Of a stretch of 64,000 nucleotides of DNA, positions 1-64,000 are shown one piece after another. The DNA is taken from the NCBI GenBank assembly GCA_965178125.1, contig OZ237774.1, positions 186,001 to 250,000 of the forward strand, written 5' to 3'. The DNA is from Bilabrum cf. latius (taxonomy: Eukaryota). The notes beneath the pieces were generated by a model, which ran no database searches, was not told where the DNA came from, and saw nothing but the letters and a program-made list of their open reading frames with translations. Made by a program: the position numbers and the translations under genes. Position 1 is the stretch's first letter; every line of letters starts with the position of its first letter.

Positions 1-1
1 G

Positions 2-3000
2 CCTGTGATCGACTCGATCGAGCGCTTCAACGGGGCCGGGCTGTTCCCTGCCACGGTGAGTGGCGAGCCCATCTCGGTGGACCCCATGCCCGCCATGCCT
101 CAGGACCGGCAGCTGAGCCCCGAGGGTGGAGACTACGTGGAGCTCGTGGGCCGCAACTTCGGGCCGTCGGGAGACGAGCAGCTGCTGCAGGAGGTGCGCT
201 TCGGCAACGGGGCCCACCAGTACGTGCTACCCGAGTCCGAGTACCGCATCATGACGGACCACCAGAGGATCAGGGTGCGGGTGCCCCCAGGTGTGGGTGC
301 TGATATGCGGTTCGTGGTTGTTGTGGCCGACCAGGAGTCGTCCGAGTCCCAGTCCACCGTGTCGTATGCCGCGCCCGAAGTCATGTCAATCTCGCCTGCC
401 TTCGGGCACGCGCAGCAGGACGAAGAGAGCCCCCAGATGGTCAAGGTGACTGGCAAGCACTTCGGATTCGCGGACAGCCGATCCACGCTGACCGTCAAAT
501 TTGGCCACGCTGCTGACGGCACGATGACTGCCGGTATCGCAACTACGGAGCCCATGTCTGGCACGGGTCGCTTCGAGCCTGCTGCTGGCAATGCCACGTA
601 CCCGGCCGGATATGATCGGGAGGCAGTGCAGACGGTCAAGTTCGCGCTGCCCTCTGGAGTGGGCAAAGACAGGGCGGTGGTGCTGGTCAACTCACCCGCA
701 GGCTTCCCCCAGCTGGCACTTCGCAGCGCCGTGGACGTGTCGGCCTACACGACCATGGTGACCGAGGGACCCATCAATACGTCCGTGGTGGTGACCGACC
801 CCAAGGTGTTCACCTACCAGAACCCCTCGATCGACTTCCTCTCACTGGATCCCATCGGCACCACGGGCCCGTACGCCAACCAGCGGGCCAACTTGTTCCC
901 CGGATAGGAGGGCATCAAGCTGCTGCGCGTGTACGGCCGCAACTTTGGTGCCTCGGCTCAGGAGCTCAACGACCAGGTGGAGCGTAAGGTGCTCATCGCG
1001 CCCTCGGACGACCCGTCGGACTTCTCGGCAGATACGGGCCGCGTGCAGGTGGTGGACTGGACCGACACCGTGATCGAGGTCATGACGGACGTGGACTCTG
1101 GGTTCGCGAAGGTTCACCTGGGTTCCTTCTCATACGACGGTGCCATGGAGAAGAGCCAGACGTCTCCTGCCGCCCAGTACTACGACGTGTCTCCTCAGGT
1201 GGCAGGCCTGCAGGGAGCCGACGCCTTCAACACGGCGGGAGGGGAGATCCTCGAGCTCAAGGTGGCCCGCATCGGGCAGGCACAGAGCATCCAGGTGGAC
1301 GTGGGCGGACAGCCGTGCCCACTGGTGCTACCCTCCGACCCGTCGCAGACCGTGTCCGATGCCGACTTCCCCACTGTCATCCTGCAGGCCCAGGTGGATG
1401 CCAATCCGAGCTACAACTCGCTCATTGACGCGGATAATGGAGGCATGCAGTGGGACATCGCCTGCGTGATGCCGGCTGGGCCCCGCGGTGAGTTCGTGAA
1501 CGACGGCTCGCAGGTGCCGGTGGTGGTGCAGCGTTTCTCGGCCGGCAGCGATGGCATCGTGTCTGGTCCGCAGTATATCTCGTACGCGCCTCCGTCCATC
1601 ACAGAGGTGCAGGTCTGGCACGACACGTCGGCCAACCCATCAGGACAGCCCGACGAGGTGTTCACTCCAGCTGACGGCGTGGTATACACGCCTACTCGAG
1701 GGGCCATCATGCGCATCGTGGGTGAGAACTTCGGGCTGTGCCCCCAGGTGCGCCTTGGCTTCAGCAACATGTTCGAGATGGGCGAGCAGTACCAGGACGA
1801 GTCATCGGCGTGCAGACACACGACCCAGGACCCGGCCCGCCGCAGCCGCTCGCACACCATGCTGGAGCTGCGTGTGCCCCAGGGCGAGGGCGACGGCACG
1901 GACCCGGCCCTGGGAGGCATGCCGTTTGCCTTCCGCGTGACGGTGGGCGGGCAGGACTCGCAGCCCATGGTGCACTCTCACACGCCCCCCGCCATCCAGA
2001 GCGTGACCCTCAACGGACGGCCCAGGGGACCTACCCGCGGCGGTGTGCGCGTGCTGGTGCGCGGCACCAACTTCGGCGAGCCCAGTCCGCTGCAGGTGGA
2101 CACTGGAGTGGTGGCTCAGCTGGCCGTGCACATCGGCCGCGACAGTCCTCTCTCCCAGGAACGTGCCGCCGAGCAGGAAATCACCGACACGAGCGCGCCA
2201 GGCATGCTCAACTGCTCCGACCCCGTGCGCATCCCCGCGCCGGCCAACCGCCCCGCCTACGACGAGATCGAGTGCACTCTGGCTGAGGGCACCGGCGCCC
2301 GTCTGGATGCAGTGGTCAGCGTGGCAGGCGTGCAGTCGGAGCCGCTGCAGGACGCCTTCGCGTACATGAAGCCCTCCATCACCGGCGCCACGGTGTTCGC
2401 CGCCACTGCCAGCCAGGAGGTGGTGCAGGCCGAGGACGGCAGCACGCAGGTGACTGTACGCCGCGGACCCGCGGCGGGCTTCTACGAGGTCGAGCTGGAC
2501 GGCGAGAACTTTGGAGCCAGGGACAATGACACCTCCTGCGCCTTTGTGGCGTGGCCCAACAGGGACGCCGAGGAGAGCGCGGCGCCGCTGGGGACTCGCC
2601 TGCGGAACCTGGTGTGCGACCACTCAGAGACTGTGTACGGCGAGGGCGAGGTATGGCACGGGCACGTATTGAGCTGGACCCACAACAGGGTGCGGCTGCT
2701 GATGCCTCCGGGCGTGGGCATGCGCGACATCACCCTGCGTGTGCGTGGACAGCAGCCCGAGGGCGCCATGCAGGGGCCCAAGCTCAGGGGCGTGCAGGCC
2801 GGCATCGAGGGTGTGGCGTTCCAGTACAACGACCCGGAGATCGACTCGATCGAGGCGCTCCCCAACAGCGTGTTTGACATCCCCACGGCGGGAGGGGCGC
2901 AGCTCGTGCTAAAGGGCAGGAACTTCGGCCGCGGGCCCATCACCAACCCCAATGTGCTGCAGTCAGCGGCACAGACCTTCGTGGCGGGAAGCGTGCCGCT

Positions 3001-6000
3001 GCCCCTGCACACCCCCGAGGGCGACGGCGAGCTGGACATGGGCACCAGCAGCCTGCCGCAGGGCGTGCTGCCCACGGCCGGCATGGCGGTGCAGTTCTAC
3101 CGTGCCTGCCTCTCCGTGGCGCGAGGCCTGGATGGCACCTCCCAGCTGGGCCCCGACTCGGCCGTGGCGCAGTCGGAGCTGACCGTGACGGGCGCCGAGG
3201 GCTGCGAGTCCAGGAGTCTGTGGAGCCCGGGCCAGCCCACCATCGTGCGGCACCAGGACGACGAGATCGTGTTTGTGACCCCCGAGGGCCTGGGCACAAA
3301 CCGGGATGTGTTTGTGTCTCACTTCGAGCAGAACCCGTCCGCTCGCGTGACTGACGGGGACGTGCTGGAGATCCGTAGCAACGTGCTGCTGGTGAACTAC
3401 TCGAGGCCATTCATCACGTCCGTGACTCCGCAGACCGTGGAGGTGCGCGAGCTGGAGGGCAGGCACCCCATCACCATCAAGGGCAGGAACTTCGGTCCCA
3501 CGGGATCCACCGAGGGCTGGAGCGAGGCAGAGCGCCTGTCCCGCATCCATATCGGAGCGAGGGAGTGCTTCATGCCGGGCGCTCTGCCCGAGGGAGCCCA
3601 GCGGTCCGTGGCCGAGGTGCTGGACGAGTTCACCGGGGACACCACCCAGCGGGCCGTGTTGGAGTGCCACCTGGACGCAGACACCGTGGGGCCCAAGAAC
3701 ATCACCGTGCAGGTGGCTGGTCAGCGCCGCTTCGCAGACATCACCAGGCCGCCGCTGGTGCAGGTGGTGTGCGACCGGGACTACTTCGGTCTGGAGGGCG
3801 AGATGTGCCTGCCCTGCCCCGAGGGCGGCGTGTGCGACGGCTACGACCAGTTCAACAACACGCACACCATGCCGAGGCCAATCGAGAACTTCTACAACCT
3901 CAACTCGTCCGACTCCGCCAACTTCAACATGCTGCAGGTCTGCCCGCCGGGCCGGCAGGTAGTGGCGCCCAGGCACCCGCTGGACGAGGACCAGCCCATG
4001 ATCCACGAGGGCGGGCCCAGGGACGTGTGTATCGTGGCGTGCGAGCCGCAGTGGGCGTGCGTGGGTGACAACTTCTGCGCACGAGGATATGCATCCAAGG
4101 CACCCATGTACAGGTGCGCCAGCTGCGACACGGGCTTCTACAGGCGCGCGGGCGAGTGCGTCAAGTGCCCCGACAACCCGTGGATCCTCATCGTGGCGTT
4201 CGTGCTGATGGCCATGACGGCCGGATGCGTGGGCCTGTGGCTGAACCGCAGCAAGATCAACATTGCACTGATCGCCATTGGTGTGGACTACTTCCAGGTG
4301 CTGGCCATCTTCGCCAACGCCCGCGTGAGCTGGCCCCCCATGCTCAAGGACCTGTTCCACATCCTGTCCGCCTTCAACTTGAACCTCGAGATCACGGCCC
4401 CCGAGTGCACTGTGCCCGAGCTGGCCTTCCAGACCAAGTGGTACTTCATCGTGCTGCTGCCTCTGGCCGTCATCGCCATGGGCATGGCGGCCTTCGCTGC
4501 CTTCTGGCTGTACGCTCTCTTCACCAACATGCAGAAGGACCCTAAGGGACAGCGGTACGCTCCCTTGGTGGCTGGCCTGATCGTGCTGCTGTACTTCCTG
4601 TACCTGCACGAGACCAAGACCATCCTGGACGTGTTCAACTGCGTGCCCACCACGCCGCCAGACGGTCAGAAGTACCTGCAGGCCGTGTTCGAGCCGTGCG
4701 GACAGAAGGGTGGCGTGCAGCTGCAGCTCATGCCCTTCGCCGTCATCGCGCTGATCGTGTACACGTTTGGCTTCCCCGCGTGGGTGGCCTTCATGCTGGT
4801 GGTCAACAAGGAGACCATCATGCTGGACCAGCTCAGGAGGGCCCAGGGACACGGATACACGTTCGTGTCGTCAGATCCCGAGGCCATCAAGCAGGCAGCC
4901 GCATTCCGTGTCAAGTTCCAGCGTCTGTACTATTACTTCAAGCCCGAGTACTACTGGTGGGTCATGACCATCATCGCGCGCAAGGCACTCATCGCCTTCT
5001 GCTCGCTCATGTTCAACACCAACGCGTCCTTCCAGATGGCCGCCACGCTGCTGGTCATCTTCCTGTGCTACACGCTGCAGGTCAAGTACAACCCGTACAT
5101 GCCCCCCGCCGAGTACCAGGACACGCTCATCGACTGGGCCGGCAAATCCGTGGACGAGGGTCTTCGCAAGGCCCAGGCGGACCGCAGCTCCTCGGATGCC
5201 ATCGACAAGGCCGCCGCGCAGAACTCGGCCAACCGCCGCGACGAGCTGCTGGACACCACCGGTATGGCCAGCACCGGGTCAATGGCGCGCGCCCAGCAGG
5301 ACGGGTGCGCGGGCTGCCTGCAGTCCACGGGCTCTGCCGCCTTCATCATGTGCGCTCGGTCCCCTGAGCTGTACTACTCGCTGTGGGACACGATTCGCAC
5401 GCAGGACAAGAGGCAGGATAAGGCCAACCAGAGGTCCCAGAACAGCCTCAGCAGCACGCGCATCAACGCAGCCGCCGTGGACCCCAAGGACGTGATGGGC
5501 GTGATGGGCAGCAACATGATGAACTGGAACACCGTGGAGACGGTGCTGCTGTTCTGCGCCATCCTCGTGACGCTGGGCGGAATCATGCTCGAGTCGGGGC
5601 GCTTCGACCAGGAGGGCTACCAGGACCAGCGGGACGCCATCACCATCATCCTCATGCTCATCATCATGTCATCCATCACGTACTACTTCACGGTCTTCGG
5701 GCTGGAGCTGTACATGCTGGTGACGGCCAAGGACCGCGCCCGCAGGCTGCAGCAGGCCAGCATCAAGAAGGTCAAGGAGGGCAAGGCCGCCCGCAAGATC
5801 GACGTGGACATGTCCAACGCCGAGTACAGCGCCAACCCGCTCATGGACGTCAGCAAGGCCGGCAAAGACAGTGGCGCGGAAGGCGACTCTGCTCTCCTGC
5901 AGAACATGCGCGGCATGATGGAGCTGGAGAGCCTGGACCGGCACTCGTGGGTGCGCCTCAGGGGCCAGTTCAAGGAGTTCGTGCTGTCGTACGAGGAGAT

Positions 6001-6313
6001 GTCCAAGGAGTACGGCAGGATGACCAAGGAGAGCATGCGGGCGGCGGCCAGCGGCGTGTCTCCTCTCGTGGGCGCCTCGTCCCCGCGTGTAGGGTCTGCT
6101 GGGTCCCCTCAGCTAGGCGGGTCAGGTTCGATGGGCATGAACCCCATGAGCCTGGGCATGGCTCGCGGGGGCAAGAAGAAGGAGTTCGGAAGGGCCGCAG
6201 CGTCGAGCCGCTCCCTGGGCCGGCGCAACAGCGGCCGCAACCTGCTCCTGAAGAAGGGATCCATGAGCAAGGCGGGGTCGGCCGCAACGATCGGAGTGGA
6301 GGAGAGCCAGTGA
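2..6313 (+). CDS. Large surface/receptor-like membrane protein (IPT/TIG Ig-like repeats, Cys-rich region, multi-pass TM C-terminus); 5'-truncated by the window
   Basis: ORFs 5..907 and 929..6313 share a frame and are joined by one TAG (905-907). Repeated 'GxNFG' and 'Y..P.I..V' IPT/TIG motifs, a Cys-rich stretch (CLPCPEGGVC...CASCDTGFYR...CVKCP), then several hydrophobic helices. Ends TGA. Confidence 0.8.
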
Positions 6314-7112
6314 TAGAGAGGATCGCATCGCAGCGAGTCGTAACGACTCATCAGCTAGTAGACAGTCTTGAGGAGTGCAGCGCGCAACGAGAGCGGCGCT
6401 TCAGCAAATGTTCGCAAAGCCGCTGTGGAAGGCCACGTGTCACCATGCCTCAGTTCTAGTGCATCCACCGTTAGGGCGACAGCCCATAGGGTTAATGCAC
6501 GGCATGCGTGTTCACTCGGTTCCATCCGTGGCATGCGACGCGAAGCGCCGCCTCCGCCACGTCTGCACCCCCGAGTGTCATAATCTTGCGCTTCCGTGAC
6601 TGATTTTGTATACCTGATCATGCATGTTGTATCATCCGGATCGCTCCCAACTTATCTCTGCAAACAAGACTGCTGCGCACAGCATCTAGATTGGCTCAAC
6701 GCATGCCCAAGGCCAAAACAAATGCCGCAAAACACATTGGTTTTGGCGAAACAGCGCCCCAACTGCGGGGGACTGGGCGGCAGCCAATGTGCGGCTGCCT
6801 ACGGGGGCAATCCATCTATGGATGCAGGTTGTAATCTACAAGCAGGGCTAGGCGTCATTTTGGAGCCAACGGCTTGCACCGACTCTGTCTACCGGAGGTT
6901 CACTTATTAGGTGGGTACCGAAGCCTGAGGCCCTATGGACTGGGCCCGAGATCCACAAAACGCAAATCATTATTTGATGCCCATTTCACCCATGTGGTTT
7001 GACAGAGCCCGCCTATGGCTTTCACATAACTCTGTTATCCCAAGTGCACGGATAGTTGCCCTTCACCTCCACCTACCATCCACCCCGCTTGTTAACACCG
7101 CTGATCCACTGA

Positions 7113-8348
7113 TCACGATACAAGCGACGTGCTATCCCCGATGATCTCCTAGCTCGAGTGGCTGCGTGTTTCAGCCTCTTCGACATCGGAGCCTGGTACA
7201 TCCAGCGGGCCATCATCCAAATCCCCCTGCCCGGGAACGACTGCCACCGGATGCACCTGCGCACCGGGATACGCATGCCCTTGCCCCAATGGTGCATGGG
7301 GTGCGTGGACGTTGAGGTCAGCAGTATTGTGCGGATCGGTGGGATCGTTCGGCTGCTAGTCCAAGGGAGGGATCGATCCCAGCAATTCGTTCCACCAGCA
7401 GGGAAACAAGCACATGGCAACGTAAAGGTAACCCGAACCGAGAAAGCACACAAAGTACATGGACGCAAGCGCCAGTCTAAAGACGCGCTTGGTCTGCGGG
7501 CTCTAATACAAAAGGTCTACGTTCCATTGCGGGGGGTCGTTTGCCAACCCCTTCCATAGGAAACTGATGCCCACGATGGCGGCGGATCCAAGGCCGACAG
7601 CAGAAGCTAGCACCAGCATGATTACGGCACCCTTACCGATAGAACTCCGGAGATAAGGCAACAGCCTCGTATTCTGAAGCACGTTCATCTACTCACAACA
7701 AACGCACGCACAGGAGCACGAAGCAATGAGCGCTACTAGCACGCTGGCTAGACCGACTGAGTACGCAGCATCAGGCAGCCAATCTCGGAACTCGAACCAA
7801 ACATTCCCTTCCGCTCTACCAGACTCGCAATATCCCATTCCAGTATACGAATACTTTGTATCGGTCGCAAACGGGCCCCTACCGTCTACTCCATCCGGCA
7901 ATCTCCCTGCGATCGCGATCGACGAGCGTCCTCCCCTTTGCTCATCCGGGACATCCACAGGGTACTCCCACAGTGGGAAACCAGCGATTCTGGGGTCAAC
8001 TTGCAGTTGATTGTGGGTGACTCTGGCTGTCCAGTTGCCTAGTGTTGTGGTTTGGGATCGAATCAAATCGGCTGCTGATTGCCCAGTTGCACCACTGGCC
8101 ACGTCGAGAATCCATTGTGCGTACAGTATACCGGCGTCGTCGCGGCTGATAAGGTACGAAGGAAAATTCTCAGTTTCTTCTTCGTTGATAATCGTGTACT
8201 CGTGACCGACCACGCAGGATAGTTCGAGACCTTCGGCAAGACGCCTTGCGTTGATTCCCTTCACCAAAAGAACCGTACCACACGAGGCCATTGCGCACGT
8301 GACCGCAGTAAGGCAGCAGATCCGAGAATAAAGCATTGGATTGGTCAT
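7113..8348 (-). CDS. Hypothetical multi-pass membrane protein
   Basis: ORF 7689..8348 continues in frame through TAG at 7689, 7503, 7356 and 7149 to TGA at 7113-7115. The read-through part adds further hydrophobic helices (AVIMLVLASAVGLGSAAIVGISFLW; LALASMYFVCFLGSGYLYVAMCLF). Confidence 0.55.
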
Positions 8349-9208
8349 TTTCTGCTGGTAGAGACTCTGCTTGTTCTCGATCCGATATGCAGAAATTGCG
8401 TTTGGCTGCTAACTTCATCTTCATTATTGAAGATTTGACCCGGTTTGGGTGTGATACCACAGCAATCAAATGGGTGTGCGTTGCTTAGTCTAGTATGCTG
8501 ATCGTGGTAGCTCTGCGCAGTCGTTTCCTTGTGATGCAAGCACACCTTGAATTTGAGATCACACGTTGTACACAGCACCCTAATCTCGCAGACAGTCACA
8601 CATGGTTGCAGTTGGCTGCCTCCGAGAGCCCATCCTCAAAGTTACCAAAAAAGACAACTGGCGAACGCTGCCCCTCAGCGCCCGAATAGCACGCGGCTTG
8701 ATTGCCGCTCAAGTCTAATTGTGACCTCCCAACTTCCTCATCCGCATGTGGTCGGATGATCCGATGCCCCTGATCCGAGCCACTCGTCACACACATGCCC
8801 GTACCTCCACGTGCCCGGCCTGTGCCCCCCCCTTACTATCCGCCGTATCAGCCCGATGACCCCACCAATCATCTTCTCCTCCACTACTTCCTTCCCACTT
8901 GGTGAACCGCCGCCCCCTTCACTCCCCATCGCGCCCATCCCCCCCCCCCTATCCCTCGCCCTCTGTATGCTCCGCCCCCCCTATCCCTTGCCCTCTCTCT
9001 CTTTGCTCCGCCCTCAACCTCCCCCCCTTCCCCCCCAATTCCATCCGTCGCCCACCCCGAGTCGCTGCCGCTCCTGCTCTTCATCACCAGCCGATTTCTC
9101 TCTTTCCTTGTCCTCCGTACCACTACGTCGCATCTGCTCCTGCACCTCGAGCGGGTCCTGCGCACACCTCGCGACCTTAATTTTAGAGACCTTATTGGCC
9201 TCACCAAC

Positions 9209-9395
9209 GATTGTCTGCTGTGCGGAGCCGCTACCGGGTCATCAGCATCGCGTTGCGCTATCACTGACGGCATGGGGCAACTCATTTAGTTCCATCAGTT
9301 GGATAGATAATAATGTTCAACCCTCTTTCCACCGCCTCCATGGCCTACTTAGCTGTGCATCCGAGATTCGCCTCAAGCGGTTGCAACCACTCGCT
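9209..9395. repeat. Direct repeat, copy 1 (about 190 bp, similar to 13959-14157)
   Basis: GATTGTCTGCTGTGCGGAGCCGCTACCGGGTCATCAGCATCGCGTTGCGCTA...GCAACCACTCGCT is near-identical to the copy 4750 bp downstream. Confidence 0.9.
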
Positions 9396-9954
9396 AGATC
9401 TAGACTATTTACCTGACCATTCTTTTGCCAGATGAGTCTTCTGGAGGAGACCATTTTGATTCCGCCCGGACATTCTGACAGCGTAAGACGATGCATGATT
9501 GATGATTGAGCCACCACATGCGCGACTGCTCCTGGTGCCTCGCTCGGGAACCCATGATGAGAGCCTCCGACAGCAAGCAGCTCGATCCCTCGCACGGCCC
9601 CCTTCGTCGAGGCGGAACTTCGGGGCAATCCTAGCCGTATTCGCGATTGCTGGTGCACAGTGTGTGTTGCAAGAGTATTGTCAATTCCTTGTAGAGCCCA
9701 CCGATCGGGGAAGTCAGGCAGTATCAGGAGCAGGCGGATGTTTGTTTTGTTTTCTCTTTTGGGTGACAATTTGTTTTTCTTCATTTGCTTTTTTGAATAG
9801 GACGCTCTGCGCCTCTTCAACTGCATATTATGTTTTAGAATGATAATACATCTGCTTCTGGCTTGCAAGAGAGCAATGTCTATACGCTCCGGTAGAAACC
9901 GGTGGTATCACCCGTATTGTACTGGCCTCCTTCCTTACGCAGGCACGCCGAGAG

Positions 9955-12900
9955 ATGGCGCAAAGGATGCTTCACGCTCGATCGTTCGCGATGGGTTCTC
10001 GCTGGATGATTGCCTTTATTGTAGTCTTACTACTGTGCATGGTCAATGGCGAAGCATACCCGCAAGGTCCCAAAACGGGCAGCAGAGAAGAAGGCGGGTG
10101 AGCACGCAGCAGTGGTTGTGTACCAACCGCCCAGCGCTCCGTGCGCTGGCAGGATGAAGGACTTGCATAGCCCTATGGATTGGATGTCCTTTATCTTTCA
10201 CTCGCAGGTGGCTGGGTGGATCTGAATCAGCCGTTGTGGGGCCCTGGGGATCTCCTGCACCGGGCACCCGCATACTCTCCGCTTCTACTAATGTGGTAAA
10301 GGGCAGCAGCAAGATCTCGGACACCCAGGGCGGCTTCACGGGGCAGATGGATAATGATGTTCGCTTCGGCGTCTCCGTCGTAGCGCTGGGGGATCTTGAT
10401 GGCGACGGGGTGGTGGACCTGGCTGTGGGGGCAGAGGGGGACAATGACGGAGAACAAAGCAGCGGATCTGTGTGGCTGCTGTTCCTGAAGGCAGACGGCA
10501 CGGTGAAGTCGCATCAGAAGATCTCGAATACGCAGGGCGGCTTCACGGGGCAGCTGGGCTATCTTGATCAATTTGGCCGCTCCATGGCAGCGCTGGGGGA
10601 TCTTGATGACGACGGAGTGGTGGACCTGGCTGTAGGAGCACATCTCAACGATGACGGTGGCAATGATAGGGGGTCTGTGTGGATACTGTTCCTGAAGGCA
10701 GACGGCACGGTGAAGTCGCATCAGAAGATCTCGAATACGCAGGGCGGCTTCACGGGGCAGCTGGACGATGTTGATCGCTTTGGCTGGTCCGTGGCATCAC
10801 TGGGGGATCTTGATGGCGACGGGGGAATAGTCCTGGCTGTGGGGGCACCGGAGGATGATGACGGTGGCAATTCGAGGGGGTGTGTCTGGCTGCTGTTCCT
10901 GAAGACAGCCGGCACGGTGAAGTCGCATCAGAAGATCTCGGACACGCAGGGCGGCTTCACGGGGCAGCTGGACAATCTTGATTTCTTTGGCATCTCCATG
11001 GCATCACTGGGGGATTTTGATGGCGACGGGGTGGTGGACCTGGCTGTGGGGTCATCGGAGGACAATGACGGCGGCACTGATAGAGGGTCTGTGTGGCTGC
11101 TGTTCCTGAAGACAGACGGCACGGTGAAGTCGCATCAGAAGATCTCGGACACGCAGGGCGGCTTCACGGGGCAGCTGGACAATAATGATTTCTTTGGCCG
11201 CTCCGTCGCAGCGCTGGGAGATCTGGATGGCGACGGAGTAGTAGACCTGGCTGTGGGGGCAGAGGGGGACGATGACGGAGGCAGCAATAGAGGGCGTGTC
11301 TGGCTGCTGTTCCTGAAGACAGACGGCACGGTGAAGTCGCATCAGAAGATCTCGGACACGCAGGGCGGCTTCACGGGGCAGCTGGACGATGGGGATTAGT
11401 TTGGCTCGTCCTTGGCATCACTGGGAGATCTTGATGGCGACGGGATGGCGGACCTGGCTGTGGGGGCAGAGAGGGATGATGACGGTGGAGGGGCCAGAGG
11501 GGCTGCATGGATCATCTTCACGAATTACCAGAGACCCAGCCCCAGTCCAAGCGTCAGTCCCTCGCCGTCGACCACCAGCACCAGCACCGCCAGTCCCACT
11601 GCAAGCGTCAGCAGCAGCCCCTCCACGTCGCCCACGCCCTCGACCACCAGCACCAGCACCGCCAGTCCCACACCGTCGACCACCAGCACCAGCACCGCCA
11701 GTCCCACTGCAAGCGTCAGCAGCAGCCCCTCCACGTCGCCCACGCCCTCGACCACCAGCACCAGCACCGCCAGTCCCACGCCCTCGACCACCAGCACCAG
11801 CACCGCCAGTCCCACGCCCTCGACCACCAGCACCAGCACCGCCAGTCCCACGCCGTCGACCACCAGCACCAGCACCGCCAGTCCCACCCCGTCGACCACC
11901 AGCACCAGCACCGCCAGTCCCACAGCGTCGTCATCAACAACGAGCTCGTCCACCCCAGTGAGTCCAGAGAACCGCCATTGCCTATCGATACACCAATACA
12001 AGGCATAAAGCACCCACTACATACCATGCCCTGCCTACCGCTCCCGCTCCGATCCTGCAGACTCCGAGCGTCTCGTCCACGCCGACGCCTTCGCCGACGC
12101 CGTCAACCTCCAGCTCAACGACTCCTGTAAGTTTCGAGACAGACTGAATCGGTTCCTCACGCAAGCGGGGAGTCAGCCATGATGCACCCGCGAATCTTGC
12201 TTTCTGTGGCATGGGTACCTCATGCTGCCTGTTCCTCCACTCGCCGCAGTCCCCGAGCAGCAGCACCAGCCCTGTAAGACATGCCATCTAGCATGCTCAC
12301 TGGCACGATACTTGCACTGACACAACCCAAAACACCTCCACCAGGAATTGCACGTTTTTCCTCATGCTTTGCAGAGCTCTTCAAGCACACCTACCTCGAG
12401 CACGTCCCCGACCATGTCCCCAACCATGTCCCCAACTTCTTCTCCGAGCATATCCCCGAGCGCGTCAGTCTCGGCGTATGCTGCCCCAGCCGAGCCAGTT
12501 GCAGTGGTCCCGCGCCACAGGGCCACGGACGAGGCTGTCGTATGCGCCGAGGCTCCTGTAACCAGCATGGACTCCCAGCTGCTGCAGGTGGGCGTGGACA
12601 TCGCCGGAGCCTTACCCTCCGAGATCGGCTGCGCTGCGGCGGAATCGTACGTGCAGGCTGTGGTGGCCGCATCTGGTGTGGACCTGGAGGACGTGACCTT
12701 CTGGCTGGAGCCCATGGGCGACTCGGGGACGCAACTGCTGCTGCAGATGGAGGTCCGCGACGCTGCTGAGGCCAACACCCTGAATGGCCAGATCAGTCCC
12801 CAGCTGCTGGCCCCAGAGGTGCTGCAAGAGCTGACAGTTTCGGTGCCTAGCGCACAGGTGACTGTGGATGATGAGAATATTGTAGTGCTAGAGGCAGACG

Positions 12901-13133
12901 CTGGCCAAGCAGCGAGCTCCGCAGTCGTTGTATCCGACGAGGGTGATGATGTCGAGATCCCGGTCTTTATGGTCGTGGTGGTGGCAGTCTTGGGCATCGC
13001 CCTGCTGGGCAGCATCGCGATTGCACTCATGTGCTGCGAGTGCAAGGGGGCTCGACGGGAGCAGGGCAAGGCGATTGACACAGACAAGAAGATGGTCGCA
13101 GTCAGTGTGCACATGGGAGCGGAGGCTGTGTGA
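9955..13133 (+). CDS. FG-GAP (integrin-alpha-like beta-propeller) repeat protein with signal peptide, Ser/Thr/Pro mucin-like stalk and C-terminal TM helix
   Basis: Signal-like N-terminus (MGSRWMIAFIVVLLLCMVNGEA). GT-AG introns 10098-10207, 11958-12060, 12127-12249 and 12274-12374 keep the frame. Six 'FG.S.A.LGDLDGDGVVDLAVGA' units, one in-frame TAG at 11397-11399, TM segment VFMVVVVAVLGIALLGSIAIALM. Ends TGA. Confidence 0.85.
10308..11520 (+). repeat. Six tandem ~207-bp (69-aa) FG-GAP units
   Basis: CAGAAGATCTCGGACACGCAGGGCGGCTTCACGGGGCAGCTGG (with minor variants) recurs every ~207 bp. Confidence 0.95.
11561..11923 (+). repeat. Coding minisatellite, 36-bp core encoding PSTTSTSTASPT
   Basis: Tandem TCGACCACCAGCACCAGCACCGCCAGTCCCAC units, two of them interleaved with an ASVSSSPSTSPT unit. 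Confidence 0.9.
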
Positions 13134-13958
13134 GCGAATGAGTTGATGAGCAAGCAAGCCATTCGATTCTTTGGATCCTGTAGGATGGTACACACTCCGT
13201 TGGAGATGCAACCGGTGGCTATGACTTCTGCTGCCCGGTGTATTCCGAATAGACAGGCTCATCTCTCCAAAGCTCAGCAAGTTACAAGTGTTGCTTGTCG
13301 ATACTCCCACAACAGCACGCAACTCGATATACCATCCTGATCTTTCGACCAACCCATGCTACGCGCACTGCATTTACTTTCTCATTCGATAAGCTTAGGC
13401 CTTCTCCTGCTCGCCGCACGGCCCTGTCCGCTGCTTGCACGCCCTACCACCTCCGGCCCCTTCCCCTTCCCCTTCCTTGTGCCGCTCGCAGCTCCTGCAC
13501 CCCCACCACCCAGCTGCGCCATGTACCGCTGCTTGTCCGCCGGGTCTCGATACCTCCCTGCCGCGCCTAAGAGCTTCCTCGAGCTGTCTCTCTCCCCGGT
13601 CCGCCGCCGGGCGCTCCCAGCAGACACCCTCCCGGGCCTGCTCGCGAGGTCCCCCGTGGTGGTGGTGGAAGCTGGAGTCCACCAGGATGCGGGACAGTCG
13701 GGCCTGCAGCTGGGAAGAAGTCCATGCCGCCCTGTGCGGTGTGACGAGTGGCCCCGCCAATCCCCCCGGCCGCCGAAGCGCCCCTCGCCAGTCATTGCAC
13801 CCCCGTGCGATGCACCCTCCCCGCCGCGCACTCTCCTGCCCCCCTGCCGACAAGAGGGGGCGGCTCTCGTGCCATCACCCCGTAGGCTGAGCAGCGCGGG
13901 CTGCGATGAGGACCGCCCCACGAACGACGAGCCAGAGCCAGGCCCAGAGGCTATAATT

Positions 13959-14157
13959 GATTGTCTGCTGTGCGGAGCCGCTACCGGGTCATCAGCATCG
14001 CGTTGCGCTACCACTGCCGGCATGGAGCAACTCATTTAGTTCCATCAGTTGCATAGATAATGCTCTCCAACCCTTTTCGCCGCCGCCACGGCCTACCTAG
14101 ACTAGGCCTATACTAGCTACGGATCCGAGATTCGCCTGACGGTTGCAACCACTCGCT
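13959..14157. repeat. Direct repeat, copy 2 (similar to 9209-9395)
   Basis: Visual alignment to copy 1 shows a few substitutions and small indels. Confidence 0.9.
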
Positions 14158-14213
14158 TGCACGTTTGAAACAGTTTTATCAGTCAAAATCGTAGCGTCTT
14201 TGACCCCTCGCGC

Positions 14214-17200
14214 ATGTCAGGGATGTCAAAGCATGCACGCATTCAAGCTCGAGCGGCCATGCGCAGGGCAAAACAAGAAGGTGGAAGTGGTTCGCTTCCT
14301 GCAGATGCACTGGGTTCCGATGCTGCCGCCTTCGGGCAGCTTTCCGAGTCCCCACACGACCGCGATCCAGACACGGGACGCATTCCATCAAGCGACGACT
14401 ATAATGGCAGGGAGCATGCAAACAGTGATACCGCAGATCCCGAATTTCAGCGAGCAGTGGAGGAGATGAAGGAGGCCATGCGAGCCCAGCTGGCCGCGGC
14501 CGGCGTGAGCACTATCGAAGGTCGCCCGCCGCAATTCAGCGCGCCACAGGGCGATGATAAGCAGTATTCTGCAGTTGCGAGCAACCGAGTGCTACCGCAA
14601 GGGCATGCCTCCGGATCGCACGCCTTGGACGCAAGAGCGATGGATCGTGCCACTGGCACTGGCCAAGCAGCACGGCACCAAGGCGCGGCAGGGAAAGAGC
14701 GTGCCGGAGGGATGGACCACCGGCCGCCGAGCCTACCCGAAGAGTACCGTTACGGGGCAGCGATCCGCGGGGGTGTTGGTGCTGGTGCCGGTGCATCGAG
14801 GGGCGGCGGGGAGGCCGAGCTCGAGCACCGCAATGCAATGCGCTCCGGCAGGAGGGCACTGGGCGACCGCGATTTCCCCGGGGGTGGGGCGGGGACTAGG
14901 GCGGGTGCACCGCACGATGGTGCGCCGCAGGCATACGGCCCCGGGGGCCGTCCTCTTACCCCGGGGGAGGTGCATCGCATGGCGGCGCGGCGCAAGGCGT
15001 GGGAGGGCGAATACGCGAGCGGGGGCCTCTTTTCCGGTTTGGGGGAGCAGAAGAACGACCCCGGGAGATGGAGGGGGCGGCGGGCGGCGGGGGACGAGGG
15101 TGCTGGAACTCGTGCTGGAGATGGGGCTGGAGATGCGGATGGGGCAGACGGTCGTTCTAGTTCTGGGTTGGTGCGCTCGAGGCCGCCGGTGGATTTTCCT
15201 GGGACACAACGGGGGAACCCTGCTGCTCCAGGGAACAACAAGAATCCAAGCAGTCTCGCGGCTGAACTGAAGGCCCAGGCTGCGGAACAAGAAAATGCGC
15301 GGCGCCGCGAGAGGCAGGTCAGGGAACAAGAAGACAGGCGGGTCATGCAGCAGCCAAGCTTCCTTGATAGGCTCTCGCAGCCGGACCGTCAGAAACGAAA
15401 AAGGGTTCTAGGGTAGCCCGGGGGCGGTGTAACGAGTGCGACTGGTTCCCCGCTCGGTGGCGCGTTGTCGCCGGCGCACGCGCGTGGGAGGGATGCTCGG
15501 GGGTCGCCCCAGGGGAATTCCCCGGGGGATCGTGGGGTCAACTCGTGGCGGGACCGAAGGCCGAGTCCGCTCCGGGGTACCGGCGCCGCGCAACCCGTCC
15601 TGCACCAGGTTCCGCACGGCCGCGCGGGGCCATCCTCCGACCCCCAGGGAGGTTCCCCCGTGCAGCCCAGCCGCCCGCCGGGCCGCTCCCAGTTCGCGCG
15701 CGGCGGGGGGGGGGCGGCGCTGGGGGGACCCTCGGAGGAGGAGGCGCGGGCCCGGACCTTGGCCAGGCGCAGGCAGGCGCAGGCTCTTGCCGAGCAGCTG
15801 CAGGAGTAGCAGCGGAACAAGGAGCGGCGCCGCGCAAAGGACTCGGAATCGCAGGACGAAGACTCGAAGATCCGCGGGGAGGCGGCCGTGCAGGGGGTGA
15901 GGCAGGCCGCCGAGCGGCTGTGGGAGACGAGGGGGATGGGGACGGGTGCAGCCGCCAAGAAGGGGAGGGAGACGGCGGTGGCCAGCGGTTTGGAAGCGGA
16001 GGTGCGCCGTCGTGCAGTGCAGGGACTGCCGATGAGCGACAAGGAGATGCAGTTCCGGTTAAAGCAGGCCGTGGAGGCGGAGGTGCAGCAGCAGCAGCAG
16101 GAGCAGCAGCAGAGGCAGCAGCAGGCGCACGACGAAGAGCTGCGGGGTGCATCGCACGGTGGTGCAGGCCGGGGGCTGGAGGGCGCCGCCGGTCCTGGTC
16201 GGGGCGGTGGCAGTGCTGGCGGATCGCGGGGCAGCAGCCGCGCGTCGGGGGGGGGAGAAGGAGAACGAATGACGGGCTCTGGGACCTTCGGCCGACGCAC
16301 GGACAGGAGTACCCCGCGCGGCGCCGCGGCTGGTTCCGCAGAAGACGAGGGGTCGGCCCTGGTGGGTCACCTCATGGAGGGTATCCAGGCGGGCAGGGCC
16401 GCTCGTGCGGAACTTCTGGCCGCGCGGCGCCGCGAGATCGAGGAGAGAGCGAGGGTCAGCGCGGCGGCGCACGGTTCGGGTGCACTACACGGTGGTGCGG
16501 GTGGCCGTGCTGGCATCGATGAGTCCCCCCGAGTGGAGACAGGGCCGAACAGGGGTTCGATTCCGGATCATTTGTTCCCTGGGGGTCCCAAGGTGGCGGG
16601 ACCCAGCAGCGATGGCGGTGCTCGATTTTCCGTTGCGACCGATCAGCAGAGCGGGCCGAGCGGAGGGGCCCGGTTTTCGGTCGCAACCGATCAGCACAGC
16701 GGGCCGAGTGGTGCCGACGGTGCGCGGTTTTCGGTCGCAACTGGATCAAACGACGGGCGCGGCAGCGGGGCTCGGTTTTCCGTTGCGACCGACTTGCAGT
16801 CAGGGGCGGGTCAGGGAGTAGCACGATTCTCCGTGGCTGACTCAGCCACAGGCGGTGGTGACCCGGGACGAGGCGCCCATAGCGCGGGAGGGGCTGGCTG
16901 GGGGCTCGGTGGTACGGATGCACTGCACGATGCTGCAGGATCGGGTCGGGCCGCGGTGTCGCAGGGTGACCCGGGTGCCCAGTGGCTGGATGGTGCCGCT
17001 GGAGGCAGGCGCGGTGTAGGCGGAGGCGGAGGTCCAGGTGGCAATAGTCGCGGGCAACACGGTCGCATGGGGGTGTACAGTCGGGAGTCGGAGCAGGAGA
17101 ACCTTCGCTGGGCGGGTCGGCGGGGCATGGAGGGCGGTGAGATGGGAATGGGAATGGGAATGGGGATGGGGATGGGAATGGGAATGGGAATGGGGATCGC

Positions 17201-20200
17201 TGGGGGCGGACGGGTGCGGGGGGGTGCACCGCACGATGGTGCAGTCGGCGGGATGTCCGCTGACGGCCTCGCCGCCCTGCAGGCGCATCAGGAGCGGCTG
17301 GAGGCTCGTTTGAACGAACAGATGGGCGCGCTCCGATCGATTGAGGCACAATTGCGGGCCCAGCAGGAGCAGAGGGGTACGGAGAGGATCGAGCACAGGG
17401 AGAGGGAGTTGCGTGCGATTTCAGATGCCATCGCGACCGTCAGCAGGTAGCTAGTGCAGCCCACTGCGGTGGGTCAGGCTGGCGGAAGGTTCGCTGGCGG
17501 TGACGAACCCGACGAGGGTGGTGCTGGTGAGGATGGTCGCAATTACAGGGGCAGCACCGGCGGTGGCGGCAGAAGCAGGGGTGGTGGTGCTGGGGCTGGG
17601 GCTGGTATCGGGGCGCTGGGGAACCACGTTGTTCCCCAGCGAAATGAGGGGGGTATCGAGAGGCAGAAGCAGAGGGCGGTCCGCAGGAGCACTGCATTGC
17701 AGCGCGCAGAGGCCGAGGCTGCGGCCGCCATCGACCTGGGTGAAGCTTCGCTGAGCTTCGCCGAAGGTTCGTCGGGTTCTCAGCTGAAGACGGGGCACAG
17801 GTTCGTGGGCCTGGGCGCCGCGGTGGGCAGTCCTATGTTCCGCAGCCCGGGGACAATTGCGCGGCGAGAGCTCCGCAGTCAGCAGCAGCAGCGGCACGGG
17901 GGTGCGTCCGACGATGCCGGGATGGATTCTTCGGCGGCAGGTTTTGGCTCCGAGTCGGGCATGGGGCGGAACCTAGATGAGGCAGCCAGCAGTCGGTTCG
18001 TCCGACCCGCCGGGTACGACGCAACCGGGGGCGAGGACGTGAAAACGAAGAAGAAGAAGAAGACGACGAAACATGGGACGAGGCACCAGCACCAGAGCAA
18101 CGCCGAGGGCGGCAATGGAGAGGAGGAGAACAAATCGAGAGGCCAGACCAGGCCACACACAACCACCGGTGCAAACTCAGGTAGCGTGCCATTTGGATCC
18201 CGAAAATCGGATTCCTCAAAGGGGGGGGATAGCCGCAGCCGCAGGAGCTCGGTAGGCGATGCCATCGGGAGGCCGCACACGGCCGCCGCAAAGAACTTCA
18301 GCAGCAAGTCAAGGGGTAGCGTGCGGTTTACTCGTGGCACGGGTGTGACGAGTGCGAGAACAAGCAGCCCACCGGGCACGCCGGGGCTCAGCATGAGCCG
18401 CGTGGGGGGGGTGAGGGGTGCCCACTCGGTGGGGGTGGGGGGTGGTGCAGTGATTCCGGGGGAGTTCGGGGACTCGATTCTTGAAGATGAAGAGAGACAC
18501 CCGCACGGCGACGGTGACGGGGAAGGCAAGGACGATGGGGACGACGGAAGTGAGGACGAAGACGACAACGAAGCGGGCACCTACGGCGACGGTGATTTCG
18601 AGGCGTCTGCTAGCGGAACCAAATAGGCGCCGCGCGATCGAGGGATGGCCCCCGTAGTGGGGGGACGCCACCGGGGGCCAGTGGTCGCTCTCCCCGATCC
18701 GATCATCGAGGTTGACTCCCCCGATCGGAGCAGTGAGGCATCCAAATCCCTGGCGCGGGCGGGTGCCGTACGCGGTGCAGGTGGAGGTTCAGCGTCACCA
18801 CAGGTTCCGCTAACCGCGCGCGGCGCCCTGGAGAGCACACCGGCTCGCTCCACCGACCCAAACAGCTTCCTGGCCCTGGATCGCAGCGACAGCGGAACCG
18901 ACCGGCCCGCAGTGCGCGGCGCCCGCAGGCACAGCCTCCTGGGCGGGCTCAGGCCCAGGCATCCGGAGCCAACGGACCCAGAGGCGCGGCGCCGCGCCGA
19001 AGACAGGGCCAGCGACGTCCGTGCGTCGGTTCCGCTTAGCTTCGTGGGGGGACCCCTCGATCCCAACCGGGGGAATGCGCGGCGCCTCGCCGGTTCCGCA
19101 GACCCGCACGACGCGTCTCTGCTGGACGTGGACACGTCTGCCGCCCCTGGGACAGAGAACACTGACGCGGGCGGAGCGCGGGAATCCACCGATGGATTGG
19201 GATCGGATCATCAAGGGGCGAAGAACGCCGGATCGCTCCTGCGGGCGCTGGCCACGCCCCAGCGGCCCCGCAGCGCCAACGCCGTCGGCGTGCTGGGGCG
19301 GCAGTACGATCGGGCGTCCACGGCCGGTTCCGCAGGGATCAGGGCGCGCGGCGCCAGGACGCCGGGGTCTGGGGGAAGGGTGGGCAAAGGCCCTACCCCC
19401 GCGAAGCATTGGGGTTGGGGAGAGGCTTCTGGCGCCGCGCAATCGCAGCGGAACCGCCCCGGAGCCGAGGGCAGTACACCGGCTGGATTCAGCGGCGGCC
19501 CCGGGGCGGCCGGTCATCGGGACGATGGGGATGATGGTTACGACGATTCCACAGCCGCCACGCCCAGCATGCGCGGCGCCAGTGGAAATAACGGATCCAG
19601 TGGAACGCCAGGAGCGAACCTTCGCTCACCGAACGTTCGTACCAGCCTGCAAGGCCGGTCCGTTCTCGTGTACCTACCCGGGAGCAAGGCAGGCGCATCG
19701 GGGGGGAAACCGCCGGCCCCGGAGAGTGTAGGTCGTTCGGGCGGACTCGACGTGGTGGAGGAGGCCACTGAGGCGGGCTCGCCCAGCACCGCGGGTCTGG
19801 GCCGCGGCAGCCGGGCCGGGTCTGCCACGGGCTTGGCCTTGGGCAAGGGGGGCAGGAGCAGGGCCCGGGGCAGCGAGAGGGGGAGGCGGTCGGGATTCGA
19901 GTCGGCGTCCGTATCCGGTGTGACGAGTGCGACTGGGCTGGACTCGGCTGGTGGCGAGGGAACAAGAACAGGCGGCGGGTCATCATCGTCCCCTCTGCGG
20001 GAAAGCCTGCGACCGTCACTAGAGCCTGACGATGACGTGGATGACGTGGTCGGGCATTCCGATGGTGCCAGTCCAGCGAGCCGCCGCGACAGGGACCCGG
20101 AATCGGAACTAGCGCTGCGCGGGGGCAGGCGCAGACCCCGCACAACGGACTCGGGCCGGTCGGGGCATGGCCAAACCAGACCAAGCAGTACTAAAGTCGA

Positions 20201-22229
20201 TGCTCGGCGGCGCCCGTAGACGAGCGGAACCGATGCGTCCTCTCTGACCAGGCTGAGCCAGGAAAGCGGAACCATCGCTGCGCGGCGCCGCGAGGACGCT
20301 CCGTTCGGCAGGCGATCCAGGAGCAACTCATCCGCGGGGGGACTAAGTTCCGCAGGAAGCGGCGGCGCCGCGCAGACGTCTCTCACGCGGGCGGAGCGCG
20401 CCGCCGGTATCAGCCGCGACGGCGTGCTGCTATCACCGCAGAAAACAGAAGCGGGGGCGGGGGCGGGGACCGGCTCGGCCAGAGCTGGGGGGATGCCGAC
20501 GGGATTCAGCCCCAGTGGGTCGCACTCGTCACACCTCTCTCGGCCGGACTCGGAGGGGCGGCGAGAGGCGAACAGGATCCTCGGGCTGGCTGGGCTGGAG
20601 GGCGCGGGCCCTTCTTCCGGTGGGCGGACTCGGGGGGTTGTGAGTGCAGTGGGCGGTGGGTCGGGGGGTGTCGCAAGGAGAGTGAGAGAAGCGGAGGGGG
20701 GAGAAGGGGAGGGGGCCTGGGCTGCATGGGGACGGGTAGAGGACGATTCCGGTTTGAGCGGCAGGACTGGGCAAACTGGTGGCGTGGGAGCGGCCAAGGG
20801 TGGGCAAACCGGCGGATCGGGTCGGGGCGCGAAGTCGGCAGGCCGCCCTGAAACGCCGGCCTGGCTGCGGGATCCAGAGCCGGAATCATCCCCTGCCAAC
20901 GCCACCCCGGTGGGGGCGTCTTCAGGTGTGACGAGTGTGAGAAGATCGGCGGGTCGTGCGCGGTCCCGGTCTCAACCCGACTAGGACAAACAGGCAGGTC
21001 CCCTGGAGGACCGGGAGCAGGTGGGCAATGGCGAAGTTAGCACGGATTTCGCCTTCGCGGATACGATCCAAACCCAGCTGTCCGAACTGGACGGCGAAGG
21101 TGTGACGAGTGAGACGAGAGCCTCCCAATCGGACCGCCCCCGCCAGAGCCAGCCCGGGCCAGGCAGCCGCGTGGGAACCAGCTTCGAGGACGACGACTAC
21201 GAAGATGAAGACAAACATGGAGATCGGGATGACGAAGGAAGCGCAGAGCTTGGGCAGGACGCGCGGCGCCGCAGCGGGGCCGGTTCCGCAAAGTCACGCG
21301 CCTCAGAACTGGGTCTGAACGGGGGGGTGACCGTGGCCGTGCGCCGGAGCATCGGCGCATCCGCTGGAGAGGGAGGCGGCGCCCCATCTAGTGTGACGAG
21401 TGGTATGGTGTCGGGCGACCGCGAGGATGACTACGACGGCGACGGTGGCGACGATAACGGCGGTGTTGTGACGAGTGCGCCGAGGGAGACCGGCTCTATC
21501 AGCAGGAGGTCCATCGAGCTCGCGCTGCGGGCGGAGCGGAACCCGGAATCGGAACTCGGAGGTGTGACGAGCGATCCCATCGGCGTGCGCCCCGCCGGAT
21601 CCGGCCTGTCGCCCGCCAGCAAAGCCCTTGCGGAACTTGGCGCCGCGCTCGAGGAAGCGGGCGAGCAAGCACGCATGGAGACCCGGCCCGAGTCGGGGTT
21701 CGCTGGCGAACTTTCCTTCGGGGAGGACAGCGGGGCCAGCTCCCGGGCCCCTCCCCGGCCCCCGCGTGTATCCGCGGGGGGGGGCCTGCCGCCTACTGGC
21801 CTCCCCGCGGCAGGCATCGAGACGCGAAGGGACAGCGGCACGGGGGCGAGGCGGGGCAGCAGCAGGGGCAGCAGCAGAGACAGGGGCAGCAGCAGGGGAG
21901 GGGGGAGCCAATCGGGAACAGATGGGGCTTCCCAAGGGGACCTGTCCGCGCGGCGCCGCGCAGAGGCTGCGGAACATCGTGCCGAGGCTGTGTCAGAGCG
22001 TTTGAGCAAGCTCCGGGGAGACTTGAGCGAGATGGGGCTGTCCTTCGGATCTGGGGAACAAGGGGGGCATGGAGGTCCGGGATCGGTCGTGGGCGATGGT
22101 ACCGGTGGAAATGCAGGAAGCGATGCGGGGAGCAGGCAAGGGAGCTTGGGGGGCCGGGGGCGGCTGATCGGGCCAAGGGGCAGGCGGGCGCTCTCGGGTG
22201 CCTCTGGGGGCTCTGGTGCACGGGAGTGA
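14214..22229 (+). CDS. Very large (~2670 aa) Gly/Ser/Arg/Ala-rich, mostly disordered hypothetical protein with short coiled-coil segments
   Basis: Seven consecutive same-frame ORFs (starting 14214, 15465, 15888, 17454, 18645, 20424, 21021) are separated only by TAG codons (ending 15416, 15809, 17450, 18626, 20219, 20984). The final stop is TGA. Confidence 0.75.
16617..16840 (+). repeat. Five imperfect coding repeats encoding ARFSVA(T)
   Basis: GGTTTTCGGTCGCAAC / GGTTTTCCGTTGCGACC units spaced about 45-54 bp apart. Confidence 0.8.
17142..17194 (+). repeat. (ATGGGR)n hexamer repeat encoding (MG)n
   Basis: Direct reading of the sequence. Confidence 0.9.
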
Positions 22230-22351
22230 CGCCCAGGGATGGTGACGAGTGCATGGATTGTTGTTCCAGATCGATCGATGATTTAAGTTGTACTATGAGA
22301 CGTGTCACAAATAGAATCGAAGGGTCTCACGAGGATCGGATCGGGATCGGA

Positions 22352-25300
22352 TCAGCGCCTCCTGCCCCTGCGCCCCCCGCGCTCTTGTTCCCTTGCCGCC
22401 GCCGCAGCCTCTGCCTCGGCTGCAGCCTGCTCGGCCTGCGACTCTCTCGCCTGAGATAGCCCAGCGGCGAGCAGGGACGTCAGGACGTCGCCGCCCCTCT
22501 TGCCTCCCTTCTTGCCTCCCTTCTTGCTTCGCTTACCACCGGTGCGGCCTCGCTCCCGACCGGCCCCTGCTCCTGCCCCTGCCCCTGCCCCGCCCCCAGC
22601 GCCTGACCCGAGGCCCAAAAGTGACCCCGCCGACGATGGATCGGCAGCAGCCCCGGATGCGGGAGCCTCCCGCAGCCCCGGCACGTTGTCGGGCACAGTA
22701 CTGACCCCGCCGACGGCTGCCAATCCACCGGTGGATCCACCACTGGGCGCGAGCGGGCCACCGACCAGGAGCACACCGCGACTCGGCTGGGTAGTTGAAC
22801 CGTGTGACGAGCGCTGGGGCAAGTCCTCAGGCAGCACTGCGTTGCTGGCCTTGGTCCCGTCTGCGGCGTGATTGCCGCCGCCCGCGCCCCGGTGGTGCGA
22901 CCCCCCAGAGGCACGGATCCCTGTCTCCTATTTCGCCACCCCAAACGGCACGATTCCCGTGGTTCCCTGGGAGGGAACGTTCGTCTCTCCCTTCCCGCTG
23001 GCGAAGGAAGACACGTCCCTGGCCCGGATGCCCCTGCCCTTGCGCATGGCAAGGGGCTGGTAGGCCAGGTCCTCCTCCTCCCCCCCCCTGCCAGCCAGAA
23101 GTGACACCCGCCCGTCCCACCGCAGGAGCAGACCACCACCTTCTCCGTGCAGAAGGCTCGCCAGGGCTCGGATCAGCCGGGTGGCGTCCCGAGCCAGGCT
23201 TCTCGTATCGCCGTGCGCGGCCGCGGCCTCCTCCTCCTCGTCGATCGGGGCATCCTCACCGCCATCCCCATGCACCCCGGACAGAGCACCCGACCGGTGC
23301 CCGGCCCCCTTTCCAGTCAAGCCCCCACCTCTGCCCTACTTCCGGTCTAGTTTCACGCCTCTGCCCCTCCTCGAGTCCTACCTGGTCGCCTCTTCGATAT
23401 CATCTTCCTCCTCCTCATCGTCAGCAAGATCCGCTCCCGGATTCTGGATCTTGAGACGGAGCAATCGGTCCAGATATCTCCTCATGTGCTTGACCAGAAC
23501 GGCGTCCTTGGGCGATGCTTTAAACGGCCAGGCCCCGTCCATGATCACCACCCTCCTGTCATGGAACACCTGCAGCCTGCCTCCGAACAGCAGCAGAGGG
23601 AGGGCACTCACCGGTGTAGCGTCCCTCACGTACACCTTGCTTGTCTTGACCTTCTCTAGGTACACGAGGAATCGCCCCCTCTCCACAAGCTGCCCAGCGG
23701 TGCGGCCGTGGTTGACGCTGCTGGGGTGAAGTGACACCAATCCACCCGTGGTGGCGAGCCGGGGCTCCGGTGGGGGTCCTCCCGGCTTGGGCTTGGGGTC
23801 ACTTCCTGGCTTGGGGGGCTCGATCTCGATTATGTTCGGGTACAGCCCGGCCGAAATGACCGCGCGAACCAGGTGAAGGTTCGCTGCGTGGGCATTCCAG
23901 GCCGCCAGCGGGTCTGCACCCCCTGCATCCTCCAGAGCAGACCGCCACCTCCCACCACCACCGCCGCCACCGCCGCCCCCTCGGCCCCTCTTCCTCGGCG
24001 GCTCGTACACCAGAGGCATGCCACCCCCCCTGCTGCCCCGATCGCGCATCACCCCGGGACGGTCCCTCCCGCGGCCAGAAGACCGACCATCACTCTCCAC
24101 CCCGGGGGGTTCCCCCCCCTTTGTCCCCCAGTCGGGGTCCATGCACCCCCTGGCGTAGGACCAGAGGTCGCTTGCATGCACCCCGCCCGAGAACTTGCTC
24201 GAGTCCTTGGCCGATTCCGCGGCTGCTTTTGGGAGCGTGCTCTGGCGGCTCGAGTAAGAGGTTCGCTACGAACGTTCTCTGCCACCGCCCCGTCCTCCAT
24301 CGCCCCTGCCCCTCCGACCCCCGCGGTCCCGGCCCCGTCCCCCCCCACCCTCGCGCCCCCGCACGCCCAGACCCCCGCCTCCGTACGCCAACGGGGCACC
24401 TTCGGGTCGCACGAAGCCGATCGAGGCCAGCTGCTGGAAGAACTGGTCCCGCATGTCTGCAATCGTCGAGAGGGACTGCCGGGATAAATAGTTGTTCCGG
24501 CACCAGTCGCGCTCGTACCCGGGACCGTACCGCCGGGCCACGTTCCGCCACGCGAGAAACGCCTGCAGTGACGTCAGATGATCCGATCCCTCCAGATGGA
24601 ACTGCTTCTTGGCCTCGTCAGCCTCGTCCCGCTTGTCTAGCGGAGACACGAACGGGGACCGTGACCCCAGCACAGCAGCTACTGTGAGCACCGGGTCAAG
24701 GCATCGAAAGGTTGCACCCAGAAGCAGCATCTTGCCCAACCGCGGGTCTACGGGAAGCTGAGCCAGATGGTACCCCAGCGCAGTCAGCCGATCCCCCCTG
24801 GATGCGTCCAGCGCCCGCAAATCCCTCAGAGTCTGCAGGGAGGCCTAAACGGCCTCTTCCTCTGGCGGATTCACCGCGCTCCGCAAAAACTCGGCCACAT
24901 CCCCCAGCTGGCACGCCTTGATGGCAAGCGCAGTCTCTTCCAGAGGCACCCGAAGCATCTCAGGCGTCGTGTAGTCCTCCAGCGTGGCCTCCTTCTCGCT
25001 CGTGTACAGGTGGAATGCGACGCCCGGTCTCACCCTCCCCGCCCGGCCCCTCCTCTGCTTGCACGAGGCGCGCGAGGCCCAGACCTCCACCAGCGAGGCC
25101 ATCTTGTTGACTGGGTCGTAGCGGTTCTCCTTGACCTTTCCCGAGTCGACTACGTACACCACGTCATCAATCGTCACCGAAGTTTCCGCGATGTTGGTGC
25201 TGATCACGATCTTCCTCACGCCCCTAGGAGGCCTCTCGAACACCTGCTTCTGCTCCTGCGTTGACAAAGAGCTGTGCAACGCGTGCACCCGGCACCTGCC

Positions 25301-28300
25301 CTCATTCCCCAACAGCCCATGGTCGTCAAGCATCATGTCACGGAGTCTCTAGATCTCCGCCAGACCGGGCATAAACACCAGTATAGCACCAGGCGGGGCA
25401 TCGCTGCCACCACCAGAGCTCCCCGGCGGTCGCTCCGCTGGCTTGACTCCCCCGGGCGCGACCTCACCTTCCCCAGCTGGCGAGTGCAGAGTGATGTGCC
25501 TACACAGTCTCACGATCAGGTCGTAGTTGATTTCCTCCTGCTCCATCCGCCACAGCGACACTAGGGTATCGTCCGACTTGCCCGGGAACCGCTTCCGCAG
25601 GTCACGCAGCTCCTCGGACGAGGGGTCGGGAAACCCGCGGCTTCCACCACCCCCACCACCTCCACCACGGCCGCCGCGCCCACCCCCACCGCGGCCTCTT
25701 CCCCTGTCCCGCCCACGGTCTCCGCCCCGCCCGCGCCCGCCTCCACGCCCGCCACGGCCGCCACGACCCCCCCCTCGCCCACCGCCCTTGCTCTTGCCAC
25801 CCCCGCCTCCGCCGATGTCAGATCGTGCAAACTCGCTGGTGGCCTGACACGCATACCCGCACGCCTCCACTGCGTCCTCCAGCATCATCGTCTTGACCGG
25901 GTGCGCGCGCCCGGGGATCTCCACCACTGGGGTCGGGTGCGTGAGGATGCTGTGAGGGAGCGGCGGCACGCCCGGTCGGGGGGACGGCACGGGCACCACG
26001 GATCGCACTCCACCGGTGGATCCGTCCACCACAGCCATGCTGAGGGGCGCCCCATCGGCACCACCGTGCGCTGCACCCGCGGGCAGTTTCTGGAAATACT
26101 CGGCGAACATGTCCGCGTTCAGCGTCGCGCTCATCAGAACGACCCTGAGGTCGCGGCGCCGCCGCAGCAGGTTCCGCAAGATGATGATGAGGAAATCCGA
26201 GTCCACGCTCCTTTCGTGCACCTCGTCCACAAAGATTGCGCTGACTCCCAGCAGTTCATTGTCGCACTGCAGGCGACGGAGAAGCACCCCGGTGGTGCAG
26301 AAGAGCAGCCTGGTCCGCTTGGAACGGACGCTCTCCAGTCGGATCGAATAGCCGACCGTATCACCCAGCCTCTCCGCCCGCTCCTGCGCCACGCGATCCG
26401 CTACTCCCACGGCGCTGATCCGCCTGGGCTGCGTGCAGACGATGTTGCACCTTGCACCCTCCCCCCTCTCGCACGCGTCCTCGTACACGATCTGAGGCAG
26501 CTGCGTGGTTTTCCCGCACCCGGTTTCTCCGCTCACCACGACCACCTGGTGTTCCCTGACCGCCCTCACGATCCGATCCCTCATCTTGAAGGCGGGCAGG
26601 CCCTCCCTCTGGCGGAGCATCTTCTGAAAGGCCCGGTCGGAGCGCCTCTTCCTCTCGAGGTCGGACTGTAGCCTCGCGCTCTCTGCCCGCTCCATCGCAA
26701 TCGCAGTGGCAGACTCTCGAGGTGGAGGAGCGTGGGCAGATACAGAAGCATGGGAGGGTGCGGGATTGGATGTTCCACTTTGACCACCATCTGAGGCCTT
26801 GCGGCTGCTTTTTGCGGCTCGGCGCGCGGCGGCCCCGCCCGTTTCCCCGGCCCTGGCGCTGGAGCTGGCCTAGGAGCTGGCCTGATCCTGTTCCCCATCC
26901 TCCTGCTACCTGCTCTCATGTGCTGCCCCGTCTGCCTCATCCGCTTCTTTCGTTTCTCTGCTTTCCTACCCACCGGGAAACATCCAAGGCCACTCCTCTT
27001 TCTGTTCCTCGATTCCGGATAGCACGCCGGCCAGGAAGGAGTTGCCGGCGTAGGCTTCCGCGCTGGTGGGTGCTGCGGGGAGCTCTTCTTCGTCCTCATC
27101 TCCTTCCTGCCCATGTCCTGGTGGATCGGCACCAGCGCCACTGGCAGCCGGGACGAACGTTCCTAAGCCGCCAGAGGCCAGCGCAGCGGCGGCCGAAGCT
27201 GCAGTAGGCACCGCTGATACCACACCACCAGCACCGCCATGATGCATCCCCCCCATGCGTGCTTCATGTTCCGCGTCATCCGCGTCATCCTCGTCAGCTC
27301 CCGCCCCACTCGCCAGCTGTGCAGCCGCGTGTTCCCCGGCCACCACGTCGAGCAGTTCCTCCACCCCGTCTTCCCCCTCCTCTACACCAGCGGGCGCCTC
27401 ATCAATCTCCTCCTCCTCCTCGCTATCGCCAGCAGCACCACCACCCCCACGCCCCACCACCCTCACCGCCCCCTGTGCCGCCAGCCGTTTCCTCAGCAGA
27501 GCGAATGTGGGCATCCTGGCGCCCCTCGAGGGCCCGTGGGTTGGCCGGCCAATGCGCCCCCTGCGGCCAGCGATGACTCGAAACTCAGCAGCCGCCTCCT
27601 GCTTGGTCTGCTTGGCCAGCTCACTCGGGTCCACGCTCACACCCGCCTCCTTGGCCGTGGAGGCCGATGCCAGGGATCGGATCAAATTGTCCACCCCGCA
27701 CTTGGGGCACACGATGAGCAGTGTCGCCTCGCTGATTTCCCCCCGCGTCTCGAATGCCTGCCTCCAGCGGGTCTTGCGCTGGCACGCGCCGCACTCCCAA
27801 CCCTCGTCCGAGAGGGTGGCGAAAGCGGCGGGACGGAGCAGCCCACTTTGGCCACCCGATCCAGACCCACTCGCACCTGCAGCACCAGCTCCAGCACCTG
27901 CAGATGATGGCAAACTCAAGGGCCCCCCCCTACCCCCCCGGCCCCTACCAGACCCGCCGCCTCTGGCCCGCGCCGCTGCCTCCGCCCCCGCAGCCAGCAT
28001 GGCGTCAAGCTCAGCAGTCCACCCCACCTCGCCCCTTTGCGCGGCGAGAAGTTCCGCAGGCATGGGCAGGCCCAGCTTCTACCGCCGCTTGATCTCCGCC
28101 CGCAGAAGCGCCTTCCGCTCACCTGCTTGTTCCCTGGCGCGCCGCTGCGCCTGCTTGCGCCTGCCCGCCACCCACACGGCGAGGGCGAGGGGCCCTGCCC
28201 CCAGCTCCGGCCAGCGGGGCGCGCCCACAGCGACCTGGCGCGCCCCCACCGGCACACTTGTCACACCATTCGGTACCGCCGATTCTTTTGGTTGCAACCG

Positions 28301-31300
28301 CATGCCGAGCGCTTCCAGCTCCTCCGGGAACGGGGCAAGCCAGCGCAACCACAGGTCACGCTCCGTCGGCAATCCATCGGTGGATTGTTCTCTTGGCCCT
28401 GCAGCACCGATAGAACTGCTAGAACTCTTCTATGCAGCGTCATCCTTCGACGTTTTTCCTTGCTCGCTATCGTCCTCTCCTTTCTTCCGGCGGTTCCGGC
28501 GGGCCGCTCGCCTCTCCTTCAGCCGCTGCGCGCGGCGGCTCCTGGCGTCCACTTCACTCGTCACACTACTATCCGCGCCCGGGTCCGCCACCACACCGCC
28601 GCTGCTTCCCGGGGCGCTACCAGGTTCCTTGGAAGAACTCGTCACACCAGCCGCAGCGCTTGAAATGGTACCCGCCTGCTGCCTGCCCCCAGCACCGGCC
28701 CCTGCCCCTGCTCCAACCCCCGCCCCGCGGATCCATGACAGGAACCGGTGCAGGGAACCGCCCAACCCACCACTGGATTGGTGCAGGCGGGGCGTCGCCA
28801 CCAGGACAGAGTCGGTCACTGCCTTCGCTTCGTGACTCCTGAGCGACTGTGACGTCACTGTGACGCAGGGAGGGGGCCCCATCGGCGCGGGGTACGGGAG
28901 CCTGGGAGGCAGCACCGCCGTCATCGTCACACGGTGCCTCCACAACGGGGTGCTCCCATCACGGGCCAGAGAAACCTCCGGGAGATCGTTCCCTGTCAAT
29001 TTCGTGTGACGAGTGCCTCCGGTCGAGGCAGACGGCGCGGCGGCTGCCGATCGGCCGCTGGATGGTGCCGCCTGCGCGCTCGAGTCATCACCGGAAGCGG
29101 CAGCGACTCCGCTCGTCACACCGCCATTCCCTCCACCACGGTCATCCTGTCCATCTTCACTCGTCACACCCATCCTCTCCTTCTTCTTCTTCTCTCTTGC
29201 CGCCTCCTGCTCCTCGAACTCGGCCAGCGTGAAGCCGACCGCCAGCGCCACCTCCTTCCGCTTCTTCCGGTCCTTCGCCTCCTGCGCTGCGGAACCGGCG
29301 CCGCGCTTCGAGGAAGCACCGCTGCTCCCGGTGCCTTCGCTACCGCCACTGACCTCCGTTCCGGCTCCGGATCCAGCCGATCCGATCCCTAGCTGCTTCC
29401 TCCGGAGCTTCTGCTCATCGACCATCGCAGGGCCCAACGTGGCTGCGGAACCTCCGCGCGCGGCGCCAATGGAACCCCCATTAGGGGCAGGGGGTGCCCC
29501 TGGGGGTCTAGAGGGCAACATCACGTCGATTTCGACCTCGATTCTCCAGGCGGCATCTCTGCTCCTGCGGTGCACCTCGGCTGCAAATGCAGGACTCCCA
29601 GGGTCGGTTCCCGCAGCGGCTGGGTCGTAAGGCGTGGGGTCTATAATCTCCCGCCACGTGTCGGCGTGACCACTCTGACCACCTTTCGGATCTTTGGATC
29701 CGCTGGTCGCCGATGGCAGCAGGGGACCGGCAGCGGACGGATCAGCCGCCCTCGGTGCACCGTCGTGCGATGCACCCTCACGCACTCGCACGCGAACGGA
29801 CCCATTCGGCGGAAGCATACCGTCTACTTTCGCCACTGCCCCCGATCCGGCCCCCGATCCACCGGTGGATGGGGCCAGCAGCCTCAGACCTACGATTTCC
29901 TCGCACCTGCGCGATAAGAGGTCCCCCCAGTCCAGCGACTTTGCCCACCCCGGCGCTTCCACCAATTCTGACTTGCCAATTTCATCACCTTTGCTCGCCT
30001 CGGAATCGGAGCCCCAAACCAGCGTGCGGGCGGCAGCCGCAGAGCCGCTGCCACAGTCCTTCGACCCCTTGCTGCCCTTTCCCTTGCCCTTGTCCGGGCC
30101 AGCTGATTCTAGAGTGGAGGCAAACGACCCCTCCGACGCAAGCAGGATCAGCCTGCCCCACCCTGACACAGGATCTTCACTCGTCACATCGCGACCCGCT
30201 GCCTCGGCCAGCACTGCAGCGGCCCTGTCCCTGCATAGGGCCCACCTCGCGATCGACTCGTCCTCACTCGTCACAGCTCCCTCACTCGTCACACCCGACG
30301 ACCTGCTTGCCCCAAATCCTGCCCCAATCCACCGGTGGATCGCAGCGGAGGCTCCCAGCGCCACCTCCACCTCCCGGCCGGCGAACCCCAGCGACAGCAG
30401 AGCGAACCTTCGCTGCTCCCGACCCCAGTCGATCTCCGTCTGCAACCGGAGAACCAGCCGACCCCCACTCGTCACACCATCACCACCACCCGCCTCCGCC
30501 GCCGCCCTCCCCAGCGCCAGCAGGTGCTTCGACAAGATGGCCCCTTCTGCCTTCCTCGCCTGGGCCAGGGCCTCCGCCGCCTCCTGGATCCGCGCCTCTC
30601 TCGCTGCCCTGAGTCGCTTCCGGCGGTCGCCTGCCAGCTCCGGGAGGGCAGCTGCCAGCTCCTCCTCGGGGCAGCGGATGCAGAGCCAGTCCAGGGCCGC
30701 GACCAGGTCCGATCCACCGGTGGATCGGAGGGCGGCCTTGGCCCTGGAGGGATCGAAGGTGTAGTGACGAGTGAGGTGGTGCAGAAGCGCCACACTGTAC
30801 CGAGCACCATCATCCTCCTCGTCTTCATCTTCGTTTTTGTCCTCGTCCTCGTCGTCATCCGCGTCCTCGTCCTCGTCTTCAGCTCCTGCTTCGCTACCGC
30901 CATCGTCTTCATCTCCGTCCTCCCCGTCAGCACCGCCTGCCTCTGCGCCTGGCGTGTCCTCTTGCTTAGATTCCTAGTCTTCACGTTCACCTTCACCTTC
31001 ACCTTCATCCTCATCTTCATCCTCTGGATGCGTTTCCTCATCCTCAGCCTCTTCGTCCTCCTCCTCGTCCTCCTCCTCGTCATCCGAGGTTTTTCCCTCC
31101 GTCACTCCAAGGATATCCAGCACGATGTTCCTCGACCGATCGCTCAGGCCCATCGACGGCACTGGCCCGCGCGTGAGCCGCTTCACCACAGGGACTGCAC
31201 CGGGAACTGGCCCGGTCGCGTTGAATCCTCCGCCGGCGTCGTCCTCGTCGTTCCGCAGGAGAGACCGGAGACCTGGACCGGAAGAATTTGGATCAAACGC

Positions 31301-31591
31301 AACTCCGCCGTCGTCATCATCCGCGAACGCAGACTTGAGCAGGTGGGACGGTGCGGCCCTCTTTCCTTCGCCCGAGCTGCCATCCTTTCTGCCATTCTTA
31401 GAAGAGTTTCCGCGTCCTCTTCCCCGAACTCCCCTTCCCCGTTTCCCTCCGCCTCGCATGCGCTCCAAGTTCCATTTGGAAAACATGTTGCTGCGGGAAA
31501 CTTGGCTCACATCAATCACACGGCGGCCTCGGCCTCGGCCTTTACCGCCTCTTCCACGACCTCGACCGCCTCTTCCTCCTCTCCCTGGCAT
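22352..31591 (-). CDS. DHX57: DExH-box RNA helicase, DHX57/DHX29/DHX36 family (~3080 aa)
   Basis: N-terminal RGG; UBA-like ALDWLC; motif I GETGCGKTTQ; CTQPRRISA; DEVH; SAT; ILVFMPG; STNIAETSVTIDDV; QRRGRAGR; HA2 LGYHLAQLPVDPRLGKML; OB-fold LHPSSVN..YLEKVKTSKVYVRD. One frame throughout with 12 TAG (30974, 28430, 28079, 26966, 26906, 26870, 25349, 24845, 24266, 23378, 23336, 22928). Ends TGA. The subfamily assignment is tentative. Confidence 0.88.
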
Positions 31592-31809
31592 AGTGCTAAT
31601 ATATTCAAAACGATCCGAATGCACTTGAATGCAAGAGTGATTGAACCGTACACTGTATACTGCAAAGTGGAGATCTGGTCGGCCAAAAGTGCAGTCTACT
31701 GTGGCGGAACTTGCCCTTGCTGCAGCAAGTGTTTGCAAACTGCCCACTCCAAGAGCACGCAACAGGCGCATATAAAGTCGCCCAAAGGAGCTCATTTAAG
31801 CTTGTAAGC

Positions 31810-32506
31810 ATGTTAACTTCAAACAGTAGGCGGAATACCCCGGAAAACGGAGCTACTGTACCAATTCGTCCGTCCAAGGATGGGGAGCGAGCACCGCTGC
31901 TAACCTTGTCCTAGGCGAAGACGCTGAAGGTGCAGATAGCCAAGCGGGCAAAGAGGATCAGACATCACATGAAGGCCTGTATGAAGACGCTATCAATCCA
32001 TGAGTGGGTGCATATTCCCATGGCTGAAGGCAGTTCTGTGCATCCTGCTCGCCTGTCTCCAGATATATATGGACAGCTACACCAGCATTGACACGTGTCT
32101 TACTTTATACTTCTGGATGTTTTGCCGTATTGAAGGCAGCCAAGCATTGGAAGCATTCAGTGCCATCCTTGATGGCCTCAACCGCAAGAAGGCGAGCACG
32201 GTCAAATCCGTCGAAGATGAGTGCATGCATGAGATCATGCACCTGGCGGCCAGTACATTGACTGGTATTAGCTTGATGAGCTCCCCTCCGTTCGGTTTTT
32301 CGACTCCGGTCAAGCTGTTCCTCCTCGTATTCTGGTGGCAGCTGGAGGACTTCTCCAGCGAATACTGGACGCAGCAAGCACAGGAGCAGGTAGCAAGTTT
32401 GGAGGAGATAGCTCAAGCGACCGCAGAGCAGCGCAAGGTGGTAAAGCGTTACATTAAGAGGCTGAAGTCCATGGCAGCATCTAGCTCGCGACACTCGTTG
32501 ATGTAA
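31810..32506 (+). CDS. Small hypothetical protein, probably intron-containing
   Basis: ATG at 31810 with a TAG at 31912 and coding-like continuation. Possible short introns. The last segment (LEDFSSEYWTQQAQEQ...) ends in TAA. Exon structure not resolved. Confidence 0.3.
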
Positions 32507-32698
32507 GGCGGCAGGCTCGCCGTGCTCGCTTGCATGACGGAGCAACTGCTCGGGGACGGTCGCAGCCCGAGAACGGGGACGGGACGGGTGGTCGCAGCAG
32601 ATCTGGCCTGATGCTGGCTTTTGACATGACTATTACTAGCTTCATACTCTACGAACACAAACCCAGATCATAGCACAGCCCTTCGCTCGCCCTTAGCC

Positions 32699-35600
32699 TC
32701 AGCTGCTCCCTTCCTTCTTACCACCCGCCCCACCCGCCGCCGCTCCGTGCTCGCCCGCCCGCCGCTCCGCCTCCTCCAGCCCGCGCACAAGCCCTGCAAA
32801 CGCGCTCGACTCGTCTCTCAGCAGCTCCTCCGGCGGTCCCGCCTCCAGGAGACAGCCGTCGCCCAACACGAGGATCTTGTCGCACTCCCTGATCGAGTGA
32901 ACACGGTGCGCGATCGTCAGCACAGTGGCCCCGCCGAACTCCCTCCGGATCGTCTCCTGAAGCACGGCATCGCTTTCAGCATCTAAATTCGCGGTTGCCT
33001 CGTCCATCACGCAGATCTTCCTCCTCTGCAGAAGTGCCCGCGCCATGCACAGCAGCTGACGCTCCCCGTGGGACCAGTTCTCACCTCCGTCCGCCACCTC
33101 GTCCCCCAGCCCCGCCCCCAGGGCCTCCACCTTCCGACGCATGCCCACCTTCCCCAGCGCGTCCATCAATTCAGATTCCGAGTACTGCCCCGTGGGATCC
33201 AGGTTCTGCCTGAGGGAACCGGAGAAGAGAGCCGCGTCCTGCGGCAAAATCGTCATGCTGGACCGCAGCCGGGGCAGGGGCACGTCCTGCACCTCCACCC
33301 CGTCGATCAGCAGCCCGCCCTCCTGCACATCGGACAACCGGAACAAGGTGGACACGAGGCTCGATTTGCCCGAGCCGGTCTTTCCGCATATGCCCACCTT
33401 TTCCCCCGGTCGGATGGTGCAGCTGAGGCCCTTGAGCACTTCTGGCAGCTCAGGCCTGTACCGCATCCTGAGGCCTCGGATCTCGATCTGGCCCCTCGAG
33501 GGCCAATCCGCCGGTGGATTGGCCGATCCATCCGTGGGCTCCATGGGCAGCTCCGCGTATTCCCTCACCCGCTCCACCGCCACGATCATGGTCTCTGCCT
33601 GGCTGGCCATCCGCACCAGCCAGTTGAGCGCCTGGGTCAGCCCCAGGGCGTACGAGATGGACAACCCGGCGAGGGATGCGTCCACTTTGCCCCTCCCAAT
33701 CACCGCGAACAGGGCGGAGCCGCACGCCACCAGCGTGCCCACCAGCTCGAGCCGCACTGCCAGCCAACGGTTGGCAGACGTGGAAGCGAAATACGCCGAC
33801 TGCTGCTTGTCCAGCCGAGACTCGTTCTGCCTCGCGAACCGCTCCGTGTCCCCGTAGGCCCGGATGGTCACTGCTCCCACGAGCACCTCAGAGAAGCTCT
33901 GGTAGATGGGCGACCGCAGCACGGAATCGAGCCGCTTCAGCTGCCTTGAGGTCGATACATAGAACCGCTGGATGTAGACGTAATACGCAAGGAGCGGGCC
34001 CACCATGAGCAGAAAGTACGGTGTCACCGACGCCACCACCGCGATGGTGGTCAAACCCGAGAACAGGCACACGAAAAAGGAGGCCAGAGTGGGCATCAGC
34101 TTCTCGTCGATCGTGTACATGTCGTTGCCCGCGCGGTTCAGGATCCGCCCCTGCGGAGTCACGTCGAAGAAGGACTGGAACGCGCGCAGCACCCGACCGA
34201 TGAAGCTGTCGTGCAGCACGCTGGCGGCGCGCACTGCTGCCAGCGCTAGACTGAACCGCAGCACCACCAGCAGAAGGAGCGCGCCACCAGCGATGCCGGC
34301 GTAGACGCCCAGGTACCACGTCCCCGAATGTTCCCCGGGGTTCGCTTTCTGCAGGCGGGTCCATTCAGACAGCCACCAGGACGCCGAGGCCTGGCCTCCC
34401 TGCTGCAGCATGAACAGTATGACGAGTGCGGTGCACACGATCGGACCCCCCAGCGCCTCGAAGTACCCAAGGAACACCTTGAGGCTGACTTCCCCCTCCT
34501 CCGCTTTCTCCACTGTTGTCTGTTTGCCCACCCCGAGCGACTCGCCCGCTTTGCTCCTCGCCCCGATCCCGCCGACCCCGCTGCTGGCGCTGCTACTGCT
34601 GCTCCTGGGCACCTTGCTGGCTCCAGCTGCTGGTGCATCCACGTCAACCAGAACCCCCTCCGGCACCGGGTCCGTGGCTCGGATCACCGGTGATCCGATC
34701 ACGGGCGATCCGATCTTTGCGTCGGGGGAGCCAGGGTCATCCTAATCCCCATCTCCATCCCCCACACTATCGCCATCACTATCTCCGCCATTCCCAATGT
34801 CGGCATCGATGACCCCCGGTGCATCATCATCGCCTGCGTTTCCCGACGAACGTTCCTTGGCCCTCCGAGCCTCCTGCTCGTAGGCCGCCAGCAGCTCCCC
34901 AAACATGCTCCCTTCCCTGTCTTTGAGCTGCCCGTACGTGCCCCGCTCCGCCAACCGACCCTGGCTCAGCACCAGGATCTCGCGGGCCGCACCCGCGTAC
35001 TGCAGCCCGTGCGTGACGAGCACCCTCGTCTTGTTCCCCAGCAGCCCAAGGATGCACTGCCTGTAGATCCCGTTGCCCACATGAGCATCCACGGCGCTCA
35101 GCACGTCGTCCAGCAGGTACACGTCGGCGTCTGCGTACACGGCTCGCGCGAGCCCCACCCTCGCCCGCTGCCCCCCCGAGATGCCCACACCCTTCTCCCC
35201 GATCTCCGTGGCATCGCCCGCTGGCAGCATGGCCAGGTCGCCCTCCAGCTGGCAAGCCCTCACAACCTTGCGATACCGCATCACGTCCAGCTGCCTGCCG
35301 AACAGGATGTTATCCCGCACGCTCGCGTTCAAAATGAAAGGAGTCTGACCGGCGTACGCCACCCGGCCCCTCACTACCACCTCCCCGCTCAGCCGAGACA
35401 TCTCGCCCAGCAGGGCCATCAGCAGCGAGGACTTCCCGCTGCCCACGTGGCCCACCACCACGGACAGGGACCCAGCAGGCACTCGGAAGTCGATGCCGCG
35501 GAGGTATCCGCCGCTCCCCTCGCGCATCCTGCGGCCCAGGGCCTTGGACGAAGCCTCACTCGTCACACCCGCCTTGCCCTCCTCGGCAGAGGCCGCAGCT

Positions 35601-38467
35601 GCCGCCGCCGCTGCATCGTCCGCGGACGGCCCCTGGTAGGACTCGGCTGCCTTGGCACCCCCGGGGCCGCCGTGCAGCTCGGCGGTCCCCTGCTTGCCCT
35701 TTTTCTTCGAATCACCTGTCCCATCCGCGCCAGTTGCGCTTCCTTTGCTCTTCTCACCCTCACCCTCGTCCCCTTCGCTCTCGTCTTCTTCCTCACCCAG
35801 CAGTGACCCGGTCGCGCCCTTCCAGCGGAACGAGGCGCCGCGCACCTCCAGGGCCGACGGCAGCACGGATCGCTTCTCCTTCTCATCCTCCTCGTCCTCC
35901 GCACTGCCGTGCGATGCACCCCGGGGGGCGCTCACGTCGGCCGGCACGGGGGGCAGTGCCAGCCTGGCGGCGGGGTCCACTTCCTCTGCCGTGAGGAAGG
36001 TGTGCAGCCGCTTGAGAGTGACCGTGGCTTCGACGATGTTGTTGATCACCATCGGAACTGCCGACAGCGGGAACCGCAGGATATTGAAGAGACTCAGGGA
36101 CACGAATGCCTTCTAGGCAGTGAGCGTGTGCCCCGACAGGGTGAAGGCAGTGAAGGCAGCCACGGCCACGAGCATGGGCAGGCCCGTCCACATCACGTTC
36201 GAGATGGCCTGCAAAAAGAGGTACATGCGCAGCTGCTGCAGCTCGCTGTCGCGTTGTTCCCTGATCCGATCCTCGAACCGCGACTCCCACGCGGACAGCT
36301 TGATCAGCCGGATCCCCTGGATCGCCTCGTTGGTGGAATCCACCCTCCTGTCCTTCCTCTGCATTAGCTCCGACTGCAGCCATTTCTGCAGCCGAGCCAC
36401 GCCCAAGTTGACGGGGATGAACAGCACCATGACCGCCACCCCAGCGAGCACAGAGGGGCCCATCTGCCTCCACAGAAAGTACAGAGACAGCGACATCTGG
36501 AAAGGGCCGCTCACCACCATGGCAAGGTAAGTCGTCAGGTCCTGCATGCGGGTCGCATCCGTGGACAGGAGGTTCACGATGCGACCCACCCGGGCGGACT
36601 GCCTCGCGCCCACGGACAACCGAAGCGCTTTCCGAAAGACCCCAATCACCACCGAGGATCGAAGCACCTGGCCGACCCGGAACACGCGGAGGAAGTACTG
36701 GTGCAGCAGCGCCGTGGCGAGCACAGACACAGCAAACAGAGTGGCCACGTACCCGTACCCCACTCCCGCAGTGGCGCCTTTCTTGCCCTCTGAGAAATCC
36801 TGCAGATACGTGATGATGGCATCCAGCAGGTTCGGTCCCACGAACTGAAGACAGTCGTACAGCAGCTTCAGCAGCAGGGCGCCGTAGAACTGGCCGCCGA
36901 ACGCCACCGCCAGCGACCACCACAGCTGCGGCTCCTGCGAGCCATTCAAACAGCCGCAGCACAGCGAACCAGGCGCATCCTCGGTGCGGCTGCCTCGGGA
37001 CCCGGAGCCTCCACTTCCGGATTTACCCGGAGACGAGGACGATGCGGCGAGCAGCGAAGTGCGCGCGCCAGGCGACGCGCCGCCACCGCGAGCACTCGTC
37101 ACAGGGCTCAGGTCAGCGTAAGGGCTCCCGGGCGCACTCATGGACTCCTTCGCATCAGGGGAGGACGCGACCGCCGGGGATGCGGAACCGAATCCGGCGC
37201 CGCGCATCGCCCTGGCCCTGGCCGCCTCTGCCCTCCTGCACTCGGCCCGCCACGCGCCGTCAAAGGCGCCCCTCACTGACTCGGAATCGTCCCCTTTGGA
37301 CAGCCCGGGGACGTCCTCCGCCTGCAGGGGCCTAGCCCAGCCCAGCAGCATGAGCGGGCTCAACCAGACGAAATACACCCGGCTGCACAGCCCGGCCCGC
37401 TCCTCGGGGCTCCTCGACCGGAAGGAGCCCGTCTCGCCGTCCTCCTTGGCGATCGCTGCGGAACCGTAACCTCCAGATTGCGCGGCGCCGGAAGGACCGT
37501 CCGTGAGGGAACCGTACCCGCCCCCGGCCCCCGACCTGGGGGCCCCCGCACCACCGTGCACTGCACCCGAAGTCGCGAAGGCCACCTTCTCGCCCTCACC
37601 GTAGCCCCCCACCGCAGCCAGTGCGGATTCTGCGTCGCACGCGCACAGCATCGCCGCCCAGCCGCAGAGCGCCTCCCCCCAGGACATGCGTCCCTGTGTG
37701 ACGAGTGGGATTCGGAGCAGGTACCAGAGCGCGGGCAGGGCCAGAGCTCCCGCCACCGAGGCGTGGGCGATGCTGAACGCGTCTAGGGCGTTGCGACCCG
37801 CGTCCGCGTGCTTGCCTGCATCGAACTGCAGCGCGGACACGACCAGCTGCACCAGCTCGCACCCGAAGGCCAGCACCCACCACGACAGCACGTAGTCAGG
37901 GACGGACACGGGAGCGTCGGGTCTGGTGAATGCCGTCCCGTCCTATTCCTCTTCTTCCTCCAGGTACTCATCGTCGTCCTATCCATCCCCCACGATACCC
38001 CCGCTGCAGCAAGCTCGCCCCGCCCCCCGCTCCAGCCGCTGCACCAGCGCGCCCGCGTTGAGCAGAAATGCAGCGCCGCACACGGCCGCGTACAGAAAGG
38101 CCGAGAATCGAACCGAGCTGCTGTCGTGCTCCACGGAACCGATGTATCCGCCACCAACGAGAGTTATTTCGATCAGTGGCAGAATGGCTAGCAGCACGGA
38201 GAGAGCGACGGAGATCCAACCCAGAGTGCGAGGCATCACACGGACGTGGGGCGGTGGCGACAGCCGGTGCTTGCCTGCCGCGGCGTACGCCCGAGTCGGC
38301 TGTTCCTAAGACACTCCCCCAAATGCAAACGGCAGCGCAAGCACAAAAATGGCAGCTGCTGGCACTAGGATGAAGGACTGCACAATGCAGTGCGATGCCG
38401 TGGTGCTCCCGCACATGGCCTCCGCGGCCGACCGGAAGAAATTATGCGCTACTTCGGTCTAGTTCAT
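32699..38467 (-). CDS. ABCC/MRP-family ABC transporter (~1920 aa, with TMD0-like N-terminus)
   Basis: NBD1 GHVGSGKSS, ISGGQRARV, YLLDDVLSAVDAHVG; NBD2 GKTGSGKSS, NWSHGERQL, MDEATA, TIAHR; FFDVTPQGRILNR; SLSLFNILRFPL. Single frame with TAG at 38459, 38306, 37979, 37943, 36113 and 34742. Ends TGA. Alternative start at 38416. Confidence 0.93.
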
Positions 38468-38958
38468 TGTTCAGTGTGTATTGTTGCCAGCGACTCGGTG
38501 CCTTCCAGAATGGCACGGCGACAAAACGAGGCGTCTGCTTGCCACGTCGTCGAATTCAAGCAGTCTGCTGTCCCACAGGGCTTAATCTGTGCCTGTGTGA
38601 ATTCACAACTCGACAGACTATCACCAAGTGTACTAATTATATCGTATTCGACCCTCCAGAAAGACTGGTCGGATCGGCAGTCGGTAATAAGTGCCTTGAA
38701 ACGAACAGCTTTGCTTTGGAACAGTGCCCCAGTCGTCACATCTCGGGATCAGCTGGGCCACTCCCAAGAAGATCCGATCCGCTGCAGTCACCCGTTGCGA
38801 TCCCCGCTCCTCCTCCAGTTCACCATCTGAACACTCCTGCTGGCACGTGAAGTCGCACCCACGGCTCTCTGCTGGCATTCCAGTCCCGCTGCCCACCACA
38901 GGCTGCCAACCACCACCACAACACCTGCTATCGGATCCGGATTCCCACTCGTCACTCG

Positions 38959-40628
38959 TCACTCCCGCAGCGGCTTGATCCCCAGCTTGGCCCGCAGTGC
39001 ATTCGCCTCCTCAACCTCGCTGAGTGGCGCGCCTGCTCCGGTCGATGCCTCACCGCTCGTCGCACCGCTCCCTCCCCCCACTGGCAGCTTGATCCCCGGG
39101 ATGGCCAGGGGCGCCTTCTTGCCCTTCTTGTCCTTCTTCTTCTTCTTGCTCTTGTCCTTGCTCTTGTCATGTTTCTTGCTCTTGCCATGCCCACCGCTTG
39201 CCTCCCCCTACCCCCCATGTAGGCCCGCGCCCATGCCCCCGCTAGGTGGTCCCATGGGCGCGCTAGGTGGTCCCATGGGCGCGCTAGGTGGTCCCATGGG
39301 CGCGCTAGGTGGTCCCATGGGCGCGCTAGGTGGTCCCATGGGCGCGCTAGGTGGTCCCATGGGCGCGCTAGATGGTCCCATGGGCGCCCCTCCTTCATCC
39401 GATCCATCCATCGCCGCCTGCCCCGAACCAGAACCACCACTATAACCAAAATCACCACGAGTCCCGCCCTCCACCCGGGCACGCTTGGAGGGCCTATGCA
39501 TGCCGCCCCCCTACGATCCCCCCTTTTCTTCTTCATCTTCACTTCTGAACCTACCCCTCACCTGCCCAGCCTGATGGTCTGCACCTGCACCTGCACCTGC
39601 ACCTGCACCTGCACCTGCACCTGCACCTGCACCTGCACCTGCACCTGCACCTGCACCTGCACCTGCACCTGCACCTGCACCTGCACCTGCACCTGCACCT
39701 GCCCTGCTCCCAGCGCTTCCTGCAGGCGCACCAGGTGCACCCGCGCCATCCATCGGGGCCGGCCCAGGCACAGGCTCACTCGAGGCTGCCCCACCTTTCA
39801 CACTGAACCCACTTGCGGCTCCGGATCCGGACGGCAGCGACGGCGGCACGCGATCGCCGCTAGCACGTGCCCCGTGTCCCTCCCCATCGTCGCCATAGCC
39901 CGAGGATACCGAGGATAACCCGGGCATGGGGGCCTGTCCCCGCGCGATTGCGCTAATCTCATCCCGGGTCACCATGCCCATCCCCACCAGCGGGGACTCG
40001 CGCGGCGCCAGCAGCCGGTTCCGCTCGAGCTGCATCCTGCTTGGTTTCACGGGCAGCGTGATTCCGATGGACTGCTCGTCTCGCAGCAGGCCGTCCACGA
40101 ATTCGTCCACGTGGATGATCTTCCAGCCCCCATCGACGACACGGACGGCCAGCTTTCGCATGTCGAGGAGAAGCGGCTCCAACTGCCTGTGGATGTCGGC
40201 GGGGCGAGCGACAATGCGCCAGTAGATTGCCCCTAGGACTCGCAGGTACTTGAACTCGTCTTGCTTCATGTACTCAATAGCAATGTCGGGCTCTACCGAC
40301 AGCTGCAGCATCTTGAGCAGCAGACATATGAAGTCTGTCGCCACCCGCGCACCTCCGTGCAGTCCTCCAACATGGTCCAGCTTCGTGGCCTCATCCACAA
40401 GGGTTGCAGCTGCGGTTGAAATGATTTAGTTCATATTGTGTGTTCATGGTAGCACATGGAACGGTTGAATCAGGGAAGACAATGAAAGCCAAACTCACCA
40501 TTCAACCCGAAGCAACGTTCCTTCCAGTAGCGGCTTGCATATATTCGATCGCGAGTAATCCTTTCAACAAGCAGCTGCGGGTCGTTACCGTGTACGCTTT
40601 TTGCAAGTACATCAGTGCGATTTGCCAT
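38959..40628 (-). CDS. PRP38: Pre-mRNA splicing factor PRP38A with C-terminal HIND motif
   Basis: MANRTD...HGNDPQLLVERITRDRIYASRYWKERCFGLN; intron 40410-40498 (GT-AG); FICLLLKMLQL, EFKYLRVLGAIYWR, IHVDEFVDGLL. TAG at 39511 and 39208. Ends EVEEANALRAKLGIKPLRE-TGA. Confidence 0.93.
39240..39388 (-). repeat. 21-bp coding tandem repeat (~7 copies, SAPMGPP)
   Basis: Tandem GCGCTAGGTGGTCCCATGGGC units on the + strand. Confidence 0.95.
39579..39702 (-). repeat. (GCAGGT)n microsatellite, ~20 copies, encoding (AG)n in PRP38
   Basis: Perfect CTGCAC repeats on the + strand. Confidence 0.97.
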
Positions 40629-40824
40629 TGCCAGGCGACTTGTGACGAAGTGGAAGGCCGCACACACAGATGGAGCAATGATGTGACGACTGAAGCCTAA
40701 ATGCAGGGAGCGTGTTCACTGCATGTCAATAATAATTGCAAACAAGAGTAACTAGTAGTAGCTCTGAGTCTTCAGTGGTATGGTTGGTTGAATCACCGAT
40801 CGAGGTTCGCTAGACCAGTGCAAA

Positions 40825-41802
40825 ATGCTGCGCAGAGCAACTGCAACTGCTCGACAAATGCTGCTAGCAGTACACAGCGGCGCGAAGCGACCAGCGAGCA
40901 GATTCTTGTCATCTGCACGACAACCTGGAGTTGGTGTTGTGGCACACGTGTTCCCAGGCCGATGGGTCGACCATGACGGGCAAGGCAACAAAGACACCAT
41001 TCTCGTTGATCTACGACACATGGTGCAAATTGTGCGCGGCCATCCTCCCGCGAAAGGCCACATATCGTCTCCCGGTGGCAAGCTCGAGTGGGGTGAAAGG
41101 CTAGAAGAAGCTGCTATTCGTGAAGTTAGCGAGGAAACCGGGCTGCCTGAAGAGAGCCTCCTCCTCCCGCCCAGCCCGCTCGCCACGGTCACATAGGCGA
41201 TTGGAGCAAGTGCTCCACCGGGAAATGAGCAAGACCACTCGCCCGAGTACCACTACGTCCTAGCCCACATGTGCGTCGTTGCGATGCAAGCACCACTGGA
41301 AGCGAGCAAGAGACGCAGCGGAAGGCAGGCGAAACCCCCCTGCCACTGGCTTGGCTCACATGATGCTACTAGCAGCACAATGGCTGGGCAGATTGACAGC
41401 GCAATCGCCAGGGCACTCGACAGACCTTATTACTCCGACGATAATCTAAGCCCACAGTGTGTGCAGCGGTTGCAACCGGCTCCTCCTCTGCTCTTGCCCG
41501 AGGTACGGGCTCTGGATGATGCGGCAGCGGCGGGATGGGTGCGGACTGCCGAGGTGCTGGCCGCGTGCGGTGTGACGAGTGTTGGACCCGATGGGTAGAG
41601 CGTTGATGTAGAAGTCATGCCGGCTGCAGACGTGCAGGGCGGTGCGGAGTCCACCGGTGGATCAGTGCTGGGCCTGTGCGAGCTGGGGGCACAAGCAGGT
41701 CTTGATGGCTCCCAGGCCCCGCCGTGCGTGAGCGGGCACAGGGAGGCCGTACTGGCTGCGATCGGGTGCATGGCACGGTAGTGCAATACGATGGAGGCCT
41801 GA
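40825..41802 (+). CDS. NUDIX hydrolase with putative mitochondrial targeting peptide
   Basis: Nudix box PGGKLEWGERLEEAAIREVSEETGL. The downstream motifs YHYVLAH and ALDDAAAAGW are reached via TAG at 41194; further TAG at 41596 and 41779. Ends TGA 41800-41802. Confidence 0.82.
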
Positions 41803-41968
41803 GGGTCCCTCGAAGGCTATTCAAGTAAGTGCCGATGATTTCATGTTGTGGATGCTAGCTTTATGGATCTAGCTCTTGTTTGTCACAAGCAGGAGACCAC
41901 CAACCACGCCAACTCGCTGCACACCCTTTCCATTACAAATACTGCCTATTCGCAATTTTCCGATCAAG

Positions 41969-43699
41969 TTAAGTGACCCGCACTCGCACCAGAGGTGTCC
42001 CGCTGTCCCTCCTCCCCACCGCCCTTTTCTCGGCTGCCTGCAGCCACCGCTCCATCGACGGCGTGAAAGGTGACTGCCCAGACCCCGGAACTGGTCGGCC
42101 CCGCGAGCTCCTCGCACTCATCACACCTCTGCGATCACTCGTCACACCGAGCAGGCCACTGGGCGACGTGGGAAGCTCCAGGTCGGTGCACCGGCGGGCC
42201 GCCCCGCCTGCTCTCGCACTCGTCACACCAGATGCAGCCGGCCCGCCGTCCCCGATGCGCAACTGGGGCACAAACGCTGGGGGAGTCCGGCGACGAATCA
42301 GCTCCGAGTCCGCGGTCCCGCGGGCGCCATTCCGAAGCGGACCACCGGTGGCGGCAGCGTGCTGGCCGCGGCCTGGCTAGACCTGCCCCTGCCCCTGCCC
42401 CAGCAGCACAGTGGCGGCGGCTCGTGCTGCCCTCGCCCCGCACTCGTCACAGCCTAGTCGCCTCGGCGCAGGCCGGGTAGGCGTGTGTGGCCCTGATGAG
42501 GCGCTCGCCGCGGAGGTAGCCCTCCCACGGCGAACCTGGTGTGACGAGTGCGATCGCGCGGCAGGCGTGTTGTTGCCGCGCCCCTCCCCCTCCAAGGTGC
42601 CTTGTTGCCCTGACGTTGATGCGGCGCGACTCGGAGTCTATAATGAATGGCTGGCATCCGATCGGCAGCGGTCCCTATCGGAAATGCCGCTGCTGCTACT
42701 GCTGCTGCAGCTTCCAATCGTCCCGCTGGCTGCCCCCACTGGCAGCTATTGCCCTTGCTTCAGGTCACGGCCCACCACCACTTGCTGCGTGTCACCAACA
42801 CGGGGGATACTCCCCGAATGCAATGCCAGAGATAATACCATACTACCCTCGGCATCACCGCCGCCGCTGCCGGCATGGTTGTCGCTGGCTGATTCCGAGC
42901 AGGAATCGCCAGGCGCAGTTGCATCGATATCCTGCTCGCACGAAAGCACCTGCTTCGCGCGATAACGGGCCTACCGTGAGCTTTTCGCTACCTACACGGC
43001 CTCCCATATAATCCAGCCCAATACAAGGATCAGCTAAGCTACCGAAGAGCAGAGTAAAGCTTCGCTTCGCCGCTGCAGCCCGGGCGGATGGTGCCAAGAG
43101 GTGCTCTGCAACTGCTGCACAGCTTCAGCTGCCGCCGTTGACCCGTGCACATGCCTACTTTCCACAGCTAGTATGGCTGATACGGCCTTGCCACGCAAGC
43201 TATGCTTGCTGAGCCCCAGCTCGTGCGAATCGGGGGAAAGCATTCCGTGAGACCACGCAATCACCAATCCTAGCGACATTACAGAGACAGCCGCAGATAC
43301 CAGTGGTCCAAGGGAGCGATATGCTAGCTTCAAGGTTCGTGCACTGCTATTGGAATCGCTATCATCGATTCCTAGCAGCTGTGACCAGGCCGCAACCCAG
43401 CCCGCGCGAAGCGACAGCATCGTGGGCGCCAACCAAATAAACGCCCAAGCAGCGGCGTGTAGCAGCAAAAGTATGCTCAATTTTGATTGCATTGCGTTCC
43501 ACAAAAGCGCTAGGGCTGGAATGTGTCTGCCCTGGTGAGCGATGAACTCGCCGCCCGCATCCATTGGTAGTGCTGAGCAAACGGCACAAACGACGCAGCC
43601 TGCTAGCGATATTGTCACGAGACACGCCTTTGCAGCTATAAATATGCATGTGTTCTGGTTCTAGTCGGGTTGTAGCATTGCTGCACCATCCATTGCCAT
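41969..43699 (-). CDS. Hypothetical membrane protein with disordered C-terminus
   Basis: ORFs 43661.., 43034.., 42746.., 42377.. and 41969.. share a frame, joined by TAG (43661, 43034, 42992, 42971, 42746, 42638, 42377). Hydrophobic helices in the N-terminal half. Terminates at TAA 41969-41971. Start uncertain. Confidence 0.5.
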
Positions 43700-44368
43700 A
43701 TTGATTGTGCTCAAAGGTCCGTTCTTCTTGTCAATGTGTAGTAAATGAATGATGAAGATCATGACGTACAACCGTTGCCTAGATCTAGCGCAACGGAGCA
43801 CGATTTGCGCACCTGGACCGTGGCAGCACACAAGTCGGTCACGTAAAATCACCGGACTATTTTATCCTATGGCCTTAGACGCCCGATGTGCCCCGTCTGC
43901 TGCCTCGTCACGGCCACAAGGCCCTTTGTAACAATGGTGGGTGGCCTGCGTCGGGGGCGGGCGCAGGTGCCGTCGAACCCACCGCTGCCTTCAATGGCCG
44001 GGCCATGCGAGTCGCGGACACGGGGCACGCTGACTTGTAGAAGCCCAGGGGTTCAGGCTACTTGTGGGGGAGAGTGTGGGTGTGAATACGAGTAGCCCCA
44101 GTCGATAGAGTGCCAGAGGCGGGGGACAGGGGCGAGGTGGTGCGGATGGGGATGGGTGGCAGGGCGCTGTACACGATGTAGGATGGTTCTACTGGATGTG
44201 GACTGCTTGCAGCTTGTACAGCACCCATTCAAGCTGTGTGCCGCAGTGTAGATCCAATGGATGTAGCTACTAGCTACGCTTGGGTTCGAAATACGGTGCT
44301 ATTTGATAGAAATCTGAAATAATGTGCAAGAGCCAATGCATGTGGCACAGCACTCTCAATCCGTCACC

Positions 44369-47300
44369 ATGGCATCTGCCATCGACCGTGACTTGATGTT
44401 GCACAGCTTGACTGTGCGTGATCCGGGCGCAATCACAGATTGCGCCTACGGGTCGTTCACAAGTCCCGGTAGGAACGAGTTCGCCACGCTTCGAGGCGGC
44501 ACGGTGCTTGAGATTTCCAGGTCTGATGCATTGAACCGGCTAGTATCCGTTTGTAAAGTGCAGTTGTTTGCTCTAGGTAGGTGTATTCGGCCAGCACGCC
44601 TCATTGGGACAAAGCAGGACTACGTCGTCCTCACCAGTGATAGCGGTAGGCTCACAGTGTTCGGTTGGGACGCCAAACGGGCCACTATGCAGCAGGTGAG
44701 ATACTAAACCATGCAATTCATCGGTCCGATCAGCTGGGATAGTGATGCCTGCCGCACATATCACCAAGTGCGGCCTCCCAACCTCGACCGACCCCATGCA
44801 CTTGCTGCGGCCAGCACACACGTCGTCCCCCGCCCGCGAATCACCATCGCTTACTGTCCGCAGGTGCATTGCGAGCCCATGGGCCACAGCGGAGCAGGCC
44901 GTCTCACCCCCGGGCAGTACCTGGCCGTGGACCCACTGGGGCGAGCGCTGATGGCGGCGGCGGTGGAGGCCCGGCGGCTGGTCTTCGTGCTGGGCAGGGA
45001 CTCGTCCGTGGTGGGCGCCGGGGGAGGGTCCGCTGACGGTCCGGGGACCGACAGATCGGAGGAGGCCGCCCGCAGGCAGGACCGTTCCATGGGTGGATCG
45101 CTCACCATCAGCAGCCCGGTGGATGCGCACACCCCCGGTGTGATCACACTGGCGCTGCAGGCCCTGGACACTGGGCACGACAATCCCGCGTTCGTGGCGT
45201 TGGAATTGGAATACGACGACGAAGCAATGGAGGACGAGGACGATGATGACGAGGACGAGGATGGGGAGGGTGATGGTGATGCTGCTGCAAAGCGCATGCC
45301 CGCGGGGATCCAGCACCCAACCGCGTCTGCGGTTGCAACCGGCACGGGGGCCAGGGTACCCCCGGGGGCAGGAGCGGGCACGGGGGGGCAGCCCGTCCCC
45401 CTCCCACCCCCGGGCCCCGCCAGGGAACAACGGGAATCGGACGACAGTGCCGCCGAGCAGGCAAGGCCATGGCGCACGCCGGCCGAGGCACAGGCCAGGG
45501 CGGAAGAGTGCGCGGCGCCGGGAGATGTTCCGCCGCCGCCCCCTCGCGGCCGGCGCAAGGTGGTGTCTGTGTACGAGCTGGACCTGGGGATCAACTCGGT
45601 GAGGAGGCGCTGGAGGGGGCCTGCACCGGCGGGGGCCAGCTCCCTGCTGCCAGTGCCGGCGGGGCGGGGCGGCCCGGGGGGCTGGCTGGTGCTGGGCGAG
45701 GACCTGCTGATGTACCAGAGCGAGAACTCGGAGCCCATTGCCGTGCGCGTGCCTCGCCGGCACGACACGCCCGACGACCGCAGAGTGCTGGCCGTGTCTG
45801 GCGCCACCTTTCAGCGCAAGAGCGTGATGTTTAGCCTGGTGCAGACGGAGCAGGGGGACCTGTTCCGTGTCTTGCTGCACCCCAGGGAACAACCGATGGC
45901 GGGCGAGGGAGGCCTGCAGGGGGGCAAGTGGGCGGGCGGGCCAGGCGCGGTGCAGGTGCGCTACCTGGACACTGTTCCCCCGGTGTGCGCCCCCCTGCAG
46001 ATCACGAGGGCCGCCCAGCTGTTCGCCCCCTGCGAGGGGCAGGACGCGATGCTGTTCCGGTTTACCAACCTGGGTGACCCCAAGGAGGGGGACGGGTGGG
46101 AGGTGGTGGAGGCGGTGGGGAAGCCCGCAGACCTTGGGGACGATGAGGGGGAGGGGGGGCACGATGGGGAGGACGAGGATCAGGAGGAGGCGCTGGTGTT
46201 TGAGCCCAGGGCCCTGCGGAACCTCGAGCTGGTGGACGAGTCGCATTGCGCGGCGCCCTGCACCGACATGGTGGTGGGTGACGTGGCCGCCGCCGGTGAC
46301 CCAGGGAACAGCCTCAGCGGGGGCCTGCACCAGCTGTACGCGCTCTGTGGGAGAGGAGCAGGCGGCTCCTTGCGGGTGTGGAGGCATGGCGTAGAGGCCT
46401 CGGGCGCGGGGGAGCTGGCGCTGCCGGGTGTGCCCGACCGGGTGTTCGCGCTGGGGTCAGGGGCGGGAAGCGGCGAGACTGTGGCTGAGGCGGCGGCTGC
46501 GGCTGCTGCGGCGGGGGAAGAGGACGAGGGGGGCGCGGCTCAAGGGGCGGGGAGTAGCGTGCGGTTTGACCGACACATCCTGGTCTCGTTCCCCAACGCC
46601 ACCCTGGCCCTGCGCGTGAGCGGCGGCTCGGAGGATGGTGGCCAGGAGGGGGCGGACGGTGAGGCATCAGCTCCGATCGACGAAGACCGTACGACTCCGT
46701 TCTTCCGCGGTGGTCCCACCCTCGCTGCGTGCGTGCTGGAGGACGCCAGAGCGGCTGCGGGGGGGGCGAGGTACTCCGTGGTGCAGGTGCACCCTGGGGG
46801 CGTGCGGGTGCTGCAGACCGGCGGGGGTGGCAATGGGGCGAGCAAGGGCGGCGTGGACGGTGGCCAAACCGGCGGACCTCCGTCGGATGCAGACGTGAAC
46901 GAGTGGGCACCCAAGTCGGGCACGCACATCTCACGCGCGGCCTGCAATGGGAGGCAGGTGCTTGTGCTGCTGGGTGACCTGACCCTCCAGTACTTTGAAG
47001 CAGACCCCGTCACGGGCGAGCTGAGGGACCTCCTGTCGCAGCAGGCCCCCGCTGCGCGGGCCGATGGGGCGGGGTCGGGCGTGCCGTCGGACGCTGTGAC
47101 GGCGCTGGCGCTGGCGCCCGTGCGGCGGGGGCGGCTGCGGGCCTCCTTCGCCGCGATCGGGGACGCTGCTGGCGCCGTGCGGCTGATCAGCCTCGCCCCC
47201 GGGGAGGGCTGCTTGCAGCAGGTTGCAACCGCTGTGCTCAGGGCCCCCGCAGTGTCCCTGGCATTCCAGGAGCTGTCCCCCACTGTGGGGCAGGCGGCGG

Positions 47301-50080
47301 AGGCGGCGGCCGCTGCGGAAGAAGCGGAGATGCGGGCCGGGGGTGATGTGGCGGCGGCGGAGGCAGCCGAGGTGCTGCGGGCGGGTCAGCTGCAGCTGCT
47401 TGCGGGCCAGGCGGACGGGAGTGTGACGAGCATGAGGGTGGACGACGGGGCCGCTGGGGCGCTGGGCGGGGCGGGCGTGTCCATCGGCGGTGTGGCGGTG
47501 GCGGCCAGCGGGTCTCTAAGGGACGCGACGACTCATTTCGTGGGGGCTGGGGGCGTGCAGGTGGAGCCGGTGCGGCTGCCTGACGACGCAGCCGAGAGGA
47601 TCGGATCATCGGGGGAGGGCGTTGGGGCGGCCATGGCGAGGGCCCGGGCGGGGGAGGGGGTCCCCTCTGTGCTCGCCCTAAGCTCAAGGGCCAGCGTGTG
47701 CGCCGCTGCGCAGGGGCCTGGGGCCGTGCAGCCCCTGGCTCTGGCCGGCAGGATCGACGCGGCGTGCTCCTTCCACTGGGAGCAGTGCCCGCACGGGATC
47801 GCGGCGGTGAGCGGGAGCACGCTGCGGATCCTGAGGGCGCCCGCGGCCAGGGGGTCGGCGTGGACGAAGCGAACGTTCCCTCTGAGGTACACCCCCAGGA
47901 AGGCGTGCCCCGTGCCGGGTACGCCCCTCCTAGCCGTAGTGCAGGCGGATGCCCACTGCTACTGCGCGGCAGATCGGGCTGAGCTGGCACAGGCGCTGGT
48001 GCAGGCGCAGGCAGACGAGGACGAGGACGAAGAGGAGGAGGATTAGTAGGATGGAAAGGAAGCGAAGGAGGGTGGTGGCGCGGCTGCCTCTGTGTGTGCC
48101 GAGGAACAAGCCGTGGCGGGGGCTCGTCGCGCTGCCATGCAGGCTGAGGCAGCGGAAGCGGGGGAGGAGGATGAGGCGGATGATGGAGGCAAGGTGGGCC
48201 CAGCCGATGGGGCGCTTGTGCGACTGGCCGCGGGGGAGGGGGAGAAATTCGTGCCCCTGGCAGCAGGTGTGACGAGTGCTCGGTACCCCGGCCACCCCAG
48301 CCACGTGGAGGGCATGCGCGAGATGGGGGCGGACCCCGGTCTGGAGGGTGTGTGCCTCAGGCGGGTGGGGTATCCCTTGCCCCCTGGGGAGGGGCCTTGG
48401 GCCTCGTGCGTGTCGCTGTTTGACGCGTCGGGGAGGGGTCTGCAGCCAGTGAAGGGTGGATCGAAGGGGGGCGGAGGCTAGGTCAAGGAAGGGGGAGACG
48501 AGGAAGAGGAAGAGGAAGACGAGGAGGGGCAGCTGGGGGAGCCCGATGGCAGCCTGCTGGGATCGGCGGAAATGCCCGAGGGAGTGGCGGCATTGAGCGT
48601 GGCCGCAGTGCGATTCGACGAGGGTTTGGCCACCTCTGGGATCAGGAGCGCGAGGGGAAGGGCAGGCAGCAGCAGCAGCCCTTGGTACGTGGCTGTGGGG
48701 TGCGTGCGCGGCCTGAGGTACCATCCCACGCGACTCAGGGGGGCGTGCATCCGGACCTACAGGGTGGTTCCAGGGAACAAGGAGGGGGAAGAGGACGGTG
48801 GCCAATCAGGGGGTGGTCAAAGCGGGTGGGCGGGATGCCGGCTGGTGTTTGTGCACGAGACGCAGGTCCCCGGCCCGCCTTTGGCCATGCGTTCCTTCCA
48901 GGGCCGGCTCCTGGTGGGTGTCGGGCGAGGCCTGCTCATGTTTGGGATGGGGCAGAGGCGGTTGCTGCGGAAGGCCGGATTCGAGGGGCTGCCCACCAGG
49001 GCGGCGTGCATCGAGATCATGCCCAGGAGAATTGACTCGGCCGCTGCTGCGCTGGGCGGGATGGCAGGAGGAGGCCCAGCTCCTGGTTCGTCTTCTTCTT
49101 CGTCTTCTTCGGCGTCTTCCGGTGCTGGTGCCTCGGGGGGGCAGGAAGAAGCGGCGGCGGGGGAACAGGCGGACCCGAGCTAGGGCCAGGTGTCTCTGTC
49201 GGCCATGCTGTCTGCCGCGGCGGTGCGGTCGGGCACTACGCATGGCAGAGACGGTGCCGCTGGCCAGAGGAAGAAGAGCCTGGCTCTCGCAGCTCTGGCC
49301 GCCCTGGTCAAGCCCAGCGTGCCCACCCACCTGGAGGATCCCTTGGAGCACGACTCGCTCGTGCAGTCGGAACGAATAGCCGTGGGGGACGGGCAGGAAG
49401 GCGTCGTTGTTCTCCGGTGGAGGCGCGCGAGCCAGAGCTTCGGGGTGCTGGGCGAGGACACGATCCCAAGGCACTGCACCTGCCTGTGCCCTCTGGACTA
49501 CCACACGGTGGCGGTGGGGGACAAGTTCGGGAACGTGGCTGTAGTGCGACTGCCGGAGGACGCTTCGGGGGAGGGCGAGATGGGAGTGAGCGCGGCGGAC
49601 GGGGTGCGGGCGCTGTGGGAAGGGGGCGCCAGTGGGGGCAGGATGAAGGCGCCCGGGCTGGAGCAGGTGTGCCACACGCACCTGGGGTCCGCCGTGACGG
49701 CGCTGCGGCCGGCGCGCATGCCCGGGGGCGGCGAGGTGGTGCTGGCATCGACGGTGACCGGCGGGCTGATGGCCCTGCAGCCGCTGCAGACGAGGCGAGA
49801 CATCGCGTTCGCCACGACGCTAGAAAGGTTCCTTCGGGCTCAGCGGGTGCCCGCGCTGAGCCCGGTGGGGCGGAGGCACGTCGCCTTCAGGGGAGCGTAC
49901 GTGCCGGTGCAGCGAGTGGTGGACGGAGACTACATGGAGCAGGTACTGGAGCTGCCGGCGGGGGCGAGGACAGCGCTCGCGGATGACATGGGAGACGTGG
50001 CGGGTGCGGCAGGTGCGACGGGGCGGCGGGTCGCGATGGAGAGGAAGGTCAGGAAGTTGCGCGCCCAGGTTGGGGTATGA
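44369..50080 (+). CDS. SF3B3: Splicing factor 3B subunit 3 (Rse1/SAP130), ~1850 aa with low-complexity insertions
   Basis: DYVVLTSDSGRL; intron 44696-44863; PGQYLAVDPLGRA; YELDLGIN; LVQTEQGDLF; QLYALCGRG; FPLRYTPRK; FQGRLLVGVG; LDYHTVAVGDKFGNV; GRRHVAFRGAYVPVQRVVDGD. TAG at 48044, 48047, 48479 and 49181. Ends TGA. Confidence 0.95.
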
Positions 50081-50459
50081 CCTGGTGCTGTGGTCGGGCC
50101 CGTTCAATGCATCAAACTGCTTCAGGCTGGCAGGTTGCAACATTAGACTGTGAGTTTGTTGAAGGCCAGGCTTGAAGTGAGCGTGGCAAAAAGGTTCATC
50201 TAGGCCAAAATGTGAGATCCAATGTTGTCCTCGTGAACGAAGCAGTCCCACAATTGGTTTGCCTTCTAACTTAAAGTTCCATCTGGGAACCTCGGCTAGC
50301 GGTATCGACTGATCGTCTTGGAATGGCTAATCCCGGATTGAGTAGCCGCGTGTTGTTGTCAAGATCTTCATGTAAACTAGCCGGTTCTTCATCCACAAGA
50401 TCTGTTCAATTCCACTCAAGTCACGGTGGCCCGACTGTTCATCAAACATGATTCATGAT

Positions 50460-52727
<2,268 letters not shown>

Positions 52728-53697
52728 ACTCAACTCAACATGTACCCCATTCCGGGCGTCCTACGGGGCACACACCCGAACCGAGGCTCGAACACAGCCT
52801 CGTTTGCCCCGCGAGCAGCTGCGGCACACATCTTCATCTTTCACGTTGTGTACCGGTTGCAACCAAAACCTCCTCCAGCCAACGAATCGCACGCTATCCT
52901 GCAGAAGCAGATCCAGGGCCTTTTCCTTCGCGTGTGAGACTCCTTAGGCGGTTGTGTGGTTAGTATTTGTTATAAAAGTGCTGTTTATGCCGCCTCACCG
53001 CCGGATGTTGCTACTTTGGTTGAGGTAGGGTTCTCCTAGGCCCGTGACAAGCAAGCCAAAGTTATTCAACTCTTAAATGATAGTGTAACGTTTCCATTGG
53101 ATCGCCCCTCCAAGGAGGAACTTTAGAATCTTTGCAAGTTAATTGATTTCCTTGATTGTGAAGCTTGGTTGGCTCTGAGGGACGCCGGGGAACGATTTGG
53201 CAGGGCAGCCGTTTAGCCTCGAACTCCGGCTTCGGGCACCTGCTCGGGCCCGCAAGAACAGTCCTGCCGGCCGAAGGCCGATCTTTCTCAGAGCATCCAC
53301 GTTATGAACCTTTTGTGGAGGTTGGTGGCACGGCGGGGGCACATTTCGTGGCGGAAAGGCCTGCCGAGCATCTCGTGGGTGCCGCGGCCGTTTATCGCGT
53401 GCGACCGCCGAGCGTCGACTCGGGGTGCTGCCCGGCCCATCAGGCCCTCTGCGCAGCGATGTACGGCGGATTTCGTGTCACCGTATACATTTGTATCACA
53501 TCTGTCTCGGTTTGGTTGCTAAGATCTTGTATGTTGTTCGATAGTGTGTATTTGGTCCCTCTGTTGCATCTTTCCCCGCCATGGCCCACTCGTTTCGAAG
53601 CCCCTCTCGCTTTTTCTTTATCGCAGTTTCTTCCGAGGAAACCGATCGAGACTGTGTACTTGAGAAAGACATTTTGAGCGAGCGGACGCAACTTATC

Positions 53698-56600
53698 ATG
53701 AGTGACGCCACATCTTCCTCGTCGTCGGCCACCGCGGCGGCCACGGCTCCCGCAGACGCGGCCACTTCCACATCCAGTGCCATGCACCACGCCCCCGCTG
53801 GCGTGGATGGCGGGGCCGCCCCGCAGCCGCCCATGTCGCAGGCGCAGTCGGCGCACGAACAGCAACAGCAAAACTCCGCGGCGGCCGCCGCTGCCGCCGC
53901 TGCCGCCGCCGTCGCCGCCGCTGCAGCCTCGGGCCAGCAGGGGGGGGGGCAGGCCCAGGGGGGCGAGACTCAGGTGCCTGTCCCCACCTCGGGGGGCCTC
54001 CCCTCCCTGGGGATGGGCCAGCTGGCACACCACCACCACCACGCGGCCGCCTCCATGGCCATGGATGCGGTGCGCGCCTCGTCTTCCTCCCAGGCGCCGG
54101 GGGTGCCGGCCGCTTCGGGCGCGGGGGTGCAGGTGTCCATGCCCACGGAGGAACACGCTGTGACTGCCGCGCTTGAGTCTGCAGCGGCTGCGCACCACCA
54201 CCACCACCAGCAGCAGCAGCAGCAGCACCACCAGCACCTTGCGGCAGCCCAGCACACCGCCGGGATGGTGGACGCGTCCCACCTGGCCCACGCGCAGATG
54301 CAGCAGCACATGGCAGCCCAGATCGCCCAGCAGCAGATGGCAGCCCAGCATGCTATGGCCCAGCACTCGCACGCTCATGCCATGGCACAGGCAGCGGCGG
54401 CAGCACACCAGCAGCAGCAGCAGGCGGCGCATCAGCACGCGGCCGCTGCCGCCGCCCACCAGGCCCACCTCGCCCAGCAGCAGCAGCAACAGCAGCAGCA
54501 ACAGCAGCACGCCCTCAGCCAGCACCAGCACGCCGCCCTGAGCGCGACCATGAACACGCCCACGGCCATGGCCGGCAAAGCCGCGAGGGATTTCCTGGTG
54601 CACCTCAAGTCCGAGCTGGGGGTGCGACAGAAGGTCATTGCCCAGGCTCTGGGCGTGGGGCCGGGCATGGTGAGCGCCTTCATCACTGGACGGCTGGGCG
54701 GGGGCAGCGCCATCGTGCCGGCTGTGCAGGCACTTCAGAACGACCAGGTGAGGCTCGCGGCACTGCGCCAGGGGAACCCCATCGAGCCCATTCAGAAGAT
54801 CAACACGCGGAGGGGGAGACCGCAGGGGGGAGGGTCGGCGCCTCCCGACCCGCGGCCGCCCCGCCGCAAGCTCATGACCAAGAAGATGCAGCAGCACCAT
54901 CACCAACAGCAGCAGCACCAGCAGCAGCAGGCAGCCGCGGCGGCTGCCGCGGCACACGGCCAGATGGGCATGGGTGCAGTGCACGGCGATGCAGCCGCGA
55001 GCGCGGCGGAACATGCCGCCGCCGCCACGCTGGCCGAGACCCTTGCCAGCAACTAGAGCACCGGGCAGCAGAGGCAGCAGGCGCAGCAGGCGCACGAGGC
55101 GGCCGCTGCGGCGGCACAGGCGGCAGCGGCACACACCCAGTCGCACTCGCAGCAGCAGGTGGCTGCCTCGGGGCAGGCGGCTGCTGACGCGGCGGCCGCG
55201 GCGGCAGCCGCCGCCGCCCGTCAGACGGGCGGCGTGCAGGGCGGCAAGGCCCCGTCTTCCTCTTCCTCCTCCTCCTCCTCGTCCTCTGCGTCATCGGGGG
55301 GGGTGCGCGGGGGCACGTCACCCGCTCGTCGGGCTGGGCCCCGCCCCCGGCAGGCAAAGCCCCCTAAGCTTGATGACAGAGTCGCGGTGCGGCGGGCGGC
55401 GCTGCAGCTGCGGCAGCAGATGAGGCAGCTGGGATTGGACATCGGTCCATTGCTACCCGTGGAGGCGGCTCTGAACGAGGACGGGCAGGGGGGCGCGCAG
55501 GCACAGGCCATTGAGGTCGCGCGACTGGCGGCGCAGGGCAGCGGATAGGCGGGGGCCGGGGCGGGGAACAGCGCGGCAGCAGCCTCGACGGCGGCCGCCG
55601 CCGCCGCCGCTGCCGCCGCCGTTGCCTCCGGAGCGCAGGCGCAGCAGCACGGGGGGAGTTCTGGCTCCGGATCCGGTCAGGGAGGCGCGGCGTCGGCCTC
55701 GCAGCAGCATCAGGCGGGCGATTCAGACGACCTGGTGCGGCGGCTGGAGCTGCCCCCAGAGCCGCCGGCGGAGGACCCTCAGGTGCTGCGCGACTGGGCG
55801 AGGGCGTGGGCGGATCAGAAGGGCATCCTCCAGTGGGAGCTGGCGAGGGGGGCGGCGGTGAGCCGGCCGCTGATCGCAGTGTTCGTGGCCGGTCGGCTGG
55901 GGGCGGGCTCGGTGGCGCATCGCCGAGTGGCTGCACTCAAGGCGGACCCTCTGGCCATCGCGACCACCGAGCTGGTGGCCGCTGCCAGGAGGGAGTACGC
56001 AAGCAACCGGGCGGGGAGGCGTGACTCGCTGCAGCGCAGGAAGAAGAACAGCCCGTCCGTGGGACCAGCGGGGAGCCTGGGGGGCGTGGACCTGTCGCAG
56101 GCGGCGGCGGGGGTCGGGGGAGTGCCGGGCGCACCCCCGAGGGTGGGGGGCCCGGTGCTGCCGCCCAACGCATCCCCCGCCTCGGCGCAGGGACTGCTGG
56201 CGCTCTTCAAGCCGCTGGCGCCAAGCGCGGCCGCGGCGGCCGCCCGGCGAGGGAACAGCGTCGCACGGCAGTTCGTCTCGAAGCGCAGCAACCTCGGCGA
56301 CGTGGTTGTGCCGGAAGCGAGCGAAGCACACATCAAGGCGGAGCAGGCGAGGACCTTCGCCCTGTCCGTGCTGGGGCAGGACTACAGCCGGAACGGAGGC
56401 AAGACGCAGAGGGGGGCGCACGACGGGCTGCCCGGAGGTGCGCCGGCGCTGCAGGGCGGAGGCAAGATGAGGCCCAGGCTCAAGGACTTGGCCAACGCGG
56501 CGCAGGTGCTGCCCGCCTCGCTGAGCGCCTTCCTGGCTGGCAGCATCGGGGTCAAGAGCAAGTGCGTGGGGCAGCTGCTGCAGCTGCAGAACGAGGTGCA

Positions 56601-56979
56601 GCAGCTGGGCGGCGACTCTCAGGAGGTGGTGCGCAGGCTGAGCGAGCAGCGGGGGGAGCAGCGGAGGGGGGGGCCTCCGGGGCCCAAGCGCGCCCAGCAC
56701 TGGAACACGCCCGCGTCGGCTGGGCAAGCACAGCAGAGCGCGCAGGGCGCGGCCGCCGCTGCCACGGCGGCTGCCATGCACATGGCGGCCGAGCAGCGGC
56801 AGCAACAGCAACAGCATATGCTTGGCCAGAAGCGTGGGCGCGCGGATGGTGAGTCGGACGCCTCCAAGCGAGCGAGGACGGACGGCGACATGGCCTCGTC
56901 GTCTTCCGCGGCGGTTGCCGCCGCGGCCGCGGCCGCCGCAGCCGCGGCCGCTGTGACGGCAAGCAACGCCGGTCGGTGA
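53698..56979 (+). CDS. Ala/Gln/His-rich putative transcription regulator with three HTH-like repeats and an AT-hook
   Basis: Same-frame ORFs joined by TAG 55054 and 55546. PolyQ/H/A tracts; three related segments QKVIAQALGVGPGMVSAFITG, QWELARGAAVSRPLIAVFVAG and LKDLANAAQVLPASLSAFLAG; RRGRP. Ends TGA. Confidence 0.72.
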
Positions 56980-57299
56980 CTCGTTCTCCCTGTGCTCTAT
57001 CTATCTGTTTGTCTGTTTGAAAGCTGCGATCTATTTTCTATTTCACATGAGTATTTCGTAACCATTTCGCGAAAGCTAAGCTGAGGATGGGTCACTTGCT
57101 TGTTTTCAAAACACAAACTCAAGGATCCTCGCCTGTTTGGCCTTCGCTGCAGCCCTCCTCGATCCCTTCGAGACAAAGTCGAGGATCCTTGAGTGGTCCT
57201 GAATGACCCGTGAGCGCATAGACTAGTGTGGTACACAAACCGCGTTGCCCGCGCACGTGCTGGTGCTGGGCGGTGACCGAGAGGCGAGCCTTAGGTACA

Positions 57300-58146
57300 G
57301 AAGACCACGAAAAGCGCGCATTGGCCGGACGAGTCGAAACCTACCGCCCCTTGTCTTCCTACCTCTTCTTCCCCTGCTTGTCGAGCACAGGAACTCAACA
57401 GACTTCTCCCCGATCCCCCCCAATACGTCCACCACAAAGGGTACGACCCGCACGCCACTGCGCACCGCCCCTTTCTATGTCCTCACAGTCCCTGGACACT
57501 ACTTGTCTTCTCCTCCCATCCGGACGTCGAGTACTCCGATGTCGACGGGTCTACCGTGGTTGACCAGCTTCGTGGCATGCGCGGTCCGCAAAGCAGACGC
57601 CTCCTGCTAGTCGCTGCCAATCCTCCACGACGAGCGGTCCCACCGGTACGTTGCCTAAGTAGAATCAATAACCGTGACATCGATGAGATACGCCGTCCCC
57701 TCGTGGTGAAAGAGCAAGTCGCCTCGAGGCACGAACGGGCCGCGCTGACCCGGTCAGCCGGGCCACTTGGGCCTCTGGCTCCCGGATTGGGTGTCTTCTG
57801 CCCGCGGCCTCGTGGACCGGACCACCCGCTCGAGAACGTTGAGCACACGGAAGTGCCTGCAGCCTGGAAGACTTCCGCAGACACGCTTGTCCTTGTCCTT
57901 GCACGTGGCACCGTGGCGAACTGACTAGGTCAACTCGACTACCTTGCCCTGCTTCCGGCACCCCGGGCAGATCCCCACATGCACCGTGCGTTGCCCCACG
58001 AGGTTGTGGGGGAAAGCTGTACGGCTGTTGGATGGCGAGACGCCGGCAGAACATGCCCCAGACATCTTCATGCTGGACTCAATCCGAACGAAAGGATTGG
58101 GTTCAAAGTCTCCGAATCGGCGACTCAGATCCGAGTCGTGAGGCAT
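57300..58146 (-). mobile_element. Degenerate 3' fragment of an RLE-type non-LTR retrotransposon (CRE/R2-superfamily-like)
   Basis: CPGC..H..C zinc knuckle followed by an RH motif, PRGDL....AYLIDVTV and VPFVVDVLGGIG...EFL, typical of the restriction-like endonuclease C-terminus. Contains an in-frame TGA (57754) and a frameshift. Boundaries approximate. Confidence 0.65.
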
Positions 58147-58860
58147 TTATAAGGTGAAAATCGCGAATGACATTCTAGAGTAGTCTAGTAAGCACCAGCG
58201 TACTTGGTACCTCATACCTCGAATTTCGCACTGCATCCCTTTTAGCAAAGTCGCTTTGGTCGGGCTGTGGGTTTGCCTGATTCAGGGTTTGTTCGTTCTG
58301 TTCCGAGAGGCTATCGTTCGCTCAGAAAGGCGCTGCATCCAGCCAGGCGTAGGCATCAGCTTGTGTGAGTTATCTTGCATTCAATAGGCGAGAGAAACAC
58401 CCTTTAGTTGCCCTAGATGCCTGTCGTGACTGAGTAAGTAATTGTCGCATGAGCGCATGGGACCTGTGCCTCGGGTACCACCTGGCACAGGCTCAGTGTA
58501 GCTGCTGTGCGCTTGGTCTGTATTGAAGCTGCCGTGTATTTCTTGTAGTTGCTTCTGACTTGTAGCTGGTTGTGCAAACTTCTTCGCTCGGCCTCGCAGC
58601 TCGATCTCATGCGGGCAGTTAGACGCTTGCAAGGAGCAGCCACAAGGCCGGGAGCGCGGATGGTCCATGATTTTCGCTGCTCCCCTCGTTTGCAGTATGT
58701 CATGTCATGCGGCACGATGTCGTACGGAAGCTGGGTTCGCCCTTCAGCGGGCGTGCGCTTTATGGCAGGCGACCGAGCACTGCACTCATGCATAATTGCA
58801 AGGGAAGAAGGGCTCGCTGGCGATCAGCAGGTCATATTGAGTGAGCAAGCACTTCCGAAG

Positions 58861-61659
58861 ATGGAAGATGTCCTGAGTAAGGCCAGCACTGCCCTGAATG
58901 ATGCCATGATTTCTATGAATGAGGCCAGGAGTGCTGTGGATAGGGCCGACTAGGTCGTGTATGCTGCTGCCGAGGACATTCGCAACGCCAAGACGGACGA
59001 TGAGCGCGCCGAGGCCAGACAACGCGAGCTCAACGCCATGTAGCAGCGAGACAATGACGAGTAGCGGTATGAAGAGGCCAAGCAACAGCAAGACAAGGCC
59101 AAGCAGCGGTATGAAGAGGCCAAGCAGCGGTATGAAGAGGCCAATAAGGACGCCCAAAACATGTTCGCCAAGCAGCGAGAGCAAGCCATCGCGCTCCGGG
59201 ACTGCATCCCGTCCGAGCGAACATCGCAGCACGCCCGAGCACTGGCCTCCATGATCAAGAAGGGCGAGGAGGACCTCCAGAGCCTCGAGTACCAGCGAAG
59301 GGCTCTGCAGCTGCCGGGGCTTGAGACGCCGCTGCCGTACGTCTGCACCACAGATATGAAGATGGCAGCTGGAATGCTGTTCGTGCAGCGAGTCGGCCCA
59401 AGCATCGACCGCTTCAAGGACGCCGTGAATTATGTGTCGCGGGCTGATAGTCCTCAGGAGCGCCGCGTGCTTGTGGTTGCCCAGGCCTCAGGCTCGGGAA
59501 AGACCAAGCTCGCATACGATGTGTCCGTAGATTCGAGCATCATGTCGGTCGTAGCCACTGCCGCCAAGCCCAAAGCTACAGGATTATCCCATCCTTTCGC
59601 TTGGCTAGCACGAGCCGAGCCTGAGCTTCGCGAAGCCGAGGTCCCGCATGGGGTCAAGAACGAGACTGAGCTCCTCAAGGTATTTCGCGGTTACCTGTTC
59701 GTGGTGGTGCTCGCCGCTCACATAGAGTGGGCGGCCCACGTTGCAGAAGCCCTGCATGCGCTTGAGCCACGGCAGCGGAGCCAGGACGATGTCAACCGAG
59801 CCATCCTGAGGGCAACAGCCAATGGCATCGGTCAGCCCGGCATCGCGTAGGTCGTCAAGGAACGCCTTGCCGGTATCCCGCACATACACAAGGTCGAGAA
59901 CTTGGCGCTACTGGGTATCTGGGCAGAGCAGTACGTGCAGACGGCAAAGAAGAAGCTTCAGGGCGCGCATGGGGCTCTGCTTGGGGATGCAGCCGGGGCC
60001 AACCCTCCGTCCATATTGGTGACTATTGACGAGGCCCCAAATCTCATGCAGCAGCACTTCAACACCGGTGAAGAATCAAGCACGAACTGGCTGCGTGGTG
60101 CAGCTTAGGCGCTGGCTGTTATGACGGAATAGAACGTTGCGAGCTGCGTGACAGGCACCTTCTTCGAAGTGTCAAAGTTGCTGGACGACTCGTTGTCGCC
60201 CCTACGGGGCCGCACCGAAAGGTTCAACCAGGTCGTGAATATAACGTCGGCTGACCTGTGGCACGATCTGCTGCGCCGCCATGTGCCGTCACTGCCAGAA
60301 GCAATCCCAGCCAGTCTCGAGGCGGGTCTGGAGCGGCTGGAGGGGCGGCCGATCTTCTTATTCGACCGGCTTCTCTTGACAGCGTTGGATGACCTGGTCA
60401 TGTCTAAGCCCCACACGAGCGAGTCCGAATGGCCGTCTGACATTCAGGCTATCAAGGACCCTTCGGCGCGCCGCTTGGCGGGATTCCTGTACTCACGCCT
60501 CGACTCTGCCTGGGAATCCTCGGTGGCCACCATGGTGGAGCGGATCGAGAAGTTTGTCGCGCCCACCTAGGACACCGGCAAAGACGATAGCTACCTTCTG
60601 CAGCAGCTGCTGCAAGGCGTGTTCTTCAAGGGCGGTCAGCTCCCTGTGCTGACGGCGGACTACGGCAACCGCAAACACGATAAAGACAACAAGGCCATGG
60701 AAGATGCCGTCAGGCATGGCGTGCTCGTCTACGACCCGACTGGAGAAGGGAGTGTGCTGCAGGAGCCCGTGACAGTGGAAGCTGTGCACCGGGTGGTCCG
60801 AAAGCGCTCGCTAAGGAGGGATGTATATGAGGACGAGTGGCTAGAAACCACAAGACGCGTGGTGGCTAACTGGGAGTAGGCGAAAGGGGATGTGTTCGAG
60901 CAAGCCTTTGTGTGGATGCTACTCCGCGCATGCAATGCCCATGATGACGATATGGAGCTGCAGGATGCTTTGGCTGGTGTGGTGCCAAATGGATTCGTTT
61001 TCCCGAAGAGTGTGAGGGGTAAGATCGTGAAGATCACGGGAGCTAGTCCTGTCCCGGAGGTCGGCGATGGCAGCAAGATGGACGACTGGCGTGCAATGTC
61101 CAGCATGAGCACAATCTGGTATGGCTTCCACCAAAACGCTGGAATGGACCTAATGGTGCGCACCACGGACGGCACAGTGATCGGCGTGCAGGCCAAGTCG
61201 GGCAAAGTTGACCTGGCAGACGCGGTGGCCAGCTGCAGCCTTGGTTGGCAGTACTTCTCTAGGAAGCCAATCGCGAGCAAATCGAACACGTTTTTACGGA
61301 AGCCTGGTGACTTGCGGCGATGGTTTCTTGATCATGCTCCTATCGCGGCGGGCGGGGAGCATCTGCGGCTGGTGTTCTCCGTGAAGGGCTTCAGCCCAAG
61401 CGCCGTGGATGCCGCGAATGCCTACAATGAGCTGTACCCTCAGTCTGCCATTCTGCTGTGCCAGTCGTCGGACGCGGTGCTCGGACCTTTGCATGGGGCT
61501 CTGGCAGGTCTTACCGACGTCACGACGGTTGACTTTGACCCTAGCAGTGCCGCAGCGGCGCTGATGGTACACCAGGACGTCGGTGGGAAGAACGGGCTTC
61601 AAGGCGCGGGGCAGTCTTTCAGCGAGTGGCTGGCGGAGGAGAAGAAGGGGCGAAGGTGA
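58861..61659 (+). CDS. Crinkler/RHS-effector-like protein: coiled coil, P-loop NTPase, PD-(D/E)xK-like nuclease
   Basis: Single frame with 8 TAG (58951, 59041, 59062, 59848, 60106, 60130, 60568, 60877). Walker A ASGSGKT; Walker B ILVTIDEA; KGDVFE; GMDL...IGVQAK. Ends TGA. The start could lie further upstream. Confidence 0.7.
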
Positions 61660-61959
61660 GGCGGAGTGTAGGCACGATCTAGATCTGGAATCCAGATTGA
61701 GTCATCCCTCTAGGTCTTCATCCGTTCATGTGTTGCCATGGTAGAGTCTAGACCTGTCAGGATTCTGTAAGTCTATGGCATACTATTGGCATTTGTCCAA
61801 GTTGCTCTTTGCGCACCCGTGCCCCTGTTAGCACTATTGGACTCCCCTGGATGGCTTCAAATTCAGCTCCCGCCGTGTATCGTGCCTATGAGATAGGAAT
61901 CCATGTGATCCACCTTGGGTCAGTCGCCTTCCTGGACCTGCCCAAGGAGAGTATGCAGG

Positions 61960-62215
61960 TGCGGATGAGGCGGGGGTGACTGCGGGGGAGCCAAGTTGCC
62001 GTGATGAACGCGCTGCGCACGCTCGTGCCCGACGATCGGTTCCAGGTGCAGGGCACCGCCAACCTGCTCGAGTCCACGGAGCTGGCAGCCGAGGGCATGC
62101 TGGTGTTCTTCAACGCGAAGGCCGTGATCTCGATCGCGCTGTGCTTCTTCGCTGCGTGGCTGATTTTCTCTGCGACTATCCGTGAGAACTCGAGGGAGCT
62201 GGGGGTGCAATGTAA
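61960..62215 (+). pseudogene. Fragment resembling an FtsX-like permease domain
   Basis: FFN..AVISIALCFFAAWLIFSATIRENSRELGV resembles the FtsX 'xRExxxExGvlr' motif. Truncated on both sides. Confidence 0.4.
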
Positions 62216-62267
62216 ATCCCGTCTTTCTCTTGCACAGTGCGCATCCGTCTAGATTTAGAATTCTACT

Positions 62268-62316
62268 TTGCCTAAGTAGGCCGTAACATCGATGAGATAC
62301 GCCATCCCCTAGGGTG
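62268..62316 (-). mobile_element. Short second remnant of the same RLE retroelement
   Basis: TTGCCTAAGTAG..CCGTAACATCGATGAGATACGCCATCCCCT matches 57651-57707 and encodes AYLIDVT on the minus strand. Confidence 0.6.
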
Positions 62317-63245
62317 CTCGACATGACAACCCCGTGTTTCTAAATTGCATCGAGAGTGTCACATAAACAGAATACAAAATTGTGAGGTTGAGGTAATGAA
62401 TACATGAATTGATTCGGCTCTTTCCTTTTATTTATTCCGTTGGTAACACTAGTAACAATCTAAAGATCATGTTGTATTGTCTTCGTAGTTCTTAAACAAG
62501 CAGATAAATCAAACAAAATTTCAAATTCCTTTGTTTATCTGCGTTGGTAATTACATAGCAAACGACAAATTATATTATACAGAAAAGGCAGATATTTAGG
62601 CGTTTACTTCAAAATGAAAGGAGGAATAGGCGAGACTGTAAGGGGAACAATAGACTTGAGGGTCCAGTTTATTGATGATAATTAATTGAAAGATGTATTC
62701 TGACATGGTAGCGAATAGGTAGAGGCTCGCAAATTCAAAGTCAAAGTCGGCCACAACCAATGCAGGCCAACAAATCCAATCTATTTGATGAATTTATCGC
62801 TTTGATATATTTTATCGTCATCAAACTTTTACCTTCTGCTAGCCTTCTTGCAATACTAGTTCTCTTTGGCAATAATCGAGCTTCCCATGTCATCCAAGCT
62901 GTTACTGTGCACCGCCTTGGTTTGGCTGTGGTACCACTGGGGCTCTTGGAGTCTGCAGCTCGATATTCTCTCGCGCACATTCCTTTGCTCCTACCTAAAG
63001 ATTAATTCCGACCGCTTCATGTTCTATGCCTGTAATGGGCAAATCGGCATTCGCCACCGCCCCTACATCTGCATCCACTGCTTGTTGCCAACATTTTTGA
63101 AGCGAGTTCCCATTTCAGATAGTCAAGTGTGTATTTAGATTTTGTAGATGCTATTCGGTAGTTTTCGGAATGAAAACGATTTGAATCACATTTTGGTCGC
63201 CTTGAACCAGACACAAGCATAATTGATTCAAAACATCTTAAGAAT

Positions 63246-64000
63246 TCAATTTTCACTACCTTCACGTCGTTTTTTGGCCTAACCGCCACCCTAAGGCAAA
63301 TCAGCTTCTTCACGCGATCGTTTCTTGCTTTCTGCAGACTCTGCGCTGTCCTTTAGCTGAGTTTTCACCTCGCCACGTTCTACTGCAGTAACACCATCGA
63401 ACCATTGATGATCAAGACAATCCTGAGCTGATATTCTTTTGGAAGCATCGGGACAAAGAAGTTGCCTAACAAGATCTTTAGCGTCGAGAGACACTGATGA
63501 CCAGTATTTCGAAGGGAAACTCCACTTGACACCCGATCCCAGCTTGTTGAGTGCCTCGTCGCTGAATGGAGGTCTACCTGACAATACAATGTACATGATG
63601 ACTCCAACTGACCACATATCTGCAGACAAGCCATACCTCCCGGCACCAAAGTGAGTGTCTTTACGTTCCAATACTTCTGGAGCAAAATACTGCGAAAAAA
63701 AGAAAAATTTATGAAATTTATTAACAGTTTATATACAAGAGGAAACATGAATTACGTAGAGAGGGCCTTTGTGCTCGCTCACCTGTGGAGATCCAACATA
63801 AGTTTTGAGCCCTTCGAACCCCAAGGTTCTTGCTACACCAAAGTCTGCAAGAACCGGCACCGTATCACAAGCTGGGTCTTCACTAGCAAGCAAAATGTTC
63901 TCAGGTTTCAAGTCCCTATGCATGATCTCCCGGTCGTGAAGATATTTGACAGCATCCAGAATTCCTTTCATGAGAACTTTTGCTCTGCTTTCCGGGTATG
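63246..64000 (-). CDS. Ser/Thr protein kinase, CAMK group (CHK2-like), C-terminal part
   Basis: HRDLKPENILL; ADFG; GSPQ|YFAPE across GT-AG intron 63690-63782; DMWSVGV; RISA. TAG at 63291 and 63279, then AKKRREGSEN-TGA at 63246. Confidence 0.9.

Follow-up and report, generated by a model that had tools for sequence, protein, structure and literature searches.

Changes in the nuclear genetic code are rare, and codes that treat UAG and UAA differently are rarer still. NCBI translation table 15, the "Blepharisma" code, reads TAG as glutamine and keeps TAA and TGA as stops. In table 6, UAA and UAG both encode glutamine; this code is used by many ciliates, hexamitid diplomonads, some ulvophycean green algae, Streblomastix, and Amoeboaphelidium. 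Where the available text of PMC11687900 treats the subject, UAG and UAA carry different meanings in a rhizarian, Iotanema, Scotinosphaera, and a few ciliates. The same text places UAG-only changes to glutamine in the ciliate Protocruzia tuzeti and in two phyllopharyngean lineages, and describes other UAG reassignments in the rhizarian exLh (leucine), Scotinosphaera (serine), and the ciliate PL0344, in which UAG is glutamate and UAA is lysine (PMC11687900). For Iotanema spirale (Fornicata), the available portions of two reports describe UAG alone as changed to glutamine, with UAA not reassigned (PMC5304391, PMC9161772), UAA as the predominant stop, and a GTS-to-GGS change in eRF1 (PMC5304391 / PMC9161772).

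The DNA analyzed here, referred to as the window, is a 64-kb stretch (64,000 nucleotides) with 64% GC, genes on both strands, and canonical introns. We are confident that it comes from the nucleus of a protist with high GC and few introns, whose cytoplasmic translation system uses UAG as a glutamine codon and UGA as the working stop. The UAG-to-Gln code is genuine and belongs to the table 15, or Iotanema, type already described; the lineage itself seems not to have been reported before. The codon table inferred for the window is the same as that of Iotanema spirale. The two differ in that UAA is the main stop there, whereas 12 of 12 credible genes end in TGA in this 64%-GC window, and in that the window groups, weakly, with stramenopiles and not with metamonads in single-gene trees, which were built with FastTree. 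These trees hint that the organism may be a stramenopile. The UAG-only ciliates also read UAG as glutamine and keep UAA separate, but the window is a GC-rich multigene contig of 64 kb that carries genes on both strands, has canonical introns, and shows no affinity to ciliates in trees; we take it to be unlike phyllopharyngean macronuclear DNA.

When only TAA and TGA were used to delimit open reading frames (ORFs), 62 in-frame TAG codons were found in 13 ORFs on both strands of the first 61.7 kb. The original prediction had placed about 60 TAGs in 14 genes. The individual TAGs that it named, at 905-907 on the plus strand and at 50862-50864, 36113-36115, 25349-25351, and 24845-24847 on the minus strand, are all correctly located. 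The ORFs are as follows, with TAGs given as single positions identified by their first bases.

2 to 6313, plus strand: IPT/TIG-repeat membrane protein, 5' end outside the window, TGA end; one TAG at 905-907
7113 to 8414, minus strand: putative unnamed membrane-protein ORF, TGA end; five TAGs
10158 to 13133, plus strand: FG-GAP repeat protein (Pfam FG-GAP), TGA end; one TAG at 11397-11399
14169 to 22229, plus strand: low-complexity ORF of 2686 codons, no Pfam family, TGA end; six TAGs at 15414, 15807, 17448, 18624, 20217, and 20982
22352 to 31795, minus strand: DHX29/DHX57-like DEAH-box helicase, one ORF of 3147 codons, TGA end; 12 in-frame TAGs at 30976, 28432, 28081, 26968, 26908, 26872, 25351, 24847, 24268, 23380, 23338, and 22930
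32699 to 38470, minus strand: ABCC/MRP-type ABC transporter (two Pfam ABC_membrane and two ABC_tran domains), TGA end; TAGs at 37981, 37945, 36115, and 34744, and at 38461 and 38308, probably 5' of the start
38959 to 40425, minus strand: PRP38 splicing factor, first ~30 residues elsewhere, TGA end; TAGs at 39511-39513 and 39208-39210, in the low-complexity tail
40792 to 41802, plus strand: Nudix hydrolase, TGA end; three TAGs at 41194-41196 (inside the Nudix domain), 41596-41598, and 41779-41781 (7 codons 5' of the TGA)
41969 to 43861, minus strand: doubtful ORF of 630 codons, the only one in the window with a TAA end; seven TAGs
44369 to 50080, plus strand: SF3B3/RSE1, exon 1 at 44369-44695, GT-AG intron at 44696-44863, exon 2 at 44864-50080, TGA end; TAGs at 48044, 48047, 48479, and 49181, all in lineage-specific inserts
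50460 to 52481, minus strand: class II lysyl-tRNA synthetase (LysRS; Pfam tRNA-synt_2), TGA end; one coding TAG at 50862-50864
53308 to 56979, plus strand: Gln/Ala/His-rich protein (polyQ), no Pfam family, TGA end; TAGs at 55054 and 55546, and at 53542, probably 5' of the start
58453 to 61659, plus strand: ORF of 1068 codons (u1068), TGA end; nine TAGs, the first of which, at 58546, is probably 5' of the start

The ten longest ORFs hold 52 of the TAGs, and PRP38, the Nudix gene, and the unnamed membrane-protein ORF add two, three, and five, respectively. Credible coding sequence contains about 46 of the 62. Seven probably lie upstream of a start codon (ABCC codons 4 and 55, LysRS codons 61 and 121, polyQ codon 79, u1068 codon 32, and TM433 codon 2), and seven fall in the doubtful ORF, where the in-frame count is about equal to the off-frame counts of 10 and 10. 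The 1068-codon ORF matched no Pfam family and had no homolog at E ≤ 0.001 among proteins of 560 to 1784 residues, and a Pfam scan of two ORFs between 61.7 kb and 63293, where the range of the original prediction ends, gave no match. Within the FG-GAP gene, small exons and introns would join the ORF at 10158-12008 to the ORF at 12321-13133; GTGAGT and GTAAGT donor sites are present, and the TAA at 12006 is intronic.

Six proteins (the DHX29/57-like helicase, the ABCC/MRP transporter, SF3B3, LysRS, the Nudix protein, and the FG-GAP protein) together provide 6,676 codons within homology-bounded spans. In frame, these codons include 17 TAG, 0 TGA, and 0 TAA codons; both off-frames, summed over the same spans, contain 54 TAG, 256 TGA, and 9 TAA codons. 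Reading TAG as sense lengthened the five longest ORFs from 1801, 1112, 847, 680, and 635 amino acids to 3147, 2686, 2103, 1923, and 1790 amino acids. With TAA as sense, ORF lengths were nearly unaltered, and with TGA as sense, the longest ORF reached only 1802 amino acids. Across 11 ORFs (15,854 codons), we counted 590 CAG, 85 CAA, 46 TAG, and 0 TAA codons, so that UAG makes up about 6% of the glutamine codons. The TIG gene, which has the highest GC3 (0.88), has the fewest TAGs, with 1 TAG versus 112 CAG. Since TAG is scarcest where the GC3 bias is strongest, it behaves as a minor synonymous codon. The GC content by codon position around each TAG was also considered and was set aside as too noisy in low-complexity sequence.

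Homology to conserved domains was found on both sides of in-frame TAGs and runs ungapped through those at 36113-36115, 25349-25351, and 24845-24847. Along the helicase ORF, for which 120 homologs were found, Pfam identified UBA_DHX29, DEAD, Helicase_C, HA2, and OB_NTP_bind, with TAG codons 2149 and 2317 between the DEAD, Helicase_C, and HA2 domains. The transporter aligned to MRP1 structures with an E value of 1e-297; both of its ABC_tran domains lie 3' of TAG codon 786, which bovine MRP1 crosses ungapped. SF3B3 contains the first and second RSE1 propellers and a CPSF_A domain at codons 1552-1747, downstream of TAG codons 1113, 1114, 1258, and 1492. In LysRS, for which 120 homologs were likewise found, the tRNA-synt_2 match spans codons 333-801, with the TAG at codon 694 and motif 3 downstream of it. 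Homology had been predicted to continue past the TAGs in these four genes, and the Pfam matches bear this out.

Which amino acid UAG specifies had been left open in the earlier reading, and comparison with two close relatives gives glutamine. L001, a metagenome contig, matches the helicase core with 84.8% protein identity (478 of 564 columns) and 72.8% DNA identity, and 269 of the 478 identical residues are on different codons. Its matching frame of 565 codons contains four TAGs and no TGA or TAA, and its other two frames contain 10 and 16 TGA/TAA codons; the matching frame is therefore open only if TAG is sense. Glutamine-codon pairs (window/L001) are CAG/CAG at nine positions, CAG/TAG at three, and TAG/CAG, TAG/TAG, and CAG/CAA at one each. 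The alignable part of L001 thus includes five columns with TAG, one TAG/TAG and four TAG/CAG, with the TAG in L001 at three of the four and in the window at one. Glutamine occurs in only 4 of the 81 other columns at which the window and L001 differ. In a sixth TAG column, at window position 24268, L001 has CTC, but the sequence there is of low complexity and its alignment is unreliable. The second relative, P0248, is an ABCC fragment with 81% identity. The sites that bear on the amino acid are as follows.

25349 to 25351, minus strand: TAG in the helicase core (PGLAEI-TAG-RLRD); also TAG in L001 by codon alignment
24845 to 24847, minus strand: TAG at the start of the HA2 domain (PPEEEAV-TAG-ASLQ); CAG (glutamine) in L001
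24434 to 25258, minus strand: three window CAG codons (first bases 25258, 24445, and 24436) where L001 has TAG
36113 to 36115, minus strand: TAG in ABCC transmembrane domain 1 (LTA-TAG-KAFVSLSLFNILRFPL); glutamine in P0248 and in bovine MRP1

Glutamine was found at 5 of 5 informative sites (four in the L001 helicase and one in P0248), which is a small sample. Distant homologs do not single out glutamine. Among 150 representatives, the ABCC column at 36113-36115 contains A 51, E 25, Q 20, S 16, D 9, G 8, N 8, T 6, K 4, and P 1, with 2 gaps. The 120-homolog helicase columns contain K 54, S 28, T 22, R 8, Q 6, N 1, and M 1 at 25349-25351, where three of the eight best-ranked homologs (P0122, P0124, and P0127) have glutamine, and Q 8 and D 30 at 24845-24847. 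The Nudix TAG lies opposite an asparagine of Arabidopsis Nudix hydrolase 1, a solved structure, in a match too weak to be given weight.

The predominance of lysine, serine, and threonine in the helicase column at 25349-25351 would suit a code in which UAG specifies a residue other than glutamine, such as the glutamate, lysine, serine, or leucine of other UAG-only lineages. TAGs also often lie within acidic runs, and a naive Bayes classifier of neighboring residues ranked Asp/Glu highest for TAG sites. That classifier was rejected because it recognized true glutamine sets in only 33 of 300 leave-one-gene-out trials, mislabeling them in most. In the MAFFT alignment, the LysRS TAG fell in a column with leucine in 96 of 120 homologs, but this placement is an artifact: the downstream PVADRFELF of the window aligns ungapped with the GLTERFELF-type motif of the homologs, leaving the TAG inside an insert. 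In contrast, the relatives that are 81 to 85% identical have Gln/CAG in all five comparisons and GAG, AAG, TCG, or TTG in none. We judge a different amino acid to be very improbable. Like the window, exLh, Scotinosphaera, and PL0344 have uncoupled the meanings of UAG and UAA in a nuclear genome; they differ in using other amino acids, whereas the window has glutamine at 5 of 5 informative ortholog sites.

With UAG read as glutamine, the codons that remain as stops were considered. TGA ends 12 of the 12 credible genes, and the conserved C termini of SF3B3, LysRS, and the transporter stop at TGA; this agrees with the claim that no recognized gene needs TAG as its stop. TAA is absent in frame from the 15,854 codons and terminates only the doubtful ORF at 41969-43861. 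Because no credible gene ends in TAA, the status of this codon is read from its absence. A rival reading is table 6, in which both UAG and UAA would be glutamine, with UAA hidden by the high GC. Table 6 resembles the code proposed here in that glutamine captures a stop codon, presumably via a tRNA-Gln one anticodon base from CUG. A TAA acting as a stop is seen in no credible gene, and the rarity of CAA (85 versus 590 CAG) means that TAA should be rare too. Even so, about 6.6 in-frame TAA codons are expected from the CAA:CAG ratio in 15,854 codons and none was seen (Poisson P of ~0.001), the homology-bounded codons contain none against 4.5 per off-frame, and L001 has none in 565 codons. Nor did any ORF gain 3' sequence, or any coding ORFs merge, when TAA was also read as sense. 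We therefore consider table 6 unlikely.

An ambiguous code was also weighed, in which UAG would be glutamine within genes and also a terminator near some 3' ends, as in Condylostoma, karyorelict ciliates, and Blastocrithidia. The Nudix TAG 7 codons ahead of the TGA and three helicase TAGs 3' of the last conserved domain have the position that such a code would give them. However, TGA terminates each of the 12 credible genes, and the LysRS contigs of three sequencing runs stop about 75 nucleotides beyond the TGA. In addition, the frame stays free of TGA and TAA after the last TAG for 191 codons in the helicase and 414 codons in the low-complexity protein, whereas TGA and TAA account for 1 to 2% of codons in the off-frames. 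Dual use of UAG as a terminator thus seems to us quite unlikely.

The region at 41900-52943 was compared with assembled contigs, not raw reads, from four runs in three studies, and no variant letters were found in any of the four. Contig record 11 of run X5 skips 44692-44859, which is equivalent to 44696-44863 given the repeated GCAG, and this is the canonical GT-AG intron of SF3B3. Because the contig is spliced at a GT-AG intron, it is RNA derived. The RNA label of the runs is a program guess, none being on record as RNA and X5 being marked "probably DNA," and RNA in X5 is shown by this one spliced contig. X5 records 13, 14, and 15 are unbroken across the TAGs at 48044, 48047, 48479, 49181, and 50864, and record 15 spans 50385-52790, including LysRS, with zero differences. 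The TAG at 49181 is also covered by X6 and X7 contigs, and that at 50864 is covered by X6/X7 records 22 and 27. By these data, UAG is retained in mature mRNA: contigs of X5 to X7, one of them spliced in X5, include five coding TAGs without a difference.

These contigs bear on whether the TAGs are translated at all or instead represent assembly errors, pseudogenes, in-frame introns, or sites of RNA editing. The TAGs persist in X5, the run with a spliced contig, which argues against their removal by splicing or editing, and identical sequence in four runs from three studies argues against assembly errors. It is true that the run data consist of contigs only and that the majority of TAGs are in inserts of low complexity, for which homology is no proof of translation. 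Three TAGs nevertheless fall within ungapped conserved blocks, and the essential single genes SF3B3, LysRS, and PRP38 are affected. TGA, in turn, occurs 0 times in frame against 256 off frame, and a species 27% divergent in DNA (L001) keeps an open frame with its own TAGs. The probability that the TAGs are untranslated is, in our view, close to negligible. The central claim of the original prediction, that UAG is a sense codon, is upheld by TAGs that lie within conserved domains and are the same in contigs of all four runs.

Scans of the window for tRNA genes and Rfam families returned 0 tRNA genes and 0 matches, and eRF1 is absent from the window; the mechanism is therefore inferred from other UAG-reassigned eukaryotes. 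By analogy with these, a tRNA-Gln with the anticodon CUA would decode UAG, and eRF1 would have lost recognition of UAG and kept that of UGA. UAA would most likely still be a stop or be nearly unused.

Full-text literature searches listed no change in the nuclear meaning of UAG among stramenopiles or in any GC-rich non-ciliate. This agrees with the original prediction, which knew of no described case with high GC and this gene style. Tentatively, and with somewhat less than even confidence, we suggest that this could be the first nuclear stop reassignment in stramenopiles and an independent origin of UAG-only change to glutamine, common to at least two species near synonymous saturation. In such a GC-rich genome, UGA would be effectively the sole stop and UAA nearly unassigned, and UAG may have been freed by GC pressure favoring UGA, not by AT pressure. 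As a further, probably independent case that is GC rich and intron poor with UGA stops, the lineage offers a test of the need for AT-driven codon loss. It would also add a second system outside the ciliates where UAG has to be distinguished by eRF1 from UAA and UGA. The code is shared with a relative whose DNA is 27% divergent, so the change has sufficient age for comparative dating. In this organism and its relatives, standard gene callers will split or truncate the majority of genes, and we advise reannotation with table 15. P0248, a 372-residue fragment of a transporter of about 1,900 residues, is an example of such truncation.

With ORFs delimited by TAA and TGA alone, the window (64 kb, ~64% GC) was gene dense and used both strands. 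Pfam searches assigned the following ORFs:

2-6313, + strand, IPT/TIG-repeat membrane protein
10158-12008, + strand, FG-GAP repeat protein
22352-31795, - strand, DHX29/57-like DEAH helicase
32699-38470, - strand, ABCC/MRP transporter
38959-40425, - strand, PRP38
40792-41802, + strand, Nudix hydrolase
44708-50080, + strand, SF3B3/RSE1
50460-52943, - strand, class II LysRS

No Pfam family was found for four additional long ORFs of the window. A tRNA scan of the 64 kb returned no tRNA genes, and there were no Rfam matches. Because it carries genes of the spliceosome and a GT-AG intron that was verified, the window is eukaryotic nuclear DNA.

The original prediction held that UAG is a sense codon throughout the window. 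All of its quoted coordinates were correct, and the in-frame TAGs that it observed were confirmed: there are 62 in 13 ORFs, comprising 52 in the ten longest ORFs and a further 10 in the PRP38, Nudix, and membrane-protein ORFs. Seven of the 62 probably lie upstream of a start codon, and seven fall within a doubtful ORF of 630 codons (41969-43861, - strand). Eleven credible ORFs, with 15,854 codons in all, account for 46 TAGs. When TAG was treated as sense, the five longest ORFs grew from 1801, 1112, 847, 680, and 635 aa to 3147, 2686, 2103, 1923, and 1790 aa. Treating TAA as sense left ORF lengths almost unaltered, and treating TGA as sense gave a longest ORF of just 1802 aa. Within homology-bounded spans of six proteins (6,676 codons), there were 17 TAG, 0 TAA, and 0 TGA codons in frame, versus 54, 9, and 256, respectively, in both off-frames combined. 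Therefore, TGA and TAA are kept out of frame, as would be expected of stops, and TAG is not.

The stretch 44708-52943 is present in eight public runs from four studies, and across 41900-52943 not one letter differed among four runs from three studies. These four runs, among them X5, X6, and X7, were compared with the window as assembled contigs. An X5 contig maps to 44376-44691 and then to 44860-46070; given a repeated GCAG, the missing piece is 44696-44863, an intron with GTGAGA at its 5' end and CTTACTGTCCGCAG at its 3' end. Because removal of this intron fuses the SF3B3 ORF in frame with an upstream exon starting at ATG 44369, the contig comes from spliced RNA. The tool used for the comparison flagged X5 as "probably DNA," and other X5 contigs need not be RNA. 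X5 contigs are unbroken across the TAGs at 48044, 48047, 48479, 49181, and 50864; X6 and X7 contigs also span the TAG at 49181, and one contig from each (records 22 and 27) spans that at 50864. The ends of the LysRS contigs of these three runs nearly coincide (50385-50441 and 52749-52790), and the DNA run extends further. These run data, which are assembled contigs with an RNA label that is the tool's guess, were compared on 41900-52943 and provide good, not final, evidence that the TAGs are real and retained in RNA.

When metagenome contigs were searched with the helicase core, one locus emerged, L001 (1,698 nt). Its matching frame contains 4 TAG, 0 TGA, and 0 TAA codons, and its other two frames contain 10 and 16 TGA/TAA stops. 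L001 and the window helicase share 84.8% protein identity (478/564 columns) and 72.8% DNA identity, and the codon differs at 269 of the 478 identical residues; given this divergence and these codon differences, L001 represents a separate species with the same code. Five columns of the alignable part involve TAG. Both sequences have TAG at 25349-25351, the window has TAG and L001 has CAG at 24845-24847, and the window has CAG and L001 has TAG at three columns (first bases 25258, 24445, and 24436). Gln is involved in just 4 of the 81 remaining differing columns. The sixth column with a TAG (24268) has CTC opposite it; the sequence there is of low complexity and the alignment is unreliable. Evidence independent of L001 came from a library search with the ABCC protein, in which P0248, a fragment 81% identical to it, has Gln at window TAG 36113-36115, as does bovine MRP1. 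Glutamine was thus found in 5/5 informative comparisons. At the level of sequence comparison, close relatives settle the amino acid as Gln. The reading of UAG as a sense codon is supported and can be narrowed to UAG = Gln. TAG makes up 46 of 721 Gln codons (~6%) and is used least in the gene whose GC3 bias is strongest, as expected of a minor synonymous codon. Of the proteins in the public library, P0248 is nearest to the window ABCC, and it has only 372 residues versus ~1,900 expected for the transporter; such a short product would be consistent with a standard-code annotation interrupted at TAGs in the relative's contig.

Distant homologues are of little help in aligned columns. The column of helicase TAG 25349-25351 held K54 S28 T22 R8 Q6 N1 M1 among 120 homologues, that of TAG 24845-24847 held D30 K21 E16 A13 T9 S9 Q8 and others, and that of ABCC TAG 36113-36115 held A51 E25 Q20 S16 and others among 150 representatives. 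MAFFT placed the LysRS TAG on a Leu column (96/120); this was rejected, since with an ungapped match of the downstream motif the TAG falls within an insert. With a classifier based on neighbouring residues, Asp/Glu came out first; the classifier was set aside because only 33/300 cross-validated trials identified true Gln sets and one gene had been entered out of frame.

TGA ends 12/12 credible genes. Among the ORFs examined, only the doubtful ORF 41969-43861 ends with TAA; the TAA closing the FG-GAP ORF has a GTGAGT donor before it and a CAG acceptor after it. The 11 ORFs contain no in-frame TAA, versus ~6.6 expected if Gln were encoded by TAA and TAG in the same ratio as by CAA and CAG, and no ORF gains 3' length with TAA as sense. 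TAA probably remains a stop or is hardly used, a point of which the window gives no proof. In the Nudix ORF, a TAG lies 7 codons ahead of the TGA, which leaves slight room for UAG to serve in two roles.

TAG is therefore in frame, retained in contigs of a run containing spliced RNA, interchangeable with CAG between species, and never required as a stop. By analogy with Iotanema and the rhizarian exLh (PMC5304391, PMC9161772), a tRNA-Gln(CUA), one anticodon base off CUG, would decode UAG, and eRF1 would no longer bind it. Neither gene lies within the 64-kb window.

The inferred code is that of NCBI table 15 (TAG as Gln, TAA and TGA as stops), the code of Iotanema spirale; among ciliates, it is also reported for Protocruzia tuzeti and two phyllopharyngean lineages (PMC11687900). 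The main stop of Iotanema is UAA (PMC5304391, PMC9161772), whereas the credible genes of the window all use TGA. The window also differs from table 6 organisms, in which UAA is Gln as well, and from the codes in which UAG is Leu, Ser, or Glu. No close named relative was present in the protein collections searched; the best named matches reached 34-54% identity over partial lengths for LysRS and 41-51% for the helicase. FastTree placed the window helicase and L001 within a clade of 11 rows (SH-like support, 100) including two diatoms and environmental rows, and placed the window LysRS as sister (support, 94) to one thraustochytrid and environmental rows, adjoining oomycetes. These single-gene trees, which cannot carry more, weakly suggest a stramenopile. 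Among the papers listed by full-text searches, nuclear UAG reassignment was not found for a stramenopile or a GC-rich non-ciliate; as the runs are from 2025, an account of this case may already be under way. This lineage is a further case of a known code type, of real interest for genetic-code evolution and with a bearing on the annotation of Bilabrum cf. latius and its relatives.

The FG-GAP gene appears to run on past its ORF via two or three small exons to 13133, with GTGAGT and GTAAGT donor sites in 11950-13133. The predicted continuation encodes a stalk rich in Ser, Thr, and Pro, followed by a membrane anchor and a short tail ending at TGA 13131; with these exons linked, the gene would encode an integrin-alpha-like surface protein. 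The ORF at 58453-61659 (1068 codons) contains a GSGKT motif resembling a P-loop and, towards its C terminus, a D...QxK pattern that may resemble a PD-(D/E)xK nuclease. Neither a Pfam family nor a homologue among proteins of 560-1784 residues was found for this ORF, its TAG density (9 TAGs) is second to that of the doubtful ORF 41969-43861, and its GC3 of 0.70 is on the low side. The gene may be lineage specific or belong to a mobile element. GC drops to 51% in 60001-64000, at the window's right end, where the original prediction's end coordinate 63293 falls; ORFs there are short and contain several TAGs, and two that were tested had no Pfam match. The PRP38 tail has a long GCAGGA-type repeat (39579-39702) encoding a (Gly-Ala)n run, close to a PSAPMGP x7 repeat.

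The 10-mer GTGACGAGTG, mostly as GGTGTGACGAGTG, occurs 29 times in the window versus 0.15 expected (example sites: 18345, 19920, 20928, 21102, 28555, 30178, 30265, 30283, 35557, 37093, 41572, and 48269) and also, antisense, in L001 (position 151). No conserved flanks were found when the window copies were compared. Within genes, most copies are on the sense strand and read Val-Thr-Ser, so that a GVTS peptide recurs across at least six proteins; no sense copy was seen in the other stop-free frame, in a listing that covered the VTS frame only. A small number of copies lie antisense or between genes. The copy at 48269 is crossed, unspliced, by an X5 contig.

Follow-up and report, generated by a model that had tools for sequence, protein, structure and literature searches.

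Results

The window and its genes

The sequence analysed, which we refer to as the window, comprises 64,000 nt of Bilabrum cf. latius (assembly GCA_965178125.1, contig OZ237774.1, positions 186,001-250,000 of the forward strand). It is eukaryotic and GC-rich, and its genes are long and almost intron-free. TAG is a sense codon in these genes, and gene callers would mis-annotate the organism unless TAG were read as sense. Known nuclear genetic codes are listed in PMC5304391, and among the papers listed in searches on UAG reassignment none pointed to a matching GC-rich organism. Among the ORFs are a DHX29-like helicase, an ABCC/MRP transporter, a NUDIX-domain protein, PRP38, a LysRS and an SF3B3-like protein, a piece of which was placed by the Atlas in eukaryotic CPSF_A and no finer. 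The PRP38 gene contains an intron of 89 nt (GTGAGT...CAG, 42% GC), flanked on one side by positions 1-34 of Pfam PRP38 and on the other by positions 37-172. Scanning the window against Rfam and for tRNAs gave no matches.

Contigs from the runs of four studies contain the region and those listed are identical to it letter for letter, which indicates that it is not an assembly artefact. The four runs examined are contigs, probably of DNA, which are colinear with the window. The contig joints listed have sides of just 20-30 letters, and none falls at a copy of the word described below.

A short exact word is dispersed over the window

The window is populated by a word of 11-13 letters, (GG)TGTGACGAGTG, consisting of the core TGTGACGAGTG, usually with GG in front (Table 1). 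The original prediction, based on the same sequence, had claimed at least 20 perfect copies of the 12-mer GTGTGACGAGTG, and we located all 20, 11 on the forward and nine on the reverse strand, which corresponds to approximately one copy per 3 kb of the window. It had further supposed that such a 12-mer is expected far less than once in 64 kb; in 100 dinucleotide-preserving shuffles the expected count was 0.01 (largest 1), so that the word is about two thousand times as frequent as chance would have it. Allowing up to two mismatches raised the number of matches to 44, compared with an expected 5.79 and a largest shuffled count of 12.

Table 1 Exact and one-mismatch copies of the word in the window.
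Match	Position	Strand	Context and reading
exact	8781..8792	-	outside long ORFs; 433 nt beyond start of ORF 7113-8348(-)
exact	13739..13750	+	outside called ORFs; 475 nt upstream of ATG 14214
exact	18343..18354	+	sense, GVTS, ORF 14214-22229(+)
exact	19918..19929	+	sense, GVTS, ORF 14214-22229(+)
exact	20523..20534	-	antisense to ORF 14214-22229(+), HSSH
exact	20926..20937	+	sense, GVTS, ORF 14214-22229(+)
exact	21100..21111	+	sense, GVTS, ORF 14214-22229(+)
exact	21391..21402	+	sense, SVTS, ORF 14214-22229(+)
exact	28555..28566	-	sense, SVTS, DHX29-like ORF 22352-31795(-), N-terminal of helicase core
exact	29004..29015	+	antisense to DHX29-like ORF, TRHT
exact	29158..29169	-	sense, GVTS, DHX29-like ORF
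exact	30283..30294	-	sense, GVTS, DHX29-like ORF
exact	30466..30477	-	sense, GVTS, DHX29-like ORF
exact	35557..35568	-	sense, GVTS, ABCC/MRP ORF 32699-38467(-); stretch of ~150 residues, ~28 in MRP1
exact	37696..37707	+	antisense to ABCC ORF, PLVT
exact	41570..41581	+	sense, GVTS, NUDIX-domain ORF 40825-41802(+), C-terminal of domain
exact	42136..42147	-	sense, GVTS, ORF 41969-43762(-)
exact	42217..42228	-	sense, GVTS, ORF 41969-43762(-)
exact	42539..42550	+	antisense to ORF 41969-43762(-), HSSH
exact	48267..48278	+	sense, GVTS, SF3B3-like ORF 44711-50080(+); stretch of 209 residues, 63 in human SF3B3
one-mismatch	15427..15438	+	sense, GVTS; GTA for GTG, synonymous
one-mismatch	21466..21477	+	sense, VVTS
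one-mismatch	21562..21573	+	sense, GVTS; AGC for AGT, synonymous
one-mismatch	22802..22813	+	antisense to DHX29-like ORF
one-mismatch	28255..28266	-	sense, GVTS; ACA for ACG, synonymous
one-mismatch	28636..28647	-	sense, GVTS
one-mismatch	29110..29121	-	sense, GVTS; AGC
one-mismatch	30178..30189	-	sense, DVTS
one-mismatch	30265..30276	-	sense, AVTS; 18 nt from copy at 30283
one-mismatch	34417..34428	+	antisense, ABCC transmembrane helix; possibly by chance
one-mismatch	37093..37104	-	sense, PVTS, ABCC; between two MRP1-aligning stretches
two overlapping one-mismatch	38946..38964	-	GAGTGAC heptamer ~2.7 times; TGA 38961-38959 ends PRP38 frame
one-mismatch	42115..42126	-	sense, GVMS; CG to TG
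one-mismatch	42441..42452	-	sense; sole CDE-frame copy
one-mismatch	52118..52129	-	sense, RVTT, LysRS ORF

The word is free-standing, with sense, antisense and outside-ORF copies, and within genes the copies sit in poorly conserved, insertion-like segments. At the copy sites of the SF3B3-like and ABCC ORFs these stretches are much longer than in the solved homologues SF3B3 and MRP1. Its edges are sharp: over 29 core copies, information content is at background beyond 13 positions, and the 60-nt flanks are unrelated, with mean local scores of 8.5 and 8.2 (control 7.7) and maxima of 21 and 18 (control 50). No partner 6-mers were found near the copies (best P 1e-4 before correcting for several thousand 6-mers), nor any longer repeat family containing the word in the window. 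As GTGTGACGAGTG differs from its reverse complement CACTCGTCACAC, the word is not a palindrome, and among the 44 matches the nearest inverted pair is not closer than about 85 nt. The near-copy tandem reported at the PRP38 stop is real, its internal TGA ending the PRP38 frame, and is the sole tandem in the window.

The distribution is patchy. Seven ORFs with 6427 codons in total carry no exact copy, where simple arithmetic gives 6.9 expected (P about 0.001), and the first gene (2-6313), for which the absence of the word had already been remarked, indeed has none. A more even spread than this might be expected of a genome-wide structural signal.

Three other exact words are enriched in the same DNA, and two of them extend to palindromes at some or most sites. 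These hyper-abundant words are the palindrome ATCCACCGGTGGAT and the pair formed by GCGGAAC and GCGCGGCGCC, of which GCGCGGCGCC becomes a 14-letter palindrome, GCGCGGCGCCGCGC, at some sites.

The word is a feature of the DNA and not of the peptide

Constraint at the DNA level had been proposed from the outset, and several lines of evidence show that the word is a nucleotide-level and not a peptide-level feature. Synonymous shuffles (n=1000), which keep the protein sequence and codon counts, gave 0.118 sense and 0.028 antisense copies in ORFs, against 14 and 4 observed, and codon-order shuffles gave 0.002 and 0, so that the enrichment did not vanish when protein and codons were preserved. A codon model expects 0.003 copies in ORFs, where 18 are found, and the top five over-represented 9-mers of coding DNA are all pieces of the word. 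Moreover, 19 of the 26 VTS tripeptides are encoded by GTG-ACG-AGT, a combination for which codon usage predicts 2.5%, and GGT is used in 17 of 17 GVTS, its share in codon usage being 20%. Copies also occur antisense to genes and, as had been claimed, outside them, those at 8781 and 13739 lying outside every long ORF.

The readings originally listed, (G)VTS, HSSH, TRHT and PLVT, are all present. By frame, the 18 exact ORF copies comprise 14 GVTS, 0 CDE, 2 HSSH, 1 LVT and 1 TRHT; the corresponding shares under the codon-usage model are 0.64, 0.10, 0.17, 0.04 and 0.04, with a sense share of 0.75 for a strand-blind word. The split between strands and frames is that which codon usage predicts for a word blind to both, and codon usage alone, acting on a strand-blind DNA word, accounts for the preference for the G-V-T-S frame. 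Six one-mismatch sense copies are altered inside the VTS codons, four of them synonymously, a pattern that ordinary selection on the peptide would also produce in copies that decay.

The word in other DNA

In total, the word was followed over the 64 kb window and about a dozen short contigs. A few metagenome contigs carry it in ORFs with in-frame TAG, mostly read as GVTS, with HSSH and TRHT from the antisense strand, and the remaining words of the window occur on the same contigs. The word also forms short arrays on these related contigs, their periods being 15, 18, 22, 24 and 41 nt, including in-frame (GVTSD)n and (GVTSDA)n, and two of the loci (L096 and L142) differ solely by one 39-nt tandem unit, indicating that repeats are actively gained and lost in frame in the lineage. 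Of the 120 metagenome loci, the majority are tandem satellites that vary in G+C and have no relation to the case of the window, and no alignable DNA or translated DNA was found between the window and the 120 loci.

In prokaryotic genomes and viral contigs there are local tandem arrays only, and no dispersal. The 45 prokaryotic stretches hold 1-6 copies each, within about 220 nt except for one (L224) in which two copies are about 310 nt apart. All 75 viral stretches with two close cores are tandems of the (GTGACGA)n type or unrelated, and the eight that contain the 12-mer do so only locally. A search with an ABCC fragment found nothing above 61% identity, the matches spanning the ATPase domain only, and a search with the SF3B3 C-terminus at 'longer' lengths gave no match.

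Discussion

The best explanation for these observations, to which we assign a probability of about one half, is a lineage-specific word of nuclear DNA that is not embedded in a larger element, arises in place and is held exact by a sequence-specific DNA process. Copies would originate where they now stand, a sequence-specific process acting on the DNA would keep them exact, and protein constraint would set where they survive. The candidate process could involve a word-recognising protein, coupled either to selection or to a molecular drive, for instance repair or gene conversion that favours the word. We know of no molecular drive this strong in eukaryotic nuclei. If a reader exists, the word would represent a genome-wide DNA signal of a type new to eukaryotes, and a DNA-level process would here visibly alter proteins, in that spliceosomal, helicase and transporter proteins gain G-V-T-S.

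The rival that survives best, which we regard as less probable, is a neutral mutational by-product with no reader, in which a core prone to slippage or template switching is copied or inserted in frame; such a core would seed coding mini-satellites, surviving only in disordered protein segments. A heptamer, G[T/A]GTGAC, fits almost 1.7 times into the word and stands in tandem at 38946-38964, neighbouring copies in the window are sometimes as close as 18-96 nt, and confinement to insertion-like segments would agree with such an origin, as would the arrays and the active repeat gain and loss on the related metagenome contigs. However, slippage copies anything nearby, whereas the same 11-13-mer recurs in spacers and in six genes that are unrelated to one another, its flanks having no relationship either, and the similar tandem arrays of prokaryotic and viral DNA exist without dispersal. 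The proportions of exact, one-mismatch and two-mismatch copies of the 13-mer (15 : 16 : 10) fit a young family, and the copies may alternatively have arisen neutrally in a recent burst. Nevertheless, nine of the 16 one-mismatch copies differ at the two leading G and just four in positions 3 to 11, and this gathering of mismatches at the leading G is unlike the even decay of an inserted oligomer. The presence of three other exact words in the same DNA, two with palindromic extension, likewise speaks for recognition more than for slippage. Even a mere mutational by-product would imply that insertion or conversion is unusually specific here. As for an ordinary tandem micro- or minisatellite, it was rejected because the stretch at 38946-38964 is the only head-to-tail one in the window.

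An RNA-level element read on sense transcripts, for example as the target of a guide RNA or an RNA-binding protein, or as an in-frame translation signal, seems unlikely. Most ORF copies are sense (14 of 18 exact ones, all in one frame, and 26 of 32 with at most one mismatch), and the pair at 38946-38964 is oriented as PRP38 and spans the stop codon into downstream sequence, but the strand-blind codon-usage model already predicts both the sense share and the G-V-T-S frame, and antisense enrichment is about equal to sense enrichment.

Selection for a G-V-T-S peptide motif in disordered proteins, for instance as a modification site, is highly improbable: GVTS is the ninth commonest tetrapeptide of the ORFs (17 against 0.55 expected, about 30-fold), yet this short linear motif is in practice refuted by the VTS codon choice, which includes the rare AGT and GGT, and by the synonymous shuffles, and copies lie antisense and outside ORFs as well. 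We give equally little credence to reading the word as a signal for splicing or as the terminus of an element of intron-like or transposable type (introner, MITE or excision footprint), since even though the word begins with GT after a G and copies stand at the start of segments missing from homologues such as SF3B3, ORFs of 1789-3147 codons stay open in one frame across the copies, third-position GC is 0.88 over the 150 nt after the SF3B3 copy, the one intron found looks different, there is no flanking homology, inverted repeat or partner word, and nothing outside the word, be it sequence conservation, inverted termini or a duplicated target, betrays a transposable element, MITE or Rickettsia palindromic element.

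The accumulation of a DNA word in place would have parallels in bacteria, where hyper-abundant exact words serve as marks for the uptake of self-DNA or are traces of repair or methylation systems. The DNA uptake sequences of naturally competent bacteria (DUS in Neisseriaceae, USS in Pasteurellaceae) occur far above chance, at about 0.3-1 per kb, and receptors prefer DNA that bears them. The likeness to these and to HIP1 put forward in the original prediction agrees with the statistics, namely an exact word present on both strands and in frames that encode common peptides. Like the word described here, uptake sequences are exact words of 10-13 letters, hundreds to thousands of times too frequent, whose copies within genes lie in weakly conserved parts of proteins; exact copies are about as many as one-mismatch copies, with a strong core and softer edges. 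In contrast, the host here is a eukaryote, in which uptake machinery is neither known nor seen, the word does not form inverted pairs at gene ends, and several words coexist, with a patchy distribution. HIP1 and other highly iterated palindromes of cyanobacteria are also short nucleotide-level words placed in coding DNA regardless of the gene, and the window has palindromic words of its own, although the 13-mer is not one of them and the host is, again, eukaryotic. A role as a protein-binding, methylation, chromatin or replication signal, as originally suggested, is a hypothesis.

A bolder and rather doubtful extension is that this eukaryotic lineage writes and keeps a small vocabulary of exact nuclear DNA words, through sequence-specific readers which would bias repair, recombination or DNA exchange in favour of DNA that bears them. 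The vocabulary would consist of the 13-mer, the GCGGAAC pair and the palindrome ATCCACCGGTGGAT. If this were true, nuclear genomes would for the first time be seen to have an equivalent of bacterial uptake sequences and HIP1, strong enough to reshape proteins, judging from the excess of GVTS. We found no earlier account of a comparable word in eukaryotic nuclei: a search for it in literal form listed just papers on unrelated topics, and one on over-represented oligonucleotides in eukaryotic coding DNA listed nothing relevant.

Two further systems invite comparison. The cores of hypervariable minisatellites, for example in humans, resemble the present core, which stands singly or as the constant part of arrays with 15-41 nt periods at different loci; the copies here, however, are mostly single and in coding DNA. 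Rickettsia palindromic elements and other in-frame gene repeats are about 100-150 bp long with a conserved structure, whereas here nothing is conserved beyond 13 letters; what they have in common with the word is repeated DNA that is tolerated in permissive segments of ORFs.

Extent of the word

The 12-mer GTGTGACGAGTG is present in 20 perfect copies, 11 on the plus strand and 9 on the minus strand, and every coordinate reported for them in the original prediction is exact. The expected number in the window is 0.01 (100 dinucleotide-preserving shuffles, largest count 1), and 44 matches are found with up to two mismatches, against 5.79 expected. By frequency it is among the top two 12-mers of the window, tied with a (CAGGTG)n tandem word, and the top five over-represented 9-mers, relative to codon-order shuffles of the ORFs, are all fragments of it. 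Counts in the window are 29 for its 10-letter core GTGACGAGTG and 37 for the 8-mer GTGACGAG.

In an alignment of all 29 core copies, each turned to the direction of the word, three further positions on the 5' side were informative (G in 21/29, G in 22/29 and T in 25/29) and the remaining flanking positions carried at most 0.55 bits each, so that the unit is the 13-mer GGTGTGACGAGTG, with a hard 3' edge. Exact copies of this 13-mer number 15, and a further 16 copies differ by one mismatch and 10 by two; the corresponding means for 60 permuted control words are 0, 0.08 and 2.0. The two leading G account for nine of the 16 single mismatches, and the nine positions after them (3 to 11) for only four. 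The 60-nt flanks gave mean local scores of 8.5 and 8.2, against 7.7 for random pieces of the same region, and maxima of 21 and 18, against 50. We found in the window no longer repeat family including the word and no second word accompanying the 13-mer copies. The word stands free rather than marking the conserved end of some mobile element; a transposon or MITE was ruled out by the dissimilar flanks and the lack of a longer family or partner word.

The word is constrained at the DNA level

All frame assignments depend on TAG being read as sense. Eighteen of the 20 exact copies lie inside ORFs and two outside. The 14 sense copies share a single frame, (G)-V-T-S-(A/E/G/D/V), and the four antisense copies read HSSH (twice), TRHT and PLVT, so that all the readings originally proposed, and the copies outside genes, are indeed present. 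With up to one mismatch there are 36 copies, 26 sense (25 in the GVTS frame), six antisense and four outside ORFs.

The tripeptide VTS is itself enriched in the ORFs (26 observed, 4.2 expected), but GTG-ACG-AGT encodes 19 of the 26, where codon usage predicts 2.5% (0.685 x 0.40 x 0.091), and all 17 GVTS use GGT, a codon with a usage of 20%. The refuting test named in the original prediction consisted of shuffles that leave the proteins and the codon counts of every gene unchanged (n = 1000). Sense copies then averaged 0.118 (maximum 2; 14 observed) and antisense copies 0.028 (maximum 1; 4 observed), and codon-order shuffles yielded 0.002 and 0; the enrichment thus persists, in support of the proposed DNA-level constraint, and is about as strong for antisense as for sense copies. 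A selected GVTS peptide does not account for this result, the single codon combination and the GGT bias.

Of the two other sense frames, the second includes a TGA and the third requires Cys-Asp-Glu followed by Cys or Trp, and the antisense frames require His or Leu-Val. A model based on codon frequencies in the window, for a 12-mer indifferent to strand and frame, gave shares of 64% for GVTS (11.6 of 18 copies; 14 observed), 10% for CDE (1.9; 0), 17% for HSSH (3.0; 2), and 4% each for LVT and TRHT (0.8; 1 each). The observed split is close to this model, and the strand and frame bias thus requires no reading at the RNA or translation level. It is the remainder to be expected once proteins and codon usage have filtered a DNA-level word, and only the absolute number is extraordinary (18 copies in ORFs, 0.003 expected).

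Position of the copies within genes

The copy in the SF3B3-like gene lies within a segment of 209 residues, the equivalent of 63 residues in human SF3B3. In the ABCC gene, the copy at 35557 falls between the first membrane and first ATPase domains, in a segment of about 150 residues (about 28 in MRP1), and a near-copy at 37093 lies between two blocks aligned to MRP1. The helicase gene has five exact and five near copies, all N-terminal of the DHX29-like core except that at 22802. Seven ORFs (6427 of 16884 codons) contain no exact copy, against 6.9 expected (P about 0.001), and include the two with the strongest codon bias (third-position GC 0.88 and 0.83); copy-bearing ORFs mostly have values of 0.60-0.71, with 0.81 in ABCC and SF3B3. 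The presence of copies in poorly conserved stretches and their absence from seven ORFs indicate that the word persists where constraint is weak.

Companion words

The word GCGCGGCGCC has 29 copies in the same regions as the 13-mer and extends at some sites to the 14-letter palindrome GCGCGGCGCCGCGC. GCGGAAC has 38 copies on both strands and inside ORFs, roughly two thirds with a GC word (GGCGCCGCGC or GCGCGGCGCC) up to about 30 nt to either side, mostly 2-30 nt downstream. In the ATPase domain of ABCC, a conserved strand that is gap-free relative to MRP1 contains one GC-word/GTTCCGC pair, so that at least the GC word can be written through codon choice alone. The 14-letter palindrome ATCCACCGGTGGAT has five full copies (core CCACCGGTGG, seven copies), inside ORFs and often about 50-140 nt from a copy of the 13-mer.

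Coordinates of features in the window
Feature	Position	Strand	Remarks
GCGGAAC with GC word	15282-15307, 16407-16431, 29289-29306, 35825-35843		examples of 38
Palindrome ATCCACCGGTGGAT	22723-22736, 29857-29870, 30327-30340, 30712-30725
Palindrome, partial copies	26010, 41651, 42342
TAG	48044, 48047, 48479, 49181, 17448, 18624, 20217, 20982	+	examples
TAG	36115, 34744	-	examples
PRP38 exon 1	40628-40499	-	Pfam PRP38 positions 1-34
PRP38 intron	40410-40498	-	89 nt, GTGAGT...CAG
PRP38 after intron	from 40407	-	Pfam PRP38 positions 37-172
PRP38 tail	39209-39408, 39579-39702	-	coding tandem repeats: 21-nt unit (APMGPPS)n, (CAGGTG)n as (GA)n
FG-GAP gene	10254-11947	+	207-nt FG-GAP units, then 36-nt units
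Repeat of about 200 nt	9209-9395, 13959-14157		82% identity, first 119 nt 92%
ORF with eight in-frame TAGs	58609-61659		no Pfam match, no copy of the word
G+C drop	58000-64000		about 0.65 to 0.44, right end of window

Occurrence in other DNA

The word is not an assembly artefact: the region is present in runs from four studies, and the contigs listed are identical letter for letter over the stretch examined, the best-matching run possibly being the source of the window itself. Viral contigs with two nearby cores contain tandems of the (GTGACGA)n type or unrelated sequence. Prokaryotic genomes gave 45 stretches with local groups of only 1-6 copies, spanning at most about 220 nt in 44 of them; the exception (L224) has two copies about 310 nt apart.

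Metagenomes gave at least 120 stretches, and most of those listed are tandem satellites. Ten of the 120 listed carry the word inside an ORF of at least 400 codons (TAG as sense) with at least two in-frame TAGs, although two of these (L158, L174), very GC-rich tandem-array contigs, may be unrelated. The word reads mostly as GVTS, or antisense as HSSH/TRHT, in L077, L091, L096/L142, L103, L105, L123, L125, L153 and L155, where it also forms short arrays with periods of 15, 18, 22, 24 and 41 nt. None of the metagenome contigs aligns to the window. The window's other abundant words are also found in L077, L103, L125, L155 and L195, which argues that the word is a property of a lineage rather than of a single locus.

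Possible origins of the word

The word is defined at the nucleotide level, strand-blind and free-standing; its core is strong and its edges are soft. Copies concentrate in the parts of proteins that tolerate change, related DNA shares the word, and other exact words, some palindromic, occur alongside it. We give a probability of about one half to a sequence-specific process acting on DNA that generates exact copies or keeps them exact. It may be selection on sites of a DNA-binding protein or, as we prefer because the copies are exact, a drive in favour of the word, for example through biased repair or conversion. Biased repair or conversion of this kind is a proposed origin of bacterial uptake sequences and HIP1.

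The main rival, which we regard as doubtful, is a mutational by-product without any reader, in which a slippage- or template-switch-prone core seeds in-frame repeats. The word arrays on related contigs would fit this explanation, as would the single difference between L096 and L142, otherwise identical over 1.9 kb, namely a 39-nt in-frame tandem unit (L096 1265-1303); however, the recurrence of one identical word in unrelated surroundings, the uneven spread of mismatches over the 13-mer and the palindromic companions argue against it. Reading at the RNA level is unlikely given that codon usage already yields the strand and frame split, as is reading of the peptide, in view of the skewed codon choice and an enrichment that outlasts protein-preserving shuffles. 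A splice or transposon reading is likewise unlikely, with ORFs running through the copies, dissimilar flanks and a word that does not resemble the PRP38 intron. The portions of the literature returned by our searches held nothing relevant on the literal word or on over-represented oligonucleotides in eukaryotic coding DNA.

Genes and genetic code

The window is eukaryotic, encoding an SF3B3/RSE1-like protein, a DHX29-like DEAH helicase, an ABCC/MRP transporter, PRP38, a NUDIX protein, lysyl-tRNA synthetase, and FG-GAP and IPT/TIG proteins. Its long genes are single frames broken by TAG only, and read with TAG as sense they give ORFs of 1789, 1922, 2671 and 3147 codons; 11 of the 13 ORFs end in TGA and two in TAA. 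Three TAG positions in well-aligned segments correspond, in the closest solved homologues, to Q (MRP1) and to Q and S (DHX29); the two TAGs of lysyl-tRNA synthetase gave no information. These uninterrupted frames and homologous residues establish TAG as a sense codon, and its meaning is, judging from the alignments, probably glutamine; on this reading 772 codons stand for Q, and TAG makes up about 7.5% of them. A eukaryote that combines high G+C, few introns and a UAG codon reassigned, probably to Gln, may itself not have been reported before.

The PRP38 intron, of canonical type with 42% G+C and stops in all frames, is the sole demonstrated intron of the window. The repeat of about 200 nt, for which Rfam returned no match, lies upstream of two plus-strand genes, each copy a few hundred nt from one non-ORF 13-mer, and could represent a small RNA gene or a promoter or leader element common to both genes.

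Follow-up and report, generated by a model that had tools for sequence, protein, structure and literature searches.

A 64-kb window of eukaryotic DNA (the whole stretch that we analyzed, 64,000 nucleotides long) quite probably carries a genetic code in which UAG specifies glutamine and both UAA and UGA are kept as terminators, the arrangement catalogued as NCBI translation table 15. That TAG and TAA have parted in meaning is well supported. Reading frames and alignments show that TAG is a sense codon and give good support for its reading as glutamine, and UAA is kept out of the coding frames as completely as UGA. A code of this kind is already known; the carrier is probably new.

The window has a G+C content of 64%, and third-position G+C (GC3) lies between 0.6 and 0.9 in most of its genes. 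With standard stops it breaks up into many medium-sized frames, and with TAG read through these merge into a small number of very long frames (2103, 2671, 3147, 1922, 1789, 1184, and 1050 codons). Pfam and PDB searches recognized eukaryotic nuclear genes, and 14 genes in all were accepted as credible; the principal features are collected in Table 1. Introns in the window are of the ordinary GT-AG type, 89 to 168 nt long, and removal of the one in SF3B3 makes the gene colinear with human SF3B3 again.

Table 1. Coordinates of the genes, introns, and individual codons discussed in the text, counted from the first letter of the window.
Feature	Position	Strand	Remarks
SF3B3/RSE1 exon 2	44864..50080	plus	4 in-frame TAG; TGA terminator; C-terminus backed by homology
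SF3B3 intron	44696..44863	plus	168 nt, in-frame length; GTGAGA..CAG; in-frame TAA at 44705-44707
ABCC/MRP transporter	32699..38467	minus	6 in-frame TAG; TGA terminator; C-terminus backed by homology
ABCC codon 785 (TAG)	36113..36115	minus	Ungapped conserved transmembrane block; opposite Gln of MRP1
Lysyl-tRNA synthetase (LysRS, class II)	50460..52892	minus	TGA terminator; C-terminus backed by homology
DHX29-like DEAH helicase	22352..31795	minus	3147 codons; 12 in-frame TAG; TGA terminator
Helicase codon 2149 (TAG)	25349..25351	minus	Opposite Gln of DHX29, Ser of DHX36
NUDIX gene	40825..41802	plus	3 in-frame TAG; TGA end; Pfam NUDIX E=1.4e-11
FG-GAP repeat protein	exons 10236-11957, 12061-12126, 12250-12273, 12375-13133	plus	1 TAG; TGA at 13131-13133
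FG-GAP introns	11958-12060 (GTGAGT..CAG), 12127-12249, 12274-12374	plus	GT-AG
PRP38 intron	40410-40498		GT-AG
Protein kinase intron	63690..63782	minus	GTGAGC..CAG; in-frame TAA at 63729-63731
PRP38, TIG-domain membrane protein, protein kinase			Further genes, identified by Pfam/PDB searches
41969 gene	41969..43852	minus	627 codons; 7 in-frame TAG; membrane-protein-like N-terminal half, low-complexity C-terminal half
41969 gene codon 273 (TAG)	43034..43036	minus	Gln in P0001 and in L001
41969 gene codon 287 (TAG)	42992..42994	minus	Gln in L001; P0001 (standard-code call) ends exactly before it
41969 gene TAA	41971..41969	minus	Closes the 627-codon frame; no other TAA terminator in the window is credible

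Twelve long frames totaling 16,783 codons hold 58 in-frame TAG codons and not one TAA or TGA, and a refinement to 17 segments of coding sequence (17,415 codons) yields 62 TAG and, again, neither of the other two, although the zero for TAA is partly built in, since the frames were delimited by TAA and TGA. Two mini-exons in this refinement, 30 codons together, were counted one base off their frame; the corrected FG-GAP model adds no stop. Without readthrough of TAG, the frames of 1050 to 3147 codons would not be open. The possibility that every in-frame TAG marks a missed intron was rejected because two of them lie within ungapped conserved blocks and because frames of more than 1000 codons run on without a TGA or TAA. 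A first-pass annotation of the same DNA had put the sense TAGs at about 60 and had seen no in-frame TAA within any recognizable gene, and both counts hold up: the three TAA codons that do interrupt conserved frames (44705, 12006, and 63729) all lie inside GT-AG introns. Its claim that UAG and UAA appear decoupled is likewise borne out by the alignments and codon counts that follow.

Seven TAG sites in the window can be aligned with a residue in a relative. At one of them, codon 785 of the ABCC transporter, the window reads 'ltaXkafvslslfnilrfpl' against 'ldaQKAFVSLALFNILRFPL' in MRP1. Two relatives bear on the gene that ends at 41969. The first, P0001, is a standard-code protein call that is 86% identical to it over residues 121-286 (166 residues), and the second, L001, is a syntenic locus from environmental metagenomes that is 31% identical to it over residues 60-329, includes an SF3B3 that is 66% identical, and has the same divergent pair of SF3B3 and the 41969 gene. 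Both relatives have glutamine opposite a TAG of this gene, and at its codon 294 L001 has TAG as well. Two further sites face other residues: helicase codon 2317 stands opposite isoleucine or valine, and LysRS codon 677 stands opposite leucine, beside a gap. In the reverse direction, two of the three TAG sites of L001 that align to the window lie opposite a window glutamine, and the third falls in an acidic low-complexity tract. All four TAGs of SF3B3 lie inside insertions that are absent from human SF3B3. If TAG is glutamine, it makes up 7.8% of the glutamine codons in the window. It is commoner in the window genes with lower GC3, as expected if C-to-T changes in CAG create the codon and it is then tolerated.

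A more permissive account would give UAG a double meaning, sense within genes and a context-dependent stop at some gene ends, and would make the contrast between TAA and TAG one of degree. Since every TAG was read through, true TAG ends would have been over-extended, and three TAGs of the helicase (codons 2806, 2820, and 2956) do lie beyond its last stretch of homology. The helicase frame, however, continues without TAA or TGA for 341 codons past codon 2806; homology in SF3B3, ABCC, and LysRS passes beyond every TAG to a TGA; and the TAG at which P0001 stops is followed by sequence that is conserved in both the window and L001. No gene among the 14 requires TAG as its end, in a sample that is small and in which every TAG is read through by construction. 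We regard a double meaning of UAG as highly improbable.

How far the missing TAA codons can be taken at face value depends on the way in which the frames were drawn. When only stretches bracketed by homology are counted (6 genes, 6,494 codons), they hold 16 TAG, no TAA, and no TGA, where 1.9 TAA would be expected from the CAA/CAG ratio (P of zero, 0.16) or 3.7 from the four purine-ending codon pairs (P of zero, 0.024). This absence, which is independent of frame drawing, is suggestive, not decisive. Over the full 17,415 codons, between 6 and 22 TAA codons would be expected if TAA and TAG were synonymous, and none is observed. The CAA/CAG ratio of 0.170 predicts 10.5 (P of zero, 2.7e-5), the TTA/TTG ratio predicts 6.2 (P of zero, 0.002), AAA/AAG and GAA/GAG predict 14 to 21, and gene-specific purine-pair ratios predict 22. 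Any sense TAA hidden by our frame definition would have to sit at a frame edge. One frame does close with TAA, and a few have a TAA as their boundary shortly before the first ATG; 10 or more interior codons would not give that pattern, so the circularity is limited. Our conclusion is that TAA does not serve as a regular sense codon.

These data weigh directly on the view that UAA and UAG both specify glutamine, as in codes of the table 6 type, and that TAA is missing merely through GC pressure and a small sample. Composition lends that view some substance, for with GC3 as high as it is in most genes, A-ending codons are under-used (CAA/CAG, 0.17), and the homology-bracketed test does not decide the matter on its own. 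Other A-ending codons are nevertheless in use, CAA 106 times and TTA at least 14 times, against 0 TAA and 62 TAG. GC bias is weakest in 7113-8348, NUDIX, the last kinase exon, and the 41969 gene (purine-pair A/G ratios of 0.40 to 1.38), which together hold 16 TAG and no TAA. L001, with GC3 values of 0.50 and 0.62, has 9 TAG and no TAA in 909 codons and a CAA:CAG ratio of 10:14, from which 6.4 TAA would be expected (P about 0.002). TAA turns up at once outside coding frames: it occurs 175 times in 11,755 bases of noncoding DNA (both strands counted), 20 and 34 times in coding sequence read in its two off-frames, and 9 times in frame within the 520 codons that follow the 13 TGA stops. In-frame UAA at conserved glutamine positions, the mark of a table 6 code, was found neither in the window (0 TAA against 62 TAG) nor in L001 (0 against 9), and a shared glutamine meaning for the two codons seems to us quite improbable.

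The case for UAA as a terminator has to be made at gene ends. The first-pass annotation had proposed a tabulation of stop usage at 3' ends and had counted at least 12 genes ending in TGA; the 14 accepted genes of the window in fact end in TGA 13 times, in TAA once, and in TAG never, and G+C falls across the stop at all 13 TGA ends. It had also listed two candidate genes ending in TAA and held that TAA remains a stop. One candidate, the 41969 gene, stands as credible. The other does not: the frame at 32000..32506 on the plus strand (168 codons, TAA at 32504-32506) was rejected as a gene, with no Pfam hit and no relative among 5.8 billion proteins. It lies on the opposite strand within a 900-bp spacer between two minus-strand genes, and G+C rises across its TAA from 0.53 to 0.68, where the accepted gene ends would lead one to expect a fall. 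A further apparent TAA end, at 12006..12008 (plus strand) in the FG-GAP gene, was also rejected, for it lies in intron 1 (11958-12060). The FG-GAP frame runs via its three introns to the TGA, the spliced model stays in frame, the Ser/Thr/Pro-rich stalk is continuous over every junction, and a transmembrane helix lies at the gene end.

The 41969 gene had no hit in Pfam. It is nonetheless, judged by its conservation, a real gene, because its N-terminal half is kept in two relatives and its divergent pairing with SF3B3 is kept in L001. Its frame is the sole minus-strand frame to stay open over the C-terminal 340 codons. The TAA that closes it has the setting described in the first-pass annotation, being followed by AT-richer sequence and another TAA: G+C is 0.68 over the 120 nt that precede it and only 0.47 over the 120 nt that follow, and further in-frame TAA codons lie 12 and 36 codons downstream. 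An in-frame TGA is not reached for 118 codons, and readthrough of the TAA would carry the protein over that distance into the convergent NUDIX gene, whose stop codon is separated from this one by 166 bp. Residues 288-627 had no match among relatives, a search made against shorter proteins, and the L001 contig stops short of the ortholog's end, so the TAA end stands without a homology anchor. The end of this one gene gives weak support to the proposal that TAA remains a stop, and UAA is likely a working terminator.

A stricter interpretation would make UGA the sole working terminator, with UAA avoided or unassigned and the TAA at 41969 not a true end, either because the 3' end is mis-modeled or because some other route of termination is used. 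TGA ends on 13 of 14 genes fit such an interpretation, as do the location of the sole TAA end on a gene that lacks C-terminal homology and the dissolution on inspection of the two other apparent TAA ends, at 32504 and 12006. Against it, the composition break at 41969 resembles those at the 13 TGA stops, and a contig piece from sequencing run X7, which is only guessed to be an RNA run, is colinear with the window over 41943-42196, across the TAA, with no joint. A low share of TAA among stops is, moreover, not unusual in GC-rich genomes, and we know of no described case in which eRF1 stopped recognizing UAA and the codon went undecoded. We consider termination on UGA alone unlikely and return to the code in which UAA and UGA both terminate.

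Under that table 15 code, UAG would be decoded by a tRNA-Gln with a CUA anticodon, a single substitution away from tRNA-Gln(CUG). C34 of such an anticodon would pair with G and not with A, and UAA would thereby stay unread. The published argument is the same from the other side: only a CUA anticodon lets a tRNA read UAG and pass over UAA, since a UUA anticodon would read both (PMC5304391). Recognition by eRF1 would have been lost or weakened for UAG only, with UAA and UGA kept, and UAA would still terminate, given that one gene ends on it and that eRF1 is expected to recognize UAA by default. ARAGORN and Rfam found no tRNA gene in the 64-kb window, no Rfam family was detected there, and eRF1 is not among the window genes.

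The first-pass annotation had called a glutamine reassignment limited to UAG exceptional, which overstates its rarity. UAG is reported to specify glutamine, with UAA kept as a stop, in the fornicate Iotanema spirale (PMC5304391) and in the ciliates Protocruzia tuzeti, Hartmannula sinica, and Trochilia petrani (PMC11687900). As described in PMC5304391, Iotanema resembles the window closely: UAG is glutamine, UAA is reported as never in frame, UAG accounts for ~8% of glutamine codons (7.8% in the window), and the predicted mechanism combines a tRNA-Gln(CUA) with an altered eRF1, for which the paper gives a T32G change in the GTS motif. Stop usage differs, with UAA the dominant stop in that account of Iotanema (PMC5304391) and TGA at 13 and TAA at 1 of 14 gene ends in the window; the window, set beside Iotanema, has 64% GC and GT-AG introns of 89 to 168 nt. 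The three ciliates are described with an identical codon table, established from internal UAG at conserved glutamine positions together with C-terminal alignments (PMC11687900). In the ciliate and phyllopharyngean data of the same source, UAA closes 93.5 to 100% of the C-terminal alignments, whereas TGA dominates here. The high GC, the long low-complexity proteins, and the ordinary introns would argue against a ciliate.

Other reassignments are instructive by comparison. Glutamine codes that cover both UAA and UAG (table 6) are described for many ciliates, Hexamita, Dasycladales, Streblomastix, and Amoeboaphelidium protococcarum (PMC5304391, PMC11687900, PMC6299283); they have the reassignment of a stop to glutamine in common with the window, but in them TAA is glutamine also. 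Changes of UAG only, to other residues, are described for the rhizarian exLh (leucine) and for Scotinosphaera (serine) (PMC5304391; PMC11687900). These have UAG decoupled from UAA, as in the window, where TAG is, unlike in them, mostly opposite glutamine and not leucine or serine. In the rhizarian with the UAG change, too, UAA is described as the dominant stop (PMC5304391). Our literature search found no GC-rich non-ciliate with UAG as glutamine apart from Iotanema.

Cases in which UAG and UAA have come to differ in meaning are few in the sources cited above (a rhizarian, Iotanema, Scotinosphaera, and some ciliates), and they offer a natural way to test why reassignment usually takes both codons at once. 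UAA dominates in the earlier cases for which those sources give stop codon figures. A GC-rich lineage that terminates mainly on UGA, not UAA, would extend this short list to a new compositional setting. There is a practical consequence as well, in that gene callers set to the standard code or to table 6 will mis-annotate this genome and those of its relatives. P0001 and P0002 are examples: both are truncated calls, each cut at a TAG.

At least two relatives, one of them in environmental metagenomes, have this reading of TAG in common with the window organism. A scan of metagenomes with P0007 found two loci, L001 and L002. The corresponding scan with SF3B3 gave no confirmed locus, its peptide patterns having fallen in non-conserved acidic tracts, and a protein search with SF3B3 returned three matches at 30 to 32% identity, two of them from Coemansia, a number too small for placement in a search that also leans too heavily on shared words. 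We tentatively put forward, at slightly less than an even chance, that the window organism and the relatives represented by P0001 and L001 may together make up a clade, as yet undescribed, of eukaryotes with GC-rich DNA and introns. Such a clade would have inherited the change of UAG alone to glutamine and would terminate almost wholly on UGA, with an origin of the code independent of those in ciliates and fornicates.

Sequencing runs were compared with the window over 39710-53400, a span that leaves site 32504 outside; none of the listed runs is recorded as RNA, and they are only guessed to be so. No differing letters between runs and window were seen over that span; if, and only if, the runs are RNA, as we guess, this would speak against editing of TAG. 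Several features of the contigs would fit an RNA origin. In run X5 the contigs are interrupted where exons of PRP38 (40410) and SF3B3 (44860) start, and the LysRS contigs of X5 and X7 share both ends, from 50385/50388 to 52790/52788. The X5 contig that starts from 44860 has 316 unplaced letters, which equals the length of 44380-44695, the stretch taken as SF3B3 exon 1. A repeat is present at 39579-39702.

The 8-mer TGACGAGT, whose larger context is usually GGTGTGACGAGTG, occurs 32 times in the window when both strands are counted, against a chance level of 1.3 on average and 5 at most in mononucleotide shuffles. Most copies lie on the sense strand of genes, where they are nearly always read in the frame Gly-Val-Thr-Ser, and their hosts are low-complexity inserts of the DHX29-like helicase, ABCC, SF3B3, NUDIX, 41969 and 14214 genes; the TGA stop of PRP38 falls within a tandem copy. 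The codons used by the 8-mer are GGT and AGT; in a GC3-rich genome, both would be expected to be uncommon. Because it is built with these codons, the 8-mer looks like a nucleotide-level element. No copy was found in the metagenome loci L001 and L002 (5 kb).

L001 retains the divergent gene pair formed by SF3B3 and the ortholog of the 41969 gene, as well as the first SF3B3 intron. Its identity to the window is 66% for SF3B3 but only 31% for the 41969-gene ortholog, and its nine in-frame TAG codons are likewise read as sense. Environmental metagenomes therefore contain a relative of the window organism.

Coordinates of the features described in this section (window positions, except L001)
Feature	Position	Strand	Remark
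2671-codon frame	14214-22229	+	TGA/TAA-free throughout
1184-codon frame	53425-56979	+	TGA/TAA-free throughout
Protein kinase gene	63246-64000	-	right end of window
Direct repeat, 119 nt, 92% identity	9209-9327 and 13959-14077		either side of FG-GAP gene
L001	1-3477		metagenome contig; divergent pair
8-mer, example sites	30291, 30273, 42225, 42144, 38961/38954, 22243		32 sites in all

Neither long open frame contains a Pfam family, and both are largely Gly/Ala/Arg/Ser-rich or poly-Gln/poly-Ala low-complexity sequence. The copies of the direct repeat are spaced 4,750 bp apart, and the frames around them (8869-9310 and 13382-14060) yield identical peptide strings on both strands.

In the stretch 52728-52892 (minus strand), the LysRS frame reaches upstream of the points at which contigs from two sequencing runs end (52788 and 52790). 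On account of these ends, the true start is probably the Met at codon 56, which would place the codon-44 TAG in the 5' leader.

The kinase gene has a GC3 of only 0.37 to 0.43, versus 0.6 to 0.9 in other window genes, and the surrounding DNA is 51% G+C. Despite this low GC3, its tail carries two in-frame TAG codons, and its terminator is TGA.

Follow-up and report, generated by a model that had tools for sequence, protein, structure and literature searches.

In-frame TAG codons, most likely read as glutamine, in a GC-rich and probably stramenopile-related nuclear sequence

Introduction

The 64-kb stretch of DNA analysed here (the window) belongs, very probably, to the GC-rich nuclear genome of a eukaryote, probably stramenopile-related, in which UAG specifies glutamine, UGA (mainly) and UAA act as stops, and the exchange of TAG and CAG within a short tandem repeat is synonymous. 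On the sequence evidence, glutamine is the best-supported and most likely reading of UAG. As TAG thus appears to be an ordinary codon, the TAG/CAG exchange in the repeat would be silent and would lie in a working gene. Nuclear codes that depart from the standard are rare, and every independent origin puts ideas on how stop codons are captured to the test.

Results

TAG is used as a sense codon across the window

The window, to judge by its sequence, is eukaryotic nuclear DNA; it is 64% GC and carries genes for an ABCC transporter, SF3B3, a DEAH helicase, LysRS and PRP38. In 14 ORFs totalling 17,249 codons, TAG occurs in frame 63 times, and TAA and TGA not once. The terminator is TGA in twelve of the 14 and TAA in the other two, one of which is an ORF of doubtful status. 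It is from these in-frame counts and ORF ends that we take TAG as sense and TAA and TGA as stops. The longest stop-to-stop frames, of 1802, 1113 and 848 codons, are replaced by frames of 3148, 2687, 2104, 1924 and 1791 codons when TAG is no longer counted as a stop, and frame lengths are little altered when TAA is removed from the stop set instead. Glutamine codons in the 14 ORFs divide as 107 CAA to 617 CAG, and TAG would make up 8% of them if counted as Gln. If TAA:TAG followed the same ratio as CAA:CAG, simple arithmetic would predict about 11 in-frame TAA, against none observed; TAA is not a sense codon here.

Besides the gene that carries the repeat, the following ORFs contain in-frame TAG.

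32699..38467, minus strand: ABCC/MRP-type ABC transporter; six in-frame TAG, the one at codon 785 in a gap-free conserved block; ends in TGA
22352..31795, minus strand: DEAH-box helicase (DHX29/36/57-like); 12 in-frame TAG, codons 2149 and 2317 in the conserved core; ends in TGA
44711..50080, plus strand: SF3B3/RSE1; four in-frame TAG, each of them preceding the C-terminal CPSF_A domain; ends in TGA
50460..52892, minus strand: class II lysyl-tRNA synthetase; three in-frame TAG; ends in TGA
14214..22229, plus strand: low-complexity ORF of 2671 codons; six in-frame TAG; ends in TGA
10236..12008, plus strand: FG-GAP repeat gene; one in-frame TAG; ends in TAA (one of the two such ORFs)

Eukaryotic housekeeping domains are recognised by Pfam in TAG-bearing ORFs, and the two helicase codons, like ABCC codon 785, fall within gap-free conserved blocks. 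A dual UAG, read as glutamine within genes and as a terminator at the ends of some of them, in the manner of the context-dependent codes known from certain ciliates, would be hard to notice in a few places: the kinase gene at the end of the window has TAGs 15 and 11 codons ahead of its TGA, and PRP38 and the helicase also have TAGs in their unconserved C-terminal tails. We nevertheless consider it very unlikely, as all the ORFs examined continue to TGA or TAA, no gene in the window needs a TAG stop, and translation passes through at least those TAGs that precede conserved domains (in ABCC, the helicase core and SF3B3, and at codons 149-791 of the repeat-bearing gene).

The gene that carries the repeat

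58507..61659, plus strand: ORF of 1050 codons with TAG read through; nine in-frame TAG; ends in TGA

Its start codon is likely the ATG at 58660 (codon 52), and the protein fragment P0215 begins at this M52. The protein is predicted to consist of a coiled-coil hairpin, a P-loop STAND-like NTPase and an alpha/beta C-terminal domain; the structure model has helices at residues 115-179 and 185-229, and the translation contains the P-loop AQASGSGKT (Walker A GSGKT). The best Foldseek matches of the model (2qen, CED-4 and RdrA) have probabilities of 0.97-1.00, but TM-scores are low, 0.13-0.21 among the STAND matches when normalised to the query and at most 0.54 to the target structure. A Pfam scan of the ORF gave no match, and a PDB sequence search with the family profile gave none below E = 0.5. 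Neither the JGI metagenome scan nor the IMG/VR scan with P0001 as query returned a match, nor did a PHROGs search; with the 4-row alignment A2 as query, the JGI scan yielded a single distant locus (L001, 23% identity), and a search for fragments of P0001 among shorter proteins gave 12 proteins only. The family is multi-copy and fast-evolving, and in run X5 the depth over the gene is 73-283, against 16-40 in adjoining single-copy bins. Two side searches can be mentioned here: the palindrome GTGACGTCAC was rejected as the DNA behind a recurring GVTS peptide, with one match, and a literature search with a 12-mer returned primer lists only.

Pieces of this gene, as called under the standard code, are already present in a public protein collection. 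Fragments from public metagenomes that are 98-100% identical to it end right before TAGs 149, 448, 534 and 791, and diverged paralogs are broken at TAG positions 448 (P0125, 90.5% identity), 688 (P0210, 91%) and 542 (P0132/P0194, 73-74%). Since standard-code callers cut the genes of this organism into pieces, these will be mis-annotated and under-counted until NCBI table 15 is applied.

Under the standard code, the TAGs would be sequencing errors, nonsense mutations of pseudogenes, or triplets spliced or edited out of the mRNA. Decayed copies are frequent in multi-copy, fast-evolving families such as this one, and canonical GT-AG introns do occur in the genome. This reading is however already contradicted, and we hold it to be extremely improbable: the 17,249 codons, essential genes included, contain 63 TAG yet no TAA, no TGA and no frameshift, the TAG columns of the ABCC transporter, the helicase and the repeat-bearing gene correspond one-to-one with homolog residues, leaving no extra length to splice, and identical sequence is found in contigs of other studies.

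The repeat array and its two TAG codons

59041..59148, plus strand: heptad array of five 21-base units, xQRDNDE / xRYEEAK / QQQDKAK / QRYEEAK / QRYEEAN (x, TAG)
59041..59043, plus strand: in-frame TAG, codon 179, opposite the CAA at 59083 in the 42-base register
59062..59064, plus strand: in-frame TAG, codon 186, at the same position as the CAG of units 4 and 5
59104..59127, plus strand: unit 4 and first codon of unit 5; the CAGs at 59104 and 59125 correspond to the TAG at 59062

An earlier note on this DNA had reported a unit present three times, with TAG at 59062-59064 and CAG at 59104-59106 and 59125-59127. All three codons are found there, each followed by CGGTATGAAGAGGCCAA, and the exact triplicate is real: the 19-mer AGCGGTATGAAGAGGCCAA occurs three times in the window (59063, 59105 and 59126) and never in 100 shuffles. 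Tandem Repeats Finder describes 59044-59144 either as 3.5 copies of period 21 (84% matches) or as 2.0 copies of period 42 (85-87% matches). Both TAGs lie in the frame of ORF 58507-61659; the one at 59041, which pairs with the CAA at 59083, had not been used in the earlier note.

The repeat TAGs are not assembly errors, since a run X6 contig from a different study (record 22, 58962-61899) differs from the window by 0 letters. Among the 40 run-mapping variants listed, of 520, none lies at a TAG codon. The array is predicted to be a heptad run in the coiled-coil hairpin, at the turn of the predicted helical hairpin, and its length varies in the family: it is longer by one 42-base unit in paralog contigs from sequencing-run assemblies, and paralogs P0124 and P0212 are shorter by 14 residues at this place. 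In a heptad-consistent alignment, codon 186 faces Q in P0212 and R in P0124, and the heptad matching codon 179 starts with Q in both. P0212 thus reads QQRDKAE QRYEEAK opposite the xQRDNDE xRYEEAK of the gene.

Taken alone, the repeat says little in favour of glutamine. Of the codons one mutation away from TAG, CAG is the one most often reached, and some TAG/CAG pairing is therefore expected whatever TAG encodes; unit 3 of the three-copy repeat also carries a change that is non-synonymous, AAG to AAT.

Which residue TAG encodes

The residue was sought in 10 alignable TAG columns, with X placed at TAG in the alignment, sequences weighted and log-odds summed. The sums, in nats, are +7.2 for Gln, +2.25 for Thr, +0.19 for Ser, -2.1 for Lys, -4.1 for Leu and -5.4 for Glu, and Gln stays first when any one column is left out. 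As controls, we made 2000 resamplings per residue of 10 equally variable columns of a known residue, for Gln and 13 others (E, K, S, T, R, A, D, H, N, L, G, P and V). For the six remaining residues (C, M, F, I, W and Y), the summed column scores are -6.8 to -10.8. The control columns gave back their own residue in 84-100% of the resamplings. Calls for Gln that equalled or exceeded the observed one in both score and margin made up 55% of true-Gln resamplings, 0.1% of those for Glu, and none of the 2000 for each of the other 12 residues.

Glutamine is never dominant at any single TAG column; its weighted frequency is 7-29% where it is among the top seven residues, and lower at column 791 of the repeat-bearing gene. 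ABCC column 785 had been a candidate for a decisive Gln column, with Gln in MRP1, and was rejected as such: Ala is found in all eight closest relatives (52.7-57.1% identity, including Cafeteria roenbergensis), and the 27 sequences of 119 that carry Gln are all more distant than these eight. Because of the Ala in the closest relatives, it counts as one variable column only. A classifier based on neighbour composition, which gave an Asp-like context for TAG and ranked Gln seventh, was also discarded, because it recovered the true residue for no more than 4 of 24 control codons.

UAG could also be a sense codon for a polar residue other than Gln (Thr, Ser, Lys or Glu), in which case the TAG/CAG swap would be an amino-acid replacement. 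Several observations go in this direction: close paralogs that read through four TAG positions of the repeat-bearing gene have S (149), H (534), K (542) and E (688), Gln in none of the four; the closest relatives have Ala at ABCC column 785; TAG often lies within acidic, low-complexity stretches (e.g. EEEDxxDGKE, EEEExDG); and the sums for Thr and Ser are slightly positive. The read-through set is biased, though, since a paralog that has retained TAG is interrupted at that position and so drops out of the count. Against another residue, Gln leads by about 5 nats, and no more than 0.1% of the 2000 resamplings of any of the 13 control residues mimic the call. Furthermore, 3 of the 13 homolog ORF fragments that end away from the gene's own TAGs end right before its CAG codons (Q108, Q443 and Q915), and P0212 has Q at both repeat TAGs. 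We consequently regard a different polar residue as unlikely.

The in-frame counts, the column test, the paralog breaks and P0212 together support the proposal of the earlier note that TAG occupies a Gln position and is synonymous with CAG. The same note had named Leu, Glu or Tyr as the residues whose predominance at TAG columns would speak against glutamine, and all three score negatively (-4.1, -5.4 and -10.8 nats).

Discussion

Proposed code and decoding

The code is of the known UAG-only-to-Gln type (NCBI table 15 type). UAG is found in conserved genes, its columns resemble Gln columns (statistically, and in variable columns), and UAA and UGA are kept as stops; the use of UAA as a sense codon, which marks the table 6 type, is not seen. 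With UAG read as glutamine, the first heptad position of the repeat would be filled by synonymous codons, TAG or CAG, that a single transition separates.

In lineages known to read UAG as glutamine, a tRNA-Gln(CUA) derived from tRNA-Gln(CUG) is accompanied by an eRF1 that is weak on UAG (PMC5304391). By analogy, UAG would here be decoded by a tRNA-Gln with anticodon CUA, which may have arisen from tRNA-Gln(CUG) by one anticodon change, alongside an eRF1 with N-domain changes that would weaken its recognition of UAG. Since UAA cannot be read by a CUA anticodon, such a tRNA would account for its retention as a stop. No tRNA gene was found within the 64-kb window, and no eRF1 gene among the window ORFs scanned against Pfam.

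Lineage and significance

Gene trees and best matches point to a stramenopile relative, and the lineage appears to be stramenopile-related. The UAG-to-Gln cases named in print are ciliates, a fornicate, green algae, Hexamita, Streblomastix and an aphelid (PMC11687900, PMC5304391), and our literature searches found no report of this code in a stramenopile-related lineage (the supplementary tables of the two papers might list more). We propose, tentatively and with somewhat less assurance than we would give to an even choice, that this is the first nuclear stop-codon reassignment in such a lineage, an independent UAG-only-to-Gln origin in a GC-rich, intron-poor genome with UGA as the working stop. 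If true, an independent stramenopile-related origin widens the conditions that allow UAG capture.

Comparison with known systems

The closest folds to the repeat-bearing protein are those of STAND/AAA+ NTPases (the archaeal Walker-type ATPase 2qen, CED-4/Apaf-1, plant NLRs and the RdrA of RADAR), with which it would share a P-loop core and helical domains; its predicted N-terminal coiled coil recalls CC-NLRs, and the multi-copy, fast-evolving nature of its family would be another resemblance. It differs from STAND NTPases in having no Pfam match, no PDB sequence match and low TM-scores.

TAG=Gln recoding is also described in crAss-like and other gut phages (PMC9523058), with the same codon and the same amino acid. 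The phages recode against the code of their host, whereas here the genome is cellular and nuclear, with spliceosome and aminoacyl-tRNA synthetase genes.

Among nuclear codes, UAG is described as Leu in the uncultured rhizarian exLh and in TARA phyllopharyngean MAGs, as Ser in Scotinosphaera, and as Glu in an oligohymenophorean with UAA=Lys (PMC11687900). As in these lineages, the meaning of UAG has changed here while UAA has another; unlike in them, the column sums favour Gln (+7.2) over Leu (-4.1), Ser (+0.19) and Glu (-5.4).

UAR=Gln (NCBI table 6) is listed for many ciliates, ulvophycean green algae, Hexamita, Streblomastix and Amoeboaphelidium protococcarum (PMC11687900). With these codes the present one shares the capture of a stop by glutamine and, presumably, the mechanism, a mutated tRNA-Gln anticodon together with an altered eRF1. 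It differs from them in that TAA is not sense, with 0 in frame against about 11 expected and two ORFs ending in TAA.

The nearest parallels are the lineages in which only UAG has passed to glutamine and UAA is kept as a stop, namely Iotanema spirale, Protocruzia tuzeti, Hartmannula sinica and Trochilia petrani (PMC11687900, PMC5304391). As in these, UAG is widely used and best read as Gln, and UAA is absent in frame here. Here as there, TAG is a minority among Gln codons, at 8% in the window and 18.5% and 31.8% in the two ciliates (PMC11687900). These published UAG-only cases are a fornicate and ciliates, the ciliates preferring UAA as stop, whereas in the present case, for which a stramenopile relative is indicated, UAG alone would have passed to Gln in a genome that is 64% GC and terminates mainly at UGA, at the end of 12 of 14 ORFs.

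Reading frames and TAG as a sense codon

The window has a G+C content of 64%, no tRNA genes were found in its 64 kb, and its long frames, which are eukaryotic nuclear genes, are interrupted if the standard stops are applied. Taking TAG out of the stop set lengthened the longest stop-to-stop frames from 1802, 1113 and 848 codons to 3148, 2687, 2104, 1924 and 1791 codons, and taking TAA out instead caused almost no change.

Genes in the window
Long frame, ABCC/MRP transporter (E = 1e-297 to MRP1)
Long frame, SF3B3
Long frame, DEAH helicase, DHX29/36/57-like
Long frame, class II lysyl-tRNA synthetase
Long frame, PRP38
Long frames, FG-GAP and IPT/TIG repeat proteins
Long frame, NUDIX protein
63246-63998, - strand, protein kinase gene with a canonical GT-AG intron at about 63691-63781

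At 44318-44860 (+ strand), the SF3B3 ORF begins to match human SF3B3 only at about human residue 101, and an upstream exon in a different frame probably codes for the N-terminal ~100 residues. At its end (11560-12008, + strand) the FG-GAP protein carries a long tandem repeat, near-perfect and rich in Ser/Thr/Pro (PSTTSTSTASPT and similar), that resembles a mucin-type stalk.

Across 14 ORFs (17,249 codons) we counted 63 in-frame TAGs and neither TAA nor TGA. Several TAGs lie within gap-free conserved blocks, each opposite one homolog residue, and no extra length that splicing could remove is present at the aligned TAGs relative to the homologs.

TAG codons in alignable blocks
ABCC codon 785, block LTAxKAFVSLSLFNILRFPL (x, TAG), gap-free and aligned one-to-one with homologs
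Helicase codons 2149 and 2317, conserved gap-free blocks
Target family (the 1050-codon ORF at 58507-61659, + strand, and its relatives), five positions aligned one-to-one with homologs

Public metagenome protein sets are called under the standard code, and in them protein pieces 98-100% identical to the target stop exactly before its TAGs 149, 448, 534 and 791. Diverged paralogs are broken at the same codons, at 448 (P0125, 90.5% identity), at 688 (P0210, 91%) and at 542 (P0132 and P0194, 73-74%). A stop codon kept across paralogs whose frame is otherwise intact is a sense codon and not a sign of decay, and we regard the sense reading of TAG as close to certain.

The target gene is multi-copy, with a read depth of 73-283 in run X5 vs 16-40 in adjacent single-copy bins. 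When 17 fragment ends were compared, four fell on the target's own TAGs and three of the other 13 exactly on target CAG codons (Q108, Q443 and Q915); Gln makes up ~5% of target codons, so that the chance of three such ends is roughly 0.02. The remaining ten ends fell on R, F, T, W, R, A, E, E, I and E, some of them probably being contig ends.

TAA and TGA as stops

TGA ends 12 of the 14 ORFs and TAA the other two (the FG-GAP gene and one unassigned ORF). Because TAA ends these two ORFs and is never found in frame, where ~11 would be expected if TAA:TAG followed CAA:CAG (107:617), the code is of the UAG-only type (NCBI table 15) and not UAR=Gln. As far as these 64 kb show, UAG may also terminate some genes. 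Two TAGs of the kinase gene lie 15 and 11 codons ahead of its TGA, so that they could be either sense codons or true stops; the region of this gene is far lower in GC than the remaining window (51% over 60001-64000). By analogy, UAG would be decoded by a tRNA-Gln(CUA) together with an altered eRF1.

The heptad repeat

The earlier note had described a repeat in which TAG and CAG are interchangeable, and the codons are as it reported: TAG occupies 59062-59064 and CAG is found at both 59104-59106 and 59125-59127, all three directly followed by CGG TAT GAA GAG GCC AA. Three copies of the 19-mer AGCGGTATGAAGAGGCCAA are present in the window vs none in 100 shuffles, and Tandem Repeats Finder reported periods of 21 (3.5 copies) and 42 (2.0 copies, 85-87% matches) at 59044-59144. 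The five in-frame heptads read xQRDNDE, xRYEEAK, QQQDKAK, QRYEEAK and QRYEEAN; the first opens with a second in-frame TAG, at 59041, whose partner in the 42-base register is CAA at 59083. A contig of run X6 (record 22), from a different study, spans 58962-61899 with no differing letter, and the TAGs are therefore not assembly errors. Opposite the target's xQRDNDE xRYEEAK, paralog P0212 has QQRDKAE QRYEEAK and P0124 has QQRDKAE RRYEKAE. The number of 42-base units also varies, as 14 residues are missing in two paralogs and contigs of runs X5 and X9 hold one additional unit (joint 59136 to 59095). Taken alone, the repeat is weak evidence for Gln, because a one-step change of TAG most commonly gives CAG, and a non-synonymous change, AAG to AAT, is present in the repeat as well.

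Identity of the amino acid

We therefore rely on a Codetta-like test on every alignable TAG column (helicase 2149, 2317 and 2806; ABCC 785 and 1242; target 448, 534, 542, 688 and 791), with position-based weights on the homologs and TAG masked as X, so that the alignment was unable to favour any residue. Over the ten columns the summed log-odds (nats) were +7.2 for Gln, +2.25 for Thr, +0.19 for Ser, -0.4 for Ala and -2.1 for Lys, and Gln stayed on top after removal of any single column. For calibration, these alignments were sampled 2000 times for each residue, every draw taking ten equally variable columns whose residue is known; the true residue was named in 84-100% of cases. Gln calls that equalled or exceeded the observed one in both score and margin occurred in 55% of true-Gln draws, in 0.1% of Glu draws and in 0 of 2000 for each of K, S, T, R, A, D, H, N, L, G, P and V. 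The TAG-column scores of C, M, F, I, W and Y, which lay outside the draws, are strongly negative. Score and calibration together support the proposal of the earlier note that TAG is Gln, synonymous with CAG. We also looked for conserved columns dominated by Leu, Glu or Tyr, which would have spoken for another residue, and this is not what the scores show (-4.1, -5.4 and -10.8, respectively).

None of the TAG columns tested is dominated by Gln, and ABCC column 785 has Ala in all eight closest relatives. Four close paralogs that read through at target TAG positions carry S, H, K and E, a set that is biased because paralogs retaining TAG cannot be in it. A neighbour-composition classifier placed TAG in Asp/Glu-like contexts and was rejected, as it got only 4 of 24 of its own controls right. 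We consider it very probable that TAG codes for Gln.

The gene carrying the repeat

The 1050-codon ORF matched no Pfam family, and the representative library contains 71 relatives of it; searching PDB sequences with the family profile gave no match. The AlphaFold model, built from 37 aligned rows, has high confidence (pLDDT 80.9, pTM 0.76) and places the heptads in a predicted turn between long helices 115-179 and 185-229, N-terminal to a P-loop domain. The best Foldseek matches are STAND/AAA+ NTPases (archaeal ATPase 2qen, CED-4, RdrA and plant NLRs; probability 0.97-1.00, with low TM-scores). As we see it, the gene belongs to a putative coiled-coil STAND-like NTPase family and is evolving fast. 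The explanation as a whole, UAG as Gln with UGA and UAA as stops and the repeat in the coiled-coil hairpin of such an NTPase, seems to us a likely one.

Other repeats in the window

The 13-base motif GGTGTGACGAGTG has 31 sites at no more than one mismatch vs 0.14 expected, with no conservation of the flanks.

Example sites of the motif
18342-18354, + strand
30283-30295, - strand
35557-35569, - strand
48266-48278, + strand

Looser matches within ORFs are 24 sense and 7 antisense, and with few exceptions the motif keeps to a single frame, giving Gly-Val-Thr-Ser from GGT GTG ACG AGT. In ABCC and SF3B3, where homologs are alignable, it lies in unconserved insert regions; copies also sit at or just past the stop codons of PRP38 (38953-38965) and of a 2671-codon ORF (22242). 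A literature search gave no match to it.

Positions 56574-57907 are a high-copy repeat with many variant letters, at a contig depth of 400-1000 vs about 7-40 in adjacent unique sequence in all four runs. The overlapping 208-codon ORF (57106-57732, - strand, five in-frame TAGs) matched no Pfam or PHROG family, and the repeat may be a mobile element.

The organism and known codes

The closest named relative of the ABCC protein is that of Cafeteria roenbergensis (57% identity, first membrane domain). A quick tree built from the helicase core alone pairs the window with a EukProt protein (SH-aLRT 92) and nests the two in a nine-row group that also contains diatoms and Tribonema (support 95). As judged from these two gene sequences, the evidence points to a stramenopile relative. 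Over 41900-61899, contigs identical over kilobases (0 differing letters) occur in runs from four studies under four organism labels, and the organism may commonly accompany or contaminate other cultures or samples.

A full-text literature search found no report of nuclear UAG reassignment in a stramenopile or bicosoecid, its sole stramenopile item being a reference to Labyrinthulea mitochondrial codes. In the excerpted parts of PMC11687900 and PMC5304391, stramenopiles are absent from the recoded lineages. The same parts give UAR as Gln in ciliates, ulvophytes, Hexamita, Streblomastix and Amoeboaphelidium, UAG as Leu in a rhizarian and TARA ciliate MAGs, UAG as Ser in Scotinosphaera, and UAG alone as Gln in Iotanema spirale, Protocruzia tuzeti, Hartmannula sinica and Trochilia petrani. 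The code of the window is of a kind already described, and a UAG-only Gln code appears to be new in this lineage.
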